A DNA stretch of 64,000 bases, from IMG/VR virus record IMGVR_UViG_3300007747_000009, positions 1 to 64,000 of that record; one strand, 5' to 3'. Below the pieces are notes generated by a model that did not search any database, was not told the origin of the DNA, and worked only from the letters and a program-made list of their open reading frames with translations. This DNA is from a virus. Taxonomy: Duplodnaviria > Caudoviricetes. A program made the position numbers and the translations under genes. Positions within the stretch are counted from its first letter, which is position 1. The number at the start of each line of letters is the position of its first letter. Positions 1 to 64,000 of this stretch are shown piece after piece.

Positions 1-423
1 GAATATATATCATCTCGCTCAATGATAACAATTACATGCCCAGAACATGGAGATTTTGAACAAAAAGCGGGTGCCCATGTTAGTGGTGCTGGGTGTGGTA
101 AATGTTGTGGTGGTGAAGCTAAATGCATCTCCCGAGATATAGATCCATATTTTGATGAATTTGAATCTGAAAAAGCATTTGAAGATTTGACTCACAAAGG
201 AAAACTTCGCTACGATAGGTATATTCCGTTCATTAATACTGTACTGGAATATGATGGAAAACAGCACTTCAATGAAAAATGTTCATGGTATAGTGAAGAA
301 GGACGTAAACGCGATAAGATCAAAACTGAGTACGCAATAAACAACGGATACAACTTCATCAGGATTGCTTACTATGAAAATCACGTTGAAGTACTGGAAG
401 AGTGCTGTTCAAATCTTAGATAA
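1..423 (+). CDS. Homing endonuclease-like protein (Zn-binding CPxHG/CxxC repeat plus Vsr/DUF559-like nuclease domain), 5' truncated
   Basis: Frame is open from base 1. CPEHG...CGKC is followed by YDxYIP..LEYDGKQHF..RDKIKTEYAINNGYNFIRI, typical of PD-(D/E)xK Vsr-like phage endonucleases. Confidence 0.7.
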   Translation, partial: EYISSRSMITITCPEHGDFEQKAGAHVSGAGCGKCCGGEAKCISRDIDPYFDEFESEKAFEDLTHKGKLRYDRYIPFINTVLEYDGKQHFNEKCSWYSEEGRKRDKIKTEYAINNGYNFIRIAYYENHVEVLEECCSNLR

Positions 424-433
424 AAAATAAAAC

Positions 434-469
434 AAAAGGGTTGACGAGAGTCAGCCCTTTTGCTATAGT
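434..469 (+). promoter_or_regulatory. Fused intrinsic terminator / sigma70 promoter
   Basis: Hairpin AAAAGGGTTGAC-gaga-GTCAGCCCTTTT contains -35 TTGACG; 17 bp to TATAGT. Confidence 0.75.
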
Positions 470-498
470 ACAGACATCAACTCAACGGAGATGAAATC

Positions 499-765
499 AT
501 GAATGTATCATTAAGTAAACACAACAACAGAACTGTTCTTAAAATCGAATCCGGCTATCGTAAAGGTGAAATCATGGAATCTTCTGAAGGGAAGATCCAG
601 TACTTCAAAGACGATCAAAATGCATTCGATTTCGCAATCAAAACCGGCTACTTTTTAGTACTGGAAGATTCCGAAAAAATCTCCAAAGAACTGTATCAGA
701 ACTTGCTGAACTCAAAATGTGACCTACCAGAGAACTGCAAAATCTATACCATCAGTGCAGTATAA
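499..765 (+). CDS. Hypothetical protein
   Basis: ORF with GGAG RBS downstream of a promoter. Confidence 0.75.
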   Translation: MNVSLSKHNNRTVLKIESGYRKGEIMESSEGKIQYFKDDQNAFDFAIKTGYFLVLEDSEKISKELYQNLLNSKCDLPENCKIYTISAV

Positions 766-777
766 CAGGAGTAATAA

Positions 778-990
778 ATGATTAAAGAAATTCTTTATCT
801 AGACCACTGTCTGACAGTTAAAGAACTAAAGGAAATCCTCAAAGATTGGCCTGAAACTCGTGCAGATGGTACACCAACCGAAGTATGGTTAAGTAATGCC
901 GCCAGTATATCAAATGAAGCCATCGAGATCAGTACACTAAATCTTGATTCAGATGATACTGCTGATATCGTTATTAGCCACGGGTGGTAA
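778..990 (+). CDS. Hypothetical protein
   Basis: AGGAG RBS; 70 aa. Confidence 0.7.
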   Translation: MIKEILYLDHCLTVKELKEILKDWPETRADGTPTEVWLSNAASISNEAIEISTLNLDSDDTADIVISHGW

Positions 991-994
991 AATA

Positions 995-1029
995 AAGGGG
1001 TTGACGAAAGTCAGCCCTTTTGCTATCAT
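995..1029 (+). promoter_or_regulatory. Fused intrinsic terminator / sigma70 promoter
   Basis: AAAGGGGTTGAC-gaaa-GTCAGCCCTTTT; TTGACG-17-TATCAT. Confidence 0.75.
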
Positions 1030-1060
1030 AGATATACACCAACCTTAAGAGAAACGAACT

Positions 1061-1393
1061 ATGAACGTATCAAGCCATTGCACTCAAAAGTACTCAACAT
1101 GGAATAGTACTGTACAAAAAACTCAGTACTGGATTAATACCATCCCTAACTCAGAACTCACCAATGGTTTGGTTAAACGCTGCCTGTCCTATGCACACCA
1201 ACGCTTAGATAAATTCCCTCTGGACTACTCCAAGGTCACACATTATAATGTGTGCAGAAACGAAGATGGATACATTACAGTATCATTCAAAGGTGAGTTC
1301 GGTGCCATAAAAGTGAATGGTATTATGATCGGTAAAGGTGGCTGGCCTTTTCTTGACCACGGCATCGATTATGATGAAAATGATTTACCTTAA
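1061..1393 (+). CDS. Hypothetical protein
   Basis: 110 aa ORF after a promoter. Confidence 0.7.
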   Translation: MNVSSHCTQKYSTWNSTVQKTQYWINTIPNSELTNGLVKRCLSYAHQRLDKFPLDYSKVTHYNVCRNEDGYITVSFKGEFGAIKVNGIMIGKGGWPFLDHGIDYDENDLP

Positions 1394-1470
1394 TTTGTGC
1401 CCAAAACCATTGACGGCTTGAATTGGATTGGGTATAATACCTGCATCGAAACAATACAGAGAAATAAATC

Positions 1471-2238
1471 ATGACACGCGAAGAAAAAAGCCTCAAAATT
1501 GCACAGAACTTCCAAATGCTCGAAGCAACTCTGGATGCAATGATGACTCCTAACACACCTATCAAAAGTGTGATTTGCGTGGGTAAAGGTGGTTGTGGTA
1601 AAACATACACAACTGAGAAAAAATTACAACACGCTCATGATCGCTGCGAAATCGACTACAAGAAGATCTCAGGCAAGATTACAACTATGGGTCTGTTCAT
1701 GGCTCTCTATGAGTCTAGACATAAACATTCAGTACTGCTACTCGATGACGTTGACGTTTTCACGAACGAAACAACATTGGACTTACTCAAATCAGTACTT
1801 GACACGTCGGACGTAAGGACTGTATCATATATCACAAGCTCTAAAGTACTCGCAGATTCAGGTGTACCACAATCATTCGACTTCTGTGGTAAAATTATCT
1901 TCCTGAGTAACAAGAACTTAACTGTAATGGCAAAGCAACAAAACGCATTGTCTCCACACATCGACGCATTACTCACGCGTAGCATCTTCATAGACTTGGA
2001 GTTGTTTACCAACGAAGAAGTAATGATCCATGTTGAAAATATTATGCGTAGTACTAATATCGTGGCTAAGTTTAATGTGAACCAACAAGGTTCTAATATG
2101 ATCTTAAACTGGATGCTCAAGAATGAATCAATCCTGAGAAATCCATCACTAAGAATGCCAGTACTGATCGCTGGTCTGTATAATTCCAATCCATTCGATT
2201 GGGAAACTATGTGCAACAACCTGTTCCTAGAAAAATAA
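1471..2238 (+). CDS. AAA+-type P-loop ATPase
   Basis: Walker A GKGGCGKT, Walker B VLLLDDVD, sensor-like IIFLSN. Own promoter TTGACG-17-TATAAT at 1411-1438. Confidence 0.8.
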   Translation: MTREEKSLKIAQNFQMLEATLDAMMTPNTPIKSVICVGKGGCGKTYTTEKKLQHAHDRCEIDYKKISGKITTMGLFMALYESRHKHSVLLLDDVDVFTNETTLDLLKSVLDTSDVRTVSYITSSKVLADSGVPQSFDFCGKIIFLSNKNLTVMAKQQNALSPHIDALLTRSIFIDLELFTNEEVMIHVENIMRSTNIVAKFNVNQQGSNMILNWMLKNESILRNPSLRMPVLIAGLYNSNPFDWETMCNNLFLEK

Positions 2239-2253
2239 TACAAGGATATCTAT

Positions 2254-2544
2254 ATGAATACAGTACTAACTATTTTATCTTTAATTTCATCAACCATCTT
2301 TGTCTTCGGATTAGTATCACTATACAAAGATACTTTCTTCACCGAATACGCAGAGATGTTTGTACACAAAAATGGATTCTTCCTTTCCGGTGTGTTTTTG
2401 CTTAATACCATTGTTGTGTGTATCGGATCTGTACTAGATGCATTCCTTATCGGACAAGTATACATCCTAACAATCTATGTAGTACTTACACTTGTACTCG
2501 TTGGTGCATATATCTATGGAACTTACAAAGGCACTCTAAAATGA
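2254..2544 (+). CDS. Small multi-pass membrane protein
   Basis: Three hydrophobic segments. Confidence 0.7.
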   Translation: MNTVLTILSLISSTIFVFGLVSLYKDTFFTEYAEMFVHKNGFFLSGVFLLNTIVVCIGSVLDAFLIGQVYILTIYVVLTLVLVGAYIYGTYKGTLK

Positions 2545-2900
2545 ATTGGGAAGCAATTTATTTCATGTACTACTTGTACACAAGTTTTACAGGTATTTTT
2601 GTAGTACTAGCTATGGGTAAGTTCTTCTGTGTGCGTAGAATATATGACCTATATGATACAATAAACAAATTTACTGACAATGCCCTTCCATTTATTGTAT
2701 CATTTAGTACTACATGTTCAGTACTTTCCGGTATTTTTATATATTTCAAATGGGAGTTTTTAGTACTTACTTTTTGTATAGCAATGGCACTTACGTTTTT
2801 AGTGTTTGTAGTATATTCTATCGTGGGTATCTTAATCGGAGCATCTTATGCTTTATCAGAATGGCATAAGCGTATTAAAAAACTAAAGAATATGAGGTAA
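2541..2900 (+). CDS. Small multi-pass membrane protein (paralog of 2903-3271)
   Basis: Start re-set to MNWEAIY. Shares GKFFxVxxxxDLxDT with the next gene. Confidence 0.7.
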   Translation: MNWEAIYFMYYLYTSFTGIFVVLAMGKFFCVRRIYDLYDTINKFTDNALPFIVSFSTTCSVLSGIFIYFKWEFLVLTFCIAMALTFLVFVVYSIVGILIGASYALSEWHKRIKKLKNMR

Positions 2901-2902
2901 CT

Positions 2903-3271
2903 ATGGATTCAGATATCAAGTACTACATAGAGATATGCTTTTATATCTTCTCATCAATCAATGTCCTAATGGTACTACTAGGTTTAGGAAAGTTCTTCTA
3001 CGTTAAAGTACTTAACGATTTGTTTGATACTCTTGATGAAACATTTGACTATACATTGACCAAGGTAATCGTAGGATTTGGTTTACTAAATGTATTAATT
3101 GCTTTTGGTCTTGCTTTTGACTGGAGAATAGTACAGTTTATCGGTATGATTATAATGACATTCGCAAATGTTCTTTTAATTATATTCTTGAGTATTCCAT
3201 TGTTTTCAGTAATTACTGAAAAACTAGATGAAATACATCATAATATCAAATGCAAAAAAACACAACGCTAA
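2903..3271 (+). CDS. Small multi-pass membrane protein
   Basis: Hydrophobic segments; GKFFYVKVLNDLFDT. Confidence 0.7.
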   Translation: MDSDIKYYIEICFYIFSSINVLMVLLGLGKFFYVKVLNDLFDTLDETFDYTLTKVIVGFGLLNVLIAFGLAFDWRIVQFIGMIIMTFANVLLIIFLSIPLFSVITEKLDEIHHNIKCKKTQR

Positions 3272-3280
3272 GGATCAATT

Positions 3281-3604
3281 ATGTGGTATACTACTGTAGG
3301 TGAATATGGTCTATATGCAGTACTAGCATTTACATTGTACTGTATTATCTCATGGTACTTTAACTATTCATTGCACCAACGCATATTAGATTTGTTCCCA
3401 TCATTTTTTATTACATTGTGGTTTGTTACTGGTGTATCGGCTATTGGAAGTCTAGCTGTTGCTGGTGAAGATGGACCAACGTTGGTACAATTATATAATA
3501 TATTGTCTTGTGGTTTTATTCTACCAATTAGTGTGTTGGTATTCACTTTAGCTGGGATGTATCGCGAGAAGTATATTTTACCTAAAAGTATGGAAGACGA
3601 ATGA
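3281..3604 (+). CDS. Small multi-pass membrane protein
   Basis: Three hydrophobic segments; AAGGA RBS. Confidence 0.7.
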   Translation: MWYTTVGEYGLYAVLAFTLYCIISWYFNYSLHQRILDLFPSFFITLWFVTGVSAIGSLAVAGEDGPTLVQLYNILSCGFILPISVLVFTLAGMYREKYILPKSMEDE

Positions 3605-3729
3605 AACCAGAACAATGGGTTATTGAAGATATTAGATCAATGCGGAGTACTAAAGAACGTACTCCAATTCAAGAATCATACCTAGAACTTCTCTTGTGGT
3701 ATGTCAAAGTGCTTAACGAAAAGGAATAA
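3601..3729 (+). CDS. Small hypothetical protein (42 aa)
   Basis: ATGA overlap with the upstream stop; fills the gap (MKPEQWVIEDIR...). Confidence 0.5.
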   Translation: MKPEQWVIEDIRSMRSTKERTPIQESYLELLLWYVKVLNEKE

Positions 3730-3731
3730 GA

Positions 3732-4070
3732 ATGTTTAATCTATTAGCTAATATTACAACATGTTTAGTTCTAACTATAACTTCTGTTGTATTTCTCGAT
3801 TACTTCTTTGGTACTGAAAAGTTTAAATTCATCCGCAAGTACATGACCAATAATTATATTAGTGTATTAGTTCTTGTGTGGTTGGGTATCGGAGTACTAG
3901 CAAATGTTTGTGGTTATATATTTGATAATGAAATATTTGTAAACTTGGGAACCTTTTATATTTGTAGTACTTTGTTCAGTATCTGGGTGTACTTCACTGG
4001 ACTATACATTGTAAAAGGAACCATCAACTTCAGACAGTACTGCTTGGATAAAAGAAAAAAGCCCCGTTAA
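3732..4070 (+). CDS. Small multi-pass membrane protein
   Basis: Three hydrophobic segments; AAGGA RBS. Confidence 0.7.
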   Translation: MFNLLANITTCLVLTITSVVFLDYFFGTEKFKFIRKYMTNNYISVLVLVWLGIGVLANVCGYIFDNEIFVNLGTFYICSTLFSIWVYFTGLYIVKGTINFRQYCLDKRKKPR

Positions 4071-4082
4071 GGGGCTTTTCTT
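4055..4082. terminator. Bidirectional intrinsic terminator between convergent blocks
   Basis: AAAAGCCCC-gttaa-GGGGCTTTT with A and T tracts on either side. Confidence 0.8.
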
Positions 4083-4088
4083 ATCAAT

Positions 4089-5396
4089 TTATAAAAAATT
4101 AACTTCAGTGAATGTTGTATATATAGTCCCATTTATTAGACCGCGTACATAAAATTTACCATCAGTTCCTATTACCAATAAACCCCTCACATTACTCGTT
4201 GGGTTAGTATTATATAGTTGACTGAGGTATATTATATCTTGTACTTCAATACCAATATCCTCTCTGAAAAAATAGGTATTAGATGTTAATGGAGTTATTG
4301 ATGGATCACAATATGTACCGTGTGCCGTGAATATCTCAGATGTTCCCTTCACAAATATAACTGAACCACCATAACTCATTCTTATCCTTGTACTGCTATT
4401 AACATATTTGGTTGATGTGAACGGAATATTTGTAGTACCACCAATCTCTCTGTACGATAACGTTGTGTTGAAAAAACCACCTGTGGTATTGATATTACCA
4501 TAGCCAGCACTCGCCATACCCATGTTATACGTCGTGTATGCCGCTCCACCAAGAAGATATATGTCGGTATTAGTACTGTATATCGCACCCTCTGTATTAG
4601 CAGAGAACGCGTATATAGGCGTGTTAACCGCTACTTGTGTCCATGCAGTTACGAACTCTGCCAACGCAGGACTCCTAATCCCACTCCTGACGTTATAACC
4701 CCTAGCCCAAACGCTTCCATTACTTTTTAATGCATAAAGAACACAGCGAGATATCTTACTACTATTATGTGTCATATAAGGTGTACACCTCAATGAGGCA
4801 ACGCCGGTTATACCTACTTGAGTAAATGAAGTATATACCGTCGCCGCACCTGATGAGTTTATCAATAACTGATCATTATAACCCATGCCATAAACAACAC
4901 CACTTGAACTTAATACAAATAATGAACATTCTTGTGCTCTTGTTTGTACTTGGATATTATCTGGATAGTTCCCTGCACAAGCAACATCAAGTATATCAAC
5001 CCCAACTGTCCCAAAATATGATGTTACATCTATCCAACCAGATGTTATATAAGGTGTAGTAGATGGACTGTTAGGACAGAATATACCATCTAAATATTTC
5101 CCCCTATATAACATTGTACCACCAACCGTCCTAACTAATATCCCATTCATAATTAACCAAAAATTATCAACATTATCTAAACTAAATGATATTGAATTTT
5201 GATTAGATATAGAAATACCAAAAATACTATCAATATTTTGACCAAAGCCATACAATTTACCAGTACTCATCAGTACTGCACCGAAGTAATTGCCATTACT
5301 ATTACTATTTTTTAATGCTCCAGTAAAATCCATCTTCTTGAATTCAGGAAGAGGTAATTTATTACCATATTTGTTTATTATAGGAAATGGTATCAT
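4089..5396 (-). CDS. MIPF-family RCC1/BLIP-II-like beta-propeller protein, putative virion protein
   Basis: N-terminal MIPFPIINKYGN; repeated G-x-(L/V)-(Y/W)-x-x-G-x-N units. Confidence 0.7.
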   Translation of the reverse strand: MIPFPIINKYGNKLPLPEFKKMDFTGALKNSNSNGNYFGAVLMSTGKLYGFGQNIDSIFGISISNQNSISFSLDNVDNFWLIMNGILVRTVGGTMLYRGKYLDGIFCPNSPSTTPYITSGWIDVTSYFGTVGVDILDVACAGNYPDNIQVQTRAQECSLFVLSSSGVVYGMGYNDQLLINSSGAATVYTSFTQVGITGVASLRCTPYMTHNSSKISRCVLYALKSNGSVWARGYNVRSGIRSPALAEFVTAWTQVAVNTPIYAFSANTEGAIYSTNTDIYLLGGAAYTTYNMGMASAGYGNINTTGGFFNTTLSYREIGGTTNIPFTSTKYVNSSTRIRMSYGGSVIFVKGTSEIFTAHGTYCDPSITPLTSNTYFFREDIGIEVQDIIYLSQLYNTNPTSNVRGLLVIGTDGKFYVRGLINGTIYTTFTEVNFL

Positions 5397-5408
5397 TTCT
5401 CTTTATCC

Positions 5409-6584
5409 TTATGTTCTTGGATCATCTAATGTGAATATATTTGAAGCTGGGCCACCATAAGTAGTTACTAAACCTGTACTATATACAAAATTACCATCAG
5501 TTAAAAATGTCCTACTTTGTATTGTAGTTATATATAAACTACTCATGTCTGTTAAACCACTAGGTAATGTACATGCAGTGTAGTTTAACGCGTTAGTCGA
5601 TGAACCAATACCTAATTTACCTGCGTAAGTTGTAGCACCACTATTATAACCCGCAGCATATACACCAGAAGATGTAATGACGTGCTGTGAATAATAACAA
5701 TATCCATAACTATGCCCCAGTACTGTACCCACTGGAGCGGGAGACTGAACAGCAAATGCCTTGATGTTTGAAACAGTACCATCTATGCCATTTGCCATTT
5801 GACCAAAAATCTGTGAACCACCACTCCATATAGTATTAACACCAGCACTCGTCTTGACCACTCCAAGAGCTAATCCGACCCCTGAGTTAGAATAACTCTG
5901 CACTGTACTAGAAGCTGGAACAGTACTCAAAGTATATACAGTGTAACTGGTCTGAGTCGTATTGCCGATTACCGCATTCACTCCCCCAGTATAATACAAT
6001 TTACCTAACGTACTAATGAATGATTGCATCGTATTTTCACTGTGAATACGATCAGGTATTACACCCACTGGAATAGTAGCTGTCCTAAACGCTCCCAAAA
6101 CGTTATTTGTTGTTGTACCATCACCCAACTGACCTAAAGAACCAGCACCAGCAGTTCTAATAGTATTGTCACTGCATAAAACACTTATACTATTTAACGC
6201 CAACGATATCTGCTTTATGCTTACCCCAGTACTCGTTATGGTGTTAAATAATGAACTACAATCAGTCCATGTATTAACTGATGCGGCCTGAAATCCTATA
6301 CCTACTCCATTTCCAGTGAATTGATAACTTCCATTCTTCTTTAATACAATTATAGAAGTTCCACCAACCCACATATCACTAACATCTGTTGTACTCAATG
6401 TCCATACCGTCCGTACCGTATTATCTCCTACACCCAATTGCCCAACTGAATTAAGTCCACGAGTATATACATAACCATTACTCATCAGTACTGCTACAAA
6501 GTTATTACCGCATCTAATTTTCTGGATAGCTTTCGGTACTGGTGCCTTGTTATTGTGTTTTAAAATCCTTACAAATGGTATCAT
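5409..6584 (-). CDS. MIPF-family RCC1/BLIP-II-like repeat protein
   Basis: GLNSVGQLGVGD and GQLGDGT RCC1 repeats. Confidence 0.8.
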   Translation of the reverse strand: MIPFVRILKHNNKAPVPKAIQKIRCGNNFVAVLMSNGYVYTRGLNSVGQLGVGDNTVRTVWTLSTTDVSDMWVGGTSIIVLKKNGSYQFTGNGVGIGFQAASVNTWTDCSSLFNTITSTGVSIKQISLALNSISVLCSDNTIRTAGAGSLGQLGDGTTTNNVLGAFRTATIPVGVIPDRIHSENTMQSFISTLGKLYYTGGVNAVIGNTTQTSYTVYTLSTVPASSTVQSYSNSGVGLALGVVKTSAGVNTIWSGGSQIFGQMANGIDGTVSNIKAFAVQSPAPVGTVLGHSYGYCYYSQHVITSSGVYAAGYNSGATTYAGKLGIGSSTNALNYTACTLPSGLTDMSSLYITTIQSRTFLTDGNFVYSTGLVTTYGGPASNIFTLDDPRT

Positions 6585-6595
6585 ACCCTTCCTCC

Positions 6596-7732
6596 TTATT
6601 TCGGTAATGCCAACGGCTGCAATGTAGTTACATTTGAACTAAATCCTAACACAGTCGCTAATGCTCCACACGCATATACCGTATCTTTATTATTAACAAA
6701 CGCTACTATTGAATTACACGCCATTAAATCACTGTACGTATTTAAGTACTGACCAGAATTTAACATCTTTACAAAACCTGCCTGTACTGCTAAACTGCCT
6801 ACTCCACTCTCACCATATACGGTGTTCTGACCTGCGTAATAAAATCCATCTTCACATACTATTAACTTCGAAAAGTTATTTCCAAATGTTATATTATAAC
6901 ACTTATCAGCAAATCTAACAAATGGTGATGTCAATGTCTTTGGATTGCTAAAACTATATTGACCGGGTGTTGCAGATGTACCACTTCCAGCTAATGCGTT
7001 ATTAGAATTTGTACCTGCACCATAATATGTAAGTCTATCAGTGAAAACCATATTAGATGATGTATTAATATATGAAGCAATCGTAGAAGAGGGACTCGTA
7101 ACCTTAGTTAATGGAATGCCCGCATTAATCGAAACATTTCCTACACCAGCACATCCATTAGAGTTATAACCTTGGAAATAATAATCAGTACCCTTTCGTA
7201 CCGTATAACAGTAATTGCCTATAACTACACTATCTACTCCGTCAGTCATTAACTTAAATACTGTACTAGGTGAAGATATCTCGTTAAAATTATTTGTACC
7301 AATAACAAATAATTGCTTGTTCGTGTCCAATGCATATAATGTTCCTCCCCTACCTACATAAAAATTTAATATAGCATATGTACTCGGAATACCCGCAACC
7401 TTTGCACTGCAATCAGTAAATGTACTCAATGTTCCTGAACTGCCAATCGTCGCACCTATACCACTGAACTTATAAGTCCCATCATTTAATAATAATAATG
7501 TCCCGCAACCTCCACTCCAAAATTTATCAACTCCCTCAGCAATTAATATCCACGAAGTCTGTCTCGTGTTATTTCCTAGACCGAACTGTGAATATGTCTG
7601 CTGACCCCTAGCATATAACTCTCCAGTACTGTATAATATATACATGTTCTGATCAGCCATGTCCAATTTCTTTATCTTAGGTAGTACTGGTGCACTATTC
7701 CCATATACCCCTATCCTTGCAAATGGTATCAT
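6596..7732 (-). CDS. MIPF-family RCC1/BLIP-II-like repeat protein
   Basis: GELYARGQQTYSQFGLG and related repeats. Confidence 0.75.
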   Translation of the reverse strand: MIPFARIGVYGNSAPVLPKIKKLDMADQNMYILYSTGELYARGQQTYSQFGLGNNTRQTSWILIAEGVDKFWSGGCGTLLLLNDGTYKFSGIGATIGSSGTLSTFTDCSAKVAGIPSTYAILNFYVGRGGTLYALDTNKQLFVIGTNNFNEISSPSTVFKLMTDGVDSVVIGNYCYTVRKGTDYYFQGYNSNGCAGVGNVSINAGIPLTKVTSPSSTIASYINTSSNMVFTDRLTYYGAGTNSNNALAGSGTSATPGQYSFSNPKTLTSPFVRFADKCYNITFGNNFSKLIVCEDGFYYAGQNTVYGESGVGSLAVQAGFVKMLNSGQYLNTYSDLMACNSIVAFVNNKDTVYACGALATVLGFSSNVTTLQPLALPK

Positions 7733-8862
7733 ATTACCCCCGTTATTGCTAATCTACTTATTGTTTGTACCGTTTCCGTGAAATCCGGTAATAATCCCGC
7801 ATAGGTATTGTCCTGTCGTCCAACACCATATAATACATTACTCTTAACATTATATGTCCTTATATCTCCGTGTGCTACACTTGTACTTCCTAATAAATCA
7901 GGAACTGCTGTCCATGTCGCAATCACAGATGCAGAAGATCCAGTACCCAATGAATACGTATTCGCACCAGTACAATACCATGTACCATCGGCAACCCTCA
8001 TATGTACTAACTGCGATCTAGTACTTATCTCAACCGGTATCAGTGTGCTCGCCTTTGCGTAAGTCTGAGGATTGCCATTAATTGCACCATTACCCCATAC
8101 ACCACTTACGTTGGAACCACTGCAATATAATCCATCTGCCTTACCAAAATAACTCGTTAGATTACCCGCCGCAACAAATGTTATAGCAGCCGCTGCTGGA
8201 ACAACCTGATAAAATGTACTCTTGTTCGCAGTAGAACTCGAATCATTTAACTGATACGACGAATTTAATCCAGTTCCCATCACCGCACCAGTACTCAATA
8301 ACAAATATATATTAGAACCATTAGGATTCGTCACCGCCTGTAATATATTTGTATATTGAGTTATCTCTGTCAATGTACTTAAGTTATTAGTATTTCCTAA
8401 TCCCAACTGACCATAAAAATTATACCCACTCCTATATACGCGGTTACTCGTTGTCTGTACAACAAAGGTATAATCACCCAAGGATATATTTAAATATGCA
8501 GAATCTAATGCACTAAAATTTGTACTGATATTAACAAACGAACCACCAGAGGTCGCATTCGTTCCAGTAAATGGATATGCCCTCCCAGTATACCACCATG
8601 TACCATCGTTCTTTATTATTAATGTAGTAAATGTCCCACTGCACCAAACATCCTGTACCTCAGTATTAACCAACACCCAACGATCAGTTACGTTAACCGT
8701 ATTACCAGTACCCAATTGTCCCTCTACGTTTCTACCTCTACTGTATAAATTACCACTAGTAGTTAATATAACTACATATTTGTCTCCAGCTTGAACCTTT
8801 TTTATTATATCTGTCCTAGCTAACGTATTCCCATATACCCCTATTCTCGAAAATGGTATCAT
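7729..8862 (-). CDS. MIPF-family RCC1/BLIP-II-like repeat protein
   Basis: GRNVEGQLGTGN, GYNFYGQLGLGN. Confidence 0.8.
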   Translation of the reverse strand: MIPFSRIGVYGNTLARTDIIKKVQAGDKYVVILTTSGNLYSRGRNVEGQLGTGNTVNVTDRWVLVNTEVQDVWCSGTFTTLIIKNDGTWWYTGRAYPFTGTNATSGGSFVNISTNFSALDSAYLNISLGDYTFVVQTTSNRVYRSGYNFYGQLGLGNTNNLSTLTEITQYTNILQAVTNPNGSNIYLLLSTGAVMGTGLNSSYQLNDSSSTANKSTFYQVVPAAAAITFVAAGNLTSYFGKADGLYCSGSNVSGVWGNGAINGNPQTYAKASTLIPVEISTRSQLVHMRVADGTWYCTGANTYSLGTGSSASVIATWTAVPDLLGSTSVAHGDIRTYNVKSNVLYGVGRQDNTYAGLLPDFTETVQTISRLAITGVI

Positions 8863-9974
8863 AATCCTAACCCCAATTTCTGCATCCCCGTCACAGCCCC
8901 TGTATAGTAAGGCAATAACACAGAACCACTACCTATCCCACTACCATATACGTCCTTATCCAGTACACCATATAGTACCCTATAGCCGAACTGGATATCC
9001 TCTATCTTTATACCTATGTCCTTTATATACGAACTCGGAACCAATGTAGGTGTAGATACGTTTTCTGTACTCGTGCCACTCAAACTGTTCTGACCTGTTA
9101 TGTAATAATTACCTGAACTGTATATCATGCACGAATAATTATTAGCAACAAATCCAGTAATAGTACCCGGAATATTGCGTCTAGCTAAACCTACATTCGT
9201 GTTAGCATTTATACCATTACCCAATTGTCCACTGAAACTCGTACCACCTGTATATAACCCATCACTCTTAAGTACATATATACTCAAATGTCCCATCTGT
9301 AAATCAATCGCACCAGCAGCATTAGGTGCTTCAGTAAACACATTAGGTCTAGCCGGTGAAGTAAATCCTAACTGATAATTACTGTTCTCCCCACAACCAT
9401 ACACAGAACCATCATTCTTCAAAATCGTAGTACTATCACCCGTAATTGTACCAACCACCTTCTTAACATCAGTAGCTAGTAATCGAAATGATTGTACCGG
9501 TGTAGTATTCCCTGTACCCAATGAACCATTGTTATTATATCCCATACCATATAAATTAGAACTACCATCTATGTAAAATATATTATAACCCGTTAATGTA
9601 AGGGAAGAACGATAAGTACTAGCAGATCCCAACAAAGATGTACAATCAGTAAATCCATATACCGCACCATTATTAGTACCCAAAAATAAATCCCTACCCG
9701 TGTACATAAATGTACCATCAGTCTTGGATATCAATGCAGTTAACTGATTATTAACCCATATGTCTGATACGTTTGTCTGTACTAATGTCCACCTAGATAA
9801 CTGTGTCACCGTACTAGGTAATCCACATACACCATTAGCATTACTACCTATAGCATATAAATTACCATCATGATTTAATAGATACATGTTGTTAAACATT
9901 GTAACGAACTTCTTTAATCCCTCTATAATCGGTATCTTATTACCGTATACCCCTATCCTTGCAAATGGTATCAT
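8859..9974 (-). CDS. MIPF-family RCC1/BLIP-II-like repeat protein
   Basis: Start re-set to MIPFARIG (9974, GGGAGAGAG RBS); DGSVYGCGENSNYQLG. Confidence 0.8.
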   Translation of the reverse strand: MIPFARIGVYGNKIPIIEGLKKFVTMFNNMYLLNHDGNLYAIGSNANGVCGLPSTVTQLSRWTLVQTNVSDIWVNNQLTALISKTDGTFMYTGRDLFLGTNNGAVYGFTDCTSLLGSASTYRSSLTLTGYNIFYIDGSSNLYGMGYNNNGSLGTGNTTPVQSFRLLATDVKKVVGTITGDSTTILKNDGSVYGCGENSNYQLGFTSPARPNVFTEAPNAAGAIDLQMGHLSIYVLKSDGLYTGGTSFSGQLGNGINANTNVGLARRNIPGTITGFVANNYSCMIYSSGNYYITGQNSLSGTSTENVSTPTLVPSSYIKDIGIKIEDIQFGYRVLYGVLDKDVYGSGIGSGSVLLPYYTGAVTGMQKLGLGL

Positions 9975-9984
9975 CTCTCTCCCC

Positions 9985-11121
9985 TTAATATGGTGTACTA
10001 ATCTGTACAAACTGTGTTTGATTCGTTGTGTATCCCGGTGCACATGAATTACTTGCATCTCCACTGAAGTATAACTTATTATCGTAAGCAATATATGTGC
10101 GACTGAATCCAGCACAAACAGTATTTAATTTACTCAAGTCCGTGAAAATATTAGATCCTAATAACTTGTAAGATGTGCTGTTAACTACTGTTCCATCACC
10201 CAACTCACCATTTGTATTATTACCTGACCTGTATATTCCTGTACTCAATACAAATATCGGTGAACAAAATAAACTCGTACTATTGTATATGTTAGACTGC
10301 GTAATACCAACCGGCTTCAATGACGATATCGAAGAGAAACCCACACTATTTCCAGTACTCAATCCATTACCAGCAACACCAGCACCAAATGCTCCAGATA
10401 CATATAAATTTGTATTGTAATATATAGATGCAGTTGTCCTACTAAATGCACAAATATTTGCATTCAATCCAACTGTACTATTTGCAGCAAAAAATGTACT
10501 CCTAGTGTTAACTGTACCATCAGCAAGCTGACCATAAGCATTCAATCCACACGAATATATCCTAGAACCAGAAATATAGTATATACCACTACCACCATTA
10601 TCAAATATATTACTCACTCCAGTTGCCATAACCTGTGGAGTACTTATTCTCGTCGCCGTACCTATACCCAACTGACCCTGATTGTTTAATCCACATCCAT
10701 AAAATACCGAACCCGATAATATAGATAAGGTTTGACTCAATTCAATCTTCGTTATAGAAGCCAGTACCGAAGAATCTAATCCAAGTAATGATGTTATATC
10801 CGTAAATGATAACCTACTAACATTTGTACTACCTATGCATGTTCCAACTCCACTCAGATAATAACTACTTCCTTTACGGATCAATGTATTATTTGCACCA
10901 TTCCATACATCATCAACTCCTGTACTTAATAATGTTAAAGAAGTCCGGTTTGTTGTATCCCCTAATCCTAATTCTCCTGTACTATTTGCACCACAACCAT
11001 ATAATTCTCCTGTACTATATAATACAAATAAAGTATTAGTGTAATTAATTACCTTCTTTATTATCGGCTTCGGCGGAATCACCTTATTATCATATTTTAA
11101 AATCCTAGCAAATGGTATCAT
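9985..11121 (-). CDS. MIPF-family RCC1/BLIP-II-like repeat protein
   Basis: GANSTGELGLGD, GLNNQGQLGIG, GLNAYGQLADG. Confidence 0.8.
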   Translation of the reverse strand: MIPFARILKYDNKVIPPKPIIKKVINYTNTLFVLYSTGELYGCGANSTGELGLGDTTNRTSLTLLSTGVDDVWNGANNTLIRKGSSYYLSGVGTCIGSTNVSRLSFTDITSLLGLDSSVLASITKIELSQTLSILSGSVFYGCGLNNQGQLGIGTATRISTPQVMATGVSNIFDNGGSGIYYISGSRIYSCGLNAYGQLADGTVNTRSTFFAANSTVGLNANICAFSRTTASIYYNTNLYVSGAFGAGVAGNGLSTGNSVGFSSISSLKPVGITQSNIYNSTSLFCSPIFVLSTGIYRSGNNTNGELGDGTVVNSTSYKLLGSNIFTDLSKLNTVCAGFSRTYIAYDNKLYFSGDASNSCAPGYTTNQTQFVQISTPY

Positions 11122-11131
11122 CTCTTAATCC

Positions 11132-11818
11132 TCATAATATCTCCGTTATCTTTAATCTCTTTATATATCCATTGAAGTTAAATTGTCCTAAAGCCAAATA
11201 ACTACCACCAATGTAAAATGCTTGACCCAACCCAAATGAATAATAAGGAAACGTCGTAGTAGTGTTCGTTAACTCCCTATAAGTACTTATACCCCTAGGC
11301 AAAGTATCCGTGGCTGTACTTATATACGTTAAAGTTAAATTCTCCCATACATTACTATTCGTACCCGGTGTCAATACTCGGTTAAAACCACTACCTGTAC
11401 CCGTATCCATAAAATATTGCATATAAGTAGATGGGTACTGATTCAACGTAAAACTAAATCCCGCCATTCTAGCACCCGGATAATCACCTGTACCAAATAC
11501 ACTCTCTACTACTGTACCAACCTGACGGAACTCGAACTCAATAGTGAAATTCTTATTGCGTAAATCTAATACAGAACCAGCAACTAATCCAGTACTGTAT
11601 ACCGTCTTAGACAAAGAACTAAACAACATAACGTTACTACCTATATCAGAATCGTATACAACCTCAGCAGGTGTCCCATTCTTCAACGTAAATGTACTCA
11701 AATTACTATGATCTACTATATCTGTACTACCAATAGCTTGACGGCTAAAATCAATATCAAGTAATACTCCAACTGTCCCCTTATTATTATATTTGCTGAT
11801 TATCGGAAATGGTATCAT
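11132..11818 (-). CDS. MIPF-family protein with LamG/concanavalin-A-like domain
   Basis: MIPF N-terminus; DLRNKNFTIEFEF and FYIGG...FNGYIKRLKI LamG signatures. Confidence 0.65.
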   Translation of the reverse strand: MIPFPIISKYNNKGTVGVLLDIDFSRQAIGSTDIVDHSNLSTFTLKNGTPAEVVYDSDIGSNVMLFSSLSKTVYSTGLVAGSVLDLRNKNFTIEFEFRQVGTVVESVFGTGDYPGARMAGFSFTLNQYPSTYMQYFMDTGTGSGFNRVLTPGTNSNVWENLTLTYISTATDTLPRGISTYRELTNTTTTFPYYSFGLGQAFYIGGSYLALGQFNFNGYIKRLKITEIL

Positions 11819-12137
11819 CTCTCTTCTCCTATATAAGCCATTATATCATATTTACCCCAAAGATCCCTCATAGGACTCCCTACAACTCATCACAGCAAGA
11901 CTTCTTATAAGGATAGACTCAGGTGTAGCTCCTGTAGAAAGCGGCGTAGAAGCTTATCGAAAGGATTCAACACCTGATAAAACACCCCATGTGCGAGTAC
12001 TGATATCTTTCTCTCTATATTATTATACAGGAAATCATTACAGATGTAATCATTTATGATAGCGTAGCATAACATCCATGAGCATCGTGTTATCCCGTAG
12101 GGCATCGTTTAGTACTGAAGTAATACCCAAAGAACTG

Positions 12138-12166
12138 TTCAGTACTCTTCAGTACTCTTCAGTACT
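12138..12166 (+). repeat. Short tandem repeat (TTCAGTACTC)x3 in an AGTACT-rich tract
   Basis: ttcagtactc ttcagtactc ttcagtact. Confidence 0.7.
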
Positions 12167-12905
12167 GATCACCCACGACCGCTATATCTTCTCTTCAAGA
12201 AGATACAAAGTACTGAAAAGTACTTACACCTTAAAATACAAAAGTACTGCTAACCTTTTTCCCAAAAGTACTTTAACGTGTGAGCAAAATTCTCACACTT
12301 GCTCCATCCTAAATCTGGATCCTATAAATTTTGGAGTACCTATGAACTAAAAGTTGGATCCTCGAAAGTTGGAAATTACATTTCTGGACTCAAGATTTTT
12401 CTTGACATCGTAAACAAAAATCTGTATTATGATAAAGGTGAAGATCCATTTGTGGTGTTTATTTTTCAGTACTGAAAAGTATGCTGGGACTGTATAAATT
12501 TACAGTACAAATAATACAAATAAATTAAAAAAAGACTTGACGAGGGGAATGGAGTTTGGCATACTACATGTGTTCCTTGAGTTGGAATGATTTTAAAGAT
12601 ACTGCTTTAAAAGGTTTGTGAGGATTGGTTACCCTCGGTATACAGTACTGGAGAATCAGTGCAATGATAATTCAGTACTGATTTTAAGTAAAGACTTCGT
12701 TCTGCCAAGAAGAGTAAAAAGTAGTAATGGTACAATAATAAGAAGGGAAGACCCCACTGAGTTGTTTAAATCTTGAAAGACTTATTCAGTACTACTAAAG
12801 TAGCTTCCAATAGAATGAGGATACTTTGGTAGTACTGATACATTTAGGGTAGAGTTAGGGTAGGGAAAGATTGGACGGATTTTGGGCGTAACTGTGCCTG
12901 TACTG

Positions 12906-13040
12906 AATGATAATCATTCGCAAATGTGAATAGTTCTCATTTGAAAAGCTAAATGATAATCATTATTATTTGAGAATGATTCTCATTTACGGATAGGAAT
13001 AATTCTCATTTGCATATGCAAACGATAATCATTTTCATTT
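12906..13040. promoter_or_regulatory. Tandem array of six Fur-box-like sites
   Basis: AATGATAATCATT (12906, 12952), TGTGAATAGTTCTCA, perfect 7-1-7 TGAGAAT-G-ATTCTCA (12971-12985), AGGAATAATTCTCA, CGATAATCATTTTCA. Confidence 0.7.
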
Positions 13041-13219
13041 AAATTTTCACCCGTTTTCGGGAATTGCCGAGCCTACCGCGTCGGGGTATATTCCCCAGCA
13101 GTATCTCACTATCAAATTGTTTAACTCGCAGCCATTATCTCACATAGGAGAATTATGTCAATACTTTTTTTCGTTAAAATAATGGTTGACAATCTTTCTG
13201 TACTTGATATAATAAACGC

Positions 13220-13265
13220 AACAAAGAGAAATTTGTAGCCCACAGGGTGCGGGAGTGCGTCCATA
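13220..13265 (+). ncRNA. CCC-AYA-GGG motif copy 1 (putative small RNA)
   Basis: TTGACA(13186)-16-TATAAT; CAAA-GAGAAA-TTTG hairpin; core TAGCCCACAGGGTG 13236-13249. Confidence 0.55.
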
Positions 13266-13281
13266 TTTTTTTAAATGCGAA

Positions 13282-13296
13282 TGAGAATCATTTTCA
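13282..13296. promoter_or_regulatory. Fur-box-like site
   Basis: TGAGAAT-C-ATTTTCA between two convergent motif copies. Confidence 0.55.
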
Positions 13297-13297
13297 A

Positions 13298-13346
13298 TTG
13301 TGGACGGATCCCCGCACCCTGTGGGTTAGTGACTTTCTCGTCTTTA
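13298..13346 (-). ncRNA. CCC-AYA-GGG motif copy 2 (putative small RNA)
   Basis: Minus-strand TATAAT at 13354-13359; GAC-GAGAAA-GTC hairpin; core CTAACCCACAGGGTG 13315-13329. Confidence 0.55.
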
Positions 13347-13484
13347 TGTATTCATTATACTGGACTGAAGAATTAACACAAGCTTTATTTTCATTTAAAT
13401 GAAAAATAATTTAGTACTTGCATTCTCTTATCATTATAGTACAATAGCTGTTATTGAAACGATACACTATTAAGGAAAGCAATC

Positions 13485-13892
13485 ATGTACACAAAACAAC
13501 AACAATACATTGCAGTACTGGAAGTTTTAAATCTGATGAAAGCATGTTTTGATGCAAACGATACTTATGTATGCATTGATGGCAAGTCTTTTAACTTGCA
13601 TAAGACTTTTGGTATTTGCTGGCATGTATACGCCAGCACGCCAGCCCCTGAGATCAGCGGTATAGATCATACCTATTTGGAACAAGCCTTTTTAGATATG
13701 GGATTAAAGCCTACTCTGCCGGTCGAATCACAATTACAATATGAATCCGTATCCCAATGGGATTTACATAATAGTACTCGTTACGATCGTTATAATCCTA
13801 GTACTGAAGTAGGGCAGACACGTATTAAATTAGTAAATGATTTGATTAAGTACTTTAATAATGTATTGACTACTGAATCAGAAGCTGTATAA
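13485..13892 (+). CDS. Hypothetical protein (early cassette)
   Basis: TTGCAT-17-TACAAT promoter; TAAGGA RBS. Confidence 0.75.
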   Translation: MYTKQQQYIAVLEVLNLMKACFDANDTYVCIDGKSFNLHKTFGICWHVYASTPAPEISGIDHTYLEQAFLDMGLKPTLPVESQLQYESVSQWDLHNSTRYDRYNPSTEVGQTRIKLVNDLIKYFNNVLTTESEAV

Positions 13893-13897
13893 TAGTT

Positions 13898-13932
13898 TGC
13901 ATAGGGGGAAATGATTCCCCCGTTATTAAGGA
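13898..13932 (+). promoter_or_regulatory. 5' leader hairpin plus RBS (PeSL-like; about 12 copies in 13.9-32.2 kb)
   Basis: TTGCATA-GGGGGAA-n4-6-TTCCCCC-nnTATTAAGGAA. Related copies at about 15251, 16101, 17768, 18568, 19368, 19674, 22836, 25811, 29939, 31078 and 32170. Confidence 0.75.
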
Positions 13933-13940
13933 ATAGAATT

Positions 13941-14174
13941 ATGTCTCAATTTAAAGTTACGGTAAGTACAATCGCTGTAGGTCAAGCTGGATCTGATAAG
14001 CTTTTGGTACTGTCAGAGTTACCGGACAATAAAGCGGTAACAGCAATTGAATCATGGGTTACTGAGATCTATGGTAACAATGTATCAGTCAGTACTGAAA
14101 AGCTGAATAACAGCAATGAAGTGTATGTGAATGATCTGTATCATGGAAAGTATCATAAAGTAATTTGTCTGTAA
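13941..14174 (+). CDS. Hypothetical protein
   Basis: Start re-set to MSQFKV after the leader hairpin and RBS. Confidence 0.7.
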   Translation: MSQFKVTVSTIAVGQAGSDKLLVLSELPDNKAVTAIESWVTEIYGNNVSVSTEKLNNSNEVYVNDLYHGKYHKVICL

Positions 14175-14180
14175 TTATTA

Positions 14181-14216
14181 AAAGTACTTGCCTATACGTT
14201 GCGAGTACTTTATAAT
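14181..14216 (+). promoter_or_regulatory. Palindromic sigma70 promoter AAAGTACTTGC-n9-GCGAGTACTTT-ATAAT (about 8 copies)
   Basis: The -35 TTGCNN lies in the left arm and TATAAT abuts the right arm. Other copies at about 15508, 21431, 21777, 23661, 24054, 24281 and 30928 (variant). Confidence 0.75.
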
Positions 14217-14246
14217 ACTTATATACAAACAAACGAGGATATACAG

Positions 14247-14645
14247 ATGGACGCATTAACAAAGACTAAGCAAGTGAACGCAGCATTAACCGCAGCACTT
14301 GCCCAGATTGCTAAGGATCATAATCTGGACTCACTGAAGCTCGGCAAACTAACCTATTCGGATAATGGTTTTAGTGCAACGGTATCCGCTATTTTTGCCG
14401 GTGGCGATTCTAAAGATATGGCTAAGTTACGTCGCAATGCGTTTATCTATGGCTTGAAAGAAAGCGTATGTAATGCTGTGATCACTTACAATAAACAGGA
14501 ATTTAAAGTTATTGGTATGCGTAATACCAAGATGGTATTGGAGCAGGCTGGTAAAACATACACCGCACCGATTGAATCAGTACTGAATGCTATTAAAGTA
14601 TATCATCCTGAGCATGTTAATTCAATCAAAGTTAACGGAAAATAA
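14247..14645 (+). CDS. Hypothetical protein
   Basis: Start re-set to MDALTK; GAGGA RBS. Confidence 0.75.
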   Translation: MDALTKTKQVNAALTAALAQIAKDHNLDSLKLGKLTYSDNGFSATVSAIFAGGDSKDMAKLRRNAFIYGLKESVCNAVITYNKQEFKVIGMRNTKMVLEQAGKTYTAPIESVLNAIKVYHPEHVNSIKVNGK

Positions 14646-14694
14646 TTACAAAATAAAGGTTGACACTAGTCAGCCTTTTTGTTATTCTATATGT

Positions 14695-14742
14695 ACTCCA
14701 GCGAAATGGACTAACCCTTTAGGGTGCGGAGATCCGTCTTGA
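14695..14742 (+). ncRNA. CCC-AYA-GGG motif copy 3 (putative small RNA)
   Basis: Terminator-promoter at 14655-14688; TCCA-GCGAAA-TGGA hairpin; core CTAACCCTTTAGGGTG 14711-14726. Confidence 0.55.
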
Positions 14743-14831
14743 TTTTGTATATTTCTTTTTATTGAAATAGTACTTGATTATTGAGTACAAACATGTATAA
14801 TTATTGTATCGAAACTAATGGGAGTACTGAA

Positions 14832-15224
14832 ATGGGGCAAAATCTGTATGGCGATCCGCTTAATTCTGCACTTGATTATCTTAATAACAATGTGAATTTT
14901 AAAGCGGGTACTGGGAAAAAGTACAAAACAGAAGAAGATTACTATCAGGCTTTTGTGGAAGCGGGATCCCTATCAGGAGGGCGTAGTTTCTATCCTAGTG
15001 ATGAACTACGGCGTCGGTTATGGAAACGTGCTCATGCTCGTTATAGCAAAGATTTTCCTAAGCCTTATCACAAGTTGCATACACTTGATGAAATGGTAGC
15101 AGAAATACATTTACGTGGCGTGGCGTATTTTAGTAATAGTTATCACGGGAAAGATCTTTCACGCATTGCACTGATGAAAGAAGCAGTTGACGTTTATTTT
15201 AAAGAAAAGAAAAATAAAGGTTGA
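14832..15224 (+). CDS. Hypothetical protein
   Basis: Start re-set to MGQNLY; GGGAG RBS; own promoter. Confidence 0.7.
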   Translation: MGQNLYGDPLNSALDYLNNNVNFKAGTGKKYKTEEDYYQAFVEAGSLSGGRSFYPSDELRRRLWKRAHARYSKDFPKPYHKLHTLDEMVAEIHLRGVAYFSNSYHGKDLSRIALMKEAVDVYFKEKKNKG

Positions 15225-15297
15225 CTATAAAGTCTAGTACTGTATAATTGTTTGCATAGGGGGAAACATCTTCCCCCCGCTATTAAGGAAAGTACTA

Positions 15298-15501
15298 ATG
15301 ACACGTCAAGACGCAATCGCAGACCATAAAGCAATCTGGATCGATTTCTGCAAAGGTAACAAATCGGCAAGGACTGATGTTGTTATGTTCAATGAAGATT
15401 GGCATAATCATATTGATCGCTTACATCGTAGCGGTGAAATCACAGACCGTCAAGCTGATACGTGGGATAACTATCCGATCCCTAAGCGTTATAAAGATTA
15501 A
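15298..15501 (+). CDS. Hypothetical protein
   Basis: Promoter, leader hairpin and RBS cassette. Confidence 0.75.
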   Translation: MTRQDAIADHKAIWIDFCKGNKSARTDVVMFNEDWHNHIDRLHRSGEITDRQADTWDNYPIPKRYKD

Positions 15502-15583
15502 TTATTAAAAGTACTTGCATAACCTTAGCGAGTACTTTATAATACTTATATTGAGTTAACTAATACTATTAAGGAAAAGTACA

Positions 15584-16066
15584 ATGAAAAAGTTTACTAT
15601 CTGGTCTGCTAAAACAAATACTGATTATGATATGGCAGTACGTGACGGGGCAACCTATCCAGTACTGTTACCTGATAATGTTTCCGTTGAATCGGTTACC
15701 CGCATTCTTGAAACCGTTGGGGATTGTTATAGCGGCGAAAAAGAACATTTCAAGTTCACATGGGAAACTGTTCCTGATGCTTTCGCATTGTTCACTTATA
15801 CTCAAAGTACTGAGGACTTAGTACGTGCTGGCGTGGGCGTGTTCCCTTTGTTTGACAATCGCAGTACTCATGATTTGAAAGAATCAGATTTTATTCAGTT
15901 CGTGCGTAGTGAAGTGAACGTCTTGTCCGTCCGTCCGGTTAAAGCGAATGGGCGTACTACGTTCCATTACTTTAATTCACAAGATCAGCAGTGTATTCTT
16001 GAGATCACGAAAACGAAAACTATCACGCCAGAACTCGCAGAACAACTGAAAGAATTAAATCTTTAA
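15584..16066 (+). CDS. Hypothetical protein
   Basis: Palindromic promoter; TAAGGA RBS. Confidence 0.75.
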   Translation: MKKFTIWSAKTNTDYDMAVRDGATYPVLLPDNVSVESVTRILETVGDCYSGEKEHFKFTWETVPDAFALFTYTQSTEDLVRAGVGVFPLFDNRSTHDLKESDFIQFVRSEVNVLSVRPVKANGRTTFHYFNSQDQQCILEITKTKTITPELAEQLKELNL

Positions 16067-16146
16067 AGTACTTGACTATCTCATTCAGTCCAGTATAATT
16101 GTTTGCATAGGGGGAAACATCTTCCCCCGCTATTAAGGAAAAGATT

Positions 16147-16446
16147 ATGGGATTATCTATCACTATCAATCGCCCAGTGTGGTTGTCTGAAGAACTTGAA
16201 CTGGAATTCGATGTAACTGTCAATAGTAATTCAACTGATGAGTTGATCCGTGATGTTACTGTGTACAAGTTCAATGATGTAGTGGTGAATATCAATCCAG
16301 TACTGGAAGCATTATCAACTGGTTTATTCCCTGTACAGATTGGGGAATTCAGTATTGATGAATCAGCGGCTAACACAATGGAAATGATCATTGTGGACGC
16401 TAATCAAGCACTGATCGCGTCGATCCGTGCTATCACAACACTGTAA
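16147..16446 (+). CDS. Hypothetical acidic protein
   Basis: Promoter, leader hairpin and RBS cassette. Confidence 0.75.
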   Translation: MGLSITINRPVWLSEELELEFDVTVNSNSTDELIRDVTVYKFNDVVVNINPVLEALSTGLFPVQIGEFSIDESAANTMEMIIVDANQALIASIRAITTL

Positions 16447-16455
16447 GGGGAAAGC

Positions 16456-16593
16456 ATGTTCAAGTTATTGGGTGTAGTTGTATTGGTTGCGGTTGTTGCA
16501 ATTGGTATTGATATGTACCGCAACGGTACGAAAACCGTTACCGTTGAAAACGGTAAGACTACCACGGTTTACTCATACCACACAACATGGTAG
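16456..16593 (+). CDS. Small membrane-anchored protein (45 aa)
   Basis: MFKLLGVVVLVAVVAIG...; GGGG RBS; followed by a terminator. Confidence 0.6.
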   Translation: MFKLLGVVVLVAVVAIGIDMYRNGTKTVTVENGKTTTVYSYHTTW

Positions 16594-16606
16594 TATAGCA
16601 GAAAAT

Positions 16607-16634
16607 CGGGAGGCTGTAAAGCTTCCCATTTTTT
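16607..16634. terminator. Intrinsic terminator
   Basis: GGGAGGCT-gtaa-AGCTTCCC then T tract. Confidence 0.7.
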
Positions 16635-16652
16635 AGTACTCAAACACTTTTA

Positions 16653-16700
16653 TATAGATACACTCCAGCACCCTATGGGTTAGTGAGTTTCGCCTCAATG
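16653..16700 (-). ncRNA. CCC-AYA-GGG motif copy 4 (putative small RNA)
   Basis: Minus-strand TTGACA-17-TATTAT; GAG-GCGAAA-CTC hairpin; core 16669-16683; points into the terminator at 16607. Confidence 0.6.
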
Positions 16701-16944
16701 AATACATAATACTACACCAGAAAACTTCTGTCAATACTTTATTTCGATAAAATACGTGCATAATCATTCAGTACTGAATCAATTAATGAATAGTATTAGG
16801 TACTTTAAGCGGGTTAAATGAATGAATAAGCACATAAAAAAGCTCTAGGGTAAGTGCCTTGCGTTTTTGCTATTTTTAGTAATATTTGCATTATTTGATT
16901 AAAAGTACTTGACGGGGTGCGTGAAGTACTATAATATGTATCAC

Positions 16945-17020
16945 ATCAGGCGGGGATAACGAGTTAAGTTATCTAAAGTAGACAAGTCAGTAAGTCGCAC
17001 GAACAACTGACCCCGACGGA
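16945..17020 (+). ncRNA. Putative multi-stem small RNA or structured leader
   Basis: Promoter TTGACG..TATAAT at 16909-16935. Pairings CGGG/CCCG, GATAAC/GTTATC and GTCAGT/ACTGAC. The next gene has its own promoter at 17041. Confidence 0.4.
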
Positions 17021-17124
17021 AAAAAGATTTAAAATAAGTATTGACAGACACGCGGAAATATAAGATAATGACTGCGTAGACAAGAAAACAACTAAACTAA
17101 CTTAAACTTTAAGAGGATTTAAAA

Positions 17125-17673
17125 ATGACTACTCCTAACACTGCTGTTGAAACTACTGCTGTAACTGCAACCCGCGTAACTTTCAAATCTGCTTTACTCG
17201 CAGGTGATGTTAAAGGGCTTGCGTCAATCCTCGCGGATCTTGGTACTGATAAAGCGGGCGTCCAGAAATTGGGCTTGACTTTCTCCCTTGCGGTTAAAGA
17301 CGCACAGGAAGTACTCAAAGCACGCCAGAAAGCAATTGATGACGCAGCCGCGAATATCCAGAAAGAAAAAGAAAACATGGTTAAATTCTTGATGGATACC
17401 GTAGACGGATTGGGTATGGATCTCGATACCGCACAGATCGCCGCTGATGCAGCAATCGCGAAAAAGTACAACACAGTATCGGACAAAAAGAAATATACTT
17501 TCCCACGCGTAGCTGTAAACGTTGGCGGTAAAGTGTACGAAATGCAAACATCCGGTAACGTAATTCAAGTACTTAAAGACGCAATGAAAGCGACGGGCTT
17601 GACTACTCATAAAGAATTTATCCTTGCTCATGCAGTGGATAAAGAAGCCGCTGCCGCCGCTTTCGCTGAATAA
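17125..17673 (+). CDS. H-NS/StpA-like nucleoid-associated protein (divergent)
   Basis: AAANIQKEKENMVKFLMDTVDGLGMD parallels the H-NS coiled coil [25 protein letters not shown]. C-terminal KKKY...SGNVIQVLKDAMKATG..KEFIL parallels AKY...QGRTPAVIKKAMDEQG..DDFLI. Confidence 0.5.
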   Translation: MTTPNTAVETTAVTATRVTFKSALLAGDVKGLASILADLGTDKAGVQKLGLTFSLAVKDAQEVLKARQKAIDDAAANIQKEKENMVKFLMDTVDGLGMDLDTAQIAADAAIAKKYNTVSDKKKYTFPRVAVNVGGKVYEMQTSGNVIQVLKDAMKATGLTTHKEFILAHAVDKEAAAAAFAE

Positions 17674-17697
17674 GCCTAGCAGGTTTAAAGAGTAAAG

Positions 17698-17722
17698 AAA
17701 ATCCCCGCAATGCGGGGATTTT
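17698..17722. terminator. Intrinsic terminator
   Basis: AAAATCCCCGC-aat-GCGGGGATTTT. Confidence 0.8.
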
Positions 17723-17812
17723 GCTGTTTAAAGTACTTGCAAAGTAATCTCAATGATGTATAATACTTTGCATAGGGGAAACAACTTCCCCCACTAATTA
17801 AGAGAATATATT

Positions 17813-18178
17813 ATGACAAATCTCAATATTATGGTGCAAGCTTATATTACCGCGATGCATTGGTCTAGTACTGATAGTAATGGGGATCCACTTGATAATT
17901 ATCCTACGTCACAGGAAGGAAAAGACAATGCGGCAACTACCTGTAATACTTTCCTGAAAGTACATGGCAATGATCTCAATGTAGTAATGGGCTTGCATCC
18001 GAACTATGGTTACAGTGAAGCGGGGCATGACCTGTTCCTTACAAGAGAGGGACACGGTGCGGGATTCTGGGATCGTGGTCTGGGTCATTATGGAGACGTG
18101 TTCACAAAGTACTCTGAAAGTATTGGTGAAGCTGATCCATATGTTGGTGATGATGGTTATGTGTACGTGAATGTTTAA
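17813..18178 (+). CDS. Conserved-type phage hypothetical protein
   Basis: GHDLFLTREGHGAGFWDRG motif; cassette promoter. Confidence 0.75.
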   Translation: MTNLNIMVQAYITAMHWSSTDSNGDPLDNYPTSQEGKDNAATTCNTFLKVHGNDLNVVMGLHPNYGYSEAGHDLFLTREGHGAGFWDRGLGHYGDVFTKYSESIGEADPYVGDDGYVYVNV

Positions 18179-18261
18179 AAGTTTTAGTCCAGTACTTGAC
18201 AATAGACTCGAGTACTGGCATAATAACTTTATTGAAACGAAACACTATTAAGGAAAGTACA

Positions 18262-18534
18262 ATGACTAAATTATTAAGCCGTGATGAAATTTTGGTAGTA
18301 CTGACTACTAACCTACAAGAATGGAAGCGACACGCAGACGTATCCGATGCACAGGATCTCAATGATGAATTGACTGAGGATGATATTAGTACAATTATAT
18401 CCCCTGAATTTTATGATGATATTCATAGTATGGATGATACATGGAACGTATTAGAAAAGCACTTCCTCGACACTGAGCTAGACATTTACACGCGGGATAC
18501 TTTTATTTTAATTCACAACATATATAACAATTAG
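18262..18534 (+). CDS. Hypothetical acidic protein
   Basis: Start re-set to MTKLLS; TTGACA-17-CATAAT promoter. Confidence 0.7.
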   Translation: MTKLLSRDEILVVLTTNLQEWKRHADVSDAQDLNDELTEDDISTIISPEFYDDIHSMDDTWNVLEKHFLDTELDIYTRDTFILIHNIYNN

Positions 18535-18612
18535 TACTTGCATTATCTTATCAGTACTGTATAATTGTTTGCATAGGGGGAAACATCTTCCCCCGCTATT
18601 AAGGAAAAGATT

Positions 18613-18816
18613 ATGTTATCACTGATCGAATTAAAAGCACTGTACAACGCTCACAAGTACAATGAACTATACAAAGAAGTACGGCGATATGGTACTATCA
18701 CGAATGACGTTGAACATGAAACGGTTCGCGTTATACACATAACGTATTATAACACGTTTTGGGATTTTGAGCTAGTTAAAGGTGAAGTAGTTCACGCTGG
18801 CTATTGTACTAAGTAA
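18613..18816 (+). CDS. Hypothetical protein
   Basis: Promoter, leader hairpin and RBS cassette. Confidence 0.7.
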   Translation: MLSLIELKALYNAHKYNELYKEVRRYGTITNDVEHETVRVIHITYYNTFWDFELVKGEVVHAGYCTK

Positions 18817-18825
18817 GGTTGAATA

Positions 18826-19086
18826 ATGGCTGTTGGATTTGCTAAAGACGGGGCAGAACAAAACGAGATTCTAGCGGTCGTGGAGGCCGCTGTAAGCCAC
18901 GCAAGAAAACAGCTTGGTGATGGTAGTACTGAATCGCTTACACACTGCCTCGATTGTTCTAGCCCTATTCCTGAGCGTCGCAGAGCATTGGTTAATGGTT
19001 GCAAGTACTGCGTAGAATGTCAATCACAGTATGATAGTACTTTTAAAAGAGATCCGCGTAATTGTTGGCATAGGAGTATGAGATGA
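18826..19086 (+). CDS. TraR/DksA family C4 zinc-finger protein (YbiI-like)
   Basis: MAVGFAKDGAEQNEI...HCLDCSSPIPERRRALVNGCKYCVECQ. Confidence 0.9.
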   Translation: MAVGFAKDGAEQNEILAVVEAAVSHARKQLGDGSTESLTHCLDCSSPIPERRRALVNGCKYCVECQSQYDSTFKRDPRNCWHRSMR

Positions 19087-19226
19087 TCTTTCAGTATAAC
19101 AAAGGTTGCTGCTCACTTAAAGGCTTTTATGCGGTATATTCTGACGGGGTAAACTATCGTTATCGGTTTGTCAAGTACTTTGTTTAAGGGGAGAGATCCC
19201 CTGTTTATTTGTACAGTACTAAAACC

Positions 19227-19270
19227 TATAGACGGACTGCTACACCCTATGGGCTTGTTTTTGTCTATGC
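19227..19270 (-). ncRNA. CCC-AYA-GGG motif copy 5 (putative small RNA)
   Basis: Minus-strand TTGACA-17-CATAAT; core CAAGCCCATAGGGTG 19243-19257; points into the hairpin at 19187-19203. Confidence 0.55.
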
Positions 19271-19414
19271 GTGTATTATGCCAGTACTGAATGAGGTTGT
19301 CAACATCTTTTTTCATTTAATTATTTGAAAATAGTTGTTGACTTACTTTTGGATTAGCGTATAATTGTTTGCATAGAGGGAAACAACTTCCCTCACTATT
19401 AAGGAAATAACAAT

Positions 19415-19636
19415 ATGTCTCGATATGTAATGTCAGTATTCAGTACTGCAAATGTCACTACTGGTAAAACCACTTATTACAAAATGGTGTGTGATGTGCC
19501 ACGTCGGGTATCAAAAGAAAACTTTGATAGCCTGTGTCATCAATCTAATCGTTCTGATAGTTACAGGACTGAAATGAATGGCAACTATATACGCCAGTAC
19601 AAAAGCATATACTTTAATTCAGTACCGAATGTTTAA
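19415..19636 (+). CDS. Hypothetical protein
   Basis: Cassette with leader hairpin. Confidence 0.7.
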   Translation: MSRYVMSVFSTANVTTGKTTYYKMVCDVPRRVSKENFDSLCHQSNRSDSYRTEMNGNYIRQYKSIYFNSVPNV

Positions 19637-19722
19637 AAAGTACTTGCAAAGTAATCTCAGTACTGTATAATTGTTTACATAGAGGGGAAAATGGTTCCCC
19701 TCCTTATTAAGAGAATAGTATC

Positions 19723-20061
19723 ATGAATAAATTCGAAAATGAAATCGTAGTTAAAGAATATGTTAACGGTTTTGGCTGGATTGATTCCTGTACTGAAAGC
19801 AATATCAAGGCAGCCCGCGAAACAAAAAAAGCATATCTGGCTGAAGGTGTAGGCTGTATGATCGTTCGTCGCCGCGTGTTGAACCGCACGAATGAAATGG
19901 TTAATGTAGTACTGAATCATTGCCGTGATTATTTCCGTGCTAATGGTAAATGGCCTGAATCGTTTAAGTACTATTTCCGCAACGGTAAAGTTAAATTTAC
20001 TTTGTCAACTAAGGAAATGCAAGAAATTTTAGGTTATGATTCCCGCTTAGTGGAAGCATAA
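19723..20061 (+). CDS. Hypothetical protein
   Basis: Cassette with leader hairpin. Confidence 0.7.
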   Translation: MNKFENEIVVKEYVNGFGWIDSCTESNIKAARETKKAYLAEGVGCMIVRRRVLNRTNEMVNVVLNHCRDYFRANGKWPESFKYYFRNGKVKFTLSTKEMQEILGYDSRLVEA

Positions 20062-20124
20062 AAGTACTTGACACATAACGGGGGTATGATACAATATCCC
20101 CACATTAAGCAAAGAGGAAAAGCA

Positions 20125-20370
20125 ATGCGGACTATTAATCAGTTAATTGATGCAGGTACGGTAGCAAAGCGATCTATGGTAACACTGGGTGATGGAAAAC
20201 CACACTGGGGCGGCTATGTTGCCTTTGTAGTGGACGGGAAGTTACATGAGCGGGTAGTATACCATAAGGATATTAATTATATCCTTTTCAGAAAGGAAGT
20301 TATAGCGATCGATCCTAACGCACTCAAACCCATCTCAGGGGCGTGGAATAAAGAATCACTATACGCCTAA
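20125..20370 (+). CDS. Hypothetical protein
   Basis: Start re-set to MRTINQ; GAGGA RBS. Confidence 0.7.
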   Translation: MRTINQLIDAGTVAKRSMVTLGDGKPHWGGYVAFVVDGKLHERVVYHKDINYILFRKEVIAIDPNALKPISGAWNKESLYA

Positions 20371-20422
20371 CAAAATTCATTAAAAGGCCGCCACGTGCGG
20401 CCTGTTTAGTTTTAGGGGGTAT

Positions 20423-20656
20423 ATGAACAAGTACACTAAGCCAGTACATACGGGGATCAGCACAGCACTTGATAGGCGTTATGTGAAGCCGATGAAGAAG
20501 CGTAGAAAGTACTTAAGGGAACCCGTACAGAAGATTGCACTCAGTTGGATGGATATAGACATATCATCATTATCCTTTGTGTGGCATAGCCCTATACATA
20601 GCCCTATACTACTTAATAAAAGTACTGAAGTACAAAATCCATTTAAAAGTACTTGA
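20423..20656 (+). CDS. Hypothetical basic protein
   Basis: GGGG RBS; 77 aa. Confidence 0.5.
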   Translation: MNKYTKPVHTGISTALDRRYVKPMKKRRKYLREPVQKIALSWMDIDISSLSFVWHSPIHSPILLNKSTEVQNPFKST

Positions 20657-20685
20657 CACATAACCGGCTTAATGGTATATTATTG

Positions 20686-20735
20686 TTAAGCCGGAGAAAC
20701 GGCACAACCCATAGGGTGTATAAATGCATTTATTT
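20686..20735 (+). ncRNA. CCC-AYA-GGG motif copy 6 (putative small RNA)
   Basis: TTGACA-17-TATATT; GCCG-GAGAAA-CGGC hairpin; core CAACCCATAGGGTG 20705-20718. Confidence 0.6.
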
Positions 20736-20824
20736 TTTAGTACTTTGAATTTTATTAAAAAGTACTTGCAAAGTAATCTCAGTACAGTATAATACTTACA
20801 TCAACCAAGTAGAGGATAAACAAA

Positions 20825-20983
20825 ATGGCGAAAACATATGAAGTTACGTATATGTATTTTGGTAAATCAGTTAAGCATGTTATACTCATCAGTGCAAACG
20901 ATACGGCACAGATCGCACCTAAGTTGCATAATATGTTCCCTGCACCAAACCGTGTGATTTTGGTAAGTTACAAAAAACTGTAA
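20825..20983 (+). CDS. Small hypothetical protein (52 aa)
   Basis: Own promoter; GAGGA RBS; MAKTYEVTY... Confidence 0.65.
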   Translation: MAKTYEVTYMYFGKSVKHVILISANDTAQIAPKLHNMFPAPNRVILVSYKKL

Positions 20984-21049
20984 AAGTACTTGCAACGTAA
21001 TTTTAATGAAGTATAATGATTACATCACTTAAGCAAAGAGAGAAATAAA

Positions 21050-21424
21050 ATGGAAACTCAAATCAAGCGTGTTTTGTTCGGTAAAGGTGCAAGCCCTGAA
21101 GTAGTACCGGCTGAAATCATTGCATTCTGTGAACTGTCTAACTCACAGACTGATCGCCGCTGGTCTGATAGTTTGCCGTACTGGATTGGTTTAGAGATCC
21201 GCAAGTCGCCTAAGTACTGGAAGATTGACCGTGTGGAAGTTGACAAAGTAACGGGACAAATCAAAGAGTACGGGCGTTCGTCTTATGGTAGTGTAGACTT
21301 TGAAGGTAATATTTTCAAGTCCGCAACATATCAGGCAGTAGCTAAGGGCGTACGCGGTAACGTGTTTATTGATTCTGGTAGTGCTGCGTTAACGGGCGAC
21401 GGTTTCATTCGTTATCTGAAGTAA
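21050..21424 (+). CDS. Conserved-type phage hypothetical protein
   Basis: KYWKI...GNIFKSATYQAVAKGVRGN motif; own promoter. Confidence 0.75.
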   Translation: METQIKRVLFGKGASPEVVPAEIIAFCELSNSQTDRRWSDSLPYWIGLEIRKSPKYWKIDRVEVDKVTGQIKEYGRSSYGSVDFEGNIFKSATYQAVAKGVRGNVFIDSGSAALTGDGFIRYLK

Positions 21425-21499
21425 TTATTAAAAGTACTTGCAATGTATTAGCGAGTACTTTATAATACTTACATCAACCAATAATATTAAGGAAATATC

Positions 21500-21766
21500 A
21501 TGACTACCCCATTCGCTGGTAAAAAAATGACTGTCGCAGAACTGATCGCTAAACTGCAAAAGTATAATGATCAGGAAACCATCATTGTAGCACACATGAT
21601 CGATGAAAGCGATATGAATGATATCACTAATACATGCTTAACCCGTGAAGAATGCCGGATCCTTGCTGCTCATGCAGAACAACAACTGGATAGTGATATT
21701 GGCCTGACCAATGAAACAATCCAGATCCATCTTGAATTCTTACAGGAAGAAGGATTGATTAATTAA
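21500..21766 (+). CDS. Hypothetical protein
   Basis: MTVAELIAKLQ; palindromic promoter. Confidence 0.75.
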   Translation: MTTPFAGKKMTVAELIAKLQKYNDQETIIVAHMIDESDMNDITNTCLTREECRILAAHAEQQLDSDIGLTNETIQIHLEFLQEEGLIN

Positions 21767-21841
21767 GATAGTATTAAAAGTACTTGCACAATACTAGCGA
21801 GTACTTTATAATACTATCATACATTAATTAAGGAAATAAAA

Positions 21842-22105
21842 ATGAAATATTATATTATCTCATTAGAGGAAGTTCTCGCAGGAGTTGAATTTAAATCATG
21901 TTTCATTGTGCAAGCCACTGAGGACACGGTAGACGACAAAATACTCAATGTAATGAAAAGCTGGCGTGGCGATGTTGAATTTGATACTGATGCTGAAACA
22001 TATGAATATGGTGATGTGTTGGTAACAGTCTCGGGGATCAAAGAAATCAGCAATGATACTGCTCAAGAATTGATCAATAATTACATTGTATCACTGATTG
22101 ATTAA
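21842..22105 (+). CDS. Hypothetical protein
   Basis: Palindromic promoter; TAAGGA RBS. Confidence 0.75.
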   Translation: MKYYIISLEEVLAGVEFKSCFIVQATEDTVDDKILNVMKSWRGDVEFDTDAETYEYGDVLVTVSGIKEISNDTAQELINNYIVSLID

Positions 22106-22182
22106 TTAGTTAAGATAACTTGCACATTAATTACAGCAAAAAAAGGATTGACTCCGGTCAATCCTTTTGTTATTATATATGC

Positions 22183-22232
22183 ATTGGAAGATAAAGCCAC
22201 TAACCCATAGGGTGCTGGAGTGTAGCTATATG
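22183..22232 (+). ncRNA. CCC-AYA-GGG motif copy 7 (putative small RNA)
   Basis: Terminator-promoter at 22140-22176; core CTAACCCATAGGGTG 22200-22214. Confidence 0.55.
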
Positions 22233-22334
22233 ATTATAGTACTTTAAAAATAAATGAAAATAGTACTTGCATTAGTCTTTGTATACGGTATAATACTTTT
22301 ATTGAAACGAAACAATACTTATTAAGGAAATATT

Positions 22335-22802
22335 ATGAATACATTACAATTCGCAGACAAAGCAACGCAGCAGTTCAAAGCTGTATTCCCGAATGGTTTT
22401 GTACAGACCCGTAAATTGTTCGGCGGGGATATCGGCTTTACGTTTACGTTAACTGAAGATATCAAAGATTGTCCACATCAGATCCGCGAAAATGATCGTA
22501 TGATGTTATCTTTCGTAGTACACGATCTGCCTTTTGGTAGTGATGTAGACCACGGCGAAAGTAAATTTGAACTTGAGTTTTACCGCTCGCATATCAGTAC
22601 TATACCAGTGAGCCATTATTATGCAATGGGGCACCAGAAGATTAAAACGCGTAAAGGTACTAACACGCTTGATAAACTGCTTAAAACACTAGACAAGTAC
22701 TTTAAACTAGCTGGCAGTGATGTACTGGCATTAGTAGCGGAAAACAAGATCTATCAGCAGGATCAGATGAATACAAAGTATTTTGAGATTAATGTAAAAT
22801 AG
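22335..22802 (+). CDS. Hypothetical protein
   Basis: Own promoter; TAAGGA RBS. Confidence 0.75.
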   Translation: MNTLQFADKATQQFKAVFPNGFVQTRKLFGGDIGFTFTLTEDIKDCPHQIRENDRMMLSFVVHDLPFGSDVDHGESKFELEFYRSHISTIPVSHYYAMGHQKIKTRKGTNTLDKLLKTLDKYFKLAGSDVLALVAENKIYQQDQMNTKYFEINVK

Positions 22803-22882
22803 TACTTGCAAAGTAATCTCAGTACTGTATAATGTTTTGCATAGGGGGAAACATCTTCCCCCACTATTAAGGAAAGTGAAAA

Positions 22883-23266
22883 ATGTCTATTGCATCTATT
22901 ATGTCTGAAGTTGTTGATTTTCGATTGACTATTGGTAGCCGTTCCCCTAACAGTGAATGGTATCATTCAGCCCTGCGTTTGTATCGCCAGATTGCTAACG
23001 GGCAAAAACTTCAGCGTGAACGCTACGCACTGAATGAGTTAATCAACGCCATGACGCATGAAATTTCAGTATATGAATTAACCCTTGCTTATCAGGTAAA
23101 CGGTAAACTGTACGCTGTACATAATCTTGCGAAAACTGGCGGGATCCCTAACTGCTTAAGTACTGAAGCACTCATAGGAAAGGGATACTCACAGACTGAA
23201 TGGAACAGCTTTCCTAAGTTTCACGTGTGGGTTAAAACGGGAATAGTACACGCTCCGGTACTGTAA
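22883..23266 (+). CDS. Hypothetical protein
   Basis: Cassette with leader hairpin; terminator at 23273-23304. Confidence 0.75.
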   Translation: MSIASIMSEVVDFRLTIGSRSPNSEWYHSALRLYRQIANGQKLQRERYALNELINAMTHEISVYELTLAYQVNGKLYAVHNLAKTGGIPNCLSTEALIGKGYSQTEWNSFPKFHVWVKTGIVHAPVL

Positions 23267-23319
23267 TGCAATCGGGGAGGCTAAACAGCTTCCCCTGTTT
23301 ATTTGTACAGCTATATATA

Positions 23320-23370
23320 ATTTAGATACATTTAGCCACCCTATGGGTTAGTGACTTTATCGTCTTTATG
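23320..23370 (-). ncRNA. CCC-AYA-GGG motif copy 8 (putative small RNA)
   Basis: Minus-strand TTGACA-17-TATAAT; GAC-GATAAA-GTC; core 23337-23351. Confidence 0.6.
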
Positions 23371-23497
23371 TATTCATTATACAGTACTGTCAGGACTTGT
23401 CAATCATTTATTTTATTAATTTAGTACAAAATAAGTGTTGATTAATGCAGGTATTACTGTATAATCTTTTATATCGAAACGAGACGGAGTAAGTAGC

Positions 23498-23653
23498 ATG
23501 TTTACAATCTATGAGTTGAATGATATTAAGGCAGCACTGGCAGCGGAGATTGAACGCCGGACTGAGGGGAACCATTACGGTTCACAGGAAGAAATTAATC
23601 GCGATTTGGAACTGTATGAGAAGGTATCTGATCTGATCAAAGAAGGGAAGTAA
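23498..23653 (+). CDS. Small hypothetical protein (51 aa)
   Basis: Own promoter; GGAG RBS. Confidence 0.6.
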   Translation: MFTIYELNDIKAALAAEIERRTEGNHYGSQEEINRDLELYEKVSDLIKEGK

Positions 23654-23725
23654 TTATTAAAAGTACTTGCATATATCTAGCGAGTACTTTATAATACTTA
23701 CATCAACCACTATTAAGGTAATGAA

Positions 23726-24043
23726 ATGAAAAAGAAAATCATTGAGCTGATCGATTTTGTACAAGCCGCAAAGCCGGAAGATAAATGGAATCCAGCAACC
23801 TTTTTGGATACCCGCAACCATTGCGATAATGGAATCCTGATCACTAAGTATATGATGGATAACCTTTTTGCGAAGGGCTATTCAGAAAGTACATTGCAGA
23901 ACTTTGAAATTTACAAAGATCACGCAGGCTGGCAGATCTGGGTATGGAATTATTCTGAAGATAAGAATAAGGATCAAAACCAGTTCAACGCACCGTATCA
24001 CGCATATGATGAAGTACGCAAGTTTATCGAGCAATCGTTTTAA
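23726..24043 (+). CDS. Hypothetical protein
   Basis: Palindromic promoter; TAAGG RBS. Confidence 0.75.
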   Translation: MKKKIIELIDFVQAAKPEDKWNPATFLDTRNHCDNGILITKYMMDNLFAKGYSESTLQNFEIYKDHAGWQIWVWNYSEDKNKDQNQFNAPYHAYDEVRKFIEQSF

Positions 24044-24119
24044 GTAATTATTAAAAGTACTTGCATATATCTAGCGAGTACTTTATAATACTTACATTAA
24101 GTAAACGGGGCTTTTAAAA

Positions 24120-24266
24120 ATGAAAACTTATGCGATCCTTTTTCACAGCGGGAACAATACCGACCTTGCAAACGTTGATGCAAATAGCGAGGAGCAAGCT
24201 ATAAGAATTTATCAGGGGCAATATCCTGATGATATTATCATCGAATGTTATTGTGTGGAAGAATAA
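24120..24266 (+). CDS. Small hypothetical protein (48 aa)
   Basis: Palindromic promoter; MKTYAILF...VDANSEEQA. Confidence 0.6.
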   Translation: MKTYAILFHSGNNTDLANVDANSEEQAIRIYQGQYPDDIIIECYCVEE

Positions 24267-24343
24267 CAGAGTAACTATTAAAAGTACTTGCATAATCCTA
24301 GCGAGTACTTTATAATACTTACATACACAAACGAGGGGTTAAC

Positions 24344-24520
24344 ATGAAAGGATTTTTACTGGCCGGAATTGTTCTGTTAGTTGTTGCTCTGATCGGTTGG
24401 GTGATGAATATCATTGCGATTGTTCATAGCGGGGCTATGTCCGAATGGACTGGCTTTGTAATTGTAAGAGTGATCGGCGTTATTATCGCACCACTCGGTG
24501 CTGTACTTGGTTATTTCTAA
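24344..24520 (+). CDS. Small membrane protein, T4 tRNA.4-like
   Basis: IGWVMNIIAI...RVIGVIIAPLGAVLGYF pattern. Confidence 0.6.
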   Translation: MKGFLLAGIVLLVVALIGWVMNIIAIVHSGAMSEWTGFVIVRVIGVIIAPLGAVLGYF

Positions 24521-24541
24521 AACGAATAGGAAAAGATTGAC

Positions 24542-24682
24542 ATGGTAGCAGATAAACTGTATGATGAAGTACTGGGCAAGACAGGCGACAACCTCACAGC
24601 AGAGCAACACGCAGCAATCGAGGAATGTTTACGCAAAGGCATGTCAGTAAAGGATACAGTGAAACAAATCCGCAAAATGTAA
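24542..24682 (+). CDS. Small hypothetical protein (46 aa)
   Basis: AGGA RBS; followed by a hairpin at 24689-24717. Confidence 0.55.
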   Translation: MVADKLYDEVLGKTGDNLTAEQHAAIEECLRKGMSVKDTVKQIRKM

Positions 24683-24739
24683 TTATAACACAGGGGAGGA
24701 CTAAGGTCAACCCCTGTAAATTTATCCAGTCCAATATCA

Positions 24740-24790
24740 TATAGCTACATTTCCACACCCCAAGGGTTAGTGACTTTCTCGTCTTTATGT
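24740..24790 (-). ncRNA. CCC-AYA-GGG motif copy 9 (putative small RNA)
   Basis: Minus-strand TATAAT; GAC-GAGAAA-GTC; core CTAACCCTTGGGGTG 24756-24770. Confidence 0.5.
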
Positions 24791-24850
24791 ATTCATTATA
24801 CAGGAATGGCTGGTGCTGGTATAATTACTATATCGAAACGGGAGGAACTT

Positions 24851-24991
24851 ATGATTAAGCCAGTTGACGCAATACCGCGTATGTACTACAATACATACAA
24901 GCCTAGCGACATTAGGCGTAAAGAAAAAGAATTAAAAGAGATTCAAGAAAATCAAAAAAGTACTGGACACCAAATCGATATCAGAGTATAG
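24851..24991 (+). CDS. Small hypothetical protein
   Basis: GGAGG RBS; start MIKPVD. Confidence 0.55.
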   Translation: MIKPVDAIPRMYYNTYKPSDIRRKEKELKEIQENQKSTGHQIDIRV

Positions 24992-25032
24992 TACTTACAT
25001 CAACCACACAAACCACTACAAGGAAATACATC

Positions 25033-25479
25033 ATGACTATTACTTCTACTTTCTTCACAGGCCGTGCCGCTGCCCGAACTGCTAAAGCTGAATTAGGTGG
25101 CAAGATCATTGATAACGGTGCTGGTGCTGAGACTGGCAAGCGTTGGGAACTCCAACACGAAGTACTGGCAGTAGCTGGTGCTGGTGAATCGCAGACCCAG
25201 CCAGATGAGTTGATCGGCGTACCATCAGTGGGTACAAGTGCTGTACTGGATGATCTAGCTGGTGCTGTATTCATCGATGATGTAAGTACTGCGATGGATG
25301 AACTCGCTGCGATTGAACAGGCACAACAAGCACAGCGTGAAGTACTGGCAAAGCCTAAGAATCTGCGTTATACAGGCACCCGCAAACTTGTATTGACGGA
25401 TCGCAAAAACAAAGCAATCAATGTTATTGTGAAGCGTAGTACAATCGCAGCCCGCTTAACCGCACACATGGCTAAGTGA
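25033..25479 (+). CDS. Hypothetical protein
   Basis: AAGGA RBS; 148 aa. Confidence 0.75.
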   Translation: MTITSTFFTGRAAARTAKAELGGKIIDNGAGAETGKRWELQHEVLAVAGAGESQTQPDELIGVPSVGTSAVLDDLAGAVFIDDVSTAMDELAAIEQAQQAQREVLAKPKNLRYTGTRKLVLTDRKNKAINVIVKRSTIAARLTAHMAK

Positions 25480-25558
25480 ATCAAAGGGGGAGCAATCCCC
25501 CGAACCCATTAAGAGAAAAGACATGAAAAAGCAAGTACAACTAATTAACGGGGAGTTT

Positions 25559-25774
25559 ATGAAACTACATTATAAACCCCAACAAAAAATTATTGACAAA
25601 GCCACAAAAGCCGCAAATGGTTTACTGGCTGGTAATATCAAAGCTCGCAAGCTCAGTAACGGATTGTTTTCAGTACTGGACGTGTCGCGAACTGAGCGTA
25701 TAGTAATTGATAAGGAAAAGCAACTACATTTAATGTCCCATGAGAAATATAATGATTTCGTGAATCAACGTTAA
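25559..25774 (+). CDS. Possible ParE/RelE-like small protein
   Basis: ARKL...VLDVSRTERIV...LMSHEKYN pattern; GGGGAG RBS. Confidence 0.4.
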   Translation: MKLHYKPQQKIIDKATKAANGLLAGNIKARKLSNGLFSVLDVSRTERIVIDKEKQLHLMSHEKYNDFVNQR

Positions 25775-25851
25775 AAGTACTTGCAATATAATTTCTGTAC
25801 TGTATAATGATTTGCATAGGGAAATGGTTCCCTAGCAATTGAGGATATACC

Positions 25852-26175
25852 ATGAAACATATTTTGTCACTTCGCCAGCGAATGGCTCTTTCTGTACTGA
25901 ATGACGCGTTACTCGAGGCGGCTGAATCTGGCTTACTTGATACGCTGCAAATCGATTCTAATTCGATGGGCGTAGTACTGGCAGGCGTGCAAAACTGGCA
26001 TTCTCAGGAATTCGAAAACGAGTATCATATCACGTATACACATAACGACAAGGAAGATACTTGCGTTATCCGTGCTACATCTGGCAGCACCGCATTGATG
26101 TTATTTTATGCTGATTTTGGTGGGCAGATTGTCAAGGTGTATAATCGGACTTTAAACATTGAAATCGATGCTTAA
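25852..26175 (+). CDS. Hypothetical protein
   Basis: Cassette with leader hairpin. Confidence 0.7.
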   Translation: MKHILSLRQRMALSVLNDALLEAAESGLLDTLQIDSNSMGVVLAGVQNWHSQEFENEYHITYTHNDKEDTCVIRATSGSTALMLFYADFGGQIVKVYNRTLNIEIDA

Positions 26176-26246
26176 AGTACTTGCATAATCTCAGGATCCT
26201 CGTATAATACATCTATTAAATAGAGTACATTATACGGGGAAACAAA

Positions 26247-26393
26247 ATGATTCGCACACTGAAACGATACAATGGTATCACTCTCTCTTTACATGGCGAA
26301 ACTTTTGTGATAGCAAGTGGAAGAAATAAAATTAGGACTAATAATTCAGTAATAGCAATTCAGTACTACAATAACTTTCTATTAGGGCGATAA
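26247..26393 (+). CDS. Small hypothetical protein (48 aa)
   Basis: Own promoter; GGGGA RBS. Confidence 0.5.
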   Translation: MIRTLKRYNGITLSLHGETFVIASGRNKIRTNNSVIAIQYYNNFLLGR

Positions 26394-26394
26394 C

Positions 26395-26622
26395 ATGTTA
26401 CAATATAAAGATACAGTACTCACAGCAAGCTGGAATGGCGAAGTCGTAGATGATGAATACGGTGAAGAAATCAAGTATAAGATTGTAGTAATGGAAGATG
26501 GCAAACCTGAAAGCGTTATCATTCAGTTAGACGGCAAGCCTTATGATCCTGCTACACTGAAAAGCTTACTTGACAAAGCCGAGAAAGTAAAGAAAGCAGC
26601 AGTAGAATTTAAAAGAATTTAA
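26395..26622 (+). CDS. Hypothetical protein
   Basis: 75 aa ORF before a terminator-promoter. Confidence 0.7.
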   Translation: MLQYKDTVLTASWNGEVVDDEYGEEIKYKIVVMEDGKPESVIIQLDGKPYDPATLKSLLDKAEKVKKAAVEFKRI

Positions 26623-26669
26623 ATTAAAAAAAGGGTTGACTTCGGTCAGCCCTTTCTGTATTATGTATA

Positions 26670-26713
26670 CATCGAAACAAACTAACCCATAGGGTGTATA
26701 AATATATCTATAA
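26670..26713 (+). ncRNA. CCC-AYA-GGG motif copy 10
   Basis: Terminator-promoter at 26628-26664; core 26682-26696; overlaps TATAAATA at 26697-26704. Confidence 0.5.
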
Positions 26714-26733
26714 TAAACATAAGAGGATGTTAT

Positions 26734-27270
26734 ATGCCAGAACAATTTAAAAGCAAAAATGGTGCCACCTTAGCAGGTCACAGTGCAAAATGGGCAGATG
26801 AAAACCGCAGAAAGAACTCACATCAAGCCGGTCAGGGGTCACGGGGTTCACGCAATCAAGGAACAGGATTAGCAGGGAAAGCAAATACTACCACTGACAC
26901 TGTAGTCGATACAACTACCATGAGCCAAGAGGATAAACTCAAGTACTTCAACTCTCTAGGATTACTAGGAGCACAGACCAGTACTAAGCAGCCTCCTAAA
27001 GCAGCACCACACACACCACCTGTACAAGATGCTAAATCACTTGTCAGTACTTTACAAGGCCAATGGGGTGATGTATTCCAGTCTCCTAACCACGTCAGAC
27101 AGCTTATAAGCGATTTAAAATCAGTCCCGCCTGCTAAGTTTAAGAAAGCAGTGCAAGCCGCTTACAGAGCCACACAAGAGGCTACAATTGACATGAAAGA
27201 TCCATCAGACATATATGATTATATCAGTTCTGCCATTGAGCAGTACACATATGATGGTGATGATTTTTAA
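26734..27270 (+). CDS. Hypothetical protein with basic disordered N-terminus
   Basis: GAGGA RBS; 178 aa. Confidence 0.75.
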   Translation: MPEQFKSKNGATLAGHSAKWADENRRKNSHQAGQGSRGSRNQGTGLAGKANTTTDTVVDTTTMSQEDKLKYFNSLGLLGAQTSTKQPPKAAPHTPPVQDAKSLVSTLQGQWGDVFQSPNHVRQLISDLKSVPPAKFKKAVQAAYRATQEATIDMKDPSDIYDYISSAIEQYTYDGDDF

Positions 27271-27344
27271 TAAAAAAGGGGTTGACTTAGGTTGGCCCCT
27301 TTGCTATTCTATCAGTACTGAAAGACAACCGAGAGTATACACAC

Positions 27345-27464
27345 ATGAAAAAGTTATTTGGATTCATCATTGTTTCTATTATTATGCTGCGAGTCCATAG
27401 CATGACTTCTTATCCATTACTGGCAATCATTGCAGTATTGTCTTGTCTGTTAATCTGGAAATAA
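27345..27464 (+). CDS. Small membrane peptide (39 aa)
   Basis: Follows the terminator-promoter at 27273-27310; hydrophobic. Confidence 0.45.
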   Translation: MKKLFGFIIVSIIMLRVHSMTSYPLLAIIAVLSCLLIWK

Positions 27465-27480
27465 AACATGAGATCATTAT

Positions 27481-27765
27481 ATGAAATACTTACTAATGCT
27501 AATTGCATTGTTTAGTACTCCAGTACTAGCTACAACGATGACTTGCTCTAGTGGACAGACCACGGCGATATTCATTGTTAAAGAAGGTTTATTACTTGAT
27601 ACTAATGAAAACGTATTAGCACCTGAAATACGTCCAAATACTTATCGGGGTGAAGATATCAACGGTACTGTATTGTATACCGTAAATTCATCAGATGATA
27701 GTACTAATATTCTCATGCAGTTCGATGGGATCACGAAAGAATATACATGCCTATCCAAGTACTAA
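27481..27765 (+). CDS. Putative secreted/periplasmic protein
   Basis: Signal peptide MKYLLMLIALFSTPVLA; two Cys. Confidence 0.7.
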   Translation: MKYLLMLIALFSTPVLATTMTCSSGQTTAIFIVKEGLLLDTNENVLAPEIRPNTYRGEDINGTVLYTVNSSDDSTNILMQFDGITKEYTCLSKY

Positions 27766-27947
27766 TTACCCTTAAAGGGTTAAAGCCTGATGCTGATGAG
27801 TATGAAACTCATGTAACATCTATTACAGGCGAAGACATGATTGATGTGGATGCAAATATAACCGCATATATCTATGAATGGCGAAACAAATACGGTTTCT
27901 ATAAAATGAAATATATTAATAAAAGGATTCTCCCATGCGATAACTAA
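27747..27947 (+). CDS. Hypothetical protein
   Basis: ORF within the operon. Confidence 0.55.
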   Translation: MPIQVLITLKGLKPDADEYETHVTSITGEDMIDVDANITAYIYEWRNKYGFYKMKYINKRILPCDN

Positions 27948-27959
27948 TAGGAGAATAGA

Positions 27960-28184
27960 ATGGCATCGCTACCAACGCAATCAATAATACTGGATGGGCA
28001 CCGATTTAAAATGACTGAAGGGATAGTACAAAGTACTAACACGCAACTCATCATCGATAAGCTCACAAAGGAGCAATGCGATCGGGTACTGCGTGAAGCT
28101 GATAAGATTAAAAGTACTGTACAATCGAACCCAGTCAAAAAGCAATTACTACAAGGAATTATCATGGGGTGTTTACGTAAATGA
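27960..28184 (+). CDS. Hypothetical protein
   Basis: AGGAG RBS. Confidence 0.7.
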   Translation: MASLPTQSIILDGHRFKMTEGIVQSTNTQLIIDKLTKEQCDRVLREADKIKSTVQSNPVKKQLLQGIIMGCLRK

Positions 28185-28333
28185 TCTATCAGCTAGTGAT
28201 TGCAAAACTTAAAGTACTTGATGACCTCGCCGCGATCAAGTACGCAACCGATAACGCTTTCGAATTAGTAGAGCTTAGTGATAAGGGTTACAATATCGAT
28301 GAATTAGTACAGGTTTGTTTGAATAATAAATAA
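28181..28333 (+). CDS. Small hypothetical protein (50 aa)
   Basis: ATGA overlap with the upstream stop. Confidence 0.5.
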   Translation: MIYQLVIAKLKVLDDLAAIKYATDNAFELVELSDKGYNIDELVQVCLNNK

Positions 28334-28358
28334 TCCTGTAACAACAGGAGAGTTTATA

Positions 28359-28628
28359 ATGATTCAAACCGATATTAATAAGATATTACAATGGAACAAG
28401 ATTCCACTTGACCAACTACCAGTAATATTAAAAGAGCAAGGGTTCCAGTTTGTAAAATCATTCAGTACTGATGAACATAGAATCTTTGTATCACAGGATG
28501 GTAAATTTAAGATCATCATACACAAAACAGTGGGCAAAGTATACAGTACTAAAAGCAATCAATGCTTACATACTTTCGCCGTAGTATTGCCTATGCCTAA
28601 ACTGAATGATGTAAAGCGTGCTCAATAA
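28359..28628 (+). CDS. Hypothetical protein
   Basis: AGGAG RBS. Confidence 0.7.
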   Translation: MIQTDINKILQWNKIPLDQLPVILKEQGFQFVKSFSTDEHRIFVSQDGKFKIIIHKTVGKVYSTKSNQCLHTFAVVLPMPKLNDVKRAQ

Positions 28629-28696
28629 ACAAAAAAAGGGTTGACTAAGGTCAGCCCTTTTGCTATTCTACATACATCGAAACGAAGGATACTATC

Positions 28697-29275
28697 ATGA
28701 ACAAACATATCGAAGTACTGAATACACTGAAGTCTAATCGAGAAATGATCAAGTACTGCAAAGCTAACTTACAATTGTTAGGTTCTGGCTCATCTCGATT
28801 GGTCTTTGCTCTTAATGATAAATTGGTTATTAAGGTTGCAAAGGGAACAATTGGTGTTAAACAGAACAGTACTGAGATTAAAGTATGGGCTATGGTAGAT
28901 TATACTTTTGAGTACTATAAACGTTCATTCGCTAAGTTATATACTACTATGTGCCACTGGATGGATTTCTTTGTAGTGATGGAACGTGTTGATACTAAGA
29001 ACAATCCATATAAGCGTAAATTCAACTTCAACACTCGCCGGTCATTCGATACTAACCGTAAAGAAATGGATCCTAAGATCCGCCAGATTTACACGCATGT
29101 ATCAGTGATAGATGATGTAACGTTTACATTGAACCTTCCTGATCTATGTGCTCGCAACGTAGGTGTAAACAATCGCGGAGTACTGAAAGTTTGCGATTAT
29201 GGTTTTGACAAAGCAGCTTATAAGCTTATGTGTAATGGTGTCAAACAAGTACAAACATTATATGTAAAAGATTGA
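28697..29275 (+). CDS. Protein kinase-like (Ser/Thr kinase fold)
   Basis: Gly loop LGSGSSRLVF, VIKVA lysine, alphaC Glu, hinge VMERV, catalytic DLCARNV, DYG (DFG equivalent). Confidence 0.8.
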   Translation: MNKHIEVLNTLKSNREMIKYCKANLQLLGSGSSRLVFALNDKLVIKVAKGTIGVKQNSTEIKVWAMVDYTFEYYKRSFAKLYTTMCHWMDFFVVMERVDTKNNPYKRKFNFNTRRSFDTNRKEMDPKIRQIYTHVSVIDDVTFTLNLPDLCARNVGVNNRGVLKVCDYGFDKAAYKLMCNGVKQVQTLYVKD

Positions 29276-29329
29276 CAACATCGGCTGGTGCTGTATAATA
29301 ACTACATCAGCCACTAAAAGGAAAGTACA

Positions 29330-29548
29330 ATGTTTAAAGTCCGCAAATGGTCAAACACCAACGCTAAACCATACGATGTTGTTTATCTGGATAAGGTTAA
29401 CAACAATCAACACTATCAAGCCGGTGTCGATTTCAGTACTGAAGCAGAGGCAGAAGTATACCGCAAAGCATTAGTACAGTCAGCCAGTGACGTCGGCGTG
29501 AATCATATATTAGATACATGGCCTACCGACGGAGCCGTGGAAGAATAA
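29330..29548 (+). CDS. Hypothetical protein
   Basis: TTGACA..TATAAT promoter; AAGGA RBS. Confidence 0.7.
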   Translation: MFKVRKWSNTNAKPYDVVYLDKVNNNQHYQAGVDFSTEAEAEVYRKALVQSASDVGVNHILDTWPTDGAVEE

Positions 29549-29594
29549 TTAAAAAAGGGTTGACTACGGTCAGCCCTTTTGCTATTATGTATTC

Positions 29595-29636
29595 ATCGAA
29601 ACAATCTAACCCATAGGGTGCGGCAATCCGTCTATA
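29595..29636 (+). ncRNA. CCC-AYA-GGG motif copy 11 (putative small RNA)
   Basis: Terminator-promoter at 29552-29588; core 29606-29620. Confidence 0.55.
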
Positions 29637-29729
29637 CGATTTTAGTACTTAAAAATAAATGAAAATAGTACTTGATTTGTTTGTTCGTTATGGTATTATG
29701 TCTGTACCGAAACAAACGAGGGTAAAGAA

Positions 29730-29900
29730 ATGGAAACATTACTTATTCAGTTACTGGCAGCCTTTTGTGAGAATTTAAACATTCCTATGGAAAGTGCTGA
29801 TGAATTGTTATGTAATGAATTAGGGTTTGATACTCCTAACCCTGAGAACGTGGCATGGCTTAAAGCATACATTGCTTTATGGGATGCATCCAACATTTAA
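29730..29900 (+). CDS. Small hypothetical protein (56 aa)
   Basis: Own promoter; GAGG RBS; METLLIQLLA... Confidence 0.6.
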   Translation: METLLIQLLAAFCENLNIPMESADELLCNELGFDTPNPENVAWLKAYIALWDASNI

Positions 29901-29987
29901 AATAGTACTTGCATTAGTCTTTGAGTCCCGTATAATGTTTTACATAGAGAGGAGAATTGTTCTCCACTCAATTAAGGAAATAAAATC

Positions 29988-30296
29988 ATGCAACAAGTTG
30001 AGCGAGATATCGTATCGTTTTTACTGAATACTGTAATCAACAACGGCTGGACTGTTACACTAAATGATGGTGAAGAAGACGTGTTGCACAACAGCGATGA
30101 TCATGATCTTATCATGAAAGAACTCAACTCAACAGGGGAAGATTATCTCAGAGTTTATGATGGTAAGGATCGCATTGGTACTATTCACTTGGTGTATAAC
30201 GGTGATGCGGATGTTATTTGTAACCATACATCGAATGATATCATTAATGATTTGATGACTGCCATCGATGGTTACATTGAAATCATGGGCGAGTAA
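29988..30296 (+). CDS. Hypothetical acidic protein
   Basis: Cassette with leader hairpin. Confidence 0.75.
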   Translation: MQQVERDIVSFLLNTVINNGWTVTLNDGEEDVLHNSDDHDLIMKELNSTGEDYLRVYDGKDRIGTIHLVYNGDADVICNHTSNDIINDLMTAIDGYIEIMGE

Positions 30297-30371
30297 TTAA
30301 GTACTAGATAGTCCTTGACTAATGTTGAGGACTATCCTATAATACTTATATACCAACACGGGGGATTAAAA

Positions 30372-30719
30372 ATGAAATACGATGTTACTTATCGATCCGA
30401 TCTATATGACGCAGGGCGAGACTGGGAAGGTAATGCTGTCACTGGCTATGAGCATACAGTGATGCTTGAACTCGAGAACGGTCAGCGGTTCCTACTGAAT
30501 ACATCAGCGTACCGTGATACGAAAGTACTCAATGGTGAAGTACTTAACTTTTCAGAAGAAGCATTAACGGTTACTAACAACCGCGTTGCACGTGTTGAAG
30601 CTGCTATGGCTCAAGGTACTAAGCTTAATAAATTGTACTGGGAAGAAACAGATCCCATCTATGGTACTGAGTTTAAAGATATGTTACCAATGGATAACAT
30701 TCCGTTGTTTAAACCATGA
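30372..30719 (+). CDS. Hypothetical protein
   Basis: Start re-set to MKYDVT; GGGGG RBS. Confidence 0.7.
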   Translation: MKYDVTYRSDLYDAGRDWEGNAVTGYEHTVMLELENGQRFLLNTSAYRDTKVLNGEVLNFSEEALTVTNNRVARVEAAMAQGTKLNKLYWEETDPIYGTEFKDMLPMDNIPLFKP

Positions 30720-30727
30720 GGTCTGAT

Positions 30728-30922
30728 ATGAAAAACATTACTAAGCTGGCTTACACCGTTATTGATATATCTCGTCGCTCTAGTATTAATGATGCCCTTG
30801 AGCATGTACTAGGTGAACATACTGAGAAGAATGCCAATACTTATCAGGCAGTCTTTGACGAAGTACAAAACATTTTACATCCTCATGGTACTGGTGAAGA
30901 TAGTATACACTGCGACTTCTAA
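30728..30922 (+). CDS. Hypothetical protein
   Basis: GAGGT RBS. Confidence 0.6.
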   Translation: MKNITKLAYTVIDISRRSSINDALEHVLGEHTEKNANTYQAVFDEVQNILHPHGTGEDSIHCDF

Positions 30923-30968
30923 TATAGAAAGTACTTGCATTCGTGTGAGTACTTTGTTATTATATAGT

Positions 30969-31016
30969 CATTGGCAGATACGCTACTAACCTACAAGGTG
31001 CGGAAGTATATATGTA
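30969..31016 (+). ncRNA. CCC-AYA-GGG motif copy 12 (variant CTAACCTACAAGGTG)
   Basis: TTGCAT-17-TATTAT; compensatory C-G to T-A change in the ACCC/GGGT stem; core 30986-31000. Confidence 0.55.
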
Positions 31017-31129
31017 ATTTAAAGAAATAGAAATTAATAAAAGTACTTGCACACTACTACACATACGCGTATAATGTTTTACATCGAGAGGGGAAAATGG
31101 TTCTACTCTCAAACGTTAAGGAAATGATT

Positions 31130-31657
31130 ATGTACTCTTCAGTTCAAACTATGGTTAACGTCAATGCTGCTACTGGTATCGCGTACGGTTACATCAACGC
31201 GAACAACGTAAACAGTGAAGTACTGAATGATATCTTCTGTAATGGCATCGACGCTCGACGTTTAGAGTGTGACATTGATTTCGCCGTGCGTTTCGGTTTC
31301 AAGACTCCAGACACTAACGAGGGTGAAGTGTACTCAGTATACCTAGCTCGTGTGCAAGATGATCTGTTAGACTTCCTGAATGCAAAACAGGATGAAGAAC
31401 AAGACTTCGTGGAGACGGTAGAATCTCATGACGCAGAGTTCAACGAGTATACAGGTGATATCCACGTTGCTACCATCGATGATACCACTGTTATCTATAA
31501 CACTGATAACAATACTATCTGTGTGATGGATAGTAAGACGGTAGGCAAGTACTTTCTTTGTTCCCCTTGCTGCCCTAACGCTGGTGATCTCGACTCCGCT
31601 GGTGGCGATGTAGACACGTACGATGTACCTGCTAGCTGGCGTGAACTGAATTACTAA
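31130..31657 (+). CDS. Hypothetical acidic protein with CSPCCPNAGDL motif
   Basis: Cassette with leader hairpin; Cys cluster. Confidence 0.75.
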   Translation: MYSSVQTMVNVNAATGIAYGYINANNVNSEVLNDIFCNGIDARRLECDIDFAVRFGFKTPDTNEGEVYSVYLARVQDDLLDFLNAKQDEEQDFVETVESHDAEFNEYTGDIHVATIDDTTVIYNTDNNTICVMDSKTVGKYFLCSPCCPNAGDLDSAGGDVDTYDVPASWRELNY

Positions 31658-31773
31658 TACACAGAGCTAAAAGCTCTTACCAAAGGCGTTGCGGATCGCG
31701 TCGAAGTACTGTAACACAAAAAGAATTAAAAGAAAGGGTTGACTTCGGTCGGCCCTTTTGCTATTATATATCC

Positions 31774-31816
31774 CATAGCAAAACACTAACCCACAGGGTG
31801 CATAGATCCATCTGTA
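31774..31816 (+). ncRNA. CCC-AYA-GGG motif copy 13 (putative small RNA)
   Basis: Terminator-promoter at 31733-31767; core CTAACCCACAGGGTG 31786-31800. Confidence 0.55.
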
Positions 31817-31905
31817 TGATTTAAGTACTAAATTATTTCATTTACTGTATTGACTTAATGATAGTGCCAAGCGATAATGTAGTTACACCAACTAGAGGAT
31901 CTATC

Positions 31906-32151
31906 ATGAAACTTATTAATGTACTTACCAAAAACTTTCCATCTGTTGAAGACTATATGGATGTAAATGAAGATGATAATCGAGTATTGTTCTTAATGGT
32001 ATCAAAGGATGAAGACCAGTGCGAACCAGATTACTCTGTTAACCAGTACATCGATGGCTCATTCGTAGTTCGGAATCTGATGGGCGAAGTACTTTTAGAA
32101 ACTAATGAAGAGAACGAAGTAAAAAAATTCATTAAAGTACTTGCAAAGTAA
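31906..32151 (+). CDS. Hypothetical protein
   Basis: GAGGA RBS; start MKLINV. Confidence 0.7.
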   Translation: MKLINVLTKNFPSVEDYMDVNEDDNRVLFLMVSKDEDQCEPDYSVNQYIDGSFVVRNLMGEVLLETNEENEVKKFIKVLAK

Positions 32152-32222
32152 TCTCAGTCCAGTATAATGTTTTACATCGAGAGGGGGAAATGGTTCTCCC
32201 TCCGGTAACTAGGAGATACACC

Positions 32223-32621
32223 ATGTTCACTATCACTAACATCAAAGACGTTCTGGCAGTTGCAACTACTTTCGGGACAGCAGCACTGGATCACATCATT
32301 AATAACAACACAATGTCATCAGACACATCAGAGATCATTCGATCCGCACGTGTCTGGGCTAAGCGTCAGATCATTGAGCTGGAAAGCTCATCCGACACTA
32401 ACCGTAACTATGATGTTACCGCAGTGTACTATGTCAACACCACAGGCAGTGAGTACATCACTAACCTGTCAGACATTGTAGTGACACGCACTGGCATTGG
32501 TTCTTTCACCCTACCAATAGCCGAGGCGGTAGCACAGGGGCAAGTACTCCCTGAGCAGTTGGTACTGGTACTGGGCATCATACGTGATCGTAACGCAGCA
32601 CGTAAAACGTTAGGACTCTGA
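32223..32621 (+). CDS. Hypothetical protein
   Basis: Cassette with leader hairpin; AGGAG RBS. Confidence 0.7.
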   Translation: MFTITNIKDVLAVATTFGTAALDHIINNNTMSSDTSEIIRSARVWAKRQIIELESSSDTNRNYDVTAVYYVNTTGSEYITNLSDIVVTRTGIGSFTLPIAEAVAQGQVLPEQLVLVLGIIRDRNAARKTLGL

Positions 32622-32687
32622 GTCCTTAACATCAACATCAAGGCCACTGTATCACACACAGTGGCCTTATACTATGAGAGGTATACC

Positions 32688-32900
32688 ATGACAACATACA
32701 GAGTAGAGGGATGCTTAGGCGTTAGCGTAGGCACAGCTAAGACTATCAGTGACGCAAGCGTGTTAGTACTTAAGCAGTTGCCTATCAGTGCAGCAGGTGT
32801 AGCCAACCTAGCCAAGCGGCTAGCCGCTGGTGCCGTGGGGGGACAGGTACGCGTGGAGTATGGCGGTACAGGTTGCACGGTATACTTAGAGAAGGATTAA
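32688..32900 (+). CDS. Hypothetical protein
   Basis: GAGG RBS. Confidence 0.6.
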   Translation: MTTYRVEGCLGVSVGTAKTISDASVLVLKQLPISAAGVANLAKRLAAGAVGGQVRVEYGGTGCTVYLEKD

Positions 32901-33065
32901 AGTACTTACTCAGATTTTAGTTGAGGTAAAATATAATTACCTTAGTTATAATTTGAGTAGGTAACTGTTACACTTTTCTATAAAAAATATTAATGGACTA
33001 TGCAAAATTTTTTTGCTTAGTGAAGGGCAGTCAGGCTTAGCGGCCTCTAAAACCGTATATGGGTA

Positions 33066-33094
33066 TTGACATATATGGTTTTTGCTGCTATACT
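33066..33094 (+). promoter_or_regulatory. sigma70-type promoter heading the FQ-motif paralog array
   Basis: TTGACA-17-TATACT. Confidence 0.7.
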
Positions 33095-33121
33095 GGCAAT
33101 TCATTTTAATTGGAGGGGTTT

Positions 33122-33610
33122 ATGACACAATTTGAACTGGACATGATGTATTGCGACGATGCAGTTAATGCATTGAAAGCAGTTATTAATAACTTAATTT
33201 ATGACAATACTGATTACCGGCAGGTAACATTAGGGAATACAATTAAGGTATTCTATAAAAGAGATATGGTTATGGGTTTGCACAAAGAGGTAGCATTTGG
33301 AACTACAATGACCGTTAACCGGACGATGCAAATTAACTCACATAATTATAGTTGTATGTTACTTGAATTTAAAGACTCAACTGGTAATGATGTATATAAT
33401 ATTATTCCATCCTCTGCGTATGTTGAAGAACAATACTTTCAAGATAGTTTAATTGTAGACCCTAAGTTCCAGCGGGAACTTCTACTTGTTACCAAAATTG
33501 TTGAATATATTAAAACAACTAAATTCAGTTCAATTGAAATATATCGTGATTACTTACCTATACTTATTGCAGATGTTAAAGCTTTATGGGGTGAATCAAA
33601 TGACATTTGA
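33122..33610 (+). CDS. FQ-motif tandem paralog
   Basis: MTQFELDMMY...EEQYFQDSLI. Confidence 0.8.
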   Translation: MTQFELDMMYCDDAVNALKAVINNLIYDNTDYRQVTLGNTIKVFYKRDMVMGLHKEVAFGTTMTVNRTMQINSHNYSCMLLEFKDSTGNDVYNIIPSSAYVEEQYFQDSLIVDPKFQRELLLVTKIVEYIKTTKFSSIEIYRDYLPILIADVKALWGESNDI

Positions 33611-34088
33611 AAAGGATATGGAATACGCGGATCTGGTTGTGGATGCAGTAAGTTGTATTATTGATAATTCCATTTGTAGCAATCATGATTACCGCACGGT
33701 AGAACTGCGTGATTACTTCGAGTTTTTTAAAAATACCAAATGGTTTGGCTCCTTTTATGAAAAAAACCAGTTCTGTATTACCATGAGTTCGTGTAATATG
33801 ATCCAGATTAATATTAATGATGATGTATGTAAATTTATTAATTTTGCAAACTTACTGAATGATACTCCGTCATCTATCATAGCAGATCCTTCAGAATATA
33901 CTGAAGAACATTATTTTCAAGAAAGCTTGATGCTAGATGCAGGGAAGCAACTTGATTTACTTTTGGTATCTAAACTTCGCAATTACCTTAAGACAACAAA
34001 ATATGTTTCAATTGAAATAATGCGTGATTACTTACCTATACTGATTTCAGATGTTAAAGCATTACGGGTTGCATCAAATGACATTTGA
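33600..34088 (+). CDS. FQ-motif tandem paralog
   Basis: MTFEKDMEYA...EEHYFQESLM. Confidence 0.8.
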   Translation: MTFEKDMEYADLVVDAVSCIIDNSICSNHDYRTVELRDYFEFFKNTKWFGSFYEKNQFCITMSSCNMIQININDDVCKFINFANLLNDTPSSIIADPSEYTEEHYFQESLMLDAGKQLDLLLVSKLRNYLKTTKYVSIEIMRDYLPILISDVKALRVASNDI

Positions 34089-34533
34089 AAAAGATATGGA
34101 ATACGCTAATAATATACTACGCATTCGCACGGCGATGGAAGATGGTTCTATCGTTGCGAAAGATGGTATTCGTTCATTCTCAACGAACCCAACTACATTT
34201 GAATACATTATGGAATTTTGCGGGGAAGATGTAGTTATCGGATACTTAGAACGTAGAATCACGCGTATGGCTAACTTTGTGACTAGTGGCGAAATATATT
34301 ACGACTATCGCTCTAATCGTATTCACACTAGATTGGCTGATGGTGGTTCACTTGTAGTAAATGTAGACAAAGAAGTAATAGATGAAGCTTGGTATTTTCA
34401 AAACAGTTTAGTCTACAACCATGATGTACTTAGGGCATTGATGGCCGTCAAAACTTTACAGAGTGTTGAATCGAAATATGAATACTTTCAACTTAAAACC
34501 CGTCACATTGACAACATACTATATAGGTTATAA
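34078..34533 (+). CDS. FQ-motif tandem paralog
   Basis: MTFEKDMEYA...EAWYFQNSLVY. Confidence 0.8.
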   Translation: MTFEKDMEYANNILRIRTAMEDGSIVAKDGIRSFSTNPTTFEYIMEFCGEDVVIGYLERRITRMANFVTSGEIYYDYRSNRIHTRLADGGSLVVNVDKEVIDEAWYFQNSLVYNHDVLRALMAVKTLQSVESKYEYFQLKTRHIDNILYRL

Positions 34534-34535
34534 TA

Positions 34536-35018
34536 ATGACACAATTTGAATTGGACTTACATTATGCAAAAAGCATTGTTAAGATATTGGATGCAGCATA
34601 TACCGGTACTTTAGATAACAATGTTCACTTTACTATTAAAAAAAGTGTCCCTGTGCATGAAGAAGATTGGATAGGAATTAAATCCGAATATGGTATTATA
34701 GAATACAATATGAAGGACTCATTTTTCAACAATATGTTATGGTCTAACAAACAACTTCAAATAGAATCAGAATCGAAAAAGTTGTACATAGCGGGTGACA
34801 ATATGGGAACTTCATTTGAATTAATTACTAATCCAGAAGATGAAGCTACATACTTTCAAAATAGTTTAATTTATGAACCTCACATTCATAGTATGTTAAT
34901 TTTGGTAAGCTACATTAACAAATACATTAATAAGAACGATATAAAAAGCGTTAATGTACTTTTGTTAGGGGATGTTGATAAATTTATTACAGCAGCGAAT
35001 ATGATAGGAGAACCGTAA
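34536..35018 (+). CDS. FQ-motif tandem paralog
   Basis: MTQFELDLHYAK...EATYFQNSLIY. Confidence 0.8.
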   Translation: MTQFELDLHYAKSIVKILDAAYTGTLDNNVHFTIKKSVPVHEEDWIGIKSEYGIIEYNMKDSFFNNMLWSNKQLQIESESKKLYIAGDNMGTSFELITNPEDEATYFQNSLIYEPHIHSMLILVSYINKYINKNDIKSVNVLLLGDVDKFITAANMIGEP

Positions 35019-35536
35019 TGACACAATTTGAATTGGACTTACAATATGCAAAAGACATGGTTCGTGTCAGGAATGCATTACATGACGGTACTATAGATCC
35101 AGATGCAGTGACTATTACACTGTCGCATGGCGATGAATTAAAATATCAGATAACAGTAAATGATATAGTGGGGGTCTTCGCAACAATAGGTTGCAATGAC
35201 GAATTTGGTCGTCAGGATTCATATGTATCAAAAAAATGGCTACACGATATTCATAGTAATGAAGTTGAACTGCACCGGAATGAACTGCACTGGAATGAAC
35301 GTGCCTTTCCACCATATAAACGTAATTCTGAATGGTCATCCCTTCAAATACAATCTGGATATGATGAAGGGATGTATTTCCAAGATAGCTTGATTTACGA
35401 CAATACTGTACTAAGGAACATTGTTCTCATAAACTATCTTTATGCTAACCCACTTCCTAAACCTTACGATAAATTCATTTTCAATCTATCGTATTTCGAA
35501 CTTGTATTGAACGTATTAGATAGGAAAACAACATGA
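35018..35536 (+). CDS. FQ-motif tandem paralog
   Basis: MTQFELDLQYAK...EGMYFQDSLIY. Confidence 0.8.
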   Translation: MTQFELDLQYAKDMVRVRNALHDGTIDPDAVTITLSHGDELKYQITVNDIVGVFATIGCNDEFGRQDSYVSKKWLHDIHSNEVELHRNELHWNERAFPPYKRNSEWSSLQIQSGYDEGMYFQDSLIYDNTVLRNIVLINYLYANPLPKPYDKFIFNLSYFELVLNVLDRKTT

Positions 35537-35985
35537 CACAATATGAACTGGACTTACAGTATGCAAAAGATGTTAGAATCATAATTGAACGTTTTTTGAA
35601 TGATTCACCGAACATTTTTGTTAAAGATAGAGGGCATGATTATCTAAAGTTTTCTCTAAGAGGTGAACCTGTTATAAAATTTAATGATTTTGAGATGATC
35701 AGTACAACCGTAATACAAGACAAAATATTGTCACATGTATTTGGTGCAACAAAAATACAAATAGAACGTCAGTTAGTGTTAGAAACGGATGATATACAAG
35801 TTGGTTGGAAAAATGAAGAACAACATTTCCAGAACTCGTTGATCTATGATGCCAGTACTGTTCGTAGCATTCTTCTATTTTCTTACCTAATGGATCATGC
35901 ACCTTCGAAATATAAACACTTGAGAATTGATCTCAGTATAATTCCTACATTAAAAATACTGTTCGGTCTAAAAAGGAATAGCTAA
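35533..35985 (+). CDS. FQ-motif tandem paralog
   Basis: MTQYELDLQYAK...EEQHFQNSLIY. Confidence 0.8.
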   Translation: MTQYELDLQYAKDVRIIIERFLNDSPNIFVKDRGHDYLKFSLRGEPVIKFNDFEMISTTVIQDKILSHVFGATKIQIERQLVLETDDIQVGWKNEEQHFQNSLIYDASTVRSILLFSYLMDHAPSKYKHLRIDLSIIPTLKILFGLKRNS

Positions 35986-36521
35986 TGCAACAAGTGACAC
36001 AATATGAACTGGACTTACAATATGCAAAGAATATCTTACGAATCAGAGATGCATTTATGAATTCAGTACTAGACGATGATCCTAGAATTATCCGTACAAA
36101 ATCAGGTTATTCTTTTTCAATTAGAGATGAATCAGATGAATACTCAGATGAATACTTTGATAAAAGTGATGACATTATAAATGTACAATGCTATGATGAT
36201 GTAGGTCGTGGATCATACACTACTATTATTGATTATGGTGGTATTCTCATTGAAGATGGTGATACTCATATTATGATATCCAAAGATGATTATGGTACTG
36301 GAGTAGAGTACATCTACCCTACTGAGTACGGTGAAGCAGAACATTTTCAACAATCTTTAATTTATGATGAATTTACTAATAGGATGATATTGACTTCTTG
36401 GTATCTATCTAAACACCCAATAGATAAAGATGCACATTATATTTGTGATTTTGATTTAAATCGTTATAATGACATCATTGCAATCTTAGATGAATACAAG
36501 GAAGATAATGACAACGTATAA
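35985..36521 (+). CDS. FQ-motif tandem paralog
   Basis: TQYELDLQYAK...EAEHFQQSLIY. Confidence 0.8.
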   Translation: MQQVTQYELDLQYAKNILRIRDAFMNSVLDDDPRIIRTKSGYSFSIRDESDEYSDEYFDKSDDIINVQCYDDVGRGSYTTIIDYGGILIEDGDTHIMISKDDYGTGVEYIYPTEYGEAEHFQQSLIYDEFTNRMILTSWYLSKHPIDKDAHYICDFDLNRYNDIIAILDEYKEDNDNV

Positions 36522-37050
36522 TGAAGATTTAGAATTTGCAAAGAATTTATTAGCAATATGTAAAGCTACCAAAGAACAGACATTAGATAATAAAAGATTT
36601 AAAATAAATGAGACAAAGTACTGGATTGATTTAAGATTTTCTGCCCTAGAAGATAACGGTGATTACGATCCAAATAATGATGATGACGATGATGACGATT
36701 ATCATTATATAGTTTCAGTTGAACTTGATGGTACAGTAGGTGGTTATGATGGAGAAGATAAAAATTGTTCATATTATACAGAAGATGAATTAATGTTGGA
36801 ATACGGTGATACTGAAATTTTGATTGAAACAATAGAAAATTCATATTTTCGTGAAAAATTACCCACACCAACTGAATATACAGAAGAGATACATTTTCAG
36901 AATTCATTACTATATACAGAATTCCAGAACAGAATCTTATTGGTATGTTGGTATCTTCAGTTAGAAGAGAATAGGATTAACGATGTTTCAGTACTAACAA
37001 TTCCATTTAAAAATATGGAAAATGCAATTAAAATGTTATACGGGAGTTAA
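36508..37050 (+). CDS. FQ-motif tandem paralog
   Basis: MTTYNEDLEFAK...EEIHFQNSLLY. Confidence 0.8.
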   Translation: MTTYNEDLEFAKNLLAICKATKEQTLDNKRFKINETKYWIDLRFSALEDNGDYDPNNDDDDDDDYHYIVSVELDGTVGGYDGEDKNCSYYTEDELMLEYGDTEILIETIENSYFREKLPTPTEYTEEIHFQNSLLYTEFQNRILLVCWYLQLEENRINDVSVLTIPFKNMENAIKMLYGS

Positions 37051-37052
37051 CA

Positions 37053-37574
37053 ATGTCATCGTACATAGAAGATTTAGAGTACGCTAAAAAGATATTGAAT
37101 CTTTTGAATAAAATTAAAGATAAAAAAATAGTACACGAACAATTGTTTACACGAACATTAAATTATGGTATATCAAGGACTATAGAGTTTGCATATATTG
37201 TAAGTACTCATAGCACAGTTGTTAGTTTGACAATTGGCAACAGTCAAGACAATTCAACTACAGATTATGAATCGATATGTAATAAAACATCATTAATATT
37301 TGAGTACACTGACACTAAAATTTGGATATGTGACACTGACGATCCGGATATGGATCCAATATCAATGGATATCTTTGATGATTATAGTGAAGAAGTATAT
37401 TTTCAAAACTCACTTATATACTCAGATTTTGTTAACAGAATGTTGTTAATACATTCCTACCTTATGAACCCAACTAATCGTATTAAAGGTATAAGTATTT
37501 TTGAAATATCGTGGTCTAAGATGGATGATGTACTAAAAATTATAGATGAATTAGAGAATCAAAATGACTTATAG
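37053..37574 (+). CDS. FQ-motif tandem paralog
   Basis: MSSYIEDLEYAK...EEVYFQNSLIY. Confidence 0.8.
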   Translation: MSSYIEDLEYAKKILNLLNKIKDKKIVHEQLFTRTLNYGISRTIEFAYIVSTHSTVVSLTIGNSQDNSTTDYESICNKTSLIFEYTDTKIWICDTDDPDMDPISMDIFDDYSEEVYFQNSLIYSDFVNRMLLIHSYLMNPTNRIKGISIFEISWSKMDDVLKIIDELENQNDL

Positions 37575-38046
37575 AGAAGATTTAGAGTACGCAAAAAAGA
37601 TATTAAAATTATTACAAGAAACCAATAGTAATGGGTTTAAAGATATAACTAATCTAATGGTTACTGATAATAAAGATGAAAAATATCTTGTAAAACTTGA
37701 TACACGCAATGAAGATGTATTATCACTTTCAAAAAAAGATTCCAAAGATACAAGTAGATCTTCAGACAACTCTGTGTGTTGTACTGATAGTATTATAGTA
37801 GAATATGGAGATAGTTCTATTTGTATTACAGAAAATGATTTTGAGTCTTATATTGAGATTGATTATCCTATTGAGTACACAGAAGAGATACATTTTCAGA
37901 ATTCAACAATATATAACGAAAACCAAAATAGGTTAATTTTGTTGTGTTGGTATTTAAATTTAGAACAAAATAGATTACCGGGGATTATTATGTTTGATTT
38001 ATATTGTGATGCAGTTAATAATCTTCTCCTTGAATTGGGGTATTAA
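37564..38046 (+). CDS. FQ-motif tandem paralog
   Basis: MTYREDLEYAK...EEIHFQNSTIY. Confidence 0.8.
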   Translation: MTYREDLEYAKKILKLLQETNSNGFKDITNLMVTDNKDEKYLVKLDTRNEDVLSLSKKDSKDTSRSSDNSVCCTDSIIVEYGDSSICITENDFESYIEIDYPIEYTEEIHFQNSTIYNENQNRLILLCWYLNLEQNRLPGIIMFDLYCDAVNNLLLELGY

Positions 38047-38047
38047 A

Positions 38048-38563
38048 ATGACTTATAATGAAGATTTAGAGTACGCAAAGAATATTCATCGTCTGATAAA
38101 AGCACTAGTTGATAGCAGTGAAGACGAAGGATATAGTTTTATTAGATATGAGGTTAATAGTACTACTTATTCTAATTTTTATTACAAAGAGATAGTTGAA
38201 GGTGACGATCAAAAGATGTATTTTAGAAAGATATTAACTTACATCAATACACCTAATAATAATTTAGTAACTGATAGTACTGGTACTAATTATATTTCTT
38301 TAGAAGATAGATCTACAAGTTACGTGATTAATGTTTCTAAAAATTGTACACAAGAATATACATATAGTACAGAAACATGGAAATCTGAAGAGGAACACTT
38401 TCAAAATTCGTTGATCTATGATGATGATACGAATAGGAACATTTTAGTTATGAAGTACATTAAGGATCATTTTCCTTCTAATATGAAGTACTTAAGAATG
38501 CAACTTAACGAGCGTATTATCACAGAATTGTTCAAAAGGATACTACCGGATGTTATCGACTGA
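38048..38563 (+). CDS. FQ-motif tandem paralog
   Basis: MTYNEDLEYAK...EEEHFQNSLIY. Confidence 0.8.
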   Translation: MTYNEDLEYAKNIHRLIKALVDSSEDEGYSFIRYEVNSTTYSNFYYKEIVEGDDQKMYFRKILTYINTPNNNLVTDSTGTNYISLEDRSTSYVINVSKNCTQEYTYSTETWKSEEEHFQNSLIYDDDTNRNILVMKYIKDHFPSNMKYLRMQLNERIITELFKRILPDVID

Positions 38564-39158
38564 AACGGATATAATGCAGTACATTTATAAGATGGAAAAG
38601 GTATTGACTTTTTTGAATACCTTTGATACAAGTAAATGCAATACGTTATCTTATCCAATCAATGAAAAATTTGAGATACGCATTTCTTCGAGTGAATCGA
38701 ATCAACAATGGATTGAGATATTTAGACCAGATGTAACGGATAATGTCAATTCCCTTGACACAAGGGATGGATTGGGATATCATGTGATTAAGACCTACCC
38801 TAGTGGTCTTAGGAACATAGAAGTTATGTCATATTACAATGACGATTTCTATAATGAGTTTATGTTTCACGAATCGAAAAATAGTAGTTCATTAAGAACC
38901 ACGGTTGCCCATGAGATGAAGGATGAAATTATAGAGTTAGCACAGTACGATTTGAGTACAGAAGAGGGTAGATTTCAGCTTAGTTTAATGTACAGTTTAC
39001 AAGTTGTGAATATATTATCTATTCATCAATATTTTTACAACAAACAAGTACAACCTTTTAGCTGTTGGTTTCATAGTGAGTTCAATGAATTATATGAGGT
39101 ATTAGATGACAAATACAAATTTAGAATTAGCACAGAAGCTGAAGGTACTAACACATAA
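38550..39158 (+). CDS. FQ-motif tandem paralog
   Basis: EEGRFQLSLMY. Confidence 0.75.
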   Translation: MLSTETDIMQYIYKMEKVLTFLNTFDTSKCNTLSYPINEKFEIRISSSESNQQWIEIFRPDVTDNVNSLDTRDGLGYHVIKTYPSGLRNIEVMSYYNDDFYNEFMFHESKNSSSLRTTVAHEMKDEIIELAQYDLSTEEGRFQLSLMYSLQVVNILSIHQYFYNKQVQPFSCWFHSEFNELYEVLDDKYKFRISTEAEGTNT

Positions 39159-39669
39159 ATTTCATGCTAATCCAGATGTATTGTTTGAGTACTATAATCT
39201 TAAAATTCATAGTTGGGATCAGACCCTTGCTGCTGAGAACCAAATTCATATTTTACGCAATGCAGATTTACAAGTACTCATTAGTACAGGAGGGAAAGAT
39301 TCTAAAGAGTTGTGTAAGAGTTATATTTTATTGGATGGTTCACATATTATAAAGTACCCCGGACATTCAGAACATCCTAATAACAATGTATTACATGCAT
39401 TTGATAAGAAGAGTGATTTTTTCAATTTAAAAGACAATAGATATGATTTATCTATTCCACCGGAAAATGAAGAAGAGTTTTTGTTCCAGCAGAGTTTAGT
39501 ACTACCATCGTTTGTGTACGATTCATTTGAATTGATGTTGTATATACGTAGGACGACGAATTTACCGTTTATGGTAAATTTAAAATTATTGAATATCGAT
39601 GAGGCATTAGGGGTTTATGATGAACAAAAATATGGTATCAGTGAAGAAATTAATATTTTTAAGTTATGA
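39106..39669 (+). CDS. FQ-motif tandem paralog
   Basis: EEFLFQQSLVL. Confidence 0.75.
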   Translation: MTNTNLELAQKLKVLTHKFHANPDVLFEYYNLKIHSWDQTLAAENQIHILRNADLQVLISTGGKDSKELCKSYILLDGSHIIKYPGHSEHPNNNVLHAFDKKSDFFNLKDNRYDLSIPPENEEEFLFQQSLVLPSFVYDSFELMLYIRRTTNLPFMVNLKLLNIDEALGVYDEQKYGISEEINIFKL

Positions 39670-40198
39670 GATGCTAGCAAATTCAACGAAGGGTGAAAAG
39701 ATAGCTTTTTTAGCACAATCATTTTATGACAATCCAGAATTATTATGTAATACAATGGATTTTGAATATCATGATCATCACATGACGGATCAGTACGGGT
39801 ATGATGTTACCGGTCGTGAATTTTATGCTGCAATGAATAATGATACGGGTTCTATTATTATAAGTGTTGGTGAGTATCATAATAGTGAGGATATGAGCAG
39901 GTGGAAATTTGATCCATTCAAAAATGACATATTAACATTTCATACCAACCCGGATTGTAATGAATTTAATTATTCATATGAGACATTGGGACATAAAGAT
40001 GTATTTTATTTGGATGATGAATTATTTTCGAGTGAAGAGGGTTTATTCCAACAGAGTACAATATTGTGCGATGTAGCTTTTGAAACCCTAGAGATATATT
40101 TGCATTTACGCAGAGAATGCAGTATTCCGTTCAAGATGAATTTATCATTATTTGATTTAGATGCAGCAGTGAGGGTATATATAGATGCAGCTCAATAA
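39617..40198 (+). CDS. FQ-motif tandem paralog (start uncertain)
   Basis: EEGLFQQSTIL. Confidence 0.75.
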   Translation: MMNKNMVSVKKLIFLSYEMLANSTKGEKIAFLAQSFYDNPELLCNTMDFEYHDHHMTDQYGYDVTGREFYAAMNNDTGSIIISVGEYHNSEDMSRWKFDPFKNDILTFHTNPDCNEFNYSYETLGHKDVFYLDDELFSSEEGLFQQSTILCDVAFETLEIYLHLRRECSIPFKMNLSLFDLDAAVRVYIDAAQ

Positions 40199-40763
40199 CA
40201 TTCAAACATTTGGCGAATTGTGCGAGTACGTAGATGATGTAATTAAATTATTAGAATTATGTTACAATAACAGAACACATGAGATGTTAATCATTAATGG
40301 TGTAGTAAAATTTGGTGGTTATAACAACGGTATAGATTACAGATTTTCATTATTTGGACAGGAGTTTGGAGCATATTGTTTTTATAATTTAGATCCAGAT
40401 GATTATTCATGGGTTAATATTACAGAATGGAATAGGATTGATTATTACATTTTCAGACAAGAGAACATAGATTTCTTTGAAATGACCATGTTCGAAAAAC
40501 CAAAGACAACGGTATTAGGAAAAGAAAAGTGTGAATTTGATTTTTTGAATTTATCATCCTGTACAGAAGAGATGTATGAACAATTACAATACCTACATGA
40601 TCCTGAAATAGTAAAATCTATTATGATAATGAGTTTGTTTTACAGAAAAGGTCATAAACAGTTTGCGTTTTACGACCACACAAATTGTGATCCAAAGAAG
40701 ATGTACGATGCAATTAAGGATATGATTAATGAATTTCCATGCAACAAAGTTATTAGCGGATGA
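40185..40763 (+). CDS. FQ-motif tandem paralog (variant)
   Basis: CTEEMYEQLQYLH. Confidence 0.7.
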   Translation: MQLNNIQTFGELCEYVDDVIKLLELCYNNRTHEMLIINGVVKFGGYNNGIDYRFSLFGQEFGAYCFYNLDPDDYSWVNITEWNRIDYYIFRQENIDFFEMTMFEKPKTTVLGKEKCEFDFLNLSSCTEEMYEQLQYLHDPEIVKSIMIMSLFYRKGHKQFAFYDHTNCDPKKMYDAIKDMINEFPCNKVISG

Positions 40764-41307
40764 AATTATTGAGTTCAGTAGATTATGCAATATAATCAAG
40801 GACACGGTTATTCCAAGTACAGTTCAGTACGGACCTAATTCTGTACATAATTTTTTCTCTTCATCAGGTATGAGAATAGATCTAAGATTGTACAATGATG
40901 GTAGTATTGATTATGCGTTTAGTTATAGAGGTGCAAATTTTTGTACATGGGAACGAGTTGATGTTGCATTAAATCAACATGGTAATTCATATGTATATAA
41001 TTATTCTTCTTCATCGGGAAGTTATGTTGCTTTCAAGTACACAAATATGGGTTCAGATGAAATGGAATATATTGCAACCTACCAACCTATAGAAAATATT
41101 ACAATTCCTGTATTAAAATTATGTGAATGTACAGAAGAGATGTATGAACAATTACAATACCTTCACCCTAATGAGATAGTACATAGTCTTTTTATTGTAT
41201 CATTAATGCAGGCATATGGGGTTATTGGGATATTCAACACAAATACAGTTGAAGGTGATGATATGAATACAATTAATAAGAAATTGAGGATGGTACATGA
41301 CGCGTAA
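40729..41307 (+). CDS. FQ-motif tandem paralog (variant)
   Basis: CTEEMYEQLQYLH, identical to the previous gene. Confidence 0.7.
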   Translation: MNFHATKLLADEIIEFSRLCNIIKDTVIPSTVQYGPNSVHNFFSSSGMRIDLRLYNDGSIDYAFSYRGANFCTWERVDVALNQHGNSYVYNYSSSSGSYVAFKYTNMGSDEMEYIATYQPIENITIPVLKLCECTEEMYEQLQYLHPNEIVHSLFIVSLMQAYGVIGIFNTNTVEGDDMNTINKKLRMVHDA

Positions 41308-41758
41308 TGAATTTGATTATAATAAATCAAAAGAGTATTGTGAAAAAATATTATATATTATTAAAACGTATCCTAAAATTAGACAGAAGTTCATTGAACA
41401 TCCATATGAAGCCAGTAGCTCTTTATTTTATGCAAATATGGATGATCAAACATGGACATGGGATAGTATAGTATTTGATAAAAAATTCAATTTCGAGTAT
41501 TTTAACAATAAGAATCATTTTGTTATGTACGATGGTTGGGATGCTACATCCAATACCTATTGGACCCCTGAACAATTAGAGGATGAGGGATTTTTATTTC
41601 AGCAGTCTTTGGCGTTTGATTATCATATGATGTTTAGTATATGTTGTGTGTCGTGGTTACATGCAATGGAAATTAGCAATTTATATATAGTCTGTGATGT
41701 ATCGCCCGAAGATCTTCATATCATGTACCAAGACGCGGTGGTGTATAACAATGTATAG
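41297..41758 (+). CDS. FQ-motif tandem paralog
   Basis: EGFLFQQSLAF. Confidence 0.75.
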   Translation: MTRNEFDYNKSKEYCEKILYIIKTYPKIRQKFIEHPYEASSSLFYANMDDQTWTWDSIVFDKKFNFEYFNNKNHFVMYDGWDATSNTYWTPEQLEDEGFLFQQSLAFDYHMMFSICCVSWLHAMEISNLYIVCDVSPEDLHIMYQDAVVYNNV

Positions 41759-42395
41759 CCCTTTAATTAGAGTAGTAGATGCATTTGAGAAATGTACCAG
41801 TACAGAATTGAAGTTTAAAAGTTCTGTAAAAATTGGAAGTGTTAAGATCGACGGTAAAGAGTATGGTGTACGCATCAAGAAAGTATATGATAAAGCTGGA
41901 GAAAAACCGGGATATCGTTGTGAGTTGAAGATGGAAGTACCGACGAGTAGTGGTTTATTATATGTATCGATTGCAGATTTTATATCATATACGGAGTTCG
42001 AAGTAAACATGTCTCCGAGTTTATTATTTTCGGATAAGTTTTTAGGATGTTATGCATCCCCTGATTATAATTTTAAATCCCCGATGAAGATATCATGTGG
42101 AATTGATTTTATGTTAGAAGGTAATATTAGTACAGAAATGTATAATGCATTTGAGCGGGAATTATTCATGCATAACATTGCTTGCAGATCAGGTGAAGTA
42201 ATTGATGATGTGCTTATGTTAGATTTATATCAAATTATATTAGACCTTTTGAGTACACCTCATCGTGAGATTACGGGGTTGGAGTTATTACACACCACCG
42301 TTTACGTAAACAATTACACGAAGGTTAAGATACCGTACGATGCTATTGCTGAGTTGATTGAAGAATATAATCGTATATTTCAAAAGGATAAATAA
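41751..42395 (+). CDS. Hypothetical protein (array member uncertain)
   Basis: Start re-set to MYSPLI; no clear FQ motif. Confidence 0.65.
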   Translation: MYSPLIRVVDAFEKCTSTELKFKSSVKIGSVKIDGKEYGVRIKKVYDKAGEKPGYRCELKMEVPTSSGLLYVSIADFISYTEFEVNMSPSLLFSDKFLGCYASPDYNFKSPMKISCGIDFMLEGNISTEMYNAFERELFMHNIACRSGEVIDDVLMLDLYQIILDLLSTPHREITGLELLHTTVYVNNYTKVKIPYDAIAELIEEYNRIFQKDK

Positions 42396-42536
42396 ATGTT
42401 ATGCTTCGGGGGACATATGTGCCGGGGCATAAAAAAAATTCCGCTTCACAAGGTGTAAAATAAGGTTTAAGATAGTATATAAACGGGGCGACCGGGCGAC
42501 GGTGGCATGAGATTGGATTTTATATTGTAGGTATAT

Positions 42537-43106
42537 ATGTTATTAGCAGAATGTAGTAAGTATGATATTTTTAAGATGACCGAGGCATTAAAGATGTTTC
42601 ATGCTATATCGTACGATGTATCAGCTATTTCCAAAGCGAATAGATACTTTAAAAAGTTCCCCAAAATACATTGTACAATTGATTTATATGATAATATGGT
42701 AATTATGATGAATGATAAGTTCAGGGATGATAAATTCCTCTCTGAATCTATGATGGTATCATTTCGTAAATCCCCGAGTATAGCTGCGGGTAGAATTAAT
42801 CAACTACCCAAACATCAGTCAATTATAATTGAACACGCAGTGAATGAAAGTCTTTTTTTCGAAAACAAATTAATATTTTCTAGTGCTTCAGAAGTGCCAG
42901 TACTAGAGAATGAAGATGAACTATTTCAGAACCGTTTGTTGTATACTGAATCTGAACTTAATGCCATATATATCTACCACAACTTTGATGAAATTATAGT
43001 AGAAGCCGGATCCTATCTTAGGATTTGCGAAAAATATTATGATGATTTTATTAAACTCTATGACCATTTAGATGAACTAAGGGACTTGATGTATGATATC
43101 AAATGA
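42537..43106 (+). CDS. FQ-motif tandem paralog
   Basis: EDELFQNRLLY. Confidence 0.75.
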   Translation: MLLAECSKYDIFKMTEALKMFHAISYDVSAISKANRYFKKFPKIHCTIDLYDNMVIMMNDKFRDDKFLSESMMVSFRKSPSIAAGRINQLPKHQSIIIEHAVNESLFFENKLIFSSASEVPVLENEDELFQNRLLYTESELNAIYIYHNFDEIIVEAGSYLRICEKYYDDFIKLYDHLDELRDLMYDIK

Positions 43107-43680
43107 GGTTGTACTAACTTCTATAAAAATAAATGCACTAAAAGATATTATAAGAATTATGTTTGAAATGCATGAACAGCGTTTTGTTGTTGAAAAAAAT
43201 AATAATATTGTAACTCTAAGAAATAATGCAAATGGTTTTGGTAGATTCAGTACTGTAATATCTGCTGAAGATGAATGGTTTATTTTATCCATTCACAGTA
43301 CTGAAATAGATGAATCTCTACGAGAAGTATGTGCTACTATGGATGATACATGTAATGGTGGCACTGAAGATGATGGTTCGGTATATGGTTTTAATGCACG
43401 AGAAAAAGTAATAATTGATAAGAGAAATGGTTGTGCAGAAAAATATCCGATCTTAACAAATGTAGAAGATATTGATGCATTCCTATTTCAATCACAGACC
43501 ATATACAGTGATTCAGTTACTTTGGCATTATTAGTACAGTACCTTTCTTCAGGATTTATAAAAGAAAAAGTGTACTTATCATATAACATTTCTAAACTTT
43601 TAAAGATTAGTGAAGACGATCTAGATAAAGTACTGAATTTTATTAGTCACATTTGGGAGGATAATAAAATTGTATGCTGA
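43093..43680 (+). CDS. FQ-motif tandem paralog
   Basis: DAFLFQSQTIY; shares FSTVxxAEDxWFxLSxH with the next gene. Confidence 0.75.
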   Translation: MISNEVVLTSIKINALKDIIRIMFEMHEQRFVVEKNNNIVTLRNNANGFGRFSTVISAEDEWFILSIHSTEIDESLREVCATMDDTCNGGTEDDGSVYGFNAREKVIIDKRNGCAEKYPILTNVEDIDAFLFQSQTIYSDSVTLALLVQYLSSGFIKEKVYLSYNISKLLKISEDDLDKVLNFISHIWEDNKIVC

Positions 43681-44267
43681 GTGTTAATAAGATAGAAAAA
43701 TTGATTAGCTTATGTAAGTTACTAATTAAATTTCATTTGGATAGAAAAATTATTAATATACCTATTAATCCAGATTTTCGACTATCAAATCATGGTTGGG
43801 ATAATAGTAATCCTTTAGATTGTTCAAAATTCAGTACAGTAGTGTATGCAGCGGAAGATCAGTGGTTTATGTTATCAGTACATGATTATGCTAACGGAAG
43901 TGATTCTGATACTATTTCTTCAATTAATTTTAATAATAATAAAGAGATAAACGGTTCAATACAGTCAAGTTCGATAAATGCAGAAGAAGTTATATTGGAT
44001 AATAGAAATTGGACTCAGCATTCTTTGTTATCTACATTTGATAATTTAGATTCACAACTATTCCAATTACAGACTATACATGATGATCATATTATCTTGG
44101 CTATGCTTATTCAGTACTATATGTATAACCATTTAAATGATAATTATTACATATCATACAATACTACAAAGATTATAGATTTTGATGATGATGAATTTGA
44201 TAACATGTGTGATAATATCAAAGACGTATATGAGAGGTATGATGATTATATCAAAGGAGCAAACTAA
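43674..44267 (+). CDS. FQ-motif tandem paralog
   Basis: DSQLFQLQTIH. Confidence 0.75.
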   Translation: MLSVNKIEKLISLCKLLIKFHLDRKIINIPINPDFRLSNHGWDNSNPLDCSKFSTVVYAAEDQWFMLSVHDYANGSDSDTISSINFNNNKEINGSIQSSSINAEEVILDNRNWTQHSLLSTFDNLDSQLFQLQTIHDDHIILAMLIQYYMYNHLNDNYYISYNTTKIIDFDDDEFDNMCDNIKDVYERYDDYIKGAN

Positions 44268-44772
44268 ATCATTAGTACAGTTACTTAGAATGTGCTGTAT
44301 AATGGTTGGAAAATGTCAATCGCATGTAAGTGAGACACTTAGGATTGGTAAAACCGAAATAAAAATTAACAATAAAAATATATCAGTATACCATGATGGA
44401 TTACATGTTTTAGTACTTTCAGCATCACCACATTTTTCAATCCCGTATAGGTTTGCTTTTACTGAAGGTATTAATTTTTGTTTATTCTATTGTACTGAAA
44501 AAAATAATTCAGTGGGTGAATTACACAAAAGAGATGGTACGGTTGTTAAAATTGAATTACAAGAAAAATACAGTTCAGAAGATTGGGATGGAGCGGCTTT
44601 TCAGAACAGTACAATGTATGATGGCATGATCCCGAATTTTATCATGATCGAGCCGTATATTTCTGAGGTATTAAAAGATCAATGGAATTTAAAATTGTAT
44701 ACAATTTCAGAGAGTTGGGTAGATTTACCATTTGATGAGATGTACGATAATTTATATTTTTTGGATTATTGA
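44239..44772 (+). CDS. FQ-motif tandem paralog
   Basis: DGAAFQNSTMY; GAGG RBS. Confidence 0.7.
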   Translation: MMIISKEQTKSLVQLLRMCCIMVGKCQSHVSETLRIGKTEIKINNKNISVYHDGLHVLVLSASPHFSIPYRFAFTEGINFCLFYCTEKNNSVGELHKRDGTVVKIELQEKYSSEDWDGAAFQNSTMYDGMIPNFIMIEPYISEVLKDQWNLKLYTISESWVDLPFDEMYDNLYFLDY

Positions 44773-44828
44773 CTTGACTTAGGGCGGTGTACATGTTACA
44801 CTGCCCTTTCTATTTTAAGGAGATTTGT

Positions 44829-45425
44829 ATGAAAAAACGAGAACTAGAAATCCTAAACATCACTAAGTTAATCGATCAAGTCTTTGATGATATTATTAAT
44901 CGCAACGATAATGGATTAATAATTGGAAACTTTATAATTAAAAAACTTATGAAGAAAGGTGAAAAAGGATTTGAGTATGATGGTATTTCTATTTCACAAA
45001 TAGCCAGATGGAGTGTTAATGCTTATACAGTACTAGAATTTTTCAGATGTAGTGATGAAGACAACAAATACCAATCCAATAGTGAAAGTACTGGTGACCG
45101 TTACACCATCGATATTCGTAGTAATTATTGTGTAATTGAATATCAACACGAATACGAATTCTATAGTGATTTTGTTATTGCACAAGATGATATTCCATAT
45201 GACAGTACTGCATCAGTAGAAGAACGCAAAATGAGTGTTGATATAGCTATCGATAATGTTATGCTTAATGAATTTATGCATGAGGTTATTGAATTTCAAA
45301 GTTCAGGGTTGAAGAATATAAACATAATAAAATATAAACATAATTTAGGTGAAATAGATTTTATGCGGGAAGGTTTATACCAACAAATGATCAAACGTCC
45401 ATACTTTAAAAGGTTGATAAAATGA
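44829..45425 (+). CDS. Hypothetical protein (array member uncertain)
   Basis: TAAGGAG RBS; start MKKREL. Confidence 0.7.
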   Translation: MKKRELEILNITKLIDQVFDDIINRNDNGLIIGNFIIKKLMKKGEKGFEYDGISISQIARWSVNAYTVLEFFRCSDEDNKYQSNSESTGDRYTIDIRSNYCVIEYQHEYEFYSDFVIAQDDIPYDSTASVEERKMSVDIAIDNVMLNEFMHEVIEFQSSGLKNINIIKYKHNLGEIDFMREGLYQQMIKRPYFKRLIK

Positions 45426-46069
45426 ATCATCACAGTTTAGTACAGCATTATAAAATTCTAAAGCATATGGCTAATCTTTCTGAGGTGATGTTTAACAATG
45501 GTAAAAATCCAGACATAGCCAAAAGAATGAAATGGGACATATATGAAACTGATGATGACACCTATCGTGTGTTGTTTGATAAAACAACCAGTTTATTTGA
45601 GTTAATCAGAATACACAAAAGTTCAGGTTATAAACTTGCTAATACTAGTATTACTAATACCGTTTTATCTTATGTTAATAATTATATTTACAGTGGGGCA
45701 AGTAATGGTAGTAGTTTTGGATTAAGATTAAATTGTCGTGAAAAAGATATAATTTATGTCACACCAGATAACCGTTCTAAAATTGATCTTTCTATATTAC
45801 CAGATACAGTACTTGAATTATTAGAAAGAGATTGTTATGAAGAATTAGAATTCCAATACAGTACTTTATACAATTTCGAAGGGCAATCATTTCAACTGTA
45901 TTGCATTTATAGCCTTTTGTCACATGCAGATAATATTCATACATTTCCGGTTCCGGGTTATTATGTAAACATTGATTTAGTAAAACGTGTTTATGAAAGT
46001 GATATTGACGAAGTTGAATCAGCATTGTATAATTTATTACAAAAAACCATTAAGGATTTATCATGTTAA
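45422..46069 (+). CDS. FQ-motif tandem paralog
   Basis: EELEFQYSTLY. Confidence 0.75.
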   Translation: MNHHSLVQHYKILKHMANLSEVMFNNGKNPDIAKRMKWDIYETDDDTYRVLFDKTTSLFELIRIHKSSGYKLANTSITNTVLSYVNNYIYSGASNGSSFGLRLNCREKDIIYVTPDNRSKIDLSILPDTVLELLERDCYEELEFQYSTLYNFEGQSFQLYCIYSLLSHADNIHTFPVPGYYVNIDLVKRVYESDIDEVESALYNLLQKTIKDLSC

Positions 46070-46596
46070 AAGTTCGCTTTAAAATTTTATCCCTTTTAGA
46101 GGATATTTTAAAACATCTACAATTTAATTCGATTACTGATTTCACTCATAATATTGGCAATGATCATGTAGTTACCAGTCGTAATACTGAAAATGGTGGA
46201 CACATAATTTCCATTTATTCATATAAAGATATGCTTCAAAAATATAGTTTAGATACTGGTGTAGAAAGTGAAATTGTATATGGTGTAATTACTATTCCAC
46301 AACTATGTTTAGTTTTATCAATCACTAAATGTGAAGAACTAATACTACCCAATAAGGGTACTATTGCAATCCGAAATGATATAAATTTGAATACAGATGC
46401 TGAGTCTACTTTATTCCAGTTGAGTACAATTTATGATGACACTATACTTACAGCACTTGCACTTGTATCACATTTTAAACACCATTCAGTACTACCTTTA
46501 TTGAATTTGGGTTTTTCGTGTTATGCAGATGATGAAGATGAATTGAACAAGGTCATTACTGATTTAGAATCCATAAAGGAGAAGTTATATGAGTGA
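46063..46596 (+). CDS. FQ-motif tandem paralog
   Basis: ESTLFQLSTIY. Confidence 0.75.
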   Translation: MLKVRFKILSLLEDILKHLQFNSITDFTHNIGNDHVVTSRNTENGGHIISIYSYKDMLQKYSLDTGVESEIVYGVITIPQLCLVLSITKCEELILPNKGTIAIRNDINLNTDAESTLFQLSTIYDDTILTALALVSHFKHHSVLPLLNLGFSCYADDEDELNKVITDLESIKEKLYE

Positions 46597-47110
46597 TATT
46601 ATTAGTACTTTTATGCAACGTGTAGTTAACTTACATAAATCAAAAACACTATCACGAGGGAGTCATATTAAATTTTTTAATAGCAAACATATTATTTTCA
46701 TTTACAAAGATAAAGTTGAGTTCCGGGAAAAGAGTAATAATTTATGCAGATTAGCAATTGCGTTTTCTATGCGTGGGGAAGATAAAGCTAATAACTCCCG
46801 TGAGTTCGGAGGGGATGTTAGTTACTTATTCAAATCTAACTACAAACAAACTATTACCATTTACGATAATTCTGGAAGTTTTGAGATTGACATTCCACGC
46901 TTCAATGACAATGAAGAAGAACTACTCTTTACCCTCAGTACTTTGAGTAATTCGGCTTTGTCTATTTTAATGTCATCAATTCTATTGACAATGGACACTG
47001 CGTTGAATACAGTATACTCATATGGTCTTCAGAACGAGGATCTTGAATCATTTAGTGAAATCATGGGGATGGCAGAAGAATGGAATACCAAAATTACACA
47101 AATCTATTAA
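46589..47110 (+). CDS. FQ-motif tandem paralog (variant)
   Basis: EELLFTLSTL. Confidence 0.7.
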   Translation: MSDIISTFMQRVVNLHKSKTLSRGSHIKFFNSKHIIFIYKDKVEFREKSNNLCRLAIAFSMRGEDKANNSREFGGDVSYLFKSNYKQTITIYDNSGSFEIDIPRFNDNEEELLFTLSTLSNSALSILMSSILLTMDTALNTVYSYGLQNEDLESFSEIMGMAEEWNTKITQIY

Positions 47111-47667
47111 AGTCAGTATTACATTTAGATAAGATTGAGAACTCTTTTTTCGGTGAAATTTCTTTTCAATGGGATAAATTTCATTTACCAATTGAAATGA
47201 CAATATACAAAGATAAAGGAGATGTTGAATTGACAACAAAGATTGATAAAGATAACAATCATTGTCCTAAATTAATTCAGATTCGTCTTTATAAATTAGA
47301 TCCTGATGTAACTGAAGCAAGTTTTTGTCGGGCTACATCATATACTAATCTCGACTTACAAACATTGAACTACGCTGAATATAATTCAGATAAAATTCAT
47401 CTTTCGGGATTAGCACTAACTGACCGTAACTTTCATCTGAACTACGATTCATATGAGAGTGAACATTTTCAGTACTCAACAATTGAAGAGATAAGAGATA
47501 TAGAGTTTTACCACAATTTGCATCACCTCTATGGTCACTTCAATACTATAATGCCACAGTATAAAGGATTATCCATTCAGTACAATCAAGATTACACTGA
47601 TTTTTTGACTGAAGAGTTTCGTGAATTTATAACTCAAAAAGCATGGGGATTGATTTCACTAGCATGA
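47080..47667 (+). CDS. FQ-motif tandem paralog
   Basis: ESEHFQYSTI. Confidence 0.75.
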   Translation: MEYQNYTNLLKSVLHLDKIENSFFGEISFQWDKFHLPIEMTIYKDKGDVELTTKIDKDNNHCPKLIQIRLYKLDPDVTEASFCRATSYTNLDLQTLNYAEYNSDKIHLSGLALTDRNFHLNYDSYESEHFQYSTIEEIRDIEFYHNLHHLYGHFNTIMPQYKGLSIQYNQDYTDFLTEEFREFITQKAWGLISLA

Positions 47668-48344
47668 AAACTACATATGAAAAGACTATAAAATTATCTC
47701 AGTACATTAAAGATATTATGTACATGCAAAAGTACTACTTGGATATATACCATGAAATCAACAAAGTATATATTGCAGGAAAACGTACTACTAAAAAGTT
47801 ATCAGTTGAATCAGTAAGATCATACTCTATGTATATTCAACCAGTTGAACAAGTTGTTCAAAGTTCAGTACAGCAAAAGAATGACTATAATGATATAGTA
47901 CTAATGTCATTATCTAATTCAGATGCACATATTAAAAATAATACAAATAAAGGTGCAAAGTACAAGTACATTCATCAATTTTCATCAGATCCTAAAGGTT
48001 CAATTTTCAATACAGAAGCAATAGCCGAACAGTACAGAGATTTGTATTTTATTTTAGACAACGGTATTAACAACAACACAATAAAAGAATCGGAATTCCA
48101 AGCTTCATTGTTGAGTTGCAATGAAAGCATGGTTAGGATATACTTGTATACATTATTGTTTGATTCTTTAAAAGATATGCAGTTCGAAGACCAATATCCG
48201 GTTTCATTATGTTTATCTAGTACAGATATACTCAGATACATACCTGCAAGAAAAGCATATATTGACTTATTAGATAAGAGAGTGGGGACTAGACATGATT
48301 GGAGAGAAGAACTTAAAGTGCGTTATGGACGTACTATTGAATGA
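47664..48344 (+). CDS. FQ-motif tandem paralog
   Basis: KESEFQASLL. Confidence 0.65.
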   Translation: MKTTYEKTIKLSQYIKDIMYMQKYYLDIYHEINKVYIAGKRTTKKLSVESVRSYSMYIQPVEQVVQSSVQQKNDYNDIVLMSLSNSDAHIKNNTNKGAKYKYIHQFSSDPKGSIFNTEAIAEQYRDLYFILDNGINNNTIKESEFQASLLSCNESMVRIYLYTLLFDSLKDMQFEDQYPVSLCLSSTDILRYIPARKAYIDLLDKRVGTRHDWREELKVRYGRTIE

Positions 48345-48891
48345 TGAACTATATTTTGCACTACATTCATTACTAGAACGTTTTAATAACTTCAGGGCAG
48401 AACATATTAATAGTACTGGGTATGATGGATTGAATAATATTATCTCAAAGCATGGTCTAATGGATTCTGAGACTTGGAGAGATGCTCTTTATATCAGAAC
48501 CACACAACCTAATGCTGGAAGTGTTGGTTCTGTATTGGAGTTAAGACAGTATGTTACAAATCACCCAGAGAATACTTTAGTAAGTAATAGAATGGAAATT
48601 GAAGGTTATGCAAGAGCAACTGACATTAGTCCAATTAGAACAATAGTTTCTAGTAATGTTAGTGATAGTGTTGGATGGTACTTAGTAGATAATTATGTTA
48701 CTGATGATGTGGAGGCAGAATTATTCCAACTCAATACTATACATGAGGTGTACAGTACTTATGAGCTTCAAGAGATCATGAACAGGGCAATGAATCTGCC
48801 TCTTCTTCAAAATGATCACTTGACAATCTTAGAAGGAATGGTGTATCATGATGCCTATAAACACATGAACAATATTCTACGGGGTTATTAA
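48295..48891 (+). CDS. FQ-motif tandem paralog
   Basis: EAELFQLNTIH. Confidence 0.7.
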   Translation: MIGEKNLKCVMDVLLNDELYFALHSLLERFNNFRAEHINSTGYDGLNNIISKHGLMDSETWRDALYIRTTQPNAGSVGSVLELRQYVTNHPENTLVSNRMEIEGYARATDISPIRTIVSSNVSDSVGWYLVDNYVTDDVEAELFQLNTIHEVYSTYELQEIMNRAMNLPLLQNDHLTILEGMVYHDAYKHMNNILRGY

Positions 48892-49298
48892 TGATTTTAT
48901 ATCATGCCAGTACTGTACAAATTGATGAATTCTTTGTCCCTCATGGTGGTATACACACAGGAGGGCGTCATAGTGCTCTTGAGGCGGCCTTGCGTAAGGT
49001 TCGTGGGGACAATGCAAACGAAGACATTAAGATATATGTGCATCGCTTAGACGTTGATCTAGGGCGTTCTGTGCTATTGGATGATATGGGAAATTGTGAT
49101 AGTTGGCGTAGAATGATCATTGATTGCGACCGCGAAGGGTATAGCAGTATTGAGTACAGTAATGTGTATGAACCGGATGTATGTAATTCTTATATGATAT
49201 GGGAACCAAGTAGGATTAAAGTCCTATCTATTGAAGTACTTAGTCAAGATGCAGCGGAGGATATCGTTAATGAATTTTACGAAACGTATAACCTTTAG
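48891..49298 (+). CDS. Putative ADP-ribosyltransferase-fold protein (ART-PolyVal-like)
   Basis: LYHAS...GIHTG...A...GYSSIEYSNVYE...SYMIWEPSRIK resembles the YHGT..GxYF..GYDGI..E..YxVFxPxQIK pattern. Confidence 0.5.
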   Translation: MILYHASTVQIDEFFVPHGGIHTGGRHSALEAALRKVRGDNANEDIKIYVHRLDVDLGRSVLLDDMGNCDSWRRMIIDCDREGYSSIEYSNVYEPDVCNSYMIWEPSRIKVLSIEVLSQDAAEDIVNEFYETYNL

Positions 49299-49884
49299 TG
49301 ATGATGTGGATGAGGAAATTTACATCTTCAAGATGATGATTGATATTAGTGAGCGTATTCATGGACTTAGAATTGTAGGTGAAGTTCAAGTGAATGATAA
49401 TATTGATATGATCTTTAAATTAAATTGCAATGCCAGTACTAATATAATAGTATTAAAAAATAAGAACCGCATTGATAAAACTATGTTAATGGTTAGTGAT
49501 AGGGAGACGATGGATCTAATTAATGTCAGGTTGTCAACTCATTGGGGCTTTAATCGTAACCCAAATAGTGATAATGTTAATAGATTTTCATTTGTAAATA
49601 GCAATCAAGAAAATTTAGATGAAGAACTAGATTCATACCTAGAAGGTGGTGTAATGAATATACCAGAAGATTATTATTTCCAGCAAATGTTGGTTCGTGA
49701 TGATTTGATTGCATATGAGGACATTCAACGCTATCTGGATGCATTGACTATGAAATCCACCTTGAATGGGTGTGTCTGTTTTTATAAAATTCCCGAATAT
49801 ACATATATTGAATATAATTTAATCTACGATAAAGTACTAGAAACGATAACGGAGTTTTTATATGGCATTTCAAAAACGGACTGA
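49270..49884 (+). CDS. FQ-motif tandem paralog
   Basis: Start MNFTKR (GGAGG RBS); EDYYFQQMLV. Confidence 0.75.
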   Translation: MNFTKRITFSDDVDEEIYIFKMMIDISERIHGLRIVGEVQVNDNIDMIFKLNCNASTNIIVLKNKNRIDKTMLMVSDRETMDLINVRLSTHWGFNRNPNSDNVNRFSFVNSNQENLDEELDSYLEGGVMNIPEDYYFQQMLVRDDLIAYEDIQRYLDALTMKSTLNGCVCFYKIPEYTYIEYNLIYDKVLETITEFLYGISKTD

Positions 49885-50458
49885 ATTTATAGATGAAGTA
49901 GATGAAGAGATATATAATTTTTCGGTAATAGTACAGATAGCTGAGCATCTTTACGGTTCAGACATGCATTTCTATCGAGAAGAAATTCCAAATGTAGGTT
50001 TCATTTGGACAGCGAGAAATTCAGGGACTGATACTAATATTTTATGCTTTATGAAATCAATAGGTTCAAAAGTATATGAGATTTTAGAAGTGAGTTCGTC
50101 TCAAGTTCTAATGAATGTAAGACTTAAAAAACATATTGCTATTACACGCCTACGCAATGAATACCGATATAAATATTCATTTTTCGATAAGGATAAATGT
50201 GAGTTAGATGATCTTCTCGATGGTGGTATTATGAGAATTACAGAGGAAGAATATTTCCAGTACTCATTAGTTTGTAATGATTATATGGCTCATTATGAAG
50301 ACCTACCACGCTTCATGGAGATGTTAAAAATCGAAACTTCACTAGATCACGTTTCCCTTTATCATGAAAAATGCAAACATCTTACTGCAAAAGAATATAA
50401 TGAAATTTATGATGTTGTTTTAACTAAATTGTATGAGTTCGAAAATGAACATAAATGA
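49862..50458 (+). CDS. FQ-motif tandem paralog
   Basis: EEEYFQYSLV; N-terminus similar to the previous gene. Confidence 0.75.
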   Translation: MAFQKRTEFIDEVDEEIYNFSVIVQIAEHLYGSDMHFYREEIPNVGFIWTARNSGTDTNILCFMKSIGSKVYEILEVSSSQVLMNVRLKKHIAITRLRNEYRYKYSFFDKDKCELDDLLDGGIMRITEEEYFQYSLVCNDYMAHYEDLPRFMEMLKIETSLDHVSLYHEKCKHLTAKEYNEIYDVVLTKLYEFENEHK

Positions 50459-51005
50459 AGAATTAAAAATACTTAAGATTGTACTAAGCATATGTGAAGG
50501 TATAAGTACATCTAATATACAGCCCGGACATTATACTTATGATATTACACCGTCACCTAAAGGACGGTTAATATTCAATAATAAGGATTCATTTTCAATT
50601 TTGTATGGTGACACTGTAATTTTATATATAGAAAATTATGAATATCCACAATTGAGAACTGATAGTGACTGGACAATTTGCTTTGAGCCGTCATCTGAAC
50701 ATTATAATTGTTTTAGTTTCTTAAATTCGGGCGATGATTTAGAAGCTGAAGAATTTATAGATAGTTTCACTTATAATGCAAGAATTATGACAGAGGAAGA
50801 GTACTTTCAGGCTACATGTATTCATCCAGATATGCCCCCGTATGAAAATATATCTAGTTATTTAAAAATTATGGATGAAATGCGTAGATCATTTTTGCGG
50901 GGATCGTTATGGTTAAAAATGAAACCTGCATTGGATTATGATTTTTACAGAAAACTACGGCGTACTCTTATTCACGAAGGTGGGATTAATATAAATGTAT
51001 ATTAG
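50445..51005 (+). CDS. FQ-motif tandem paralog
   Basis: EEEYFQATCI. Confidence 0.75.
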   Translation: MNINEELKILKIVLSICEGISTSNIQPGHYTYDITPSPKGRLIFNNKDSFSILYGDTVILYIENYEYPQLRTDSDWTICFEPSSEHYNCFSFLNSGDDLEAEEFIDSFTYNARIMTEEEYFQATCIHPDMPPYENISSYLKIMDEMRRSFLRGSLWLKMKPALDYDFYRKLRRTLIHEGGININVY

Positions 51006-51606
51006 TGATGATGATTATATAAAAGCATTAGAGATTAACTTATCGCTGTTTACTCTCATGCGAAAGATTTATAAGTACGTAATATTGTATGAAGGTGAGA
51101 CAATACTTTCTAAATCACTGATTAAAATACATGATAACGAACTCAAATATATGGCTGGGATTGAAAAATCATGGATATTAAAATCACCCCTTGAAAATTC
51201 TAGATATAGTATTGCTTTTGAGTTTAATCAAATGTCTATGATATATGGCTCAGCACAGTCATATTTAAACATATTCAATGGTGATGAAATAATTCTGAAT
51301 AGTGAATATAGTAAATTTATTATAACTGGATTTCCCGAAGTTGATAAGCATTTTATGGGATGGGAATTTGATTTATCCGAAGAACAATATTTCCAGTACT
51401 GTACTTTATATGATGTACCTAGTTACGATAGACTATTAAAAACTTGTAATCTATTAAAAGAGTTTCGTTATCACTCAGATCATCGAGATGGTGAAAACCA
51501 TTTATATTACAATATTCATTTCAAACAAATATGCAACAATCTAGAGGCATTTAGTGCAATCAGGGATGCACTTATTAAAAAATTAGGAGAATTTGAAAAT
51601 GTATGA
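50995..51606 (+). CDS. FQ-motif tandem paralog
   Basis: EEQYFQYCTLY. Confidence 0.75.
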   Translation: MYISDDDYIKALEINLSLFTLMRKIYKYVILYEGETILSKSLIKIHDNELKYMAGIEKSWILKSPLENSRYSIAFEFNQMSMIYGSAQSYLNIFNGDEIILNSEYSKFIITGFPEVDKHFMGWEFDLSEEQYFQYCTLYDVPSYDRLLKTCNLLKEFRYHSDHRDGENHLYYNIHFKQICNNLEAFSAIRDALIKKLGEFENV

Positions 51607-52066
51607 ATCTAATACCATACAAGTACTTGACAACATCAACACAATCAATTATATTGTACAGGATTGTTTGAAACACGTATCAGGTTCTAATGTTTCTGCC
51701 CGAAACACAGCGGTGAAGGGTGATGGATATGCAATGGATATTAAATTGGGTTATGCAAATTGTTACAATTTTCACATACGAACCCAGTACTTACAAGATT
51801 TGTGCCGAGTCTATTTAAGTCCACGTGAGTTATATGTTCGGTACTCACCAAAATTTATGTTCGGTTACCATCCTAAAACTAAATTATTCTCAACAAACTT
51901 ATTCTCAGAAACCTTCACATTAGATGATATGGAGTCGGTATTCTTCACTCAAAACTGTTTAGACGGTTGGGGGTTGCAAGTTGAGTTTGATTGTGATATC
52001 ATGAAAACAACACTTAACATGTGCAGGAAAATTCACGATGATTTCGTTATTTCTATCAAAAAATAA
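51593..52066 (+). CDS. FQ-motif tandem paralog (variant)
   Basis: ESVFFTQNCL. Confidence 0.6.
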   Translation: MKMYESNTIQVLDNINTINYIVQDCLKHVSGSNVSARNTAVKGDGYAMDIKLGYANCYNFHIRTQYLQDLCRVYLSPRELYVRYSPKFMFGYHPKTKLFSTNLFSETFTLDDMESVFFTQNCLDGWGLQVEFDCDIMKTTLNMCRKIHDDFVISIKK

Positions 52067-52502
52067 AACACGCCTAACAACACTCGATGAATTGATTGAT
52101 GTTGTTGTAACGAACAAAGACTTACTTCAAAAAGATGGTATTACAAACATAAATGGTATTGTTTTCTATCATTGCACAAATAGTGATGATGAGATTTTAT
52201 TATCTTACGGTTCTAATTGTTTAAAAATCACAAAGCATCATTACCGTGATATTAAAAGATACCATGTATGTTCACATGAAATGACTTCAGATACAGAAAG
52301 ATTTGAATTTGAAATAACAAAGGAGGGAGTTAATTTTGGAGATAAAACCGGTTCTGCTGTACTTCTCCCTCACGAAGCATTTGAATGTGAAATAAACTTC
52401 TTCCAGTACACCCTAATGAATCTAAAGTATTCATGTACTGAACAAAGTATCATTAAACTCGTAAACTTAATACAAGAGGTATTAGATGTCAAACTTGGAT
52501 AG
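52038..52502 (+). CDS. FQ-motif tandem paralog
   Basis: EINFFQYTLM. Confidence 0.7.
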   Translation: MISLFLSKNKTRLTTLDELIDVVVTNKDLLQKDGITNINGIVFYHCTNSDDEILLSYGSNCLKITKHHYRDIKRYHVCSHEMTSDTERFEFEITKEGVNFGDKTGSAVLLPHEAFECEINFFQYTLMNLKYSCTEQSIIKLVNLIQEVLDVKLG

Positions 52503-52986
52503 TATCTTTAAAAGTCTAAGTAACCACTTTAATAGGGGTTCAAACAAATTAGTATCAAATAACAATTATGCAGTATACAGTGCTGGTACTATTCATCAGA
52601 TCACAATCGAGAATGAAACAGTTATTATTGGACACGACACATTACGTTTAGTCTATACTAATACAGATAAGACTGCATCTGTTGCATTTTCTCCTGCTAA
52701 AATATCGGTTGGATCATATGTACGTGAGGTTGAACTCAACCTCAGTGTGATGAATGACGGATATAAGAATACATACAATCGTCTTCATGTGGATGGTGGT
52801 GAACTATTCCAACTTAGTACTGTATATGATTTTGACTTCACAATCCTCCAAGATATTTTAGCTAAATACTTAGAGCTTCTAAAAGTGATGAAAACTTCTG
52901 ATAAATTAAATAATGATCATCCACAAATTGATGAGGCGATCAAAAATATTTCAGAAGCTGTTGCACTTTACAATAAAGAAGCATAA
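52486..52986 (+). CDS. FQ-motif tandem paralog
   Basis: GGELFQLSTVY. Confidence 0.7.
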   Translation: MSNLDSIFKSLSNHFNRGSNKLVSNNNYAVYSAGTIHQITIENETVIIGHDTLRLVYTNTDKTASVAFSPAKISVGSYVREVELNLSVMNDGYKNTYNRLHVDGGELFQLSTVYDFDFTILQDILAKYLELLKVMKTSDKLNNDHPQIDEAIKNISEAVALYNKEA

Positions 52987-53036
52987 AGTATTTTTAGGAC
53001 ACACGGATTGTGTCTATTAGGTTCAAGGAGTGAACT

Positions 53037-53510
53037 ATGGTCGGATTAAATGAGAGTGGTCCAGTAGAAGATGTAATCGCTCAAGATGCCTTTAAGATTC
53101 ACGGTACTATGTTTAGTGTACGTGATATTGTGCAATGTTTATTTTTATGCAGTAAATCTCTTCATGATTTATATCACCAAGATCGTTGTAATCTATTTGT
53201 AATTACGATTAACATTGAAGACTCTTGGGTGATGGGAATGCCAATGTACGCGAATCAGAATTTTAACGAACGTGTTTGTCGAAATAATGATGAAGTTACG
53301 GCACAGAGTAATGTACATAATCGTCGTAATACATACTTGACAAAAGACGACAATAAGTATATGCTATTCTTAACGAAAGGTTATATACTAGATAACTACA
53401 CAGTAAAAGATAGTTATCATGACTTCAAAGTATCAGAAGATAAGCCACATGTGATGATTTATGCATCTGACTTTGAAAGTTTAACAGTTAAAAATCCTAA
53501 TTTGGAGTAA
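53037..53510 (+). CDS. Hypothetical protein
   Basis: AAGGAG RBS. Confidence 0.7.
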   Translation: MVGLNESGPVEDVIAQDAFKIHGTMFSVRDIVQCLFLCSKSLHDLYHQDRCNLFVITINIEDSWVMGMPMYANQNFNERVCRNNDEVTAQSNVHNRRNTYLTKDDNKYMLFLTKGYILDNYTVKDSYHDFKVSEDKPHVMIYASDFESLTVKNPNLE

Positions 53511-53512
53511 TA

Positions 53513-53662
53513 ATGGCTAAGAAACCAAAACAACATGCTGTTAGCAACCCAGTTGCAAAACACATGGAAACCTTCAATAAACCAAAAACATTTGTTGATC
53601 AAAAGAAAGAATCAAAGAATGGAAAAATCAAACACAAAGGACGTGACTACACGTCCTTTTAA
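53513..53662 (+). CDS. Small basic protein, ArfA-like (49 aa)
   Basis: MAKKPKQHAVSNPVAKHMETFNKPKTFVDQKKESKNGKIKHKGRDYTSF; GGAG RBS; missed by the ORF track. Confidence 0.55.
   Translation: MAKKPKQHAVSNPVAKHMETFNKPKTFVDQKKESKNGKIKHKGRDYTSF
53636..53660 (+). terminator. Hairpin/terminator inside the 3' end of the 49-aa ORF
   Basis: AAAGGACGTG-acta-CACGTCCTTTT. Confidence 0.65.
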
Positions 53663-53677
53663 CATTTGTGGGGTACT

Positions 53678-54553
53678 ATGAAAACTATTTTTGATTACAA
53701 AAAACATTCAGTACTAGAATATAATGACCTGCTTAGAGAACTTCATTGCGGCTCTAATCCAACTATTAATTTTACTATCCCAGTACAGGTCAGTACAAGA
53801 TCTAATAAGGGAGTTACAATTACATTTTCTGAAAATCGTTGGATTAATACCCGTGATGATGGTTGGGAATCCTGTAATTATGATGTATTATCTGGTGATG
53901 TAATTTACAGTAGGAATTACTTTTCGGTGGATTCTCGTTCTGGTGCAGAATCTGTTGGGTTGGATTTGGTTTCATACATTAGAAGACCAGCTCAGGGTAT
54001 TACATACAAATCTGTTCACTTGAATGGTTTAAACATTTTTAGATACGATAAAGGACAAATTCGCTGCGATAACAAAAGAATATTTTATTTCTCATTAGAA
54101 CCTTTCAAAAAGTACAAAACATATACACTTAACACTGATTGCGGTTTAGTGTATTATGAAAAACAAAGTTATAAGAATGGAACACTTGATTCATCAGTAC
54201 GGGTTAAAGGTGATAAAGACGATTATGCACTTAGTATTAATCGTAATAAAAAAACCAATAATGTAGAGATATCTTTATCTAAAAATTTTAAAAGAGTAAG
54301 TATTATCGAGTTAAGTACTAAAGATTGTAGTATTGAACATATTTTCAATAAGTACACAATGTTTACTATAGACATGAATTGTACTCCAGAAGAATTTGAA
54401 ATTTTAGAAAATGTCCGTGCATTACTAAAGCGTCATTTAGTTAATACTTATAATCATGTGAAAGAAAAGAAACAAAATACGAATATTATATGGACCGCAT
54501 TAAAAGCGATAGAGGTGATGGAAGATGATGAATATCAAATTCAAGGACGGTAA
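53678..54553 (+). CDS. Hypothetical protein
   Basis: GGGG RBS; start MKTIFD. Confidence 0.75.
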   Translation: MKTIFDYKKHSVLEYNDLLRELHCGSNPTINFTIPVQVSTRSNKGVTITFSENRWINTRDDGWESCNYDVLSGDVIYSRNYFSVDSRSGAESVGLDLVSYIRRPAQGITYKSVHLNGLNIFRYDKGQIRCDNKRIFYFSLEPFKKYKTYTLNTDCGLVYYEKQSYKNGTLDSSVRVKGDKDDYALSINRNKKTNNVEISLSKNFKRVSIIELSTKDCSIEHIFNKYTMFTIDMNCTPEEFEILENVRALLKRHLVNTYNHVKEKKQNTNIIWTALKAIEVMEDDEYQIQGR

Positions 54554-54851
54554 GCCCAGAATGGCTAATCTTGGACGTAGATTAGTACCTAAGAATGGTG
54601 AGAAAATCGTTCACCCAGATGGGACTGTGATGTTTCTATTGAACGCGGTGAGTGAAAAGGCGGCGGTTGACGCAATGATCCTCGCATCACGGTTCAACCA
54701 ATCAGATGAAGATAGGCGGTACTTGACGTATCTGTACACTGAGCACATCCTCGATTTGGATGAACCGGATGAGAAGATGTTCTTCATGCTTCTTGACGAC
54801 TTCAATCAGTGGTGGCGACACCTCTCTGAAAAACTCGGGACAGATGAGTAA
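54525..54851 (+). CDS. Hypothetical protein
   Basis: 108 aa ORF. Confidence 0.65.
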   Translation: MMNIKFKDGKPRMANLGRRLVPKNGEKIVHPDGTVMFLLNAVSEKAAVDAMILASRFNQSDEDRRYLTYLYTEHILDLDEPDEKMFFMLLDDFNQWWRHLSEKLGTDE

Positions 54852-54892
54852 TAATGTGATATAATAACTCATCTAGAAAATGAGGAAAAAAT

Positions 54893-55114
54893 ATGATTGT
54901 AGCAATGAATATTACGTCAGAAAGTGGTGATAGCTATCTATTACTTTTCAAAGATAAAACAGTACAAGAGATTGAACAAGAACTACTAGAAAACAAAGAG
55001 TGCTATTACGGTGCTGGGGTAGAGTTTGAAGTACTAGATTGTACTGAAGAAGAAGAACAGGATTTGATTGGAATGATTCATAATTTCCAAGAAAAATCAT
55101 GGGACTTCGATTAA
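54893..55114 (+). CDS. Hypothetical acidic protein
   Basis: GAGGA RBS. Confidence 0.7.
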   Translation: MIVAMNITSESGDSYLLLFKDKTVQEIEQELLENKECYYGAGVEFEVLDCTEEEEQDLIGMIHNFQEKSWDFD

Positions 55115-55155
55115 TTTAAAACAACGAACATAACTTTTCGAAAGGAGACGAATTT

Positions 55156-55542
55156 ATGAACGTAGAACACTCTCAAATCTTACAGGCAGTTGGTGGCGTA
55201 GTTCTCATTAACCATGAAGGTAGTGAAAAGCTATGTTGTCTTGAAGATATGCAACACACCAAATTTTTCACAATAGGTCAACTATTCAATGCGATTCGAG
55301 TACTTAAAGGGAAAGACGTAGTAGAATATGGTGACTTGTGGCCTTCCTATCGCAATCGCAAAACTGGAGAAGTTTCTGCTGATTGGGAAACACTTAAAGC
55401 AGTACTCGCAAATTGTGACTCAGATTATGACTTCATGGTTGAAGCATGTGCACAATTGAATGAGGAAGTACCAGAGATTGTAGAACGCAAGACAGTACTC
55501 GATCGTCTTGAAATGTATCGTGCTGGTTCACTAAACATCTAA
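55156..55542 (+). CDS. Hypothetical protein
   Basis: AAGGAG RBS. Confidence 0.75.
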   Translation: MNVEHSQILQAVGGVVLINHEGSEKLCCLEDMQHTKFFTIGQLFNAIRVLKGKDVVEYGDLWPSYRNRKTGEVSADWETLKAVLANCDSDYDFMVEACAQLNEEVPEIVERKTVLDRLEMYRAGSLNI

Positions 55543-55569
55543 TAACATATTTTGAAAGGGAATTTAAAA

Positions 55570-55872
55570 ATGGAAGATACAAACAAATTTGACATGTTCG
55601 CAACACTAAATGAACGCGACTTCAACGAAATTGAAAACGAAGAAGTTGAACTAGTTAGTGTAACCGCAAAATCTGATAGTAAGAAAAAGTACCGCACAGT
55701 AGCAGTACGTTCACAAGAAGAATACGAGACATTTATTGATAGTATTCATTTCGAAACTCTTACTCACCCAACAACTGGTGAAGATTATCAAGTAAAAGTT
55801 ACAGTACTAAAACCTGAAATCAATCCACAAGAAAACTTACGCCCTGTTTTTGCGTATAGTACCAATCACTAA
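55570..55872 (+). CDS. Hypothetical protein
   Basis: Start MEDTNK. Confidence 0.7.
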   Translation: MEDTNKFDMFATLNERDFNEIENEEVELVSVTAKSDSKKKYRTVAVRSQEEYETFIDSIHFETLTHPTTGEDYQVKVTVLKPEINPQENLRPVFAYSTNH

Positions 55873-55880
55873 TTATAATA

Positions 55881-55908
55881 AGCAGGAGGAAACTCCTGCT
55901 ATTTTTTT
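55881..55908 (+). terminator. Intrinsic terminator
   Basis: AGCAGGAG-gaaa-CTCCTGCT then T7. Confidence 0.85.
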
Positions 55909-55929
55909 AAGTTAATTTCGGAGGACTTC

Positions 55930-56709
55930 ATGATAAGCATAAAAGAAATAGCAGAATTCCAAGCACAACAGTACGATATGATCACAACAGAAGCTAACAA
56001 AATTCATCCTAAATTACTTCGAAGAATAAGCTTTGATGAACTTTTTAGTGATGATTTTAAAGCTCAAGAATACGAAGATCAATATAATAAAAATATTAAA
56101 CCATTAATTCGTTATTATGAAACTGAATTGGACAAAATGATCAACAGCCACCTGTATGATATTTTAGAGGGTTGGATCATAATTCATCCAGATAAACATT
56201 TTGGATTTGAATTTGATACAGGGAAACCAGTATCAGTTGTTCCAAGTGATATACTAGATGCATTGAATGGTGATATACTCATTAACGTGGAATTGGAAGA
56301 TTATTATTCAGTAGTTAGGGAGATGAAAGAAGAATATACATTGAAACCATTCTGGCAGTATAGCTATGTATTATACGGTAATGGTCAACGTCCATCATTA
56401 AGTACATATAGTACTTCAGAGGCATACATAAAGTATAATAGATTACTATACAAAAATGTTTATTCTACGTATGAACAGGTAGCCAATATAGCTACTGATA
56501 TATCAAGTCTTCCCTTTAAAATGAATTATCCACCAATGGATAATAATCTAAAAAGTGCTTTTGTAAATAGTGATTTAACTAAAATGTTAAAACATCATAA
56601 AGTACTAAACGCATTCTTCGAAAAATTTGGGAAAGATGCGGGTACTGGTGATTATTCTTCATACGAAGATGAGAATGGAAAAATTAAATTCACGAGGATT
56701 CAATATTGA
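55930..56709 (+). CDS. Hypothetical protein
   Basis: GGAGG RBS; 259 aa. Confidence 0.75.
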   Translation: MISIKEIAEFQAQQYDMITTEANKIHPKLLRRISFDELFSDDFKAQEYEDQYNKNIKPLIRYYETELDKMINSHLYDILEGWIIIHPDKHFGFEFDTGKPVSVVPSDILDALNGDILINVELEDYYSVVREMKEEYTLKPFWQYSYVLYGNGQRPSLSTYSTSEAYIKYNRLLYKNVYSTYEQVANIATDISSLPFKMNYPPMDNNLKSAFVNSDLTKMLKHHKVLNAFFEKFGKDAGTGDYSSYEDENGKIKFTRIQY

Positions 56710-57545
56710 AACTACAACTACTATATGACTTTCTAAGCCCCCCTGATAATGATGGAGATTATGTGGATGAGGATGTTGGATATGCATCAAATTCGTATAC
56801 TAACTCAAAGCTACCACATGAACATACTAATTTTCATAGTTCACTATTCAGTCGAATGAGTAAGTACTTTAAATCTATAAATCGTTATGCTACTATTAGT
56901 TTAGTAGAAGTACCTGATGATGTAATGTTTCAGTACATGATTGAAAACGTATTTGACTATGATTATGTTTCGTATGATATGTTTCAGCATAGAATTTGCA
57001 TATCGAATTCTAAGTATGAAAGTACTCGTTATGGGCGGGAGTCATATGGATACGCCACAGCTTCAAACTCTTCTAGCTATGCAAATGGTAATATTTTTAC
57101 ATTCGGTCATGAGCATAATTCTGAATTGGAAAAAACCCAAGATGAAAGAAAGACGTACTGCATTGTTCCAGATGCAGAACATTATTCAAATATTTTAGAA
57201 GTACTTAGGCCACATGTGGTTTATGAATTTGCTAGGTGGTTTAAAGAGGGAGCTAGGATTATTGGTGAAACTCAGGATCTTGGAATTATTTCATACTCAG
57301 ATGACCCGGTTGGTGACTATGGATATAATTCAGTTAAGAATTCTGGAAGAATTTTTCTTGATAATGAAAAAGGCAGTACCGAGACATTCAATCTCAGATA
57401 TGACCAATTTTCTACGTGTATGGACTTCTGGATGAATGATCATGTACTATTCACAGAAGCACGTCAGTTCATTTCAGATCTCGAGGTAGAGGCTTACAGA
57501 GCGTTATATGCGATGATTCATACTGAAATAACTGAGACAAAATGA
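56706..57545 (+). CDS. Hypothetical protein
   Basis: TTG start overlapping the upstream stop; 279 aa. Confidence 0.7.
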   Translation: MKLQLLYDFLSPPDNDGDYVDEDVGYASNSYTNSKLPHEHTNFHSSLFSRMSKYFKSINRYATISLVEVPDDVMFQYMIENVFDYDYVSYDMFQHRICISNSKYESTRYGRESYGYATASNSSSYANGNIFTFGHEHNSELEKTQDERKTYCIVPDAEHYSNILEVLRPHVVYEFARWFKEGARIIGETQDLGIISYSDDPVGDYGYNSVKNSGRIFLDNEKGSTETFNLRYDQFSTCMDFWMNDHVLFTEARQFISDLEVEAYRALYAMIHTEITETK

Positions 57546-57562
57546 CAAAAATGTGATATAAT

Positions 57563-58207
57563 ATAGGGGTAAAGACGTGTGTTCTTTACCCCTTTTTAAT
57601 TCTGAATGATCCCATTTATGGGAATTTTAAAGCACCTGATTCACTCGAAAATGTAGAGGACAGATGAGTAGTTCATTCAGTACGATTAGCAGATGATACC
57701 CGTTAGGAGATGGCATAGTTTGTACCACCCACGGCAATGCGGCTATAAAAACCAAGTCAGAATTACATAAGTACTTGGCGTGTACACGGCACGATAGACA
57801 TATAGGACTCGCACCTACCAAATGTATAAGGGAATCACCTTATTCTATTGTGCGACGTATTTTAGGGCTAGCCCTTAATCCGTCCAGAATTTGAGTGATA
57901 AGTACAATAACTGTTCATGTTGTTATTGTGCTATGCGTAGTAAGACTACGACCGTTGCATAGAACCGCGATAGGGAGAAACAGGGCAACCCGCTTCCGCT
58001 CACTATATGAAATTCGTGACATGAAATGATGAAACCACCAGCGTCAAATTATATTTTCTTCCCCACCCAGTGGGGGGATGAAATTGAATCAACAAACCTC
58101 GTCAATAATTAAAGTACAATAATTAATTAATAAGAATATTAAAATACGAACGCTAGTGAGTATTTTGATTTTCTTATTTTAAATCGTCTAACGAAGTTAG
58201 ATGATTC
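57563..58207 (+). ncRNA. Candidate large structured non-coding RNA or origin region
   Basis: About 650 nt without a credible ORF; TATAAT at 57557; at least 10 hairpins. Confidence 0.4.
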
Positions 58208-58241
58208 TTTATTGTTTATATCAAGCAAGAGAAATAAAATA

Positions 58242-58778
58242 ATGAATGAAGTGAAATATAAAAAGAAAGACGGTACATTTATTCAGTCCTTTAATAAGCA
58301 AGTACCTGAAAACTTTACTGGATATAAAATAAGTAAAGACTATAATAAAATCAGTTCAATTCGTGAGTATCTAAATAGCCATGAGATAGGAAATATCAAG
58401 TTCCGACCCACTAAAATTCCAGTTGTTTTTACTGTGTCATACGAAAATGGATATAGAGAAACACGGTACTCAAATGGTAACATCCAACACGCCTTTAATA
58501 GAAATTCAGATGGTATGATGTACGGGGAATCTCGTACATATGATAGTGGTGGTGTTTTAGTTGGTAGAACATATCACTACGAGCATAAGAATGTCACAGA
58601 AGATATTAAATCCTTTATTGGTTATACTGGTGGAGACATGAATTTCGTTGACTACCAATTCGGTGAAGATGAGATCTTTAATATCTATATGAGGTACGGA
58701 AGTAAATTTAAATTTTTCAACGAGTACAGAATTGATAAATCCATTATTGATGATATTGCTAAGTTCTGTATAGAATAA
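58242..58778 (+). CDS. Hypothetical protein with MORN-like beta repeats
   Basis: YENG..YSNGNI..GESRTYDSGG. Confidence 0.6.
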   Translation: MNEVKYKKKDGTFIQSFNKQVPENFTGYKISKDYNKISSIREYLNSHEIGNIKFRPTKIPVVFTVSYENGYRETRYSNGNIQHAFNRNSDGMMYGESRTYDSGGVLVGRTYHYEHKNVTEDIKSFIGYTGGDMNFVDYQFGEDEIFNIYMRYGSKFKFFNEYRIDKSIIDDIAKFCIE

Positions 58779-58789
58779 AGGAAACTATT

Positions 58790-59317
58790 ATGGGTGGAAA
58801 GGAAATCACCAACGACAAATCAATACATTACAGCTCAGGGAAAGATATTTGGTGTACTCCACCAAAACTCTTTAATGATCTAAATTCCTTATGGAACTTT
58901 ACGTTAGATGCTGCTTGTATGAAAGAAACTGCTTTATGTAAAAAGTACTTCACACCAGATGACAATAGTCTAATCCAAGACTGGAGTACTGATACTGTCT
59001 GGTTAAACCCGCCGTACAGTGATTTAAAAACATGGTTAGGTAAAGCAGTACAAGAATATAAACGTGGTGCTACGGTAGTAATGTTAGTACCATCTAGAAC
59101 AGATACTATTGCATTTCAGAATTTTGCAGTTCCTGAGTGTAGTTGCATTTGTTTTGTTAAGGGAAGGATTACTTTTATTGATCCAGAAGAAACCGATTTG
59201 GATAAGAAAAAGAATCCTGCACCCTTTCCAAGCTGTTTATTAATTTTAGATAATGACTTAACAGAAGAGAAAATAGAATACTTAAAAACTTTAGGACGGG
59301 TAATGAAAAATGTCTAA
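58790..59317 (+). CDS. dam: Phage DNA N6-adenine methyltransferase (phage Dam family)
   Basis: DIWCTP, FTLDAA, WLNPPYS, VMLVPSRTDT, KGRITF, APFPS. Confidence 0.85.
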   Translation: MGGKEITNDKSIHYSSGKDIWCTPPKLFNDLNSLWNFTLDAACMKETALCKKYFTPDDNSLIQDWSTDTVWLNPPYSDLKTWLGKAVQEYKRGATVVMLVPSRTDTIAFQNFAVPECSCICFVKGRITFIDPEETDLDKKKNPAPFPSCLLILDNDLTEEKIEYLKTLGRVMKNV

Positions 59318-59846
59318 AACGTGTGTGTTTATGTACGGGAGAATGAATCCAGTACACTTAGGTCACGGTATGGTGTTCGATAAAGCTTTGAACTTGCAAA
59401 ATGACAGTACTGATGTTAAACTCTTTTTGAGTTCATCCTATGATACAGAAAAGAACCCACTTCCCAGAGAAGTTAGACAGTACTTTATATCTGAGTTCTT
59501 CCCTGATATTCGGGATAACATTCAAGATGTGTATGTAAAAAACCTCTTCGATATCATGAAATCCCTTGATGGTGAGTACAACAACGTTGTGTTCGTTGGT
59601 GGTTCTGATAGGACTGATAATTTTCAAAAAACCCTTGACAAATACAACGGAAAGGAATATAATTTTAATTCAATCAGCACAGTACTAGCTGGGATGGATC
59701 GAAATGCGTCGATTTACAGCAGTACTCACATGCGTGAGTCAGTACTAAAAGATGATTTTGAATCATTCAAGATATGTCTTCCGGGAGATAATGAATACTT
59801 AAAATATGATATGTTTTGTCGTGTCCAACGGCATATGGGGATATAA
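59310..59846 (+). CDS. Cytidyltransferase-like (HxGH nucleotidyltransferase)
   Basis: YGRMNPVHLGH, KNPL, VGGSDR, SSTHMR. Confidence 0.8.
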   Translation: MSKTCVFMYGRMNPVHLGHGMVFDKALNLQNDSTDVKLFLSSSYDTEKNPLPREVRQYFISEFFPDIRDNIQDVYVKNLFDIMKSLDGEYNNVVFVGGSDRTDNFQKTLDKYNGKEYNFNSISTVLAGMDRNASIYSSTHMRESVLKDDFESFKICLPGDNEYLKYDMFCRVQRHMGI

Positions 59847-60146
59847 TTGAACTTAGAATACTTACCACCGAACCAAATTATCTGGGACGAAAATGAACGA
59901 ACTGGAAAGCGTCATGTAGACCTAATCAATACTGATAATGGTGTAAAACTGATTGCAATAATTTCTCACCGCAACAAAGCGGAGTGGGAAGCAAGAATTA
60001 TACCGATGGGTTATTCATTCAGTGATGATGATGTTAGATCATTATGGCCTGAATTATCAGGATTCGTCCTTGAACTCATGAAATATTTAGAAACAAACAC
60101 AGAAATTACCTACGAAGATATCCTTAGTTTTATTGGACTTGAGTAG
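59847..60146 (+). CDS. Hypothetical protein
   Basis: ORF within the operon. Confidence 0.6.
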   Translation: MNLEYLPPNQIIWDENERTGKRHVDLINTDNGVKLIAIISHRNKAEWEARIIPMGYSFSDDDVRSLWPELSGFVLELMKYLETNTEITYEDILSFIGLE

Positions 60147-60163
60147 TACTTAAAGGGGAACAA

Positions 60164-60781
60164 ATGTTAATACAATCCGAATCTTTTGCACGTTATCATC
60201 GCATGGGCTTTTCACCACGACCGGTACGTGGTAAGGGCGATGAACAAGATTTTGCGGTTGCCTACTACTTTGATAATGTACAATATGTATTCAATGACTA
60301 CGGTACTTACGAAGAAGATGGTAACGTAGATGATATGAATATGACAGTACTTAATCTTGATTACATTATTAATAGTGATCGTCATGAAAAAGTAAAAGCA
60401 GTTGCTGACCATATTCAACAACAATTACGCGTACCTATTTGGTGCGAAATCGCGTTAGACACGCAGCTTGGAATTTCGTTCGGTAGCAGTTCTGGAATCA
60501 TTGCACAAATGATCATGGATTTCCCAACTAAAGAGAAGTTCGAAGATTACAAAGCAAAACTACTTGAACAATTGAAATCACTAAGTCCTGATTTAGATCT
60601 AAGTAAGCTACCACCAATTGAAGATGTGGTTGATTTTATTTTAATCCCTTCTGAAAGTGAGTACGACATTCTTTTCAAAGATCTAAAAGTTGATGGGGTT
60701 ATTGTCGAAAATCTAGATGATGATGATTTTTATATTGAAATCAATCTCGATGATGATCCAGATGATGACGATGACGAATAA
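60164..60781 (+). CDS. Hypothetical acidic protein
   Basis: GGGGA RBS; Asp-rich tail. Confidence 0.75.
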   Translation: MLIQSESFARYHRMGFSPRPVRGKGDEQDFAVAYYFDNVQYVFNDYGTYEEDGNVDDMNMTVLNLDYIINSDRHEKVKAVADHIQQQLRVPIWCEIALDTQLGISFGSSSGIIAQMIMDFPTKEKFEDYKAKLLEQLKSLSPDLDLSKLPPIEDVVDFILIPSESEYDILFKDLKVDGVIVENLDDDDFYIEINLDDDPDDDDDE

Positions 60782-60899
60782 GTGTAAACATTACTGGGAA
60801 GAAGACCATCGTCCCGGTTCTAACTACGGTGGCTATTGCTGCCGTAAATGTGGTTCTTCTGCAAAGAATCCTTGGGAGGATAAAAATGCCAAAAACTGA
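60771..60899 (+). CDS. Small Zn-ribbon-like peptide
   Basis: CKHYW...CCRKCG. Confidence 0.5.
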   Translation: MTNKCKHYWEEDHRPGSNYGGYCCRKCGSSAKNPWEDKNAKN

Positions 60900-61572
60900 T
60901 TATACAAAATTACGTACCAAAGTACTTGGAATCATCGAAGGGTTGGCTTTATCTAATCCTGAATACAATAAATTACGTAAGCTACTTATCTTATGTGAAC
61001 AAGTACATTCCGGTTCTCGTAAAGATGGTAGTAAAGAATTTAGCCACCAACTTGAAATGATTGCATTCGCCCTCACTTATCATACTCAATTAGAGTCACC
61101 ACTTGAAGTGTACTTGGCTATTCTAATTCATGATGTAATAGAGGACTATCCGGGGATGCGTTTAGCTATTGAACGTGACTTCCCAGAGGAATTAAAGTAC
61201 AGTGACCGTTTATCCAAGTTCAAAGACCCTGATGGTGGATATGGATTGTACTTCGCTAATCTAAGTACTTGTCCAATCTGTAGTATTGCTAAACTGATCG
61301 ACCGTGTACACAATCTAAGTACTGCACCCGGTGTATTCAAAACTGCTAAGATTCTTGAGTACTGTAAAGAAACTGAACAATACTATTTCGAATTGATTCG
61401 CATGTGCAAAGAGAACTTTACGAATCGTAATGTATATGAGAACTTGAAGTTCATTCTTACTACACAGGTTAATACTATTCAGTCCTTAGTTCCACAAGAA
61501 CAAAATGAAGTATATCAAACTTCTATTGAATTATATAAATTGAATACAATAAAGGTTGATAAAAATGAATAG
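60886..61572 (+). CDS. HD-domain hydrolase, SpoT/Mesh1-like (p)ppGpp hydrolase family
   Basis: HSGSRKDG..FSHQLE, LIHDVIED, AKLIDRVHNL; start re-set to MPKTDY. Confidence 0.75.
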   Translation: MPKTDYTKLRTKVLGIIEGLALSNPEYNKLRKLLILCEQVHSGSRKDGSKEFSHQLEMIAFALTYHTQLESPLEVYLAILIHDVIEDYPGMRLAIERDFPEELKYSDRLSKFKDPDGGYGLYFANLSTCPICSIAKLIDRVHNLSTAPGVFKTAKILEYCKETEQYYFELIRMCKENFTNRNVYENLKFILTTQVNTIQSLVPQEQNEVYQTSIELYKLNTIKVDKNE

Positions 61573-61786
61573 TGGATTTAAAACGTTAATTTGGTTTAAT
61601 CGCCTTGCAATGGTATTAATTTATTTTATTATGTTTTCCACCTTTATTGCCGTTTCAACGATTGAAATTGGTTCTTTATTTTTATTATGTGCCATTGGTT
61701 GCATTTTGTTATTAGGTGCAGGATGTTTTGCAATACAGATCCTAGAAGAGATTAACAAGGAGCTTAAAAATGGACCAACCCTCTAG
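61565..61786 (+). CDS. Small membrane protein
   Basis: Two hydrophobic segments. Confidence 0.6.
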   Translation: MNSGFKTLIWFNRLAMVLIYFIMFSTFIAVSTIEIGSLFLLCAIGCILLLGAGCFAIQILEEINKELKNGPTL

Positions 61787-61937
61787 AGAAAGATGTCCGT
61801 ACTGCCATACTGACGTTGAAACGTATGAGTACTTTACTGAGTGCGTAGGACAGTACGGGAGAAATGTTGTATCCCATACTGTCTGTACTGAATGTGGTGA
61901 GCAACTAAAAGAAAAATTAGTTGACAAGGATATCTAG
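61770..61937 (+). CDS. Small Zn-finger protein (55 aa)
   Basis: CPYC...CTECG; AAGGAG RBS. Confidence 0.55.
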   Translation: MDQPSRERCPYCHTDVETYEYFTECVGQYGRNVVSHTVCTECGEQLKEKLVDKDI

Positions 61938-61980
61938 CCTGTTATAATACAGGCTATATTTTTAATTAAACGGGGTTACC

Positions 61981-62556
61981 ATGACATTTGAAGAAGCAGA
62001 TTATGCAAACTTTAACAACGCATTGGAATCTTTCGAATTTCTAATAAGTAAAAGTTCAGAAAATGAACCATTGAACCATATTGGTTTTTATAACAAAAAT
62101 GACAGGTACTCTAGAACTGATGAAACTGAAACTCATCAGATTTATTACCGTCTAAAAACGAAACCTTCCATTATTGCGTATAATAAAGCAATATCTATGT
62201 CTCTGTTTTCGTTTGAATCATTTAATATTGGATTATTAACAAGTACTAATTTAATCCGGTATAATTGTTATGAAAATAATTGGATGATTCGTATTGAAAC
62301 AAACAATACTAAATTCACAATAATAGATAGTACTGAAAAGATTGAGCTGGATATAACAAGTGAAGCCGATTTATTTCAGTTCACTCTTCTATGTCCATCA
62401 TTTCCAGAGTACTTATTTGATTTTGCAAGAAAATCTATGCATCTTATTAGTACATCTGATGATATTAATAAAGTACTTTTAAAAAGTGAACGTTGTATTA
62501 TAGATTTAGGTATTGCGAATTTAAGAGAAGAGTACAATAGAGTTTATAAGGAGTAG
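61981..62556 (+). CDS. Dispersed FQ-motif paralog
   Basis: MTFEEADYA...EADLFQFTLL; own TTGACA..TATAAT promoter at 61921. Confidence 0.7.
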   Translation: MTFEEADYANFNNALESFEFLISKSSENEPLNHIGFYNKNDRYSRTDETETHQIYYRLKTKPSIIAYNKAISMSLFSFESFNIGLLTSTNLIRYNCYENNWMIRIETNNTKFTIIDSTEKIELDITSEADLFQFTLLCPSFPEYLFDFARKSMHLISTSDDINKVLLKSERCIIDLGIANLREEYNRVYKE

Positions 62557-62588
62557 TAAGGCAGGTTTAATCACAAGGAATGTGAACG

Positions 62589-63320
62589 ATGTTAGATCGA
62601 ATTAAATTTGCTATGGAGTTATCCAACGAATTGAACATGGGTAGTTTTCAAGCACTAAATCCAATTATGGCTGAATACGCAACTGCGGCGGCAACGGCTG
62701 GGGTACAGTGTGGACAAGCAAACCTATTGGCAGATGTTTATAGTGAAGCACAGAGTACTCAATACTCGGTTAAATCCTATAAAGATAAGTTCGTTGGAAT
62801 GTATATGAATGGGGAAGTACAAGAAGAAAGACGCTTCACTGATTTTATTATTGAACGCCGTGTTTCTGGTGTATCTAATCCGAATGCTGAACCAGATAAA
62901 GTACTTGAAGAAGTACTACAAGATATCATGGAAAATGAGCAAAAGAGTAAGGAAAAGTATAATGTACAGAGTACTGAAACAGTGTTATTAGGTTATTCGG
63001 AAGATGACAAGTACTTCTATTTCAGGTTAACTGAAGTTCCATATGTATACGATTTTCCAAGTAGTGTAAGTGAAAAGAATTTTACTGAACGTAGTAAAAA
63101 CTTTCATAAGCACGAAGGAAATAGAAGAAGTATTGATGGGTATAATGAAGATGGTGTACAGGTGTACGAATGGGTGCATCCTAATAATTCAACATATACA
63201 CGTTGTTTGAAGAAGCGTTATGATTTACAAGATGCAGATTCATTTTACTTCAAAATAGAAAAACAAAAATATCTAAGACCTGATGAAAGTACTCTAATGG
63301 GTATGGTTTCATTGATGTAA
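62589..63320 (+). CDS. Hypothetical protein
   Basis: AAGGA RBS; 243 aa. Confidence 0.75.
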   Translation: MLDRIKFAMELSNELNMGSFQALNPIMAEYATAAATAGVQCGQANLLADVYSEAQSTQYSVKSYKDKFVGMYMNGEVQEERRFTDFIIERRVSGVSNPNAEPDKVLEEVLQDIMENEQKSKEKYNVQSTETVLLGYSEDDKYFYFRLTEVPYVYDFPSSVSEKNFTERSKNFHKHEGNRRSIDGYNEDGVQVYEWVHPNNSTYTRCLKKRYDLQDADSFYFKIEKQKYLRPDESTLMGMVSLM

Positions 63321-63370
63321 TTTTTATGTACACGGTTCGCCGTGTACTATTTTTAATTAACGGAGATTTT

Positions 63371-63670
63371 ATGAGTTATAATATTCGAATGGTTCCTAAT
63401 GATGTATGGTTTCAAATAGAAGCGAAATATGTTGATCATAATTCAGTAGTGTATAAAAAACCGGAAGGTAAGAGTTATACATTATTCGACTATGTTACTG
63501 TTGGTGACACTACTGTACAATCTACCCCTGACACTAAATTTTTATATTCAGGTAATCATAACTACCAAAGTATATCTAGTTCTACTGTATTTTGGATTAA
63601 AGCCAGTTTAAATGATATATATGAATTAGTTGATGAAATTGATTCTATGGGAAGCGACTGGGATAAATGA
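63371..63670 (+). CDS. Hypothetical protein
   Basis: GGAG RBS; start MSYNIR. Confidence 0.7.
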   Translation: MSYNIRMVPNDVWFQIEAKYVDHNSVVYKKPEGKSYTLFDYVTVGDTTVQSTPDTKFLYSGNHNYQSISSSTVFWIKASLNDIYELVDEIDSMGSDWDK

Positions 63671-64000
63671 TTATGTATAGTGAAAACATTAAAGTACTTC
63701 TTGATTTATATAAGTTGTTTTTCAATCACGAGTTACAGTCTACTCTTATGTTGAATGAACCAGAAATTATGTATAAATTAGATGGTTTAAATAGAATTCA
63801 CTGGACTGGTCATTTTCTAAAAATAATTATTGATAATTATCCAATTACTATTGGTCCAAATCTTCTACCACAACAACACGAATCAGTTAATTTTAAAAAT
63901 GTAGCTTCTTTCTTAACTAAAAGATTAACAATAGTTTTAAACTCTCCAAATTTATATACTAATATCGGAGATGAACTTATAAGTACTCATTCCTTTCTGA
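63667..64000 (+). CDS. Hypothetical protein, 3' truncated
   Basis: ATGA overlap; frame is open to the window end. Confidence 0.6.
   Translation, partial: MIMYSENIKVLLDLYKLFFNHELQSTLMLNEPEIMYKLDGLNRIHWTGHFLKIIIDNYPITIGPNLLPQQHESVNFKNVASFLTKRLTIVLNSPNLYTNIGDELISTHSFL

Follow-up and report, generated by a model that had tools for sequence, protein, structure and literature searches.

Organization of the predicted left chromosome end

The window, meaning the whole stretch of DNA analysed here, comprises 64 kb from the start of an IMG/VR fragment of 108.9 kb, which is about 31% complete. DNA and protein matches were obtained to the 350-kb phages of Enterobacterales (Asteriusvirus, Alcyoneusvirus, Eneladusvirus, Munch/7t3 and fENko-Kae01) and, judged by this similarity, the source phage is a RaK2-like jumbo phage. 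Genes are located on the minus strand to the left of ~12.1 kb and on the plus strand to the right of 13.5 kb, and the region between them contains a leader with an array of predicted Fur boxes, promoter-like sites, a small hairpin and a long inverted repeat (Table 1).

Direct terminal repeats of about 20 kb have been mapped in the relatives Muenster (20,030 bp), vB_Ec-M-J (21,525 bp) and fENko-Kae01 (19,736 bp, defined by PhageTerm in its record), and the first 1.3-1.7 kb of the relatives' terminal repeats are gene-free. The records of Serratia phage BF, Klebsiella phage fENko-Kae01 and Salmonella phage Munch start with TATCTTCTC and align to position 12185 of the window, while this terminus motif was not seen at the start of the Muenster record. 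To the left of the leader, an RCC1-like protein of 378 aa is encoded on the minus strand (9985-11121); it is named 'regulator of chromosome condensation' in relatives, and its homologues in RaK2-like phages are encoded near the right end of the unique region. Distant matches to this RCC1-repeat-like protein were also present in Clostridioides phages. We infer that the contig spans a concatemer junction or a collapsed repeat, that 12185 is the left chromosome end, and that 12185-13484 represents the untranslated leader of a terminal repeat of roughly 20 kb. The array starts 718 bp inside this predicted end, and the Fur sites of fENko-Kae01, Munch and Muenster start 735-787 bp from the beginning of their records.

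Table 1. Features of the predicted leader and of the first open reading frame, with positions in the window.
Feature	Position	Strand	Basis or description
Predicted left chromosome end, left edge of the direct terminal repeat	12185-12205	unstranded	begins TATCTTCTC; 21-bp palindrome-like element
Leader promoter-like site without gene, pointing at the array	12402-12430	+	TTGACA-17-TATTAT; consensus scan, 11/12
Second leader promoter-like site, ~340 nt upstream of the array	12537-12565	+	TTGACG-17-CATACT with TG extension; consensus scan
Conserved box directly before the array	12873-12892	unstranded	GGACGGATTTTGGGCGTAAC; window, L009, vB_Ec-M-J
Fur-box array	12903-13042	unstranded	Fur matrix scan, shuffle test, spacing; repeat family D1 (23/46-bp spacing)
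Small hairpin between the array and the next promoters	13083-13096	unstranded	GGGGTATATTCCCC; judged by eye only
Promoter-like site facing the array	13134-13161	-	TTGACA-16-GATAAT with TG; consensus scan, 11/12
Perfect sigma-70 consensus promoter, reading into the inverted repeat	13186-13213	+	TTGACA-16-TATAAT with TG; scan 12/12
Long inverted repeat I2, 93 bp	13236-13328	unstranded	arms 13236-13268 and 13296-13328; two inverted CCCACAGGGTGCGG copies
Seventh predicted Fur site, centre of the inverted repeat	13277-13301	unstranded	19.2 bits (13277-13295); 6-bp-offset partner at 13283
Weak promoter-like site converging on the inverted repeat	13354-13381	-	TTGTGT-16-TATAAT; read on the reverse complement, below scan threshold
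First ORF in the terminal repeat (135 aa), with the credible start closest to the array	13485-13892	+	ORF list

The array is flanked by convergent promoter-like sites without genes. Similar promoters are found in L009, a complete genome of 366 kb in IMG/VR, at the place matching the 12537 site. The leftward site that faces the array has a visible counterpart in L009 and vB_Ec-M-J and none visible in Muenster, and the perfect sigma-70 promoter is kept in BF, L009 and Muenster. For the weak site converging on the inverted repeat, better counterparts were read in L009 (TTGACT-17-TATAAT) and Muenster (TTGATA-16-TATAAT). The core of the conserved box before the array has only one further occurrence in the contig, with one mismatch. 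Counterparts of the small hairpin are CGGAAT-atatt-ATTCCG in L009 and GGGGA-tagt-TTCCCC in vB_Ec-M-J, in which pairing, as judged by eye, is kept despite changes on both sides. The inverted repeat folds as RNA with -62.4 kcal/mol (z = -8.9), shows ~75% identity to BF and Erwinia phages, and has the seventh Fur site exactly at its centre. The first ORF is preceded by its own AGTAC-TTGCAT promoter at about 13405-13440. A search of 11800-13800 against Rfam at permissive thresholds gave no known RNA family, with two chance matches to microRNA families far below the gathering scores. An ORF of 27 aa with a good ribosome-binding site (13156-13239) was taken as non-coding because of a premature stop in BF.

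Further repeated elements were recorded in this region. The palindrome AGTACT occurs 383 times in the 108.9 kb, where roughly 37 copies are expected by base composition, with the highest density in 12000-32000, where the terminal repeat is presumed to lie. In many cases the palindrome makes up the upstream part of an early promoter (AGTAC-TTGACx), and the leader has frequent copies of CAGTACTG. Eight copies of CCCACAGGGTGCGG with at most 2 mismatches are spread across 13239-31803, 3' of early promoters. An imperfect palindrome at 12302-12339 (CTCCATCCTAAATC...GATCCTA.AAATTTTGGAGTAC), ~120 bp inside the predicted end, is common to the window, L009, fENko-Kae01, Munch and vB_Ec-M-J and is a candidate site of end processing or recognition. 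Tandem repeats of 10 bp were found just outside the predicted terminus, namely ACTCTTCAGT in 3.3 copies in the window (12134-12166) and GCTACGGTAA in 3 copies in L009 (~1958-1995).

Matrix analysis of the Fur-box array

Twelve E. coli K-12 sites established by footprinting or gel shift (fepA-fes, fepD-entS, fepB, entC, fecA, fecI, fhuF1, fhuF2, ryhB, cirA, sodA and tonB) were used to construct a symmetrised Fur matrix of 19 bp; their coordinates were taken from tables in Chen et al. 2007 (PMC2189734) and moved to the current K-12 record via gene anchors. The matrix has the consensus GATAATGATAATCATTATC and an information content of 16.5 bits; its training sites score 12.6-22.7 bits, and 8.8-20.8 bits in leave-one-out scoring.

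A first-pass annotation of this DNA had described six Fur boxes in a region with no gene to regulate, more than 400 bp from the nearest credible start. Both strings it quoted were located: 12951-12971 reads AAATGATAATCATTATTATTT, and TGAGAAT-G-ATTCTCA, a perfect 7-1-7 palindrome, occupies 12971-12985. The nearest credible start, at 13485, is 445 bp off the array. Scored against the phage background, the main sites start at 12903 (14.5 bits), 12926 (7.9 bits, weak), 12949 (15.6 bits), 12972 (18.0 bits), 12995 (12.3 bits) and 13018 (20.2 bits), with a period of exactly 23 bp in which the weak 12926 site is included. Partner sites with a 6-bp offset accompany three of them (12909, 12955 and 13024, partners of 12903, 12949 and 13018). 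The array is thus real by the matrix, with its count revised to five strong sites and one weak site, to which the seventh site has to be added; this site lies 235 bp downstream of the array and had not been noticed before. With uniform background frequencies, values of 14-22 bits are reached by the strong sites of the array and by the loop site, which is the range of footprinted E. coli sites and makes them operator-grade by score.

The sites are concentrated at this locus. The best five Fur matches of the whole 108.9-kb contig (13018, 13277, 12972, 12949 and 12903) all fall within 12903-13295 and score 15-22 bits with the uniform background, eight of the 12 matches of at least 12 bits are inside 12880-13320, and the motif TGATAATNATTATCA, at no more than 2 mismatches, has 9 matches contig-wide with 5 of them in 12908-13296. 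It had been recognized from the outset that scores no higher than those of shuffled AT-rich sequence would speak against the array. In 5000 dinucleotide-preserving shuffles of 12900-13045, a mean of 0.02 sites of at least 12 bits was obtained (maximum 2), compared with 7 observed, and the top array score was reached by none of the shuffles (0/5000). The array has 26% G+C, and its repeat units share 64-75% mutual identity, yet without any indel. As an observation the array is confirmed, and it is stronger than originally put.

The leader and its array slot in related jumbo phages

No close relatives were found in IMG/VR by means of two flanking proteins; a conserved 28-mer of the inverted repeat then gave two loci. 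By alignment and sequence reading, the window has the terminus motif and the order of elements of the RaK2-like leaders. This order, which is kept in all relatives that were read, runs from the terminus through promoters, GGACGG box, array, hairpin and promoter to the inverted repeat with its box and the first gene. Conservation in related phages, which had been named as a check of the original claim, holds for the ordered leader and its array slot, while the content of the slot varies. The leaders of vB_Ec-M-J, Muenster, BF and fENko-Kae01 resemble the window in terminus motif (except Muenster), element order, array slot and centre box; they differ from it in that DNA identity is 75-83% in patches only, and in that the slot holds MetJ boxes in BF and vB_Ec-M-J.

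Fur-matrix arrays were found in L009 (five sites, 29-bp period) and in Klebsiella phages Muenster and KP13-7 (23-bp period). A reduced Fur array is present in fENko-Kae01 and Munch, and Fur sites are also present in XaC1. In Serratia phage BF (673-808) and E. coli phage vB_Ec-M-J (721-872) the slot has no Fur array and is filled by an array of 136-152 bp with about 17-19 tandem boxes of the met-box type (MetJ operator; consensus AGACGTCT). These boxes are in a strict 8-bp register with the consensus, with at least 22 of 32 positions matching at every 8-bp step. Among the loci examined, none had both array types at one locus. The presence of the MetJ array in the same slot of sister phages suggests that the module is apparently an array for an abundant host metabolite-sensing repressor and not for Fur as such.

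The box in the centre of the inverted repeat is a Fur site in the window, BF (17.9 bits), L009 (17.1), Muenster (19.0) and KP13-7 (19.7), and BF has kept it although its array is of the MetJ type. In vB_Ec-M-J, a GGACGG-type box (GGACGGATTTTGGGCGTAAC) is found in the hairpin loop at the inverted-repeat centre instead of the Fur box; the box is located at about 690-720, 1030-1060 and 1250-1275 of that genome. The genomes of Muenster and L009, both complete, have their Fur-type boxes almost exclusively in the first kilobases of the repeat.

Similar arrays in T5-like and other phages

A BLAST search with the array returned similar arrays in 278 phage records, mostly of T5-like phages, in addition to phi92/VEcB-like and other phages. 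Four of the matched phages were examined closely, namely chee24, phiR2-01, VEcB and T5. In chee24, the Fur sites are located at 9505-9669 of the record, within the left terminal repeat (1-9968) and adjoining paired DnaA boxes, and the arrays of phiR2-01 and VEcB are comparable to that of the window. The Fur-matrix sites of phage T5 (9476-9494, 9580-9598 and 9615-9633) coincide with the annotated 'direct repeat C' copies and with palindromes E, G and I of Repeat Region 3 (AY587007), in which direct repeat C has copies 1-4. The sites at 9476-9633 surround the shear point of first-step transfer, which is placed at about 9618 in a 2020 preprint (Davison, 10.1101/866236); there the T5 repeats are described as functionally unexplained and the host factor of two-step injection as still unsolved, and Fur is not mentioned.

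Repeat Region 3 of T5, the injection stop signal region, and the window have in common a non-coding position in a long terminal repeat, which for the window is inferred from its relatives, and an array of Fur-matrix sites with spacing of the 6n+5 type (23, 29 or 35 bp in T5); the T5 array is conserved across T5-like phages. The T5 array is 0.5 kb from the inner edge of the 10-kb repeat, beside paired DnaA boxes and a nick site, whereas the array of the window is 0.7 kb from the outer (left) end and has no DnaA boxes beside it, and the phage families are unrelated. A search of 12100-13500 for TTATCCACA (up to 1 mismatch) and for TTWTNCACA gave no DnaA box. The arrangement of paired DnaA boxes in inverted repeats (IRD'-spacer-IRC') was thus missing from the window, while it is present in chee24 and phiR2-01. 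We know of no two-step injection in jumbo phages.

Neighbour distances between sites were counted in the window, L009, Muenster, KP13-7, chee24, phiR2-01, VEcB and T5, which belong to three unrelated phage groups. A spacing of 6n+5 bp (17, 23, 29, 35 or 41) was found for 25 of the 34 distances, which are not independent, as units are tandemly duplicated and some phages are related; three more distances are 52 bp (23 + 29). The absence of indels from units that are only 64-75% identical argues for selection acting on the spacing of the array units.

Predicted DNA-binding protein

Members of the Fur family (PF01475) were searched for in five genomes, and none was found in the fragment of the window (about 31% of the genome), the complete genome of L009, Muenster, BF or vB_Ec-M-J; in the positive controls of this search, 14 of 14 genomes were matched. 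Base frequencies were compiled from 28 distinct phage sites scoring at least 12 bits, and their correlation with the E. coli matrix is r = 0.94, a value that is partly circular since the sites were selected by the matrix. At the positions flanking the matrix, 75% of these sites have T (position 0) and 75% have A (position 20). The 21-bp extended Fur consensus carries the same flanking T and A, and agreement at these two positions is thus a check independent of the matrix.

Overlapping sites with a 6-bp offset are typical of genuine Fur clusters (PMC2189734), and the array likewise has a perfect 7-1-7 palindrome and, like the loop site at 13277, overlapping sites at +6 (12903, 12949 and 13018). 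The clusters of entC, fepB, ryhB, sodA, fhuF and fecI in E. coli (PMC2189734) are like the array in the 19-bp consensus, the score range and the 6-bp-offset pairs; the 12949 site agrees with the operator of entC over 18 consecutive bases, and further sites are similar to the operators of ryhB and sodA. Unlike the array, these clusters overlap a repressed promoter and are continuous, with 3- or 6-bp offsets. The array consists of discrete operators 23 bp apart (6n+5), without a gene or conserved promoter, at the chromosome end of a virulent phage. The only promoter-like site that it overlaps, at 12941-12969, was rejected because it is not conserved in L009 or Muenster. In E. coli K-12, several of the strongest predicted Fur clusters are beside the cryptic-prophage genes nohA, nohB, ydfK and ynaE (PMC2189734, Table 4), which hints at phage-borne Fur sites in lambdoid elements as well.

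The phage families with such arrays share hosts and no known DNA-binding protein, and the array that can take its place is made of operators for another host repressor, so that a host protein is the economical ligand. On these grounds, host Fur is probably the protein that binds the array.

Proposed function of the array

The reading that we favour, with a probability of about 0.42, is that host Fur coats the array and acts in cis at the chromosome end, titration being a by-product. In an iron-replete host, Fe2+-loaded Fur dimers would occupy the six 23-bp-spaced operators and their 6-bp-offset partners, coating about 140 bp, and the same dimers would also be placed on the single 13277 site in the inverted repeat. 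Host RNA polymerase would be stopped or insulated by this nucleoprotein block between convergent gene-less promoters, and in more general terms the DNA end would be marked or organised by the block, on entry or during replication, in line with the iron status of the host. Possible effects of the block are a stop to polymerase, insulation, control over the pace of DNA entry, and protection of the end or help in forming it; titration of Fur by replicating genomes would be expected as a side effect. A cis role is favoured by the constant position and sequence of elements in the leader, the rule on spacing, the centred single boxes, the swap with the array of another repressor and the case of T5. 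Host DNA is degraded and host synthesis shut off within about 5 minutes by T5, so that a trans effect on host genes cannot account for the T5 arrays.

From the interpretation given in the first-pass annotation, the operator-grade predicted Fur boxes, the lack of a gene or conserved promoter beneath them, the position near the genome end and the preference for a host ligand are retained; titration as the main reading is not. The second option it offered, in which Fur is an architectural factor or a roadblock close to the genome end, agrees better with the findings than a sponge. Fur normally occludes promoters, and a roadblock is, to our knowledge, not an established mode of its action. Convergent promoters around the array are evident in the window and L009 and not in Muenster, and the part of the mechanism that concerns transcription may not be general. 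The position 'near an end' is likewise a loose common factor, at 0.7 kb from the end in the jumbo phages and at 0.5 kb from the inner repeat edge in T5.

The main rival is that the array soaks up Fur as genomes replicate, by which host iron uptake would be derepressed, and that MetJ arrays would act likewise on methionine/SAM synthesis. Multicopy plasmids with one Fur box reportedly derepress a Fur reporter (the FURTA of Stojiljkovic, 1994), and the array resembles these in having many strong Fur-site copies on a replicating element with nothing regulated in cis, although FURTA is a laboratory artefact of high-copy plasmids. The position in a terminal repeat gives two copies per virion genome, and with a pool said to be roughly 5,000-10,000 Fur monomers per cell (attributed to Zheng, 1999), about 7-14 sites on each of 50-100 or more genomes approach that pool. 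Titration is therefore physically plausible as a consequence, as hundreds of replicating genomes with 7-14 sites each should titrate Fur late in infection. The 17-19 tandem met boxes of the sister phages far exceed regulatory need and form arrays far longer than any known chromosomal operator, and they suit a sponge at least as well as a role in cis. A sponge, however, requires no fixed position, order or spacing, all three of which are conserved, and it leaves the single boxes exactly inside inverted repeats unexplained. One incoming genome would titrate less than 1% of the Fur pool, so that the effect would come late, when new host transporters are of little help, and the same arrays occur in T5-like phages with their rapid destruction of host DNA. 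We consider titration unlikely as the main function. Classical repression, in which Fur on a promoter in or beside the array (TTGAAA-17-TATTAT at 12941-12969, or a flanking one) would allow an ncRNA or leader transcript only in an iron-starved host, could draw on the overlap of the 12949 site with the promoter-like sequence, on the position of the 13277 site about 60 nt downstream of the perfect promoter, and on the overlap with sigma-70 promoters that is reported for about 83% of the Fur clusters in E. coli (PMC2189734). The internal promoter is nevertheless the one that L009 and Muenster lack, and Fur boxes resemble -10 hexamers anyway; downstream there is no Rfam family and no conserved ORF, and the early-gene promoters across 13.5-32 kb have no Fur sites of at least 12 bits. 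Repression of this kind is accordingly regarded as quite unlikely.

Two further explanations dispense with Fur. The ligand might be a phage-encoded DNA-binding protein outside the Fur family with a Fur-like site, for which the array would be a loading site in packaging, replication or early control. The terminal repeat has genes for dozens of small proteins without an assigned function, and the array type co-varies with phage lineage. This is made improbable by boxes that follow the host consensus position by position, flanking T and A included, by their keeping of the overlapping-site habit of real Fur clusters, by their recurrence in unrelated phage families that have hosts rather than known proteins in common, and by an alternative array that is the operator of a second host repressor, in genomes with no Fur-family gene among the five searched. 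Highly improbable, in our estimate, is a protein-independent element, either an AT-rich region of origin unwinding or a terminase recognition (pac) repeat. The array is repeat-rich and low in G+C, is near the predicted cut site, and coincides with a strand switch and the minimum of cumulative GC skew, but this minimum is accounted for by the divergent gene orientation at the genome end. The slot of relatives holds a met-box array richer in G+C, which means that a low melting temperature is not the conserved property; 12100-13500 is free of DnaA boxes, and a terminase site would not match two different host operators. An iteron-type origin was rejected for similar reasons, namely the missing DnaA boxes, repeats that correspond to the operator of a host repressor, and met boxes in the slot of relatives.

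Significance for virulent enterobacterial phages

Fur boxes are textbook elements of bacterial iron promoters. In a full-text search, in which subscription journals are sparsely covered, no paper was found in which Fur boxes are connected with virulent phages, jumbo and T5-like phages included, and none on the jumbo-lineage Fur array or on the Fur/MetJ slot swap. The present analysis adds a Fur-type leader in at least three lineages of jumbo phages, direct evidence for the exchange of Fur and MetJ arrays at a single slot, and the rule of 6n+5 spacing. A wider proposal, which we put forward as doubtful, is that at least three unrelated families of virulent enterobacterial phages (RaK2-like, T5-like and phi92/VEcB-like) carry interchangeable operator arrays for host repressors (Fur/iron, MetJ/SAM) near their ends as cis gates, by which DNA entry, end protection or first transcription would be coupled to host metabolism; the injection stop of T5 would then belong here, Fur being the host factor that is sought.

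If Fur binds these arrays, the phages use the iron sensor of the host on their own chromosome ends, and a cheap and concrete test becomes available for the host factor of two-step injection in T5. That the same slot can hold either a Fur or a MetJ array is a pointer to a general module by which host repressors are read or exploited. Such arrays could explain an iron- or methionine-dependent infection efficiency of jumbo phages that are considered for therapy.

Follow-up and report, generated by a model that had tools for sequence, protein, structure and literature searches.

The promoter-early stem-loop (PeSL) cassettes of T4-type phages (Arbiol et al., 2010, PMC2839356; Comeau et al., 2014, PMC4122927) are short repeated blocks of a variable early region in which a terminator stem-loop is joined to a sigma70-type early promoter. 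A motif repeated in a 64,000-nucleotide stretch of a Caudoviricetes genome (IMG/VR record IMGVR_UViG_3300007747_000009; hereafter the window) resembles them in these respects. The stem consensus of nt-1/KVP40, A3-4G3-loop-C3T3-4, describes the same kind of hairpin as AAAGGGTTGAC-TTCG-GTCAGCCCTTT in the window, and KVP40-like phages match the hairpin-promoter part of the window by blastn. However, a PeSL finishes with the Shine-Dalgarno sequence and start codon of the following gene and has no conserved structured leader, whereas in the window family the conserved core is the transcribed RNA. The motif also follows promoters that have no hairpin, occurs in both orientations, usually with a second promoter downstream of it, and is confined to the direct terminal repeat (DTR); the window additionally contains a hairpin-promoter composite (27275) that carries no motif.

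Small hairpin-containing RNAs just downstream of early phage promoters are also represented by HK022 put and lambda nut (boxA/boxB), and the purine-rich GNGAAA loop of the first hairpin of the motif recalls boxB. The motif differs in that no boxA-like sequence adjoins any window copy, one third of the copies have nothing to antiterminate and the copy number is 7–13 rather than 2; its hairpins are presumably also much smaller than the put stems. A likeness to bistable leaders, such as transcription attenuators and the metastable 5′ hairpins of hok mRNA, lies in a GGGUG segment with exclusive upstream and downstream partners, of which the 5′ helix would form first. In forward copies, however, no clear U tract follows the downstream helix, the RNA has neither a leader peptide nor a structure the size of a ligand pocket and the tail structure is not uniform across copies.

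Sponge and decoy RNAs (CsrB/RsmZ, 6S RNA, phage RNA anti-CRISPRs and pseudo-ToxI) share with the motif a short conserved hairpin, many copies and strong promoters. However, GGA is present in only 50 of 109 motif tails, and the units are dispersed rather than in tandem. A comparison with Rfam, suggested in an earlier note on this DNA, produced no family match, CRISPR-repeat families included; nothing resembling the motif unit was found in E. coli genomes, and a literature search did not find a published description of this RNA. The distantly related phage PA5oct has a long, early-transcribed DTR that yields abundant non-coding RNAs, two of them highly expressed, but these are single-copy RNAs of 236 and 451 nt with no reported motif (PMC7318152).

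Genomic setting and copy number

The window belongs to a RaK2/121Q-like jumbo phage of the enterobacterial group. Using blastn, positions ∼12185–33040 align end to end with the ∼20-kb DTR of fENko-Kae01 (annotated in its record as 1–19736, from PhageTerm), with window 12185–12272 corresponding to fENko-Kae01 bases 1–91 and window 32627–33095 to bases 19325–19794. The copies are clustered as the earlier note described, but its label of an early region missed that this stretch is a direct terminal repeat.

All 13 copies listed previously are real (Table 1). A search with CTAACCCAYAGGGTG allowing up to two mismatches gave 12 matches at the listed sites against 0.10 expected, a number reached in none of 100 shuffles, and the 13th copy (14711+), which has a four-nucleotide loop (CCCTTTAGGG), was recovered by a covariance model. 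The absence of copies outside 13–32 kb extends to the whole 108.9-kb contig, with none outside 13.2–31.8 kb.

A model built from the window copies (R1) was run over the whole records of 15 related jumbo phages (320–386 kb each), as the earlier note had proposed, and found the family in all 15, with 7–12 copies per genome in both orientations. Every match at E ≤ 0.01 in these relatives falls inside the DTR or one equivalent block of ∼17–23 kb, which is the annotated or published DTR in fENko-Kae01, CBB and fEgEco12. PA5oct gave zero R1 matches at E ≤ 1.

Table 1. Motif units and the terminal-repeat equivalent in the window
Feature	Coordinates	Strand	Core	Description	Basis
DTR-equivalent stretch	12185–33040	.		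All motif copies inside	blastn against fENko-Kae01
Unit 1	13206–13284	+	13235–13249	Coordinates run from -10 box to tail; forward half of convergent pair, ∼1 kb from inferred left genome end; promoter TTGACA-16-TATAAT at 13186–13213	Model, 65.3 bits
Unit 2	13280–13361	-	13315–13329	Backward half of convergent pair	Model, 71.9 bits
Unit 3	14681–14761	+		Core with four-nucleotide loop, CCC-TTTA-GGG; -35 within terminator hairpin 14655–14678; predicted fold has hairpins 1 and 2 and a CGG/CCG tail hairpin	Model match
Unit 4	16634–16713	-	16669–16683	Backward; reads into bidirectional terminator 16608–16627; predicted ∼100-nt RNA (fold of 16598–16699, minus strand)	Best model match, 81.2 bits
Unit 5	19208–19282	-	19243–19257	Backward; no hairpin 1; extended -10 TGGCATAAT; reads into hairpin 19187–19202, starting 40 nt after GGGTG	Model match
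Unit 6	20679–20753	+	20704–20718	Forward; hairpin 1 GCCG/CGGC; then class-B promoter at 20762	Model match
Unit 7	22169–22249	+	22200–22214	Forward; -35 within terminator hairpin 22141–22168; then class-B promoter at 22263	Model match
Unit 8	23302–23383	-	23337–23351	Backward; reads into hairpin 23274–23295; fold z = -2.7 for predicted ∼107-nt RNA	Model match
Unit 9	24721–24802	-	24756–24770	Backward; loop UUG; poor -35; reads into hairpin ∼24689–24718	Model match
Unit 10	26657–26731	+	26682–26696	Forward; no hairpin 1; -35 in terminator hairpin 26630–26655; only window copy acting as direct 5′ UTR (ATG at 26734)	Model match
Unit 11	29581–29655	+	29606–29620	Forward; -35 in terminator hairpin 29553–29580; then class-B promoter at 29668	Model match
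Unit 12	30956–31035	+	30986–31000	Forward; compensatory ACCU/AGGU stem; -35-like element in hairpin 30928–30955; then class-B promoter at 31043	Model match
Unit 13	31760–31835	+	31786–31800	Forward; -35 in terminator hairpin 31732–31759	Model match

Promoters, orientation and terminators

In all 13 window copies the CCC begins 21–28 nt past the end of a -10 box or extended -10 (TGGCATAAT), as claimed earlier (12 of these distances were computed and that of 19243- was counted by eye). Most also have TTGAC(A/T) 16–17 bp upstream of the -10, 24756- being without a good -35. Each unit has a strong host sigma70 promoter in which TTGACA and TATAAT (or an extended -10) are preceded by an A/T-rich element, with the A of a conserved CAT as the predicted RNA start. 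The promoter-to-core distance ranges from 19 to 31 nt among copies.

Of 109 copies, 75 point forward and 34 backward. The window minus-strand copies at 16669, 19243, 23337 and 24756 do read, as had been noted, into the terminator hairpin of the upstream plus-strand operon with no ORF following, and the fifth (13315) converges on 13235+. About 20 of the 34 backward copies have a G+C-rich hairpin starting 40–42 nt after GGGTG, often followed by 5–7 U in 9 nt; in convergent pairs the core of the partner copy stands where this hairpin would be. Backward copies should give a predicted RNA of ∼100 nt without coding sequence. The convergent pair formed by units 1 and 2 recurs at ∼1 kb in BF, CBB, fENko-Kae01 and Munch. 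Between the two cores in the window, a Fur-box-like sequence, GCGAATGAGAATCATTTTC, is present at 13277–13295.

In forward copies the unit overlaps the terminator of the operon before it or follows directly, giving a PeSL-like composite, and the RNA forms the 5′ end of the next transcript. The separate promoter previously described is present after five of the eight plus-strand copies (GTACTTGNN-N16-17-TAnnnT, 42–48 nt on), while 26682 leads straight into a Shine-Dalgarno sequence and ATG. Some operons of the region start from leaderless promoters.

These composites could suggest that the units are chiefly recombination joints like the T4-type PeSL cassettes, that is, ∼100-bp blocks for early-gene swaps that are kept alike by gene conversion and not by what their RNA does. 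The -35 lies inside a terminator hairpin in six of the 13 window copies (seven with the degenerate -35 at 30928), which is the PeSL design (PMC4122927); the hairpin-promoter part (query bases 1–58 only) also finds matches in large phages, among them KVP40-like Vibrio and Aeromonas phages; and the neighbouring genes are unrelated ORFans, twenty ORFs of the motif region giving no Pfam match. However, core and tail are kept across genera in which the flanking DNA no longer aligns, which gene conversion inside a single genome cannot explain, hairpin 1 keeps its pairing through sequence change (see below) and no cassette gene is flanked by backward copies. This explanation is accordingly considered improbable.

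Structure of the predicted RNA

The first ∼45–55 nt of the predicted RNA comprise hairpin 1, hairpin 2 and a 16-nt tail at fixed spacing. Hairpin 1 has a stem of 3–5 bp, free in sequence yet complementary, and an A-rich loop, and is missing from about one fifth of copies. The G(A/C)GAAA loop seen on differing stems in the window proves to be far more general: among 140 distinct copies, 98.5% of cells pair, compared with 5–59% when the partner is slid, and each pair shows 43–64 double changes, the observed score being reached in none of 500 shuffles. Sequence changes while pairing stays, indicating selection on structure.

Hairpin 2, RCCC-N3-4-GGGU, has the opposite character, with a nearly invariant stem and a free loop. 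At the outer pair, 84 copies have A-U and 47 have G-U, and both the length (3 or 4 nt) and the sequence of the loop vary within single genomes. The compensatory ACCT/AGGT change reported for one window copy is genuine and recurs as an identical double change in two relatives; CCU/AGG double changes are found in three copies with two loop types. Core-to-tail spacing is fixed, with almost no insertions or deletions among 150 copies.

The tail had also been proposed to pair with AYAGG. This is literally true for 31786 and 30986, but the covariation fails in the relatives, where 59 copies have C at the centre of a three-nucleotide loop and 49 of these carry A instead of G at the proposed partner position, and the register is wrong. 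One register off, GGGUG pairs with tail YRUCY in 680 of 700 cells (97%, wobble included), with G facing only U or C and U only A or G; a seven-pair version shows 88.7% pairing against 29–58% in slide controls. Of the four rare changes inside GGGUG, three leave this helix intact, two of them at the expense of hairpin 2. Arithmetic on the slide-test counts indicates that only ∼45% of the same cells would pair on the opposite strand; if pairing is the constraint, its target is thus the sense RNA. Since the 5′ arm is invariant, support for this helix consists of one-sided variation, which shuffles cannot test.

The same features bear on whether the conserved element is instead a DNA operator, an arrangement in which a phage protein bound to ∼30 bp (CCC-N3-GGG plus tail) at +25 to +55 blocks elongation and shuts off immediate-early promoters, with hairpin 1 a separate 5′ stabiliser. 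The core is a palindrome found exclusively downstream of promoters of this class, whichever way they point, its stem sequence is conserved around a free centre as in many operators, and the rigid core-tail spacing would suit such a site. An operator is nevertheless rather unlikely, given that half-site spacing is 3 or 4 bp within single genomes (window 14711; both loop sizes in BF), that tail positions 9, 10 and 13 vary only between bases able to pair, wobble included, with GGGUG, which holds for the sense strand alone, and that the CCU/AGG double changes preserve pairing.

As GGGUG pairs with both RCCC and YRUCY, it has two mutually exclusive partners, and the sequences suggest that the RNA may be bistable, switching GGGUG between hairpin 2 and the tail. 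Mean energies are -3.8 kcal/mol for hairpin 2 and -3.9 kcal/mol for the best fold without RCCC, and in 62 of 109 copies the second is the more stable. Inner tail pairing is not consistent between copies (the seven-pair version is possible in 48, a separate CGG/CCG hairpin is preferred in ten and neither is possible in 50), and any switch may not be uniform across copies. Fold z-scores of eight window RNAs are ordinary (+0.6 to -2.7), so that the case for structure consists of covariation and conservation alone.

Possible function

The central claim of the earlier note, a multicopy, promoter-coupled, structured non-coding element, is upheld by the covariation of hairpin 1, the sense-only wobble pairs and the backward copies without genes, and the promoter of each copy determines which strand is read. 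That the motif represents a real family of promoter-coupled structured RNAs is held with high confidence.

Transcription from most forward copies would also continue into genes, which makes a role in cis conceivable. The RNA could be a leader that directs the transcribing host polymerase, by factor loading or terminator resistance, either with hairpin 2 in the exit channel and a promoter-proximal pause at the invariant tail Y-R step ∼11 nt further on, or by binding the polymerase as put RNA does in HK022. The elemental pause has the pattern G(-10) Y(-1) G/R(+1), and the his pause hairpin ends at -11. In the motif, this pattern is matched, with the hairpin end at -11, by the final G of GGGUG and by tail positions 9 (Y) and 10 (R); the transcript always begins with the element, at a set spacing from the promoter, and the region is rich in intrinsic terminators (32 terminator-like sites against 12 expected). 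Against this, the 34 backward copies aim away from genes into a terminator, where antitermination would give antisense RNA only, the leaderless operons and the 27275 composite do without the element, the only boxA-like and ops-like matches within 12185–33040 are far from any copy and the distance from promoter to core is not constant. A cis-acting leader thus appears unlikely, although less so than an operator or a recombination joint.

The order of strong promoter, G cluster in the RNA and A+T-rich sequence, present in both orientations and only in the DTR, also recalls the promoter-dependent origins of T4 (oriF and oriG) and T7, with GGGUG seeding an RNA-DNA hybrid ahead of A+T-rich DNA to prime replication or form an R-loop. 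However, 7–13 origins per repeat would far exceed known phage use, the G cluster is tied up in two alternative RNA helices and backward copies reach a terminator after 40 nt, making this a very remote prospect.

For about one third of the copies there is no target gene, and the leader is missing from some operons of the region, so the useful product is most likely the RNA itself, and the motif RNA would not be a regulator of the adjacent gene. We infer, at somewhat short of an even chance, an abundant immediate-early non-coding RNA that is bound by protein through a conserved, possibly bistable module. The narrower proposal that it acts in trans through a protein is more tentative; a conserved stem with a free loop is unusual for a protein-binding hairpin.

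Each copy is a self-contained cassette in which a host sigma70 promoter precedes a predicted 5′ structured RNA, and immediate-early RNA would be made from 7–12 sites per repeat (13 in the window) and so from about twice as many in each genome. A host or phage protein might bind the RNA module, which could serve as a sponge, decoy or cofactor. As with sponge and decoy RNAs, a phage RNA synthesised ahead of any protein would be able to act first.

Copies of the element and their promoters

A search for CTAACCCAYAGGGTG at no more than two mismatches returns 12 of the thirteen core copies listed in the earlier note, each at its claimed coordinate, against 0.10 expected from shuffled sequence (none of 100 shuffles reaches 12). 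In the thirteenth, 14711+, the loop is four bases long (CCC-TTTA-GGG); this copy can be seen by eye and is recovered by the covariance model. The rest of the 108.9-kb contig is without a further copy, in agreement with the confinement to 13–32 kb. As had been described, a -10 box or an extended -10 (TGGCATAAT) ends 21–28 nt 5' of the CCC in all window copies; in most of them TTGAC(A/T), preceded by an A/T-rich stretch, lies 16–17 bp upstream of the -10. A conserved CA(T) six bases 3' of the -10 box is the predicted transcription start. The -35 lies inside the terminator hairpin of the preceding operon in many forward copies (those pointing with the genes). Four minus-strand copies do point backwards, running into the terminator hairpin of the plus-strand operon upstream, and a fifth converges on the first copy. 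The separate promoter said to follow most plus-strand copies is present 42–48 nt downstream in five of eight; 26682+ instead leads straight into a Shine–Dalgarno sequence and ATG.

The hairpin–promoter part of the unit resembles the promoter-early stem-loop (PeSL) cassettes of T4-type phages (PMC4122927). A terminator-like stem-loop directly upstream of or overlapping the sigma70 promoter, as in PeSL, is present in six or seven of the 13 window copies and absent from the backward copies and from 13235+ and 20704+. Only 26682+ ends, as PeSL does, in a Shine–Dalgarno sequence and start codon; five forward copies meet a second promoter first, and five copies face away from genes. The leader RNA itself does not belong to the PeSL family; the unit is an apparently undescribed RNA joined to a known kind of cassette.

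Location in the terminal repeat

The window derives from a RaK2/121Q-like jumbo phage; its DNA matches are short pieces only, to Salmonella phages 7t3 and Munch, Klebsiella phage fENko-Kae01, Escherichia 121Q-like phages, Serratia phage BF and Erwinia phages. The fENko-Kae01 record annotates a direct terminal repeat (DTR) at bases 1–19736, from PhageTerm. Because both ends of this DTR align to the window, the 'early region' of the earlier note corresponds to the terminal repeat, and the alignment would place the physical left genome end and the inner DTR end at its two borders (see table). The genes upstream of the left border are minus-strand genes from the right end of the unique region.

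Coordinates of features in the window
Feature	Window position	Remark
Terminal repeat, putative	~12185–33040	Left genome end to inner DTR end, from the fENko-Kae01 alignment
Left-end alignment	12185–12272	fENko-Kae01 bases 1–91
Inner-end alignment	32627–33095	fENko-Kae01 bases 19325–19794
Fur-box-like array	12906–13040	GATAATCATT, GAGAATGATTCTCA; ~0.7 kb from inferred left genome end
Further Fur-box-like sequence	13277–13295	Between convergent motif pair
Class-B promoters	13414–32170	GTACTTGCA-N16-(G)TATAAT; 27 copies, all plus-strand
Terminator-like hairpins	14655, 22141, 26630, 29553, 30928, 31732	At forward copies
Terminator/promoter composite	27275–27346	AAAGGGGTTGAC-TTAG-GTTGGCCCCTTT, then TATTCT
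GCTCTT[TA]A	28808	boxA-like; distant from copies
ops-like match	17524	Outside copies
Unit spanned by weak MicX match	29581–29655	Coordinates of the unit

A covariance model, R1, was built from the 13 window copies and run on the whole records of 15 relatives, which cover at least four genera (Alcyoneusvirus, Asteriusvirus, Mimasvirus and Eneladusvirus) and unclassified phages. It finds 7–12 copies per genome, and in each relative all matches at E ≤ 0.01 lie within one 17–23-kb block; records with both repeats show the same copy set again at the other end, and the ~320 kb of unique DNA of the relatives contains no R1 match except one at E = 0.05. The copy-bearing block coincides with the annotated repeat of CBB and with that of fEgEco12, the latter confirmed by restriction mapping (PMC13070987). 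BF, CBB, fENko-Kae01, Munch and the window all carry a convergent +/- pair at ~1 kb from the left end, and its cores often flank a Fur-box-like sequence; across the relatives, Fur-like boxes also lie 12–27 nt 3' of GGGTG in 14 of 109 copies. The distant relative Pseudomonas phage PA5oct is without an R1 match; its repeat is transcribed early and gives rise to abundant non-coding RNAs (PMC7318152), which supports the setting and not the mechanism.

With one unit as the query, 632 places in 159 phage records are matched. Vibrio (KVP40-like), Aeromonas and ~145-kb enterobacterial phages match only query bases 1–58, which comprise the terminator hairpin and the promoter and not the motif. In those unrelated large phages the hairpin with embedded TTGAC and -10 has 80–93% identity over ~35–55 nt, a design that is either a common property or convergent. 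The leader RNA could help to locate the terminal repeat in assemblies that are not yet complete.

Hairpins and tail of the leader RNA

The model alignment contains 150 copies from 16 phages, 140 of them distinct; several of the context counts use 109 copies. Hairpin 1 begins 2–6 nt after the predicted start, and its covariation, first noticed in the window, extends to the whole alignment. The three modelled pairs are standard in 98.5% of cells (5–59% with a slid partner), with 43–64 double changes per pair, and none of 500 shuffles matches the observed covariation score; fitting the alignment to the model biases it towards the structure, but the margin is far too large to stem from this. The stems include GAC/GUC, GAG/CUC, UCCA/UGGA, GCCG/CGGC, CAAA/UUUG, AGCA/UGCU, GGC/GCC, GGAA/UUCC, GACG/CGUC and CCAC/GUGG, and the loops are A-rich (GNGAAA, AGAUAA, AGAACAA). 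About one-fifth of the copies are without hairpin 1 and retain a GAAACAA-like A-rich 5' end. The hairpin 1 covariation and the conservation across genera both argue against the copies being PeSL-like recombination joints with a functionless RNA, which we consider very unlikely.

Hairpin 2 is formed by RCCC-N3-4-GGGU, in which three C-G pairs are almost invariant; 84 copies have A-U as the outer pair and 47 have G-U. The compensatory ACCU/AGGU change reported for a single copy is borne out, CCU/AGG being present in three copies; these have two different loop types, indicating that the change arose independently at least twice. Loop sequence varies freely (ACA, AUA, UAUA, ACC, UCAA, ACG, AUU, UUG and others); the loop is 3 or 4 nt long, with both lengths occurring within single genomes. 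The tail that follows consists of 16 conserved nucleotides at fixed spacing, after which conservation falls to background. Thermodynamic stability was discarded as evidence: shuffled sequence folds overall with energies just as good, and the z-scores are not significant.

A possible alternative partner for GGGUG

The proposed pairing of the loop AYA with the tail (AYAG:CURU) does not hold: of the 59 copies whose three-base loop has a central C, 49 carry A at the proposed partner position, and the partner letter does not track the loop letter. Shifted by one register, the tail is complementary to GGGUG. Its positions 9–13 are Y, R, U, C and Y, and their pairing with G, U, G, G and G is possible in 680 of 700 cells. 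Among 109 copies, no purine occurs at position 9 and no pyrimidine at position 10. A seven-pair version reaches 88.7%, compared with 29–58% in the slide control, but since the GGGUG arm is invariant this support is one-sided and the shuffle control is uninformative. Rare changes inside GGGUG occur in four copies. The GGGUG:YRUCY helix is kept or improved by three of these changes (one U to C facing a G, and two G to A facing a U), and two of the three disrupt hairpin 2.

The pairs of this helix are mostly G-U, and the opposite strand would pair in ~45% of cells, so that the pairing constraint, if any, acts on the promoter-read RNA and not on duplex DNA or a cruciform. This sense-only wobble pattern, together with the variable half-site spacing, makes it distinctly unlikely that the copies are DNA operators that shut off these promoters. 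The copies are a promoter-coupled structured element under sense-strand selection that, in this clade of phages, is peculiar to the terminal repeat.

Mean energies are -3.8 kcal/mol for hairpin 2 and -3.9 kcal/mol for the best fold without RCCC, and 62 of 109 copies favour the latter; the five core pairs of the GGGUG:YRUCY helix average about -0.3 kcal/mol. Three mutually constrained segments would also explain a frozen stem beside a drifting loop. The tail structure is not uniform: the seven-base-pair version is possible in 48 copies, 10 prefer hairpin 2 with a separate CGG/CCG hairpin, and 50 permit neither.

Comparison with known elements

A cmscan of positions 12500–32500 against Rfam 15 at E ≤ 1 gives six weak matches, none at the gathering score and none centred on a copy, in line with the impression that the motif is not a described family; the MicX match scores 20.8 bits (gathering score 75). 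Core plus tail, used as a blastn query, has no match in 5,426 E. coli genomes, indicating that the element was not copied from host sequence.

A leader that pauses or modifies RNA polymerase is an unlikely explanation. Between 12185 and 33040, the lambda-type nut boxA (CGCUCUUA-like) is found once, distant from every copy, an rrn boxA search at two mismatches or fewer is negative, and RfaH ops (GGCGGTAGnnTG) has one match at one mismatch or fewer, outside the copies; the tails resemble ops loosely. An intrinsic-terminator attenuator was rejected, the GGGUG:YRUCY helix being weak and followed by AUA... with weak U enrichment and no direct U tract.

Several further candidates were discarded. A CsrA/RsmA sponge requires repeated loop GGA, and GGA occurs in 50 of 109 tails and at most once per unit. 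An RNA anti-CRISPR was rejected, with no Rfam CRISPR-repeat match, no match in the E. coli genomes and a motif that is the same across phages of hosts from different genera; the type I-F CRISPR repeat is alike at 15 of 25 positions by eye and obtains no support from Rfam. The core might have been a -31 activator box for a second promoter, whose -10 would be the tail TATA; the spacing is right (13 nt past GGGT), and this reading was dropped because, by eye, only ~40% of copies have TAnnnT there. A mini-ORF in the tail (NUG-UAU-CUA-UAR) is contradicted by the AUC-CGU of about one-third of the copies and by a purine run that abuts the putative start codon, and Shine–Dalgarno-like pairing of the tail with the 16S rRNA 3' end is good only in GGAGGUG copies and not general. 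A regular-expression test for Chi sites was negative.

The CBB paper reports 18 RpoD-like promoters with UP elements and gives no downstream motif (PMC5259590), and the RaK2 paper does not treat promoters. A full-text search with the core on both strands, together with the promoter, transcript and repeat accounts in a 2026 review of jumbo phages and in the papers on RaK2, CBB, fEgEco12 and PA5oct, found no description of the motif; most subscription journals lie outside this scope. The proposed DTR early leader RNA family is defined by promoter coupling, confinement to the DTR, a covarying hairpin 1, RCCC-N3-4-GGGUG and YRUCY at fixed spacing; the alignment that shows these traits has 150 copies from 16 phages.

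Orientation and neighbouring genes

Among 109 copies, 75 are oriented with the genes and 34 against them. In ~20 of these 34 a G+C-rich hairpin begins 40–42 nt 3' of GGGTG, often with 5–7 U in the next nine bases; this hairpin is the upstream operon's terminator, entered from the opposite side, and in convergent pairs its place is occupied by the core of the partner copy. The predicted product of the backward copies is an RNA of ~100 nt without an ORF.

Most genes of the repeat have directly upstream their own promoter of a second family (class B), all copies of which lie inside the repeat and which frequently contain an inner AGTAC; these could represent a separate temporal class, for example an activator-dependent one. 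Some operons in the repeat start without the leader, and the terminator/promoter composite leads directly to a gene start without the motif, so that hairpin promoter and leader are separable modules. Among twenty ORFs of 94–192 aa in 13485–30296 (including 17125–17673), in which an RNA-binding partner was sought, no Pfam match was found at E ≤ 0.01.

The palindrome AGTACT occurs 383 times in the 108.9 kb, against ~37 expected from base composition, and is densest at 12000–32000; the counts for nine other palindromic hexamers, eight of which have the same composition, range from 14 to 59. AGTACT is located in class-B promoters, in terminator stems and 15–42 nt past the motif tail in 51 of 109 copies; it might be bound by a protein, be a target of modification or act as a restriction-related signal.

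Possible function and implications

The RNA family is very probably real. The earlier observations are upheld, and the earlier interpretation is upheld in part, without its loop–tail pairing. About one-third of the copies are without a gene and the leader is dispensable for some operons, suggesting that the RNA itself is the likely product. It would be an abundant immediate-early non-coding RNA whose conserved module would bind a protein, a reading that we favour only tentatively. A bolder reading, somewhat more doubtful, is a new class of multi-copy immediate-early phage RNA: small and bistable, it would be transcribed from as many as ~25 strong promoters per genome in the first seconds after the DNA enters, and would either reprogramme host RNA polymerase protein-free or neutralize an Enterobacterales-specific RNA-binding or defence factor ahead of any phage protein. 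A role as a replication primer seems remote.

RaK2/121Q-like jumbo phages are under development against E. coli, Klebsiella, Salmonella and plant pathogens, and to our knowledge the first minutes of their infection are uncharted. The leader RNA is the most conserved non-coding feature of the terminal repeat, persisting where adjacent genes no longer align, and its position suggests that no phage product would appear earlier or in larger amounts. If it only stabilizes transcripts or marks recombination joints, it would be a modest extension of the PeSL idea. The identity of its partner would reveal how host take-over starts, and the databases would gain an RNA family.
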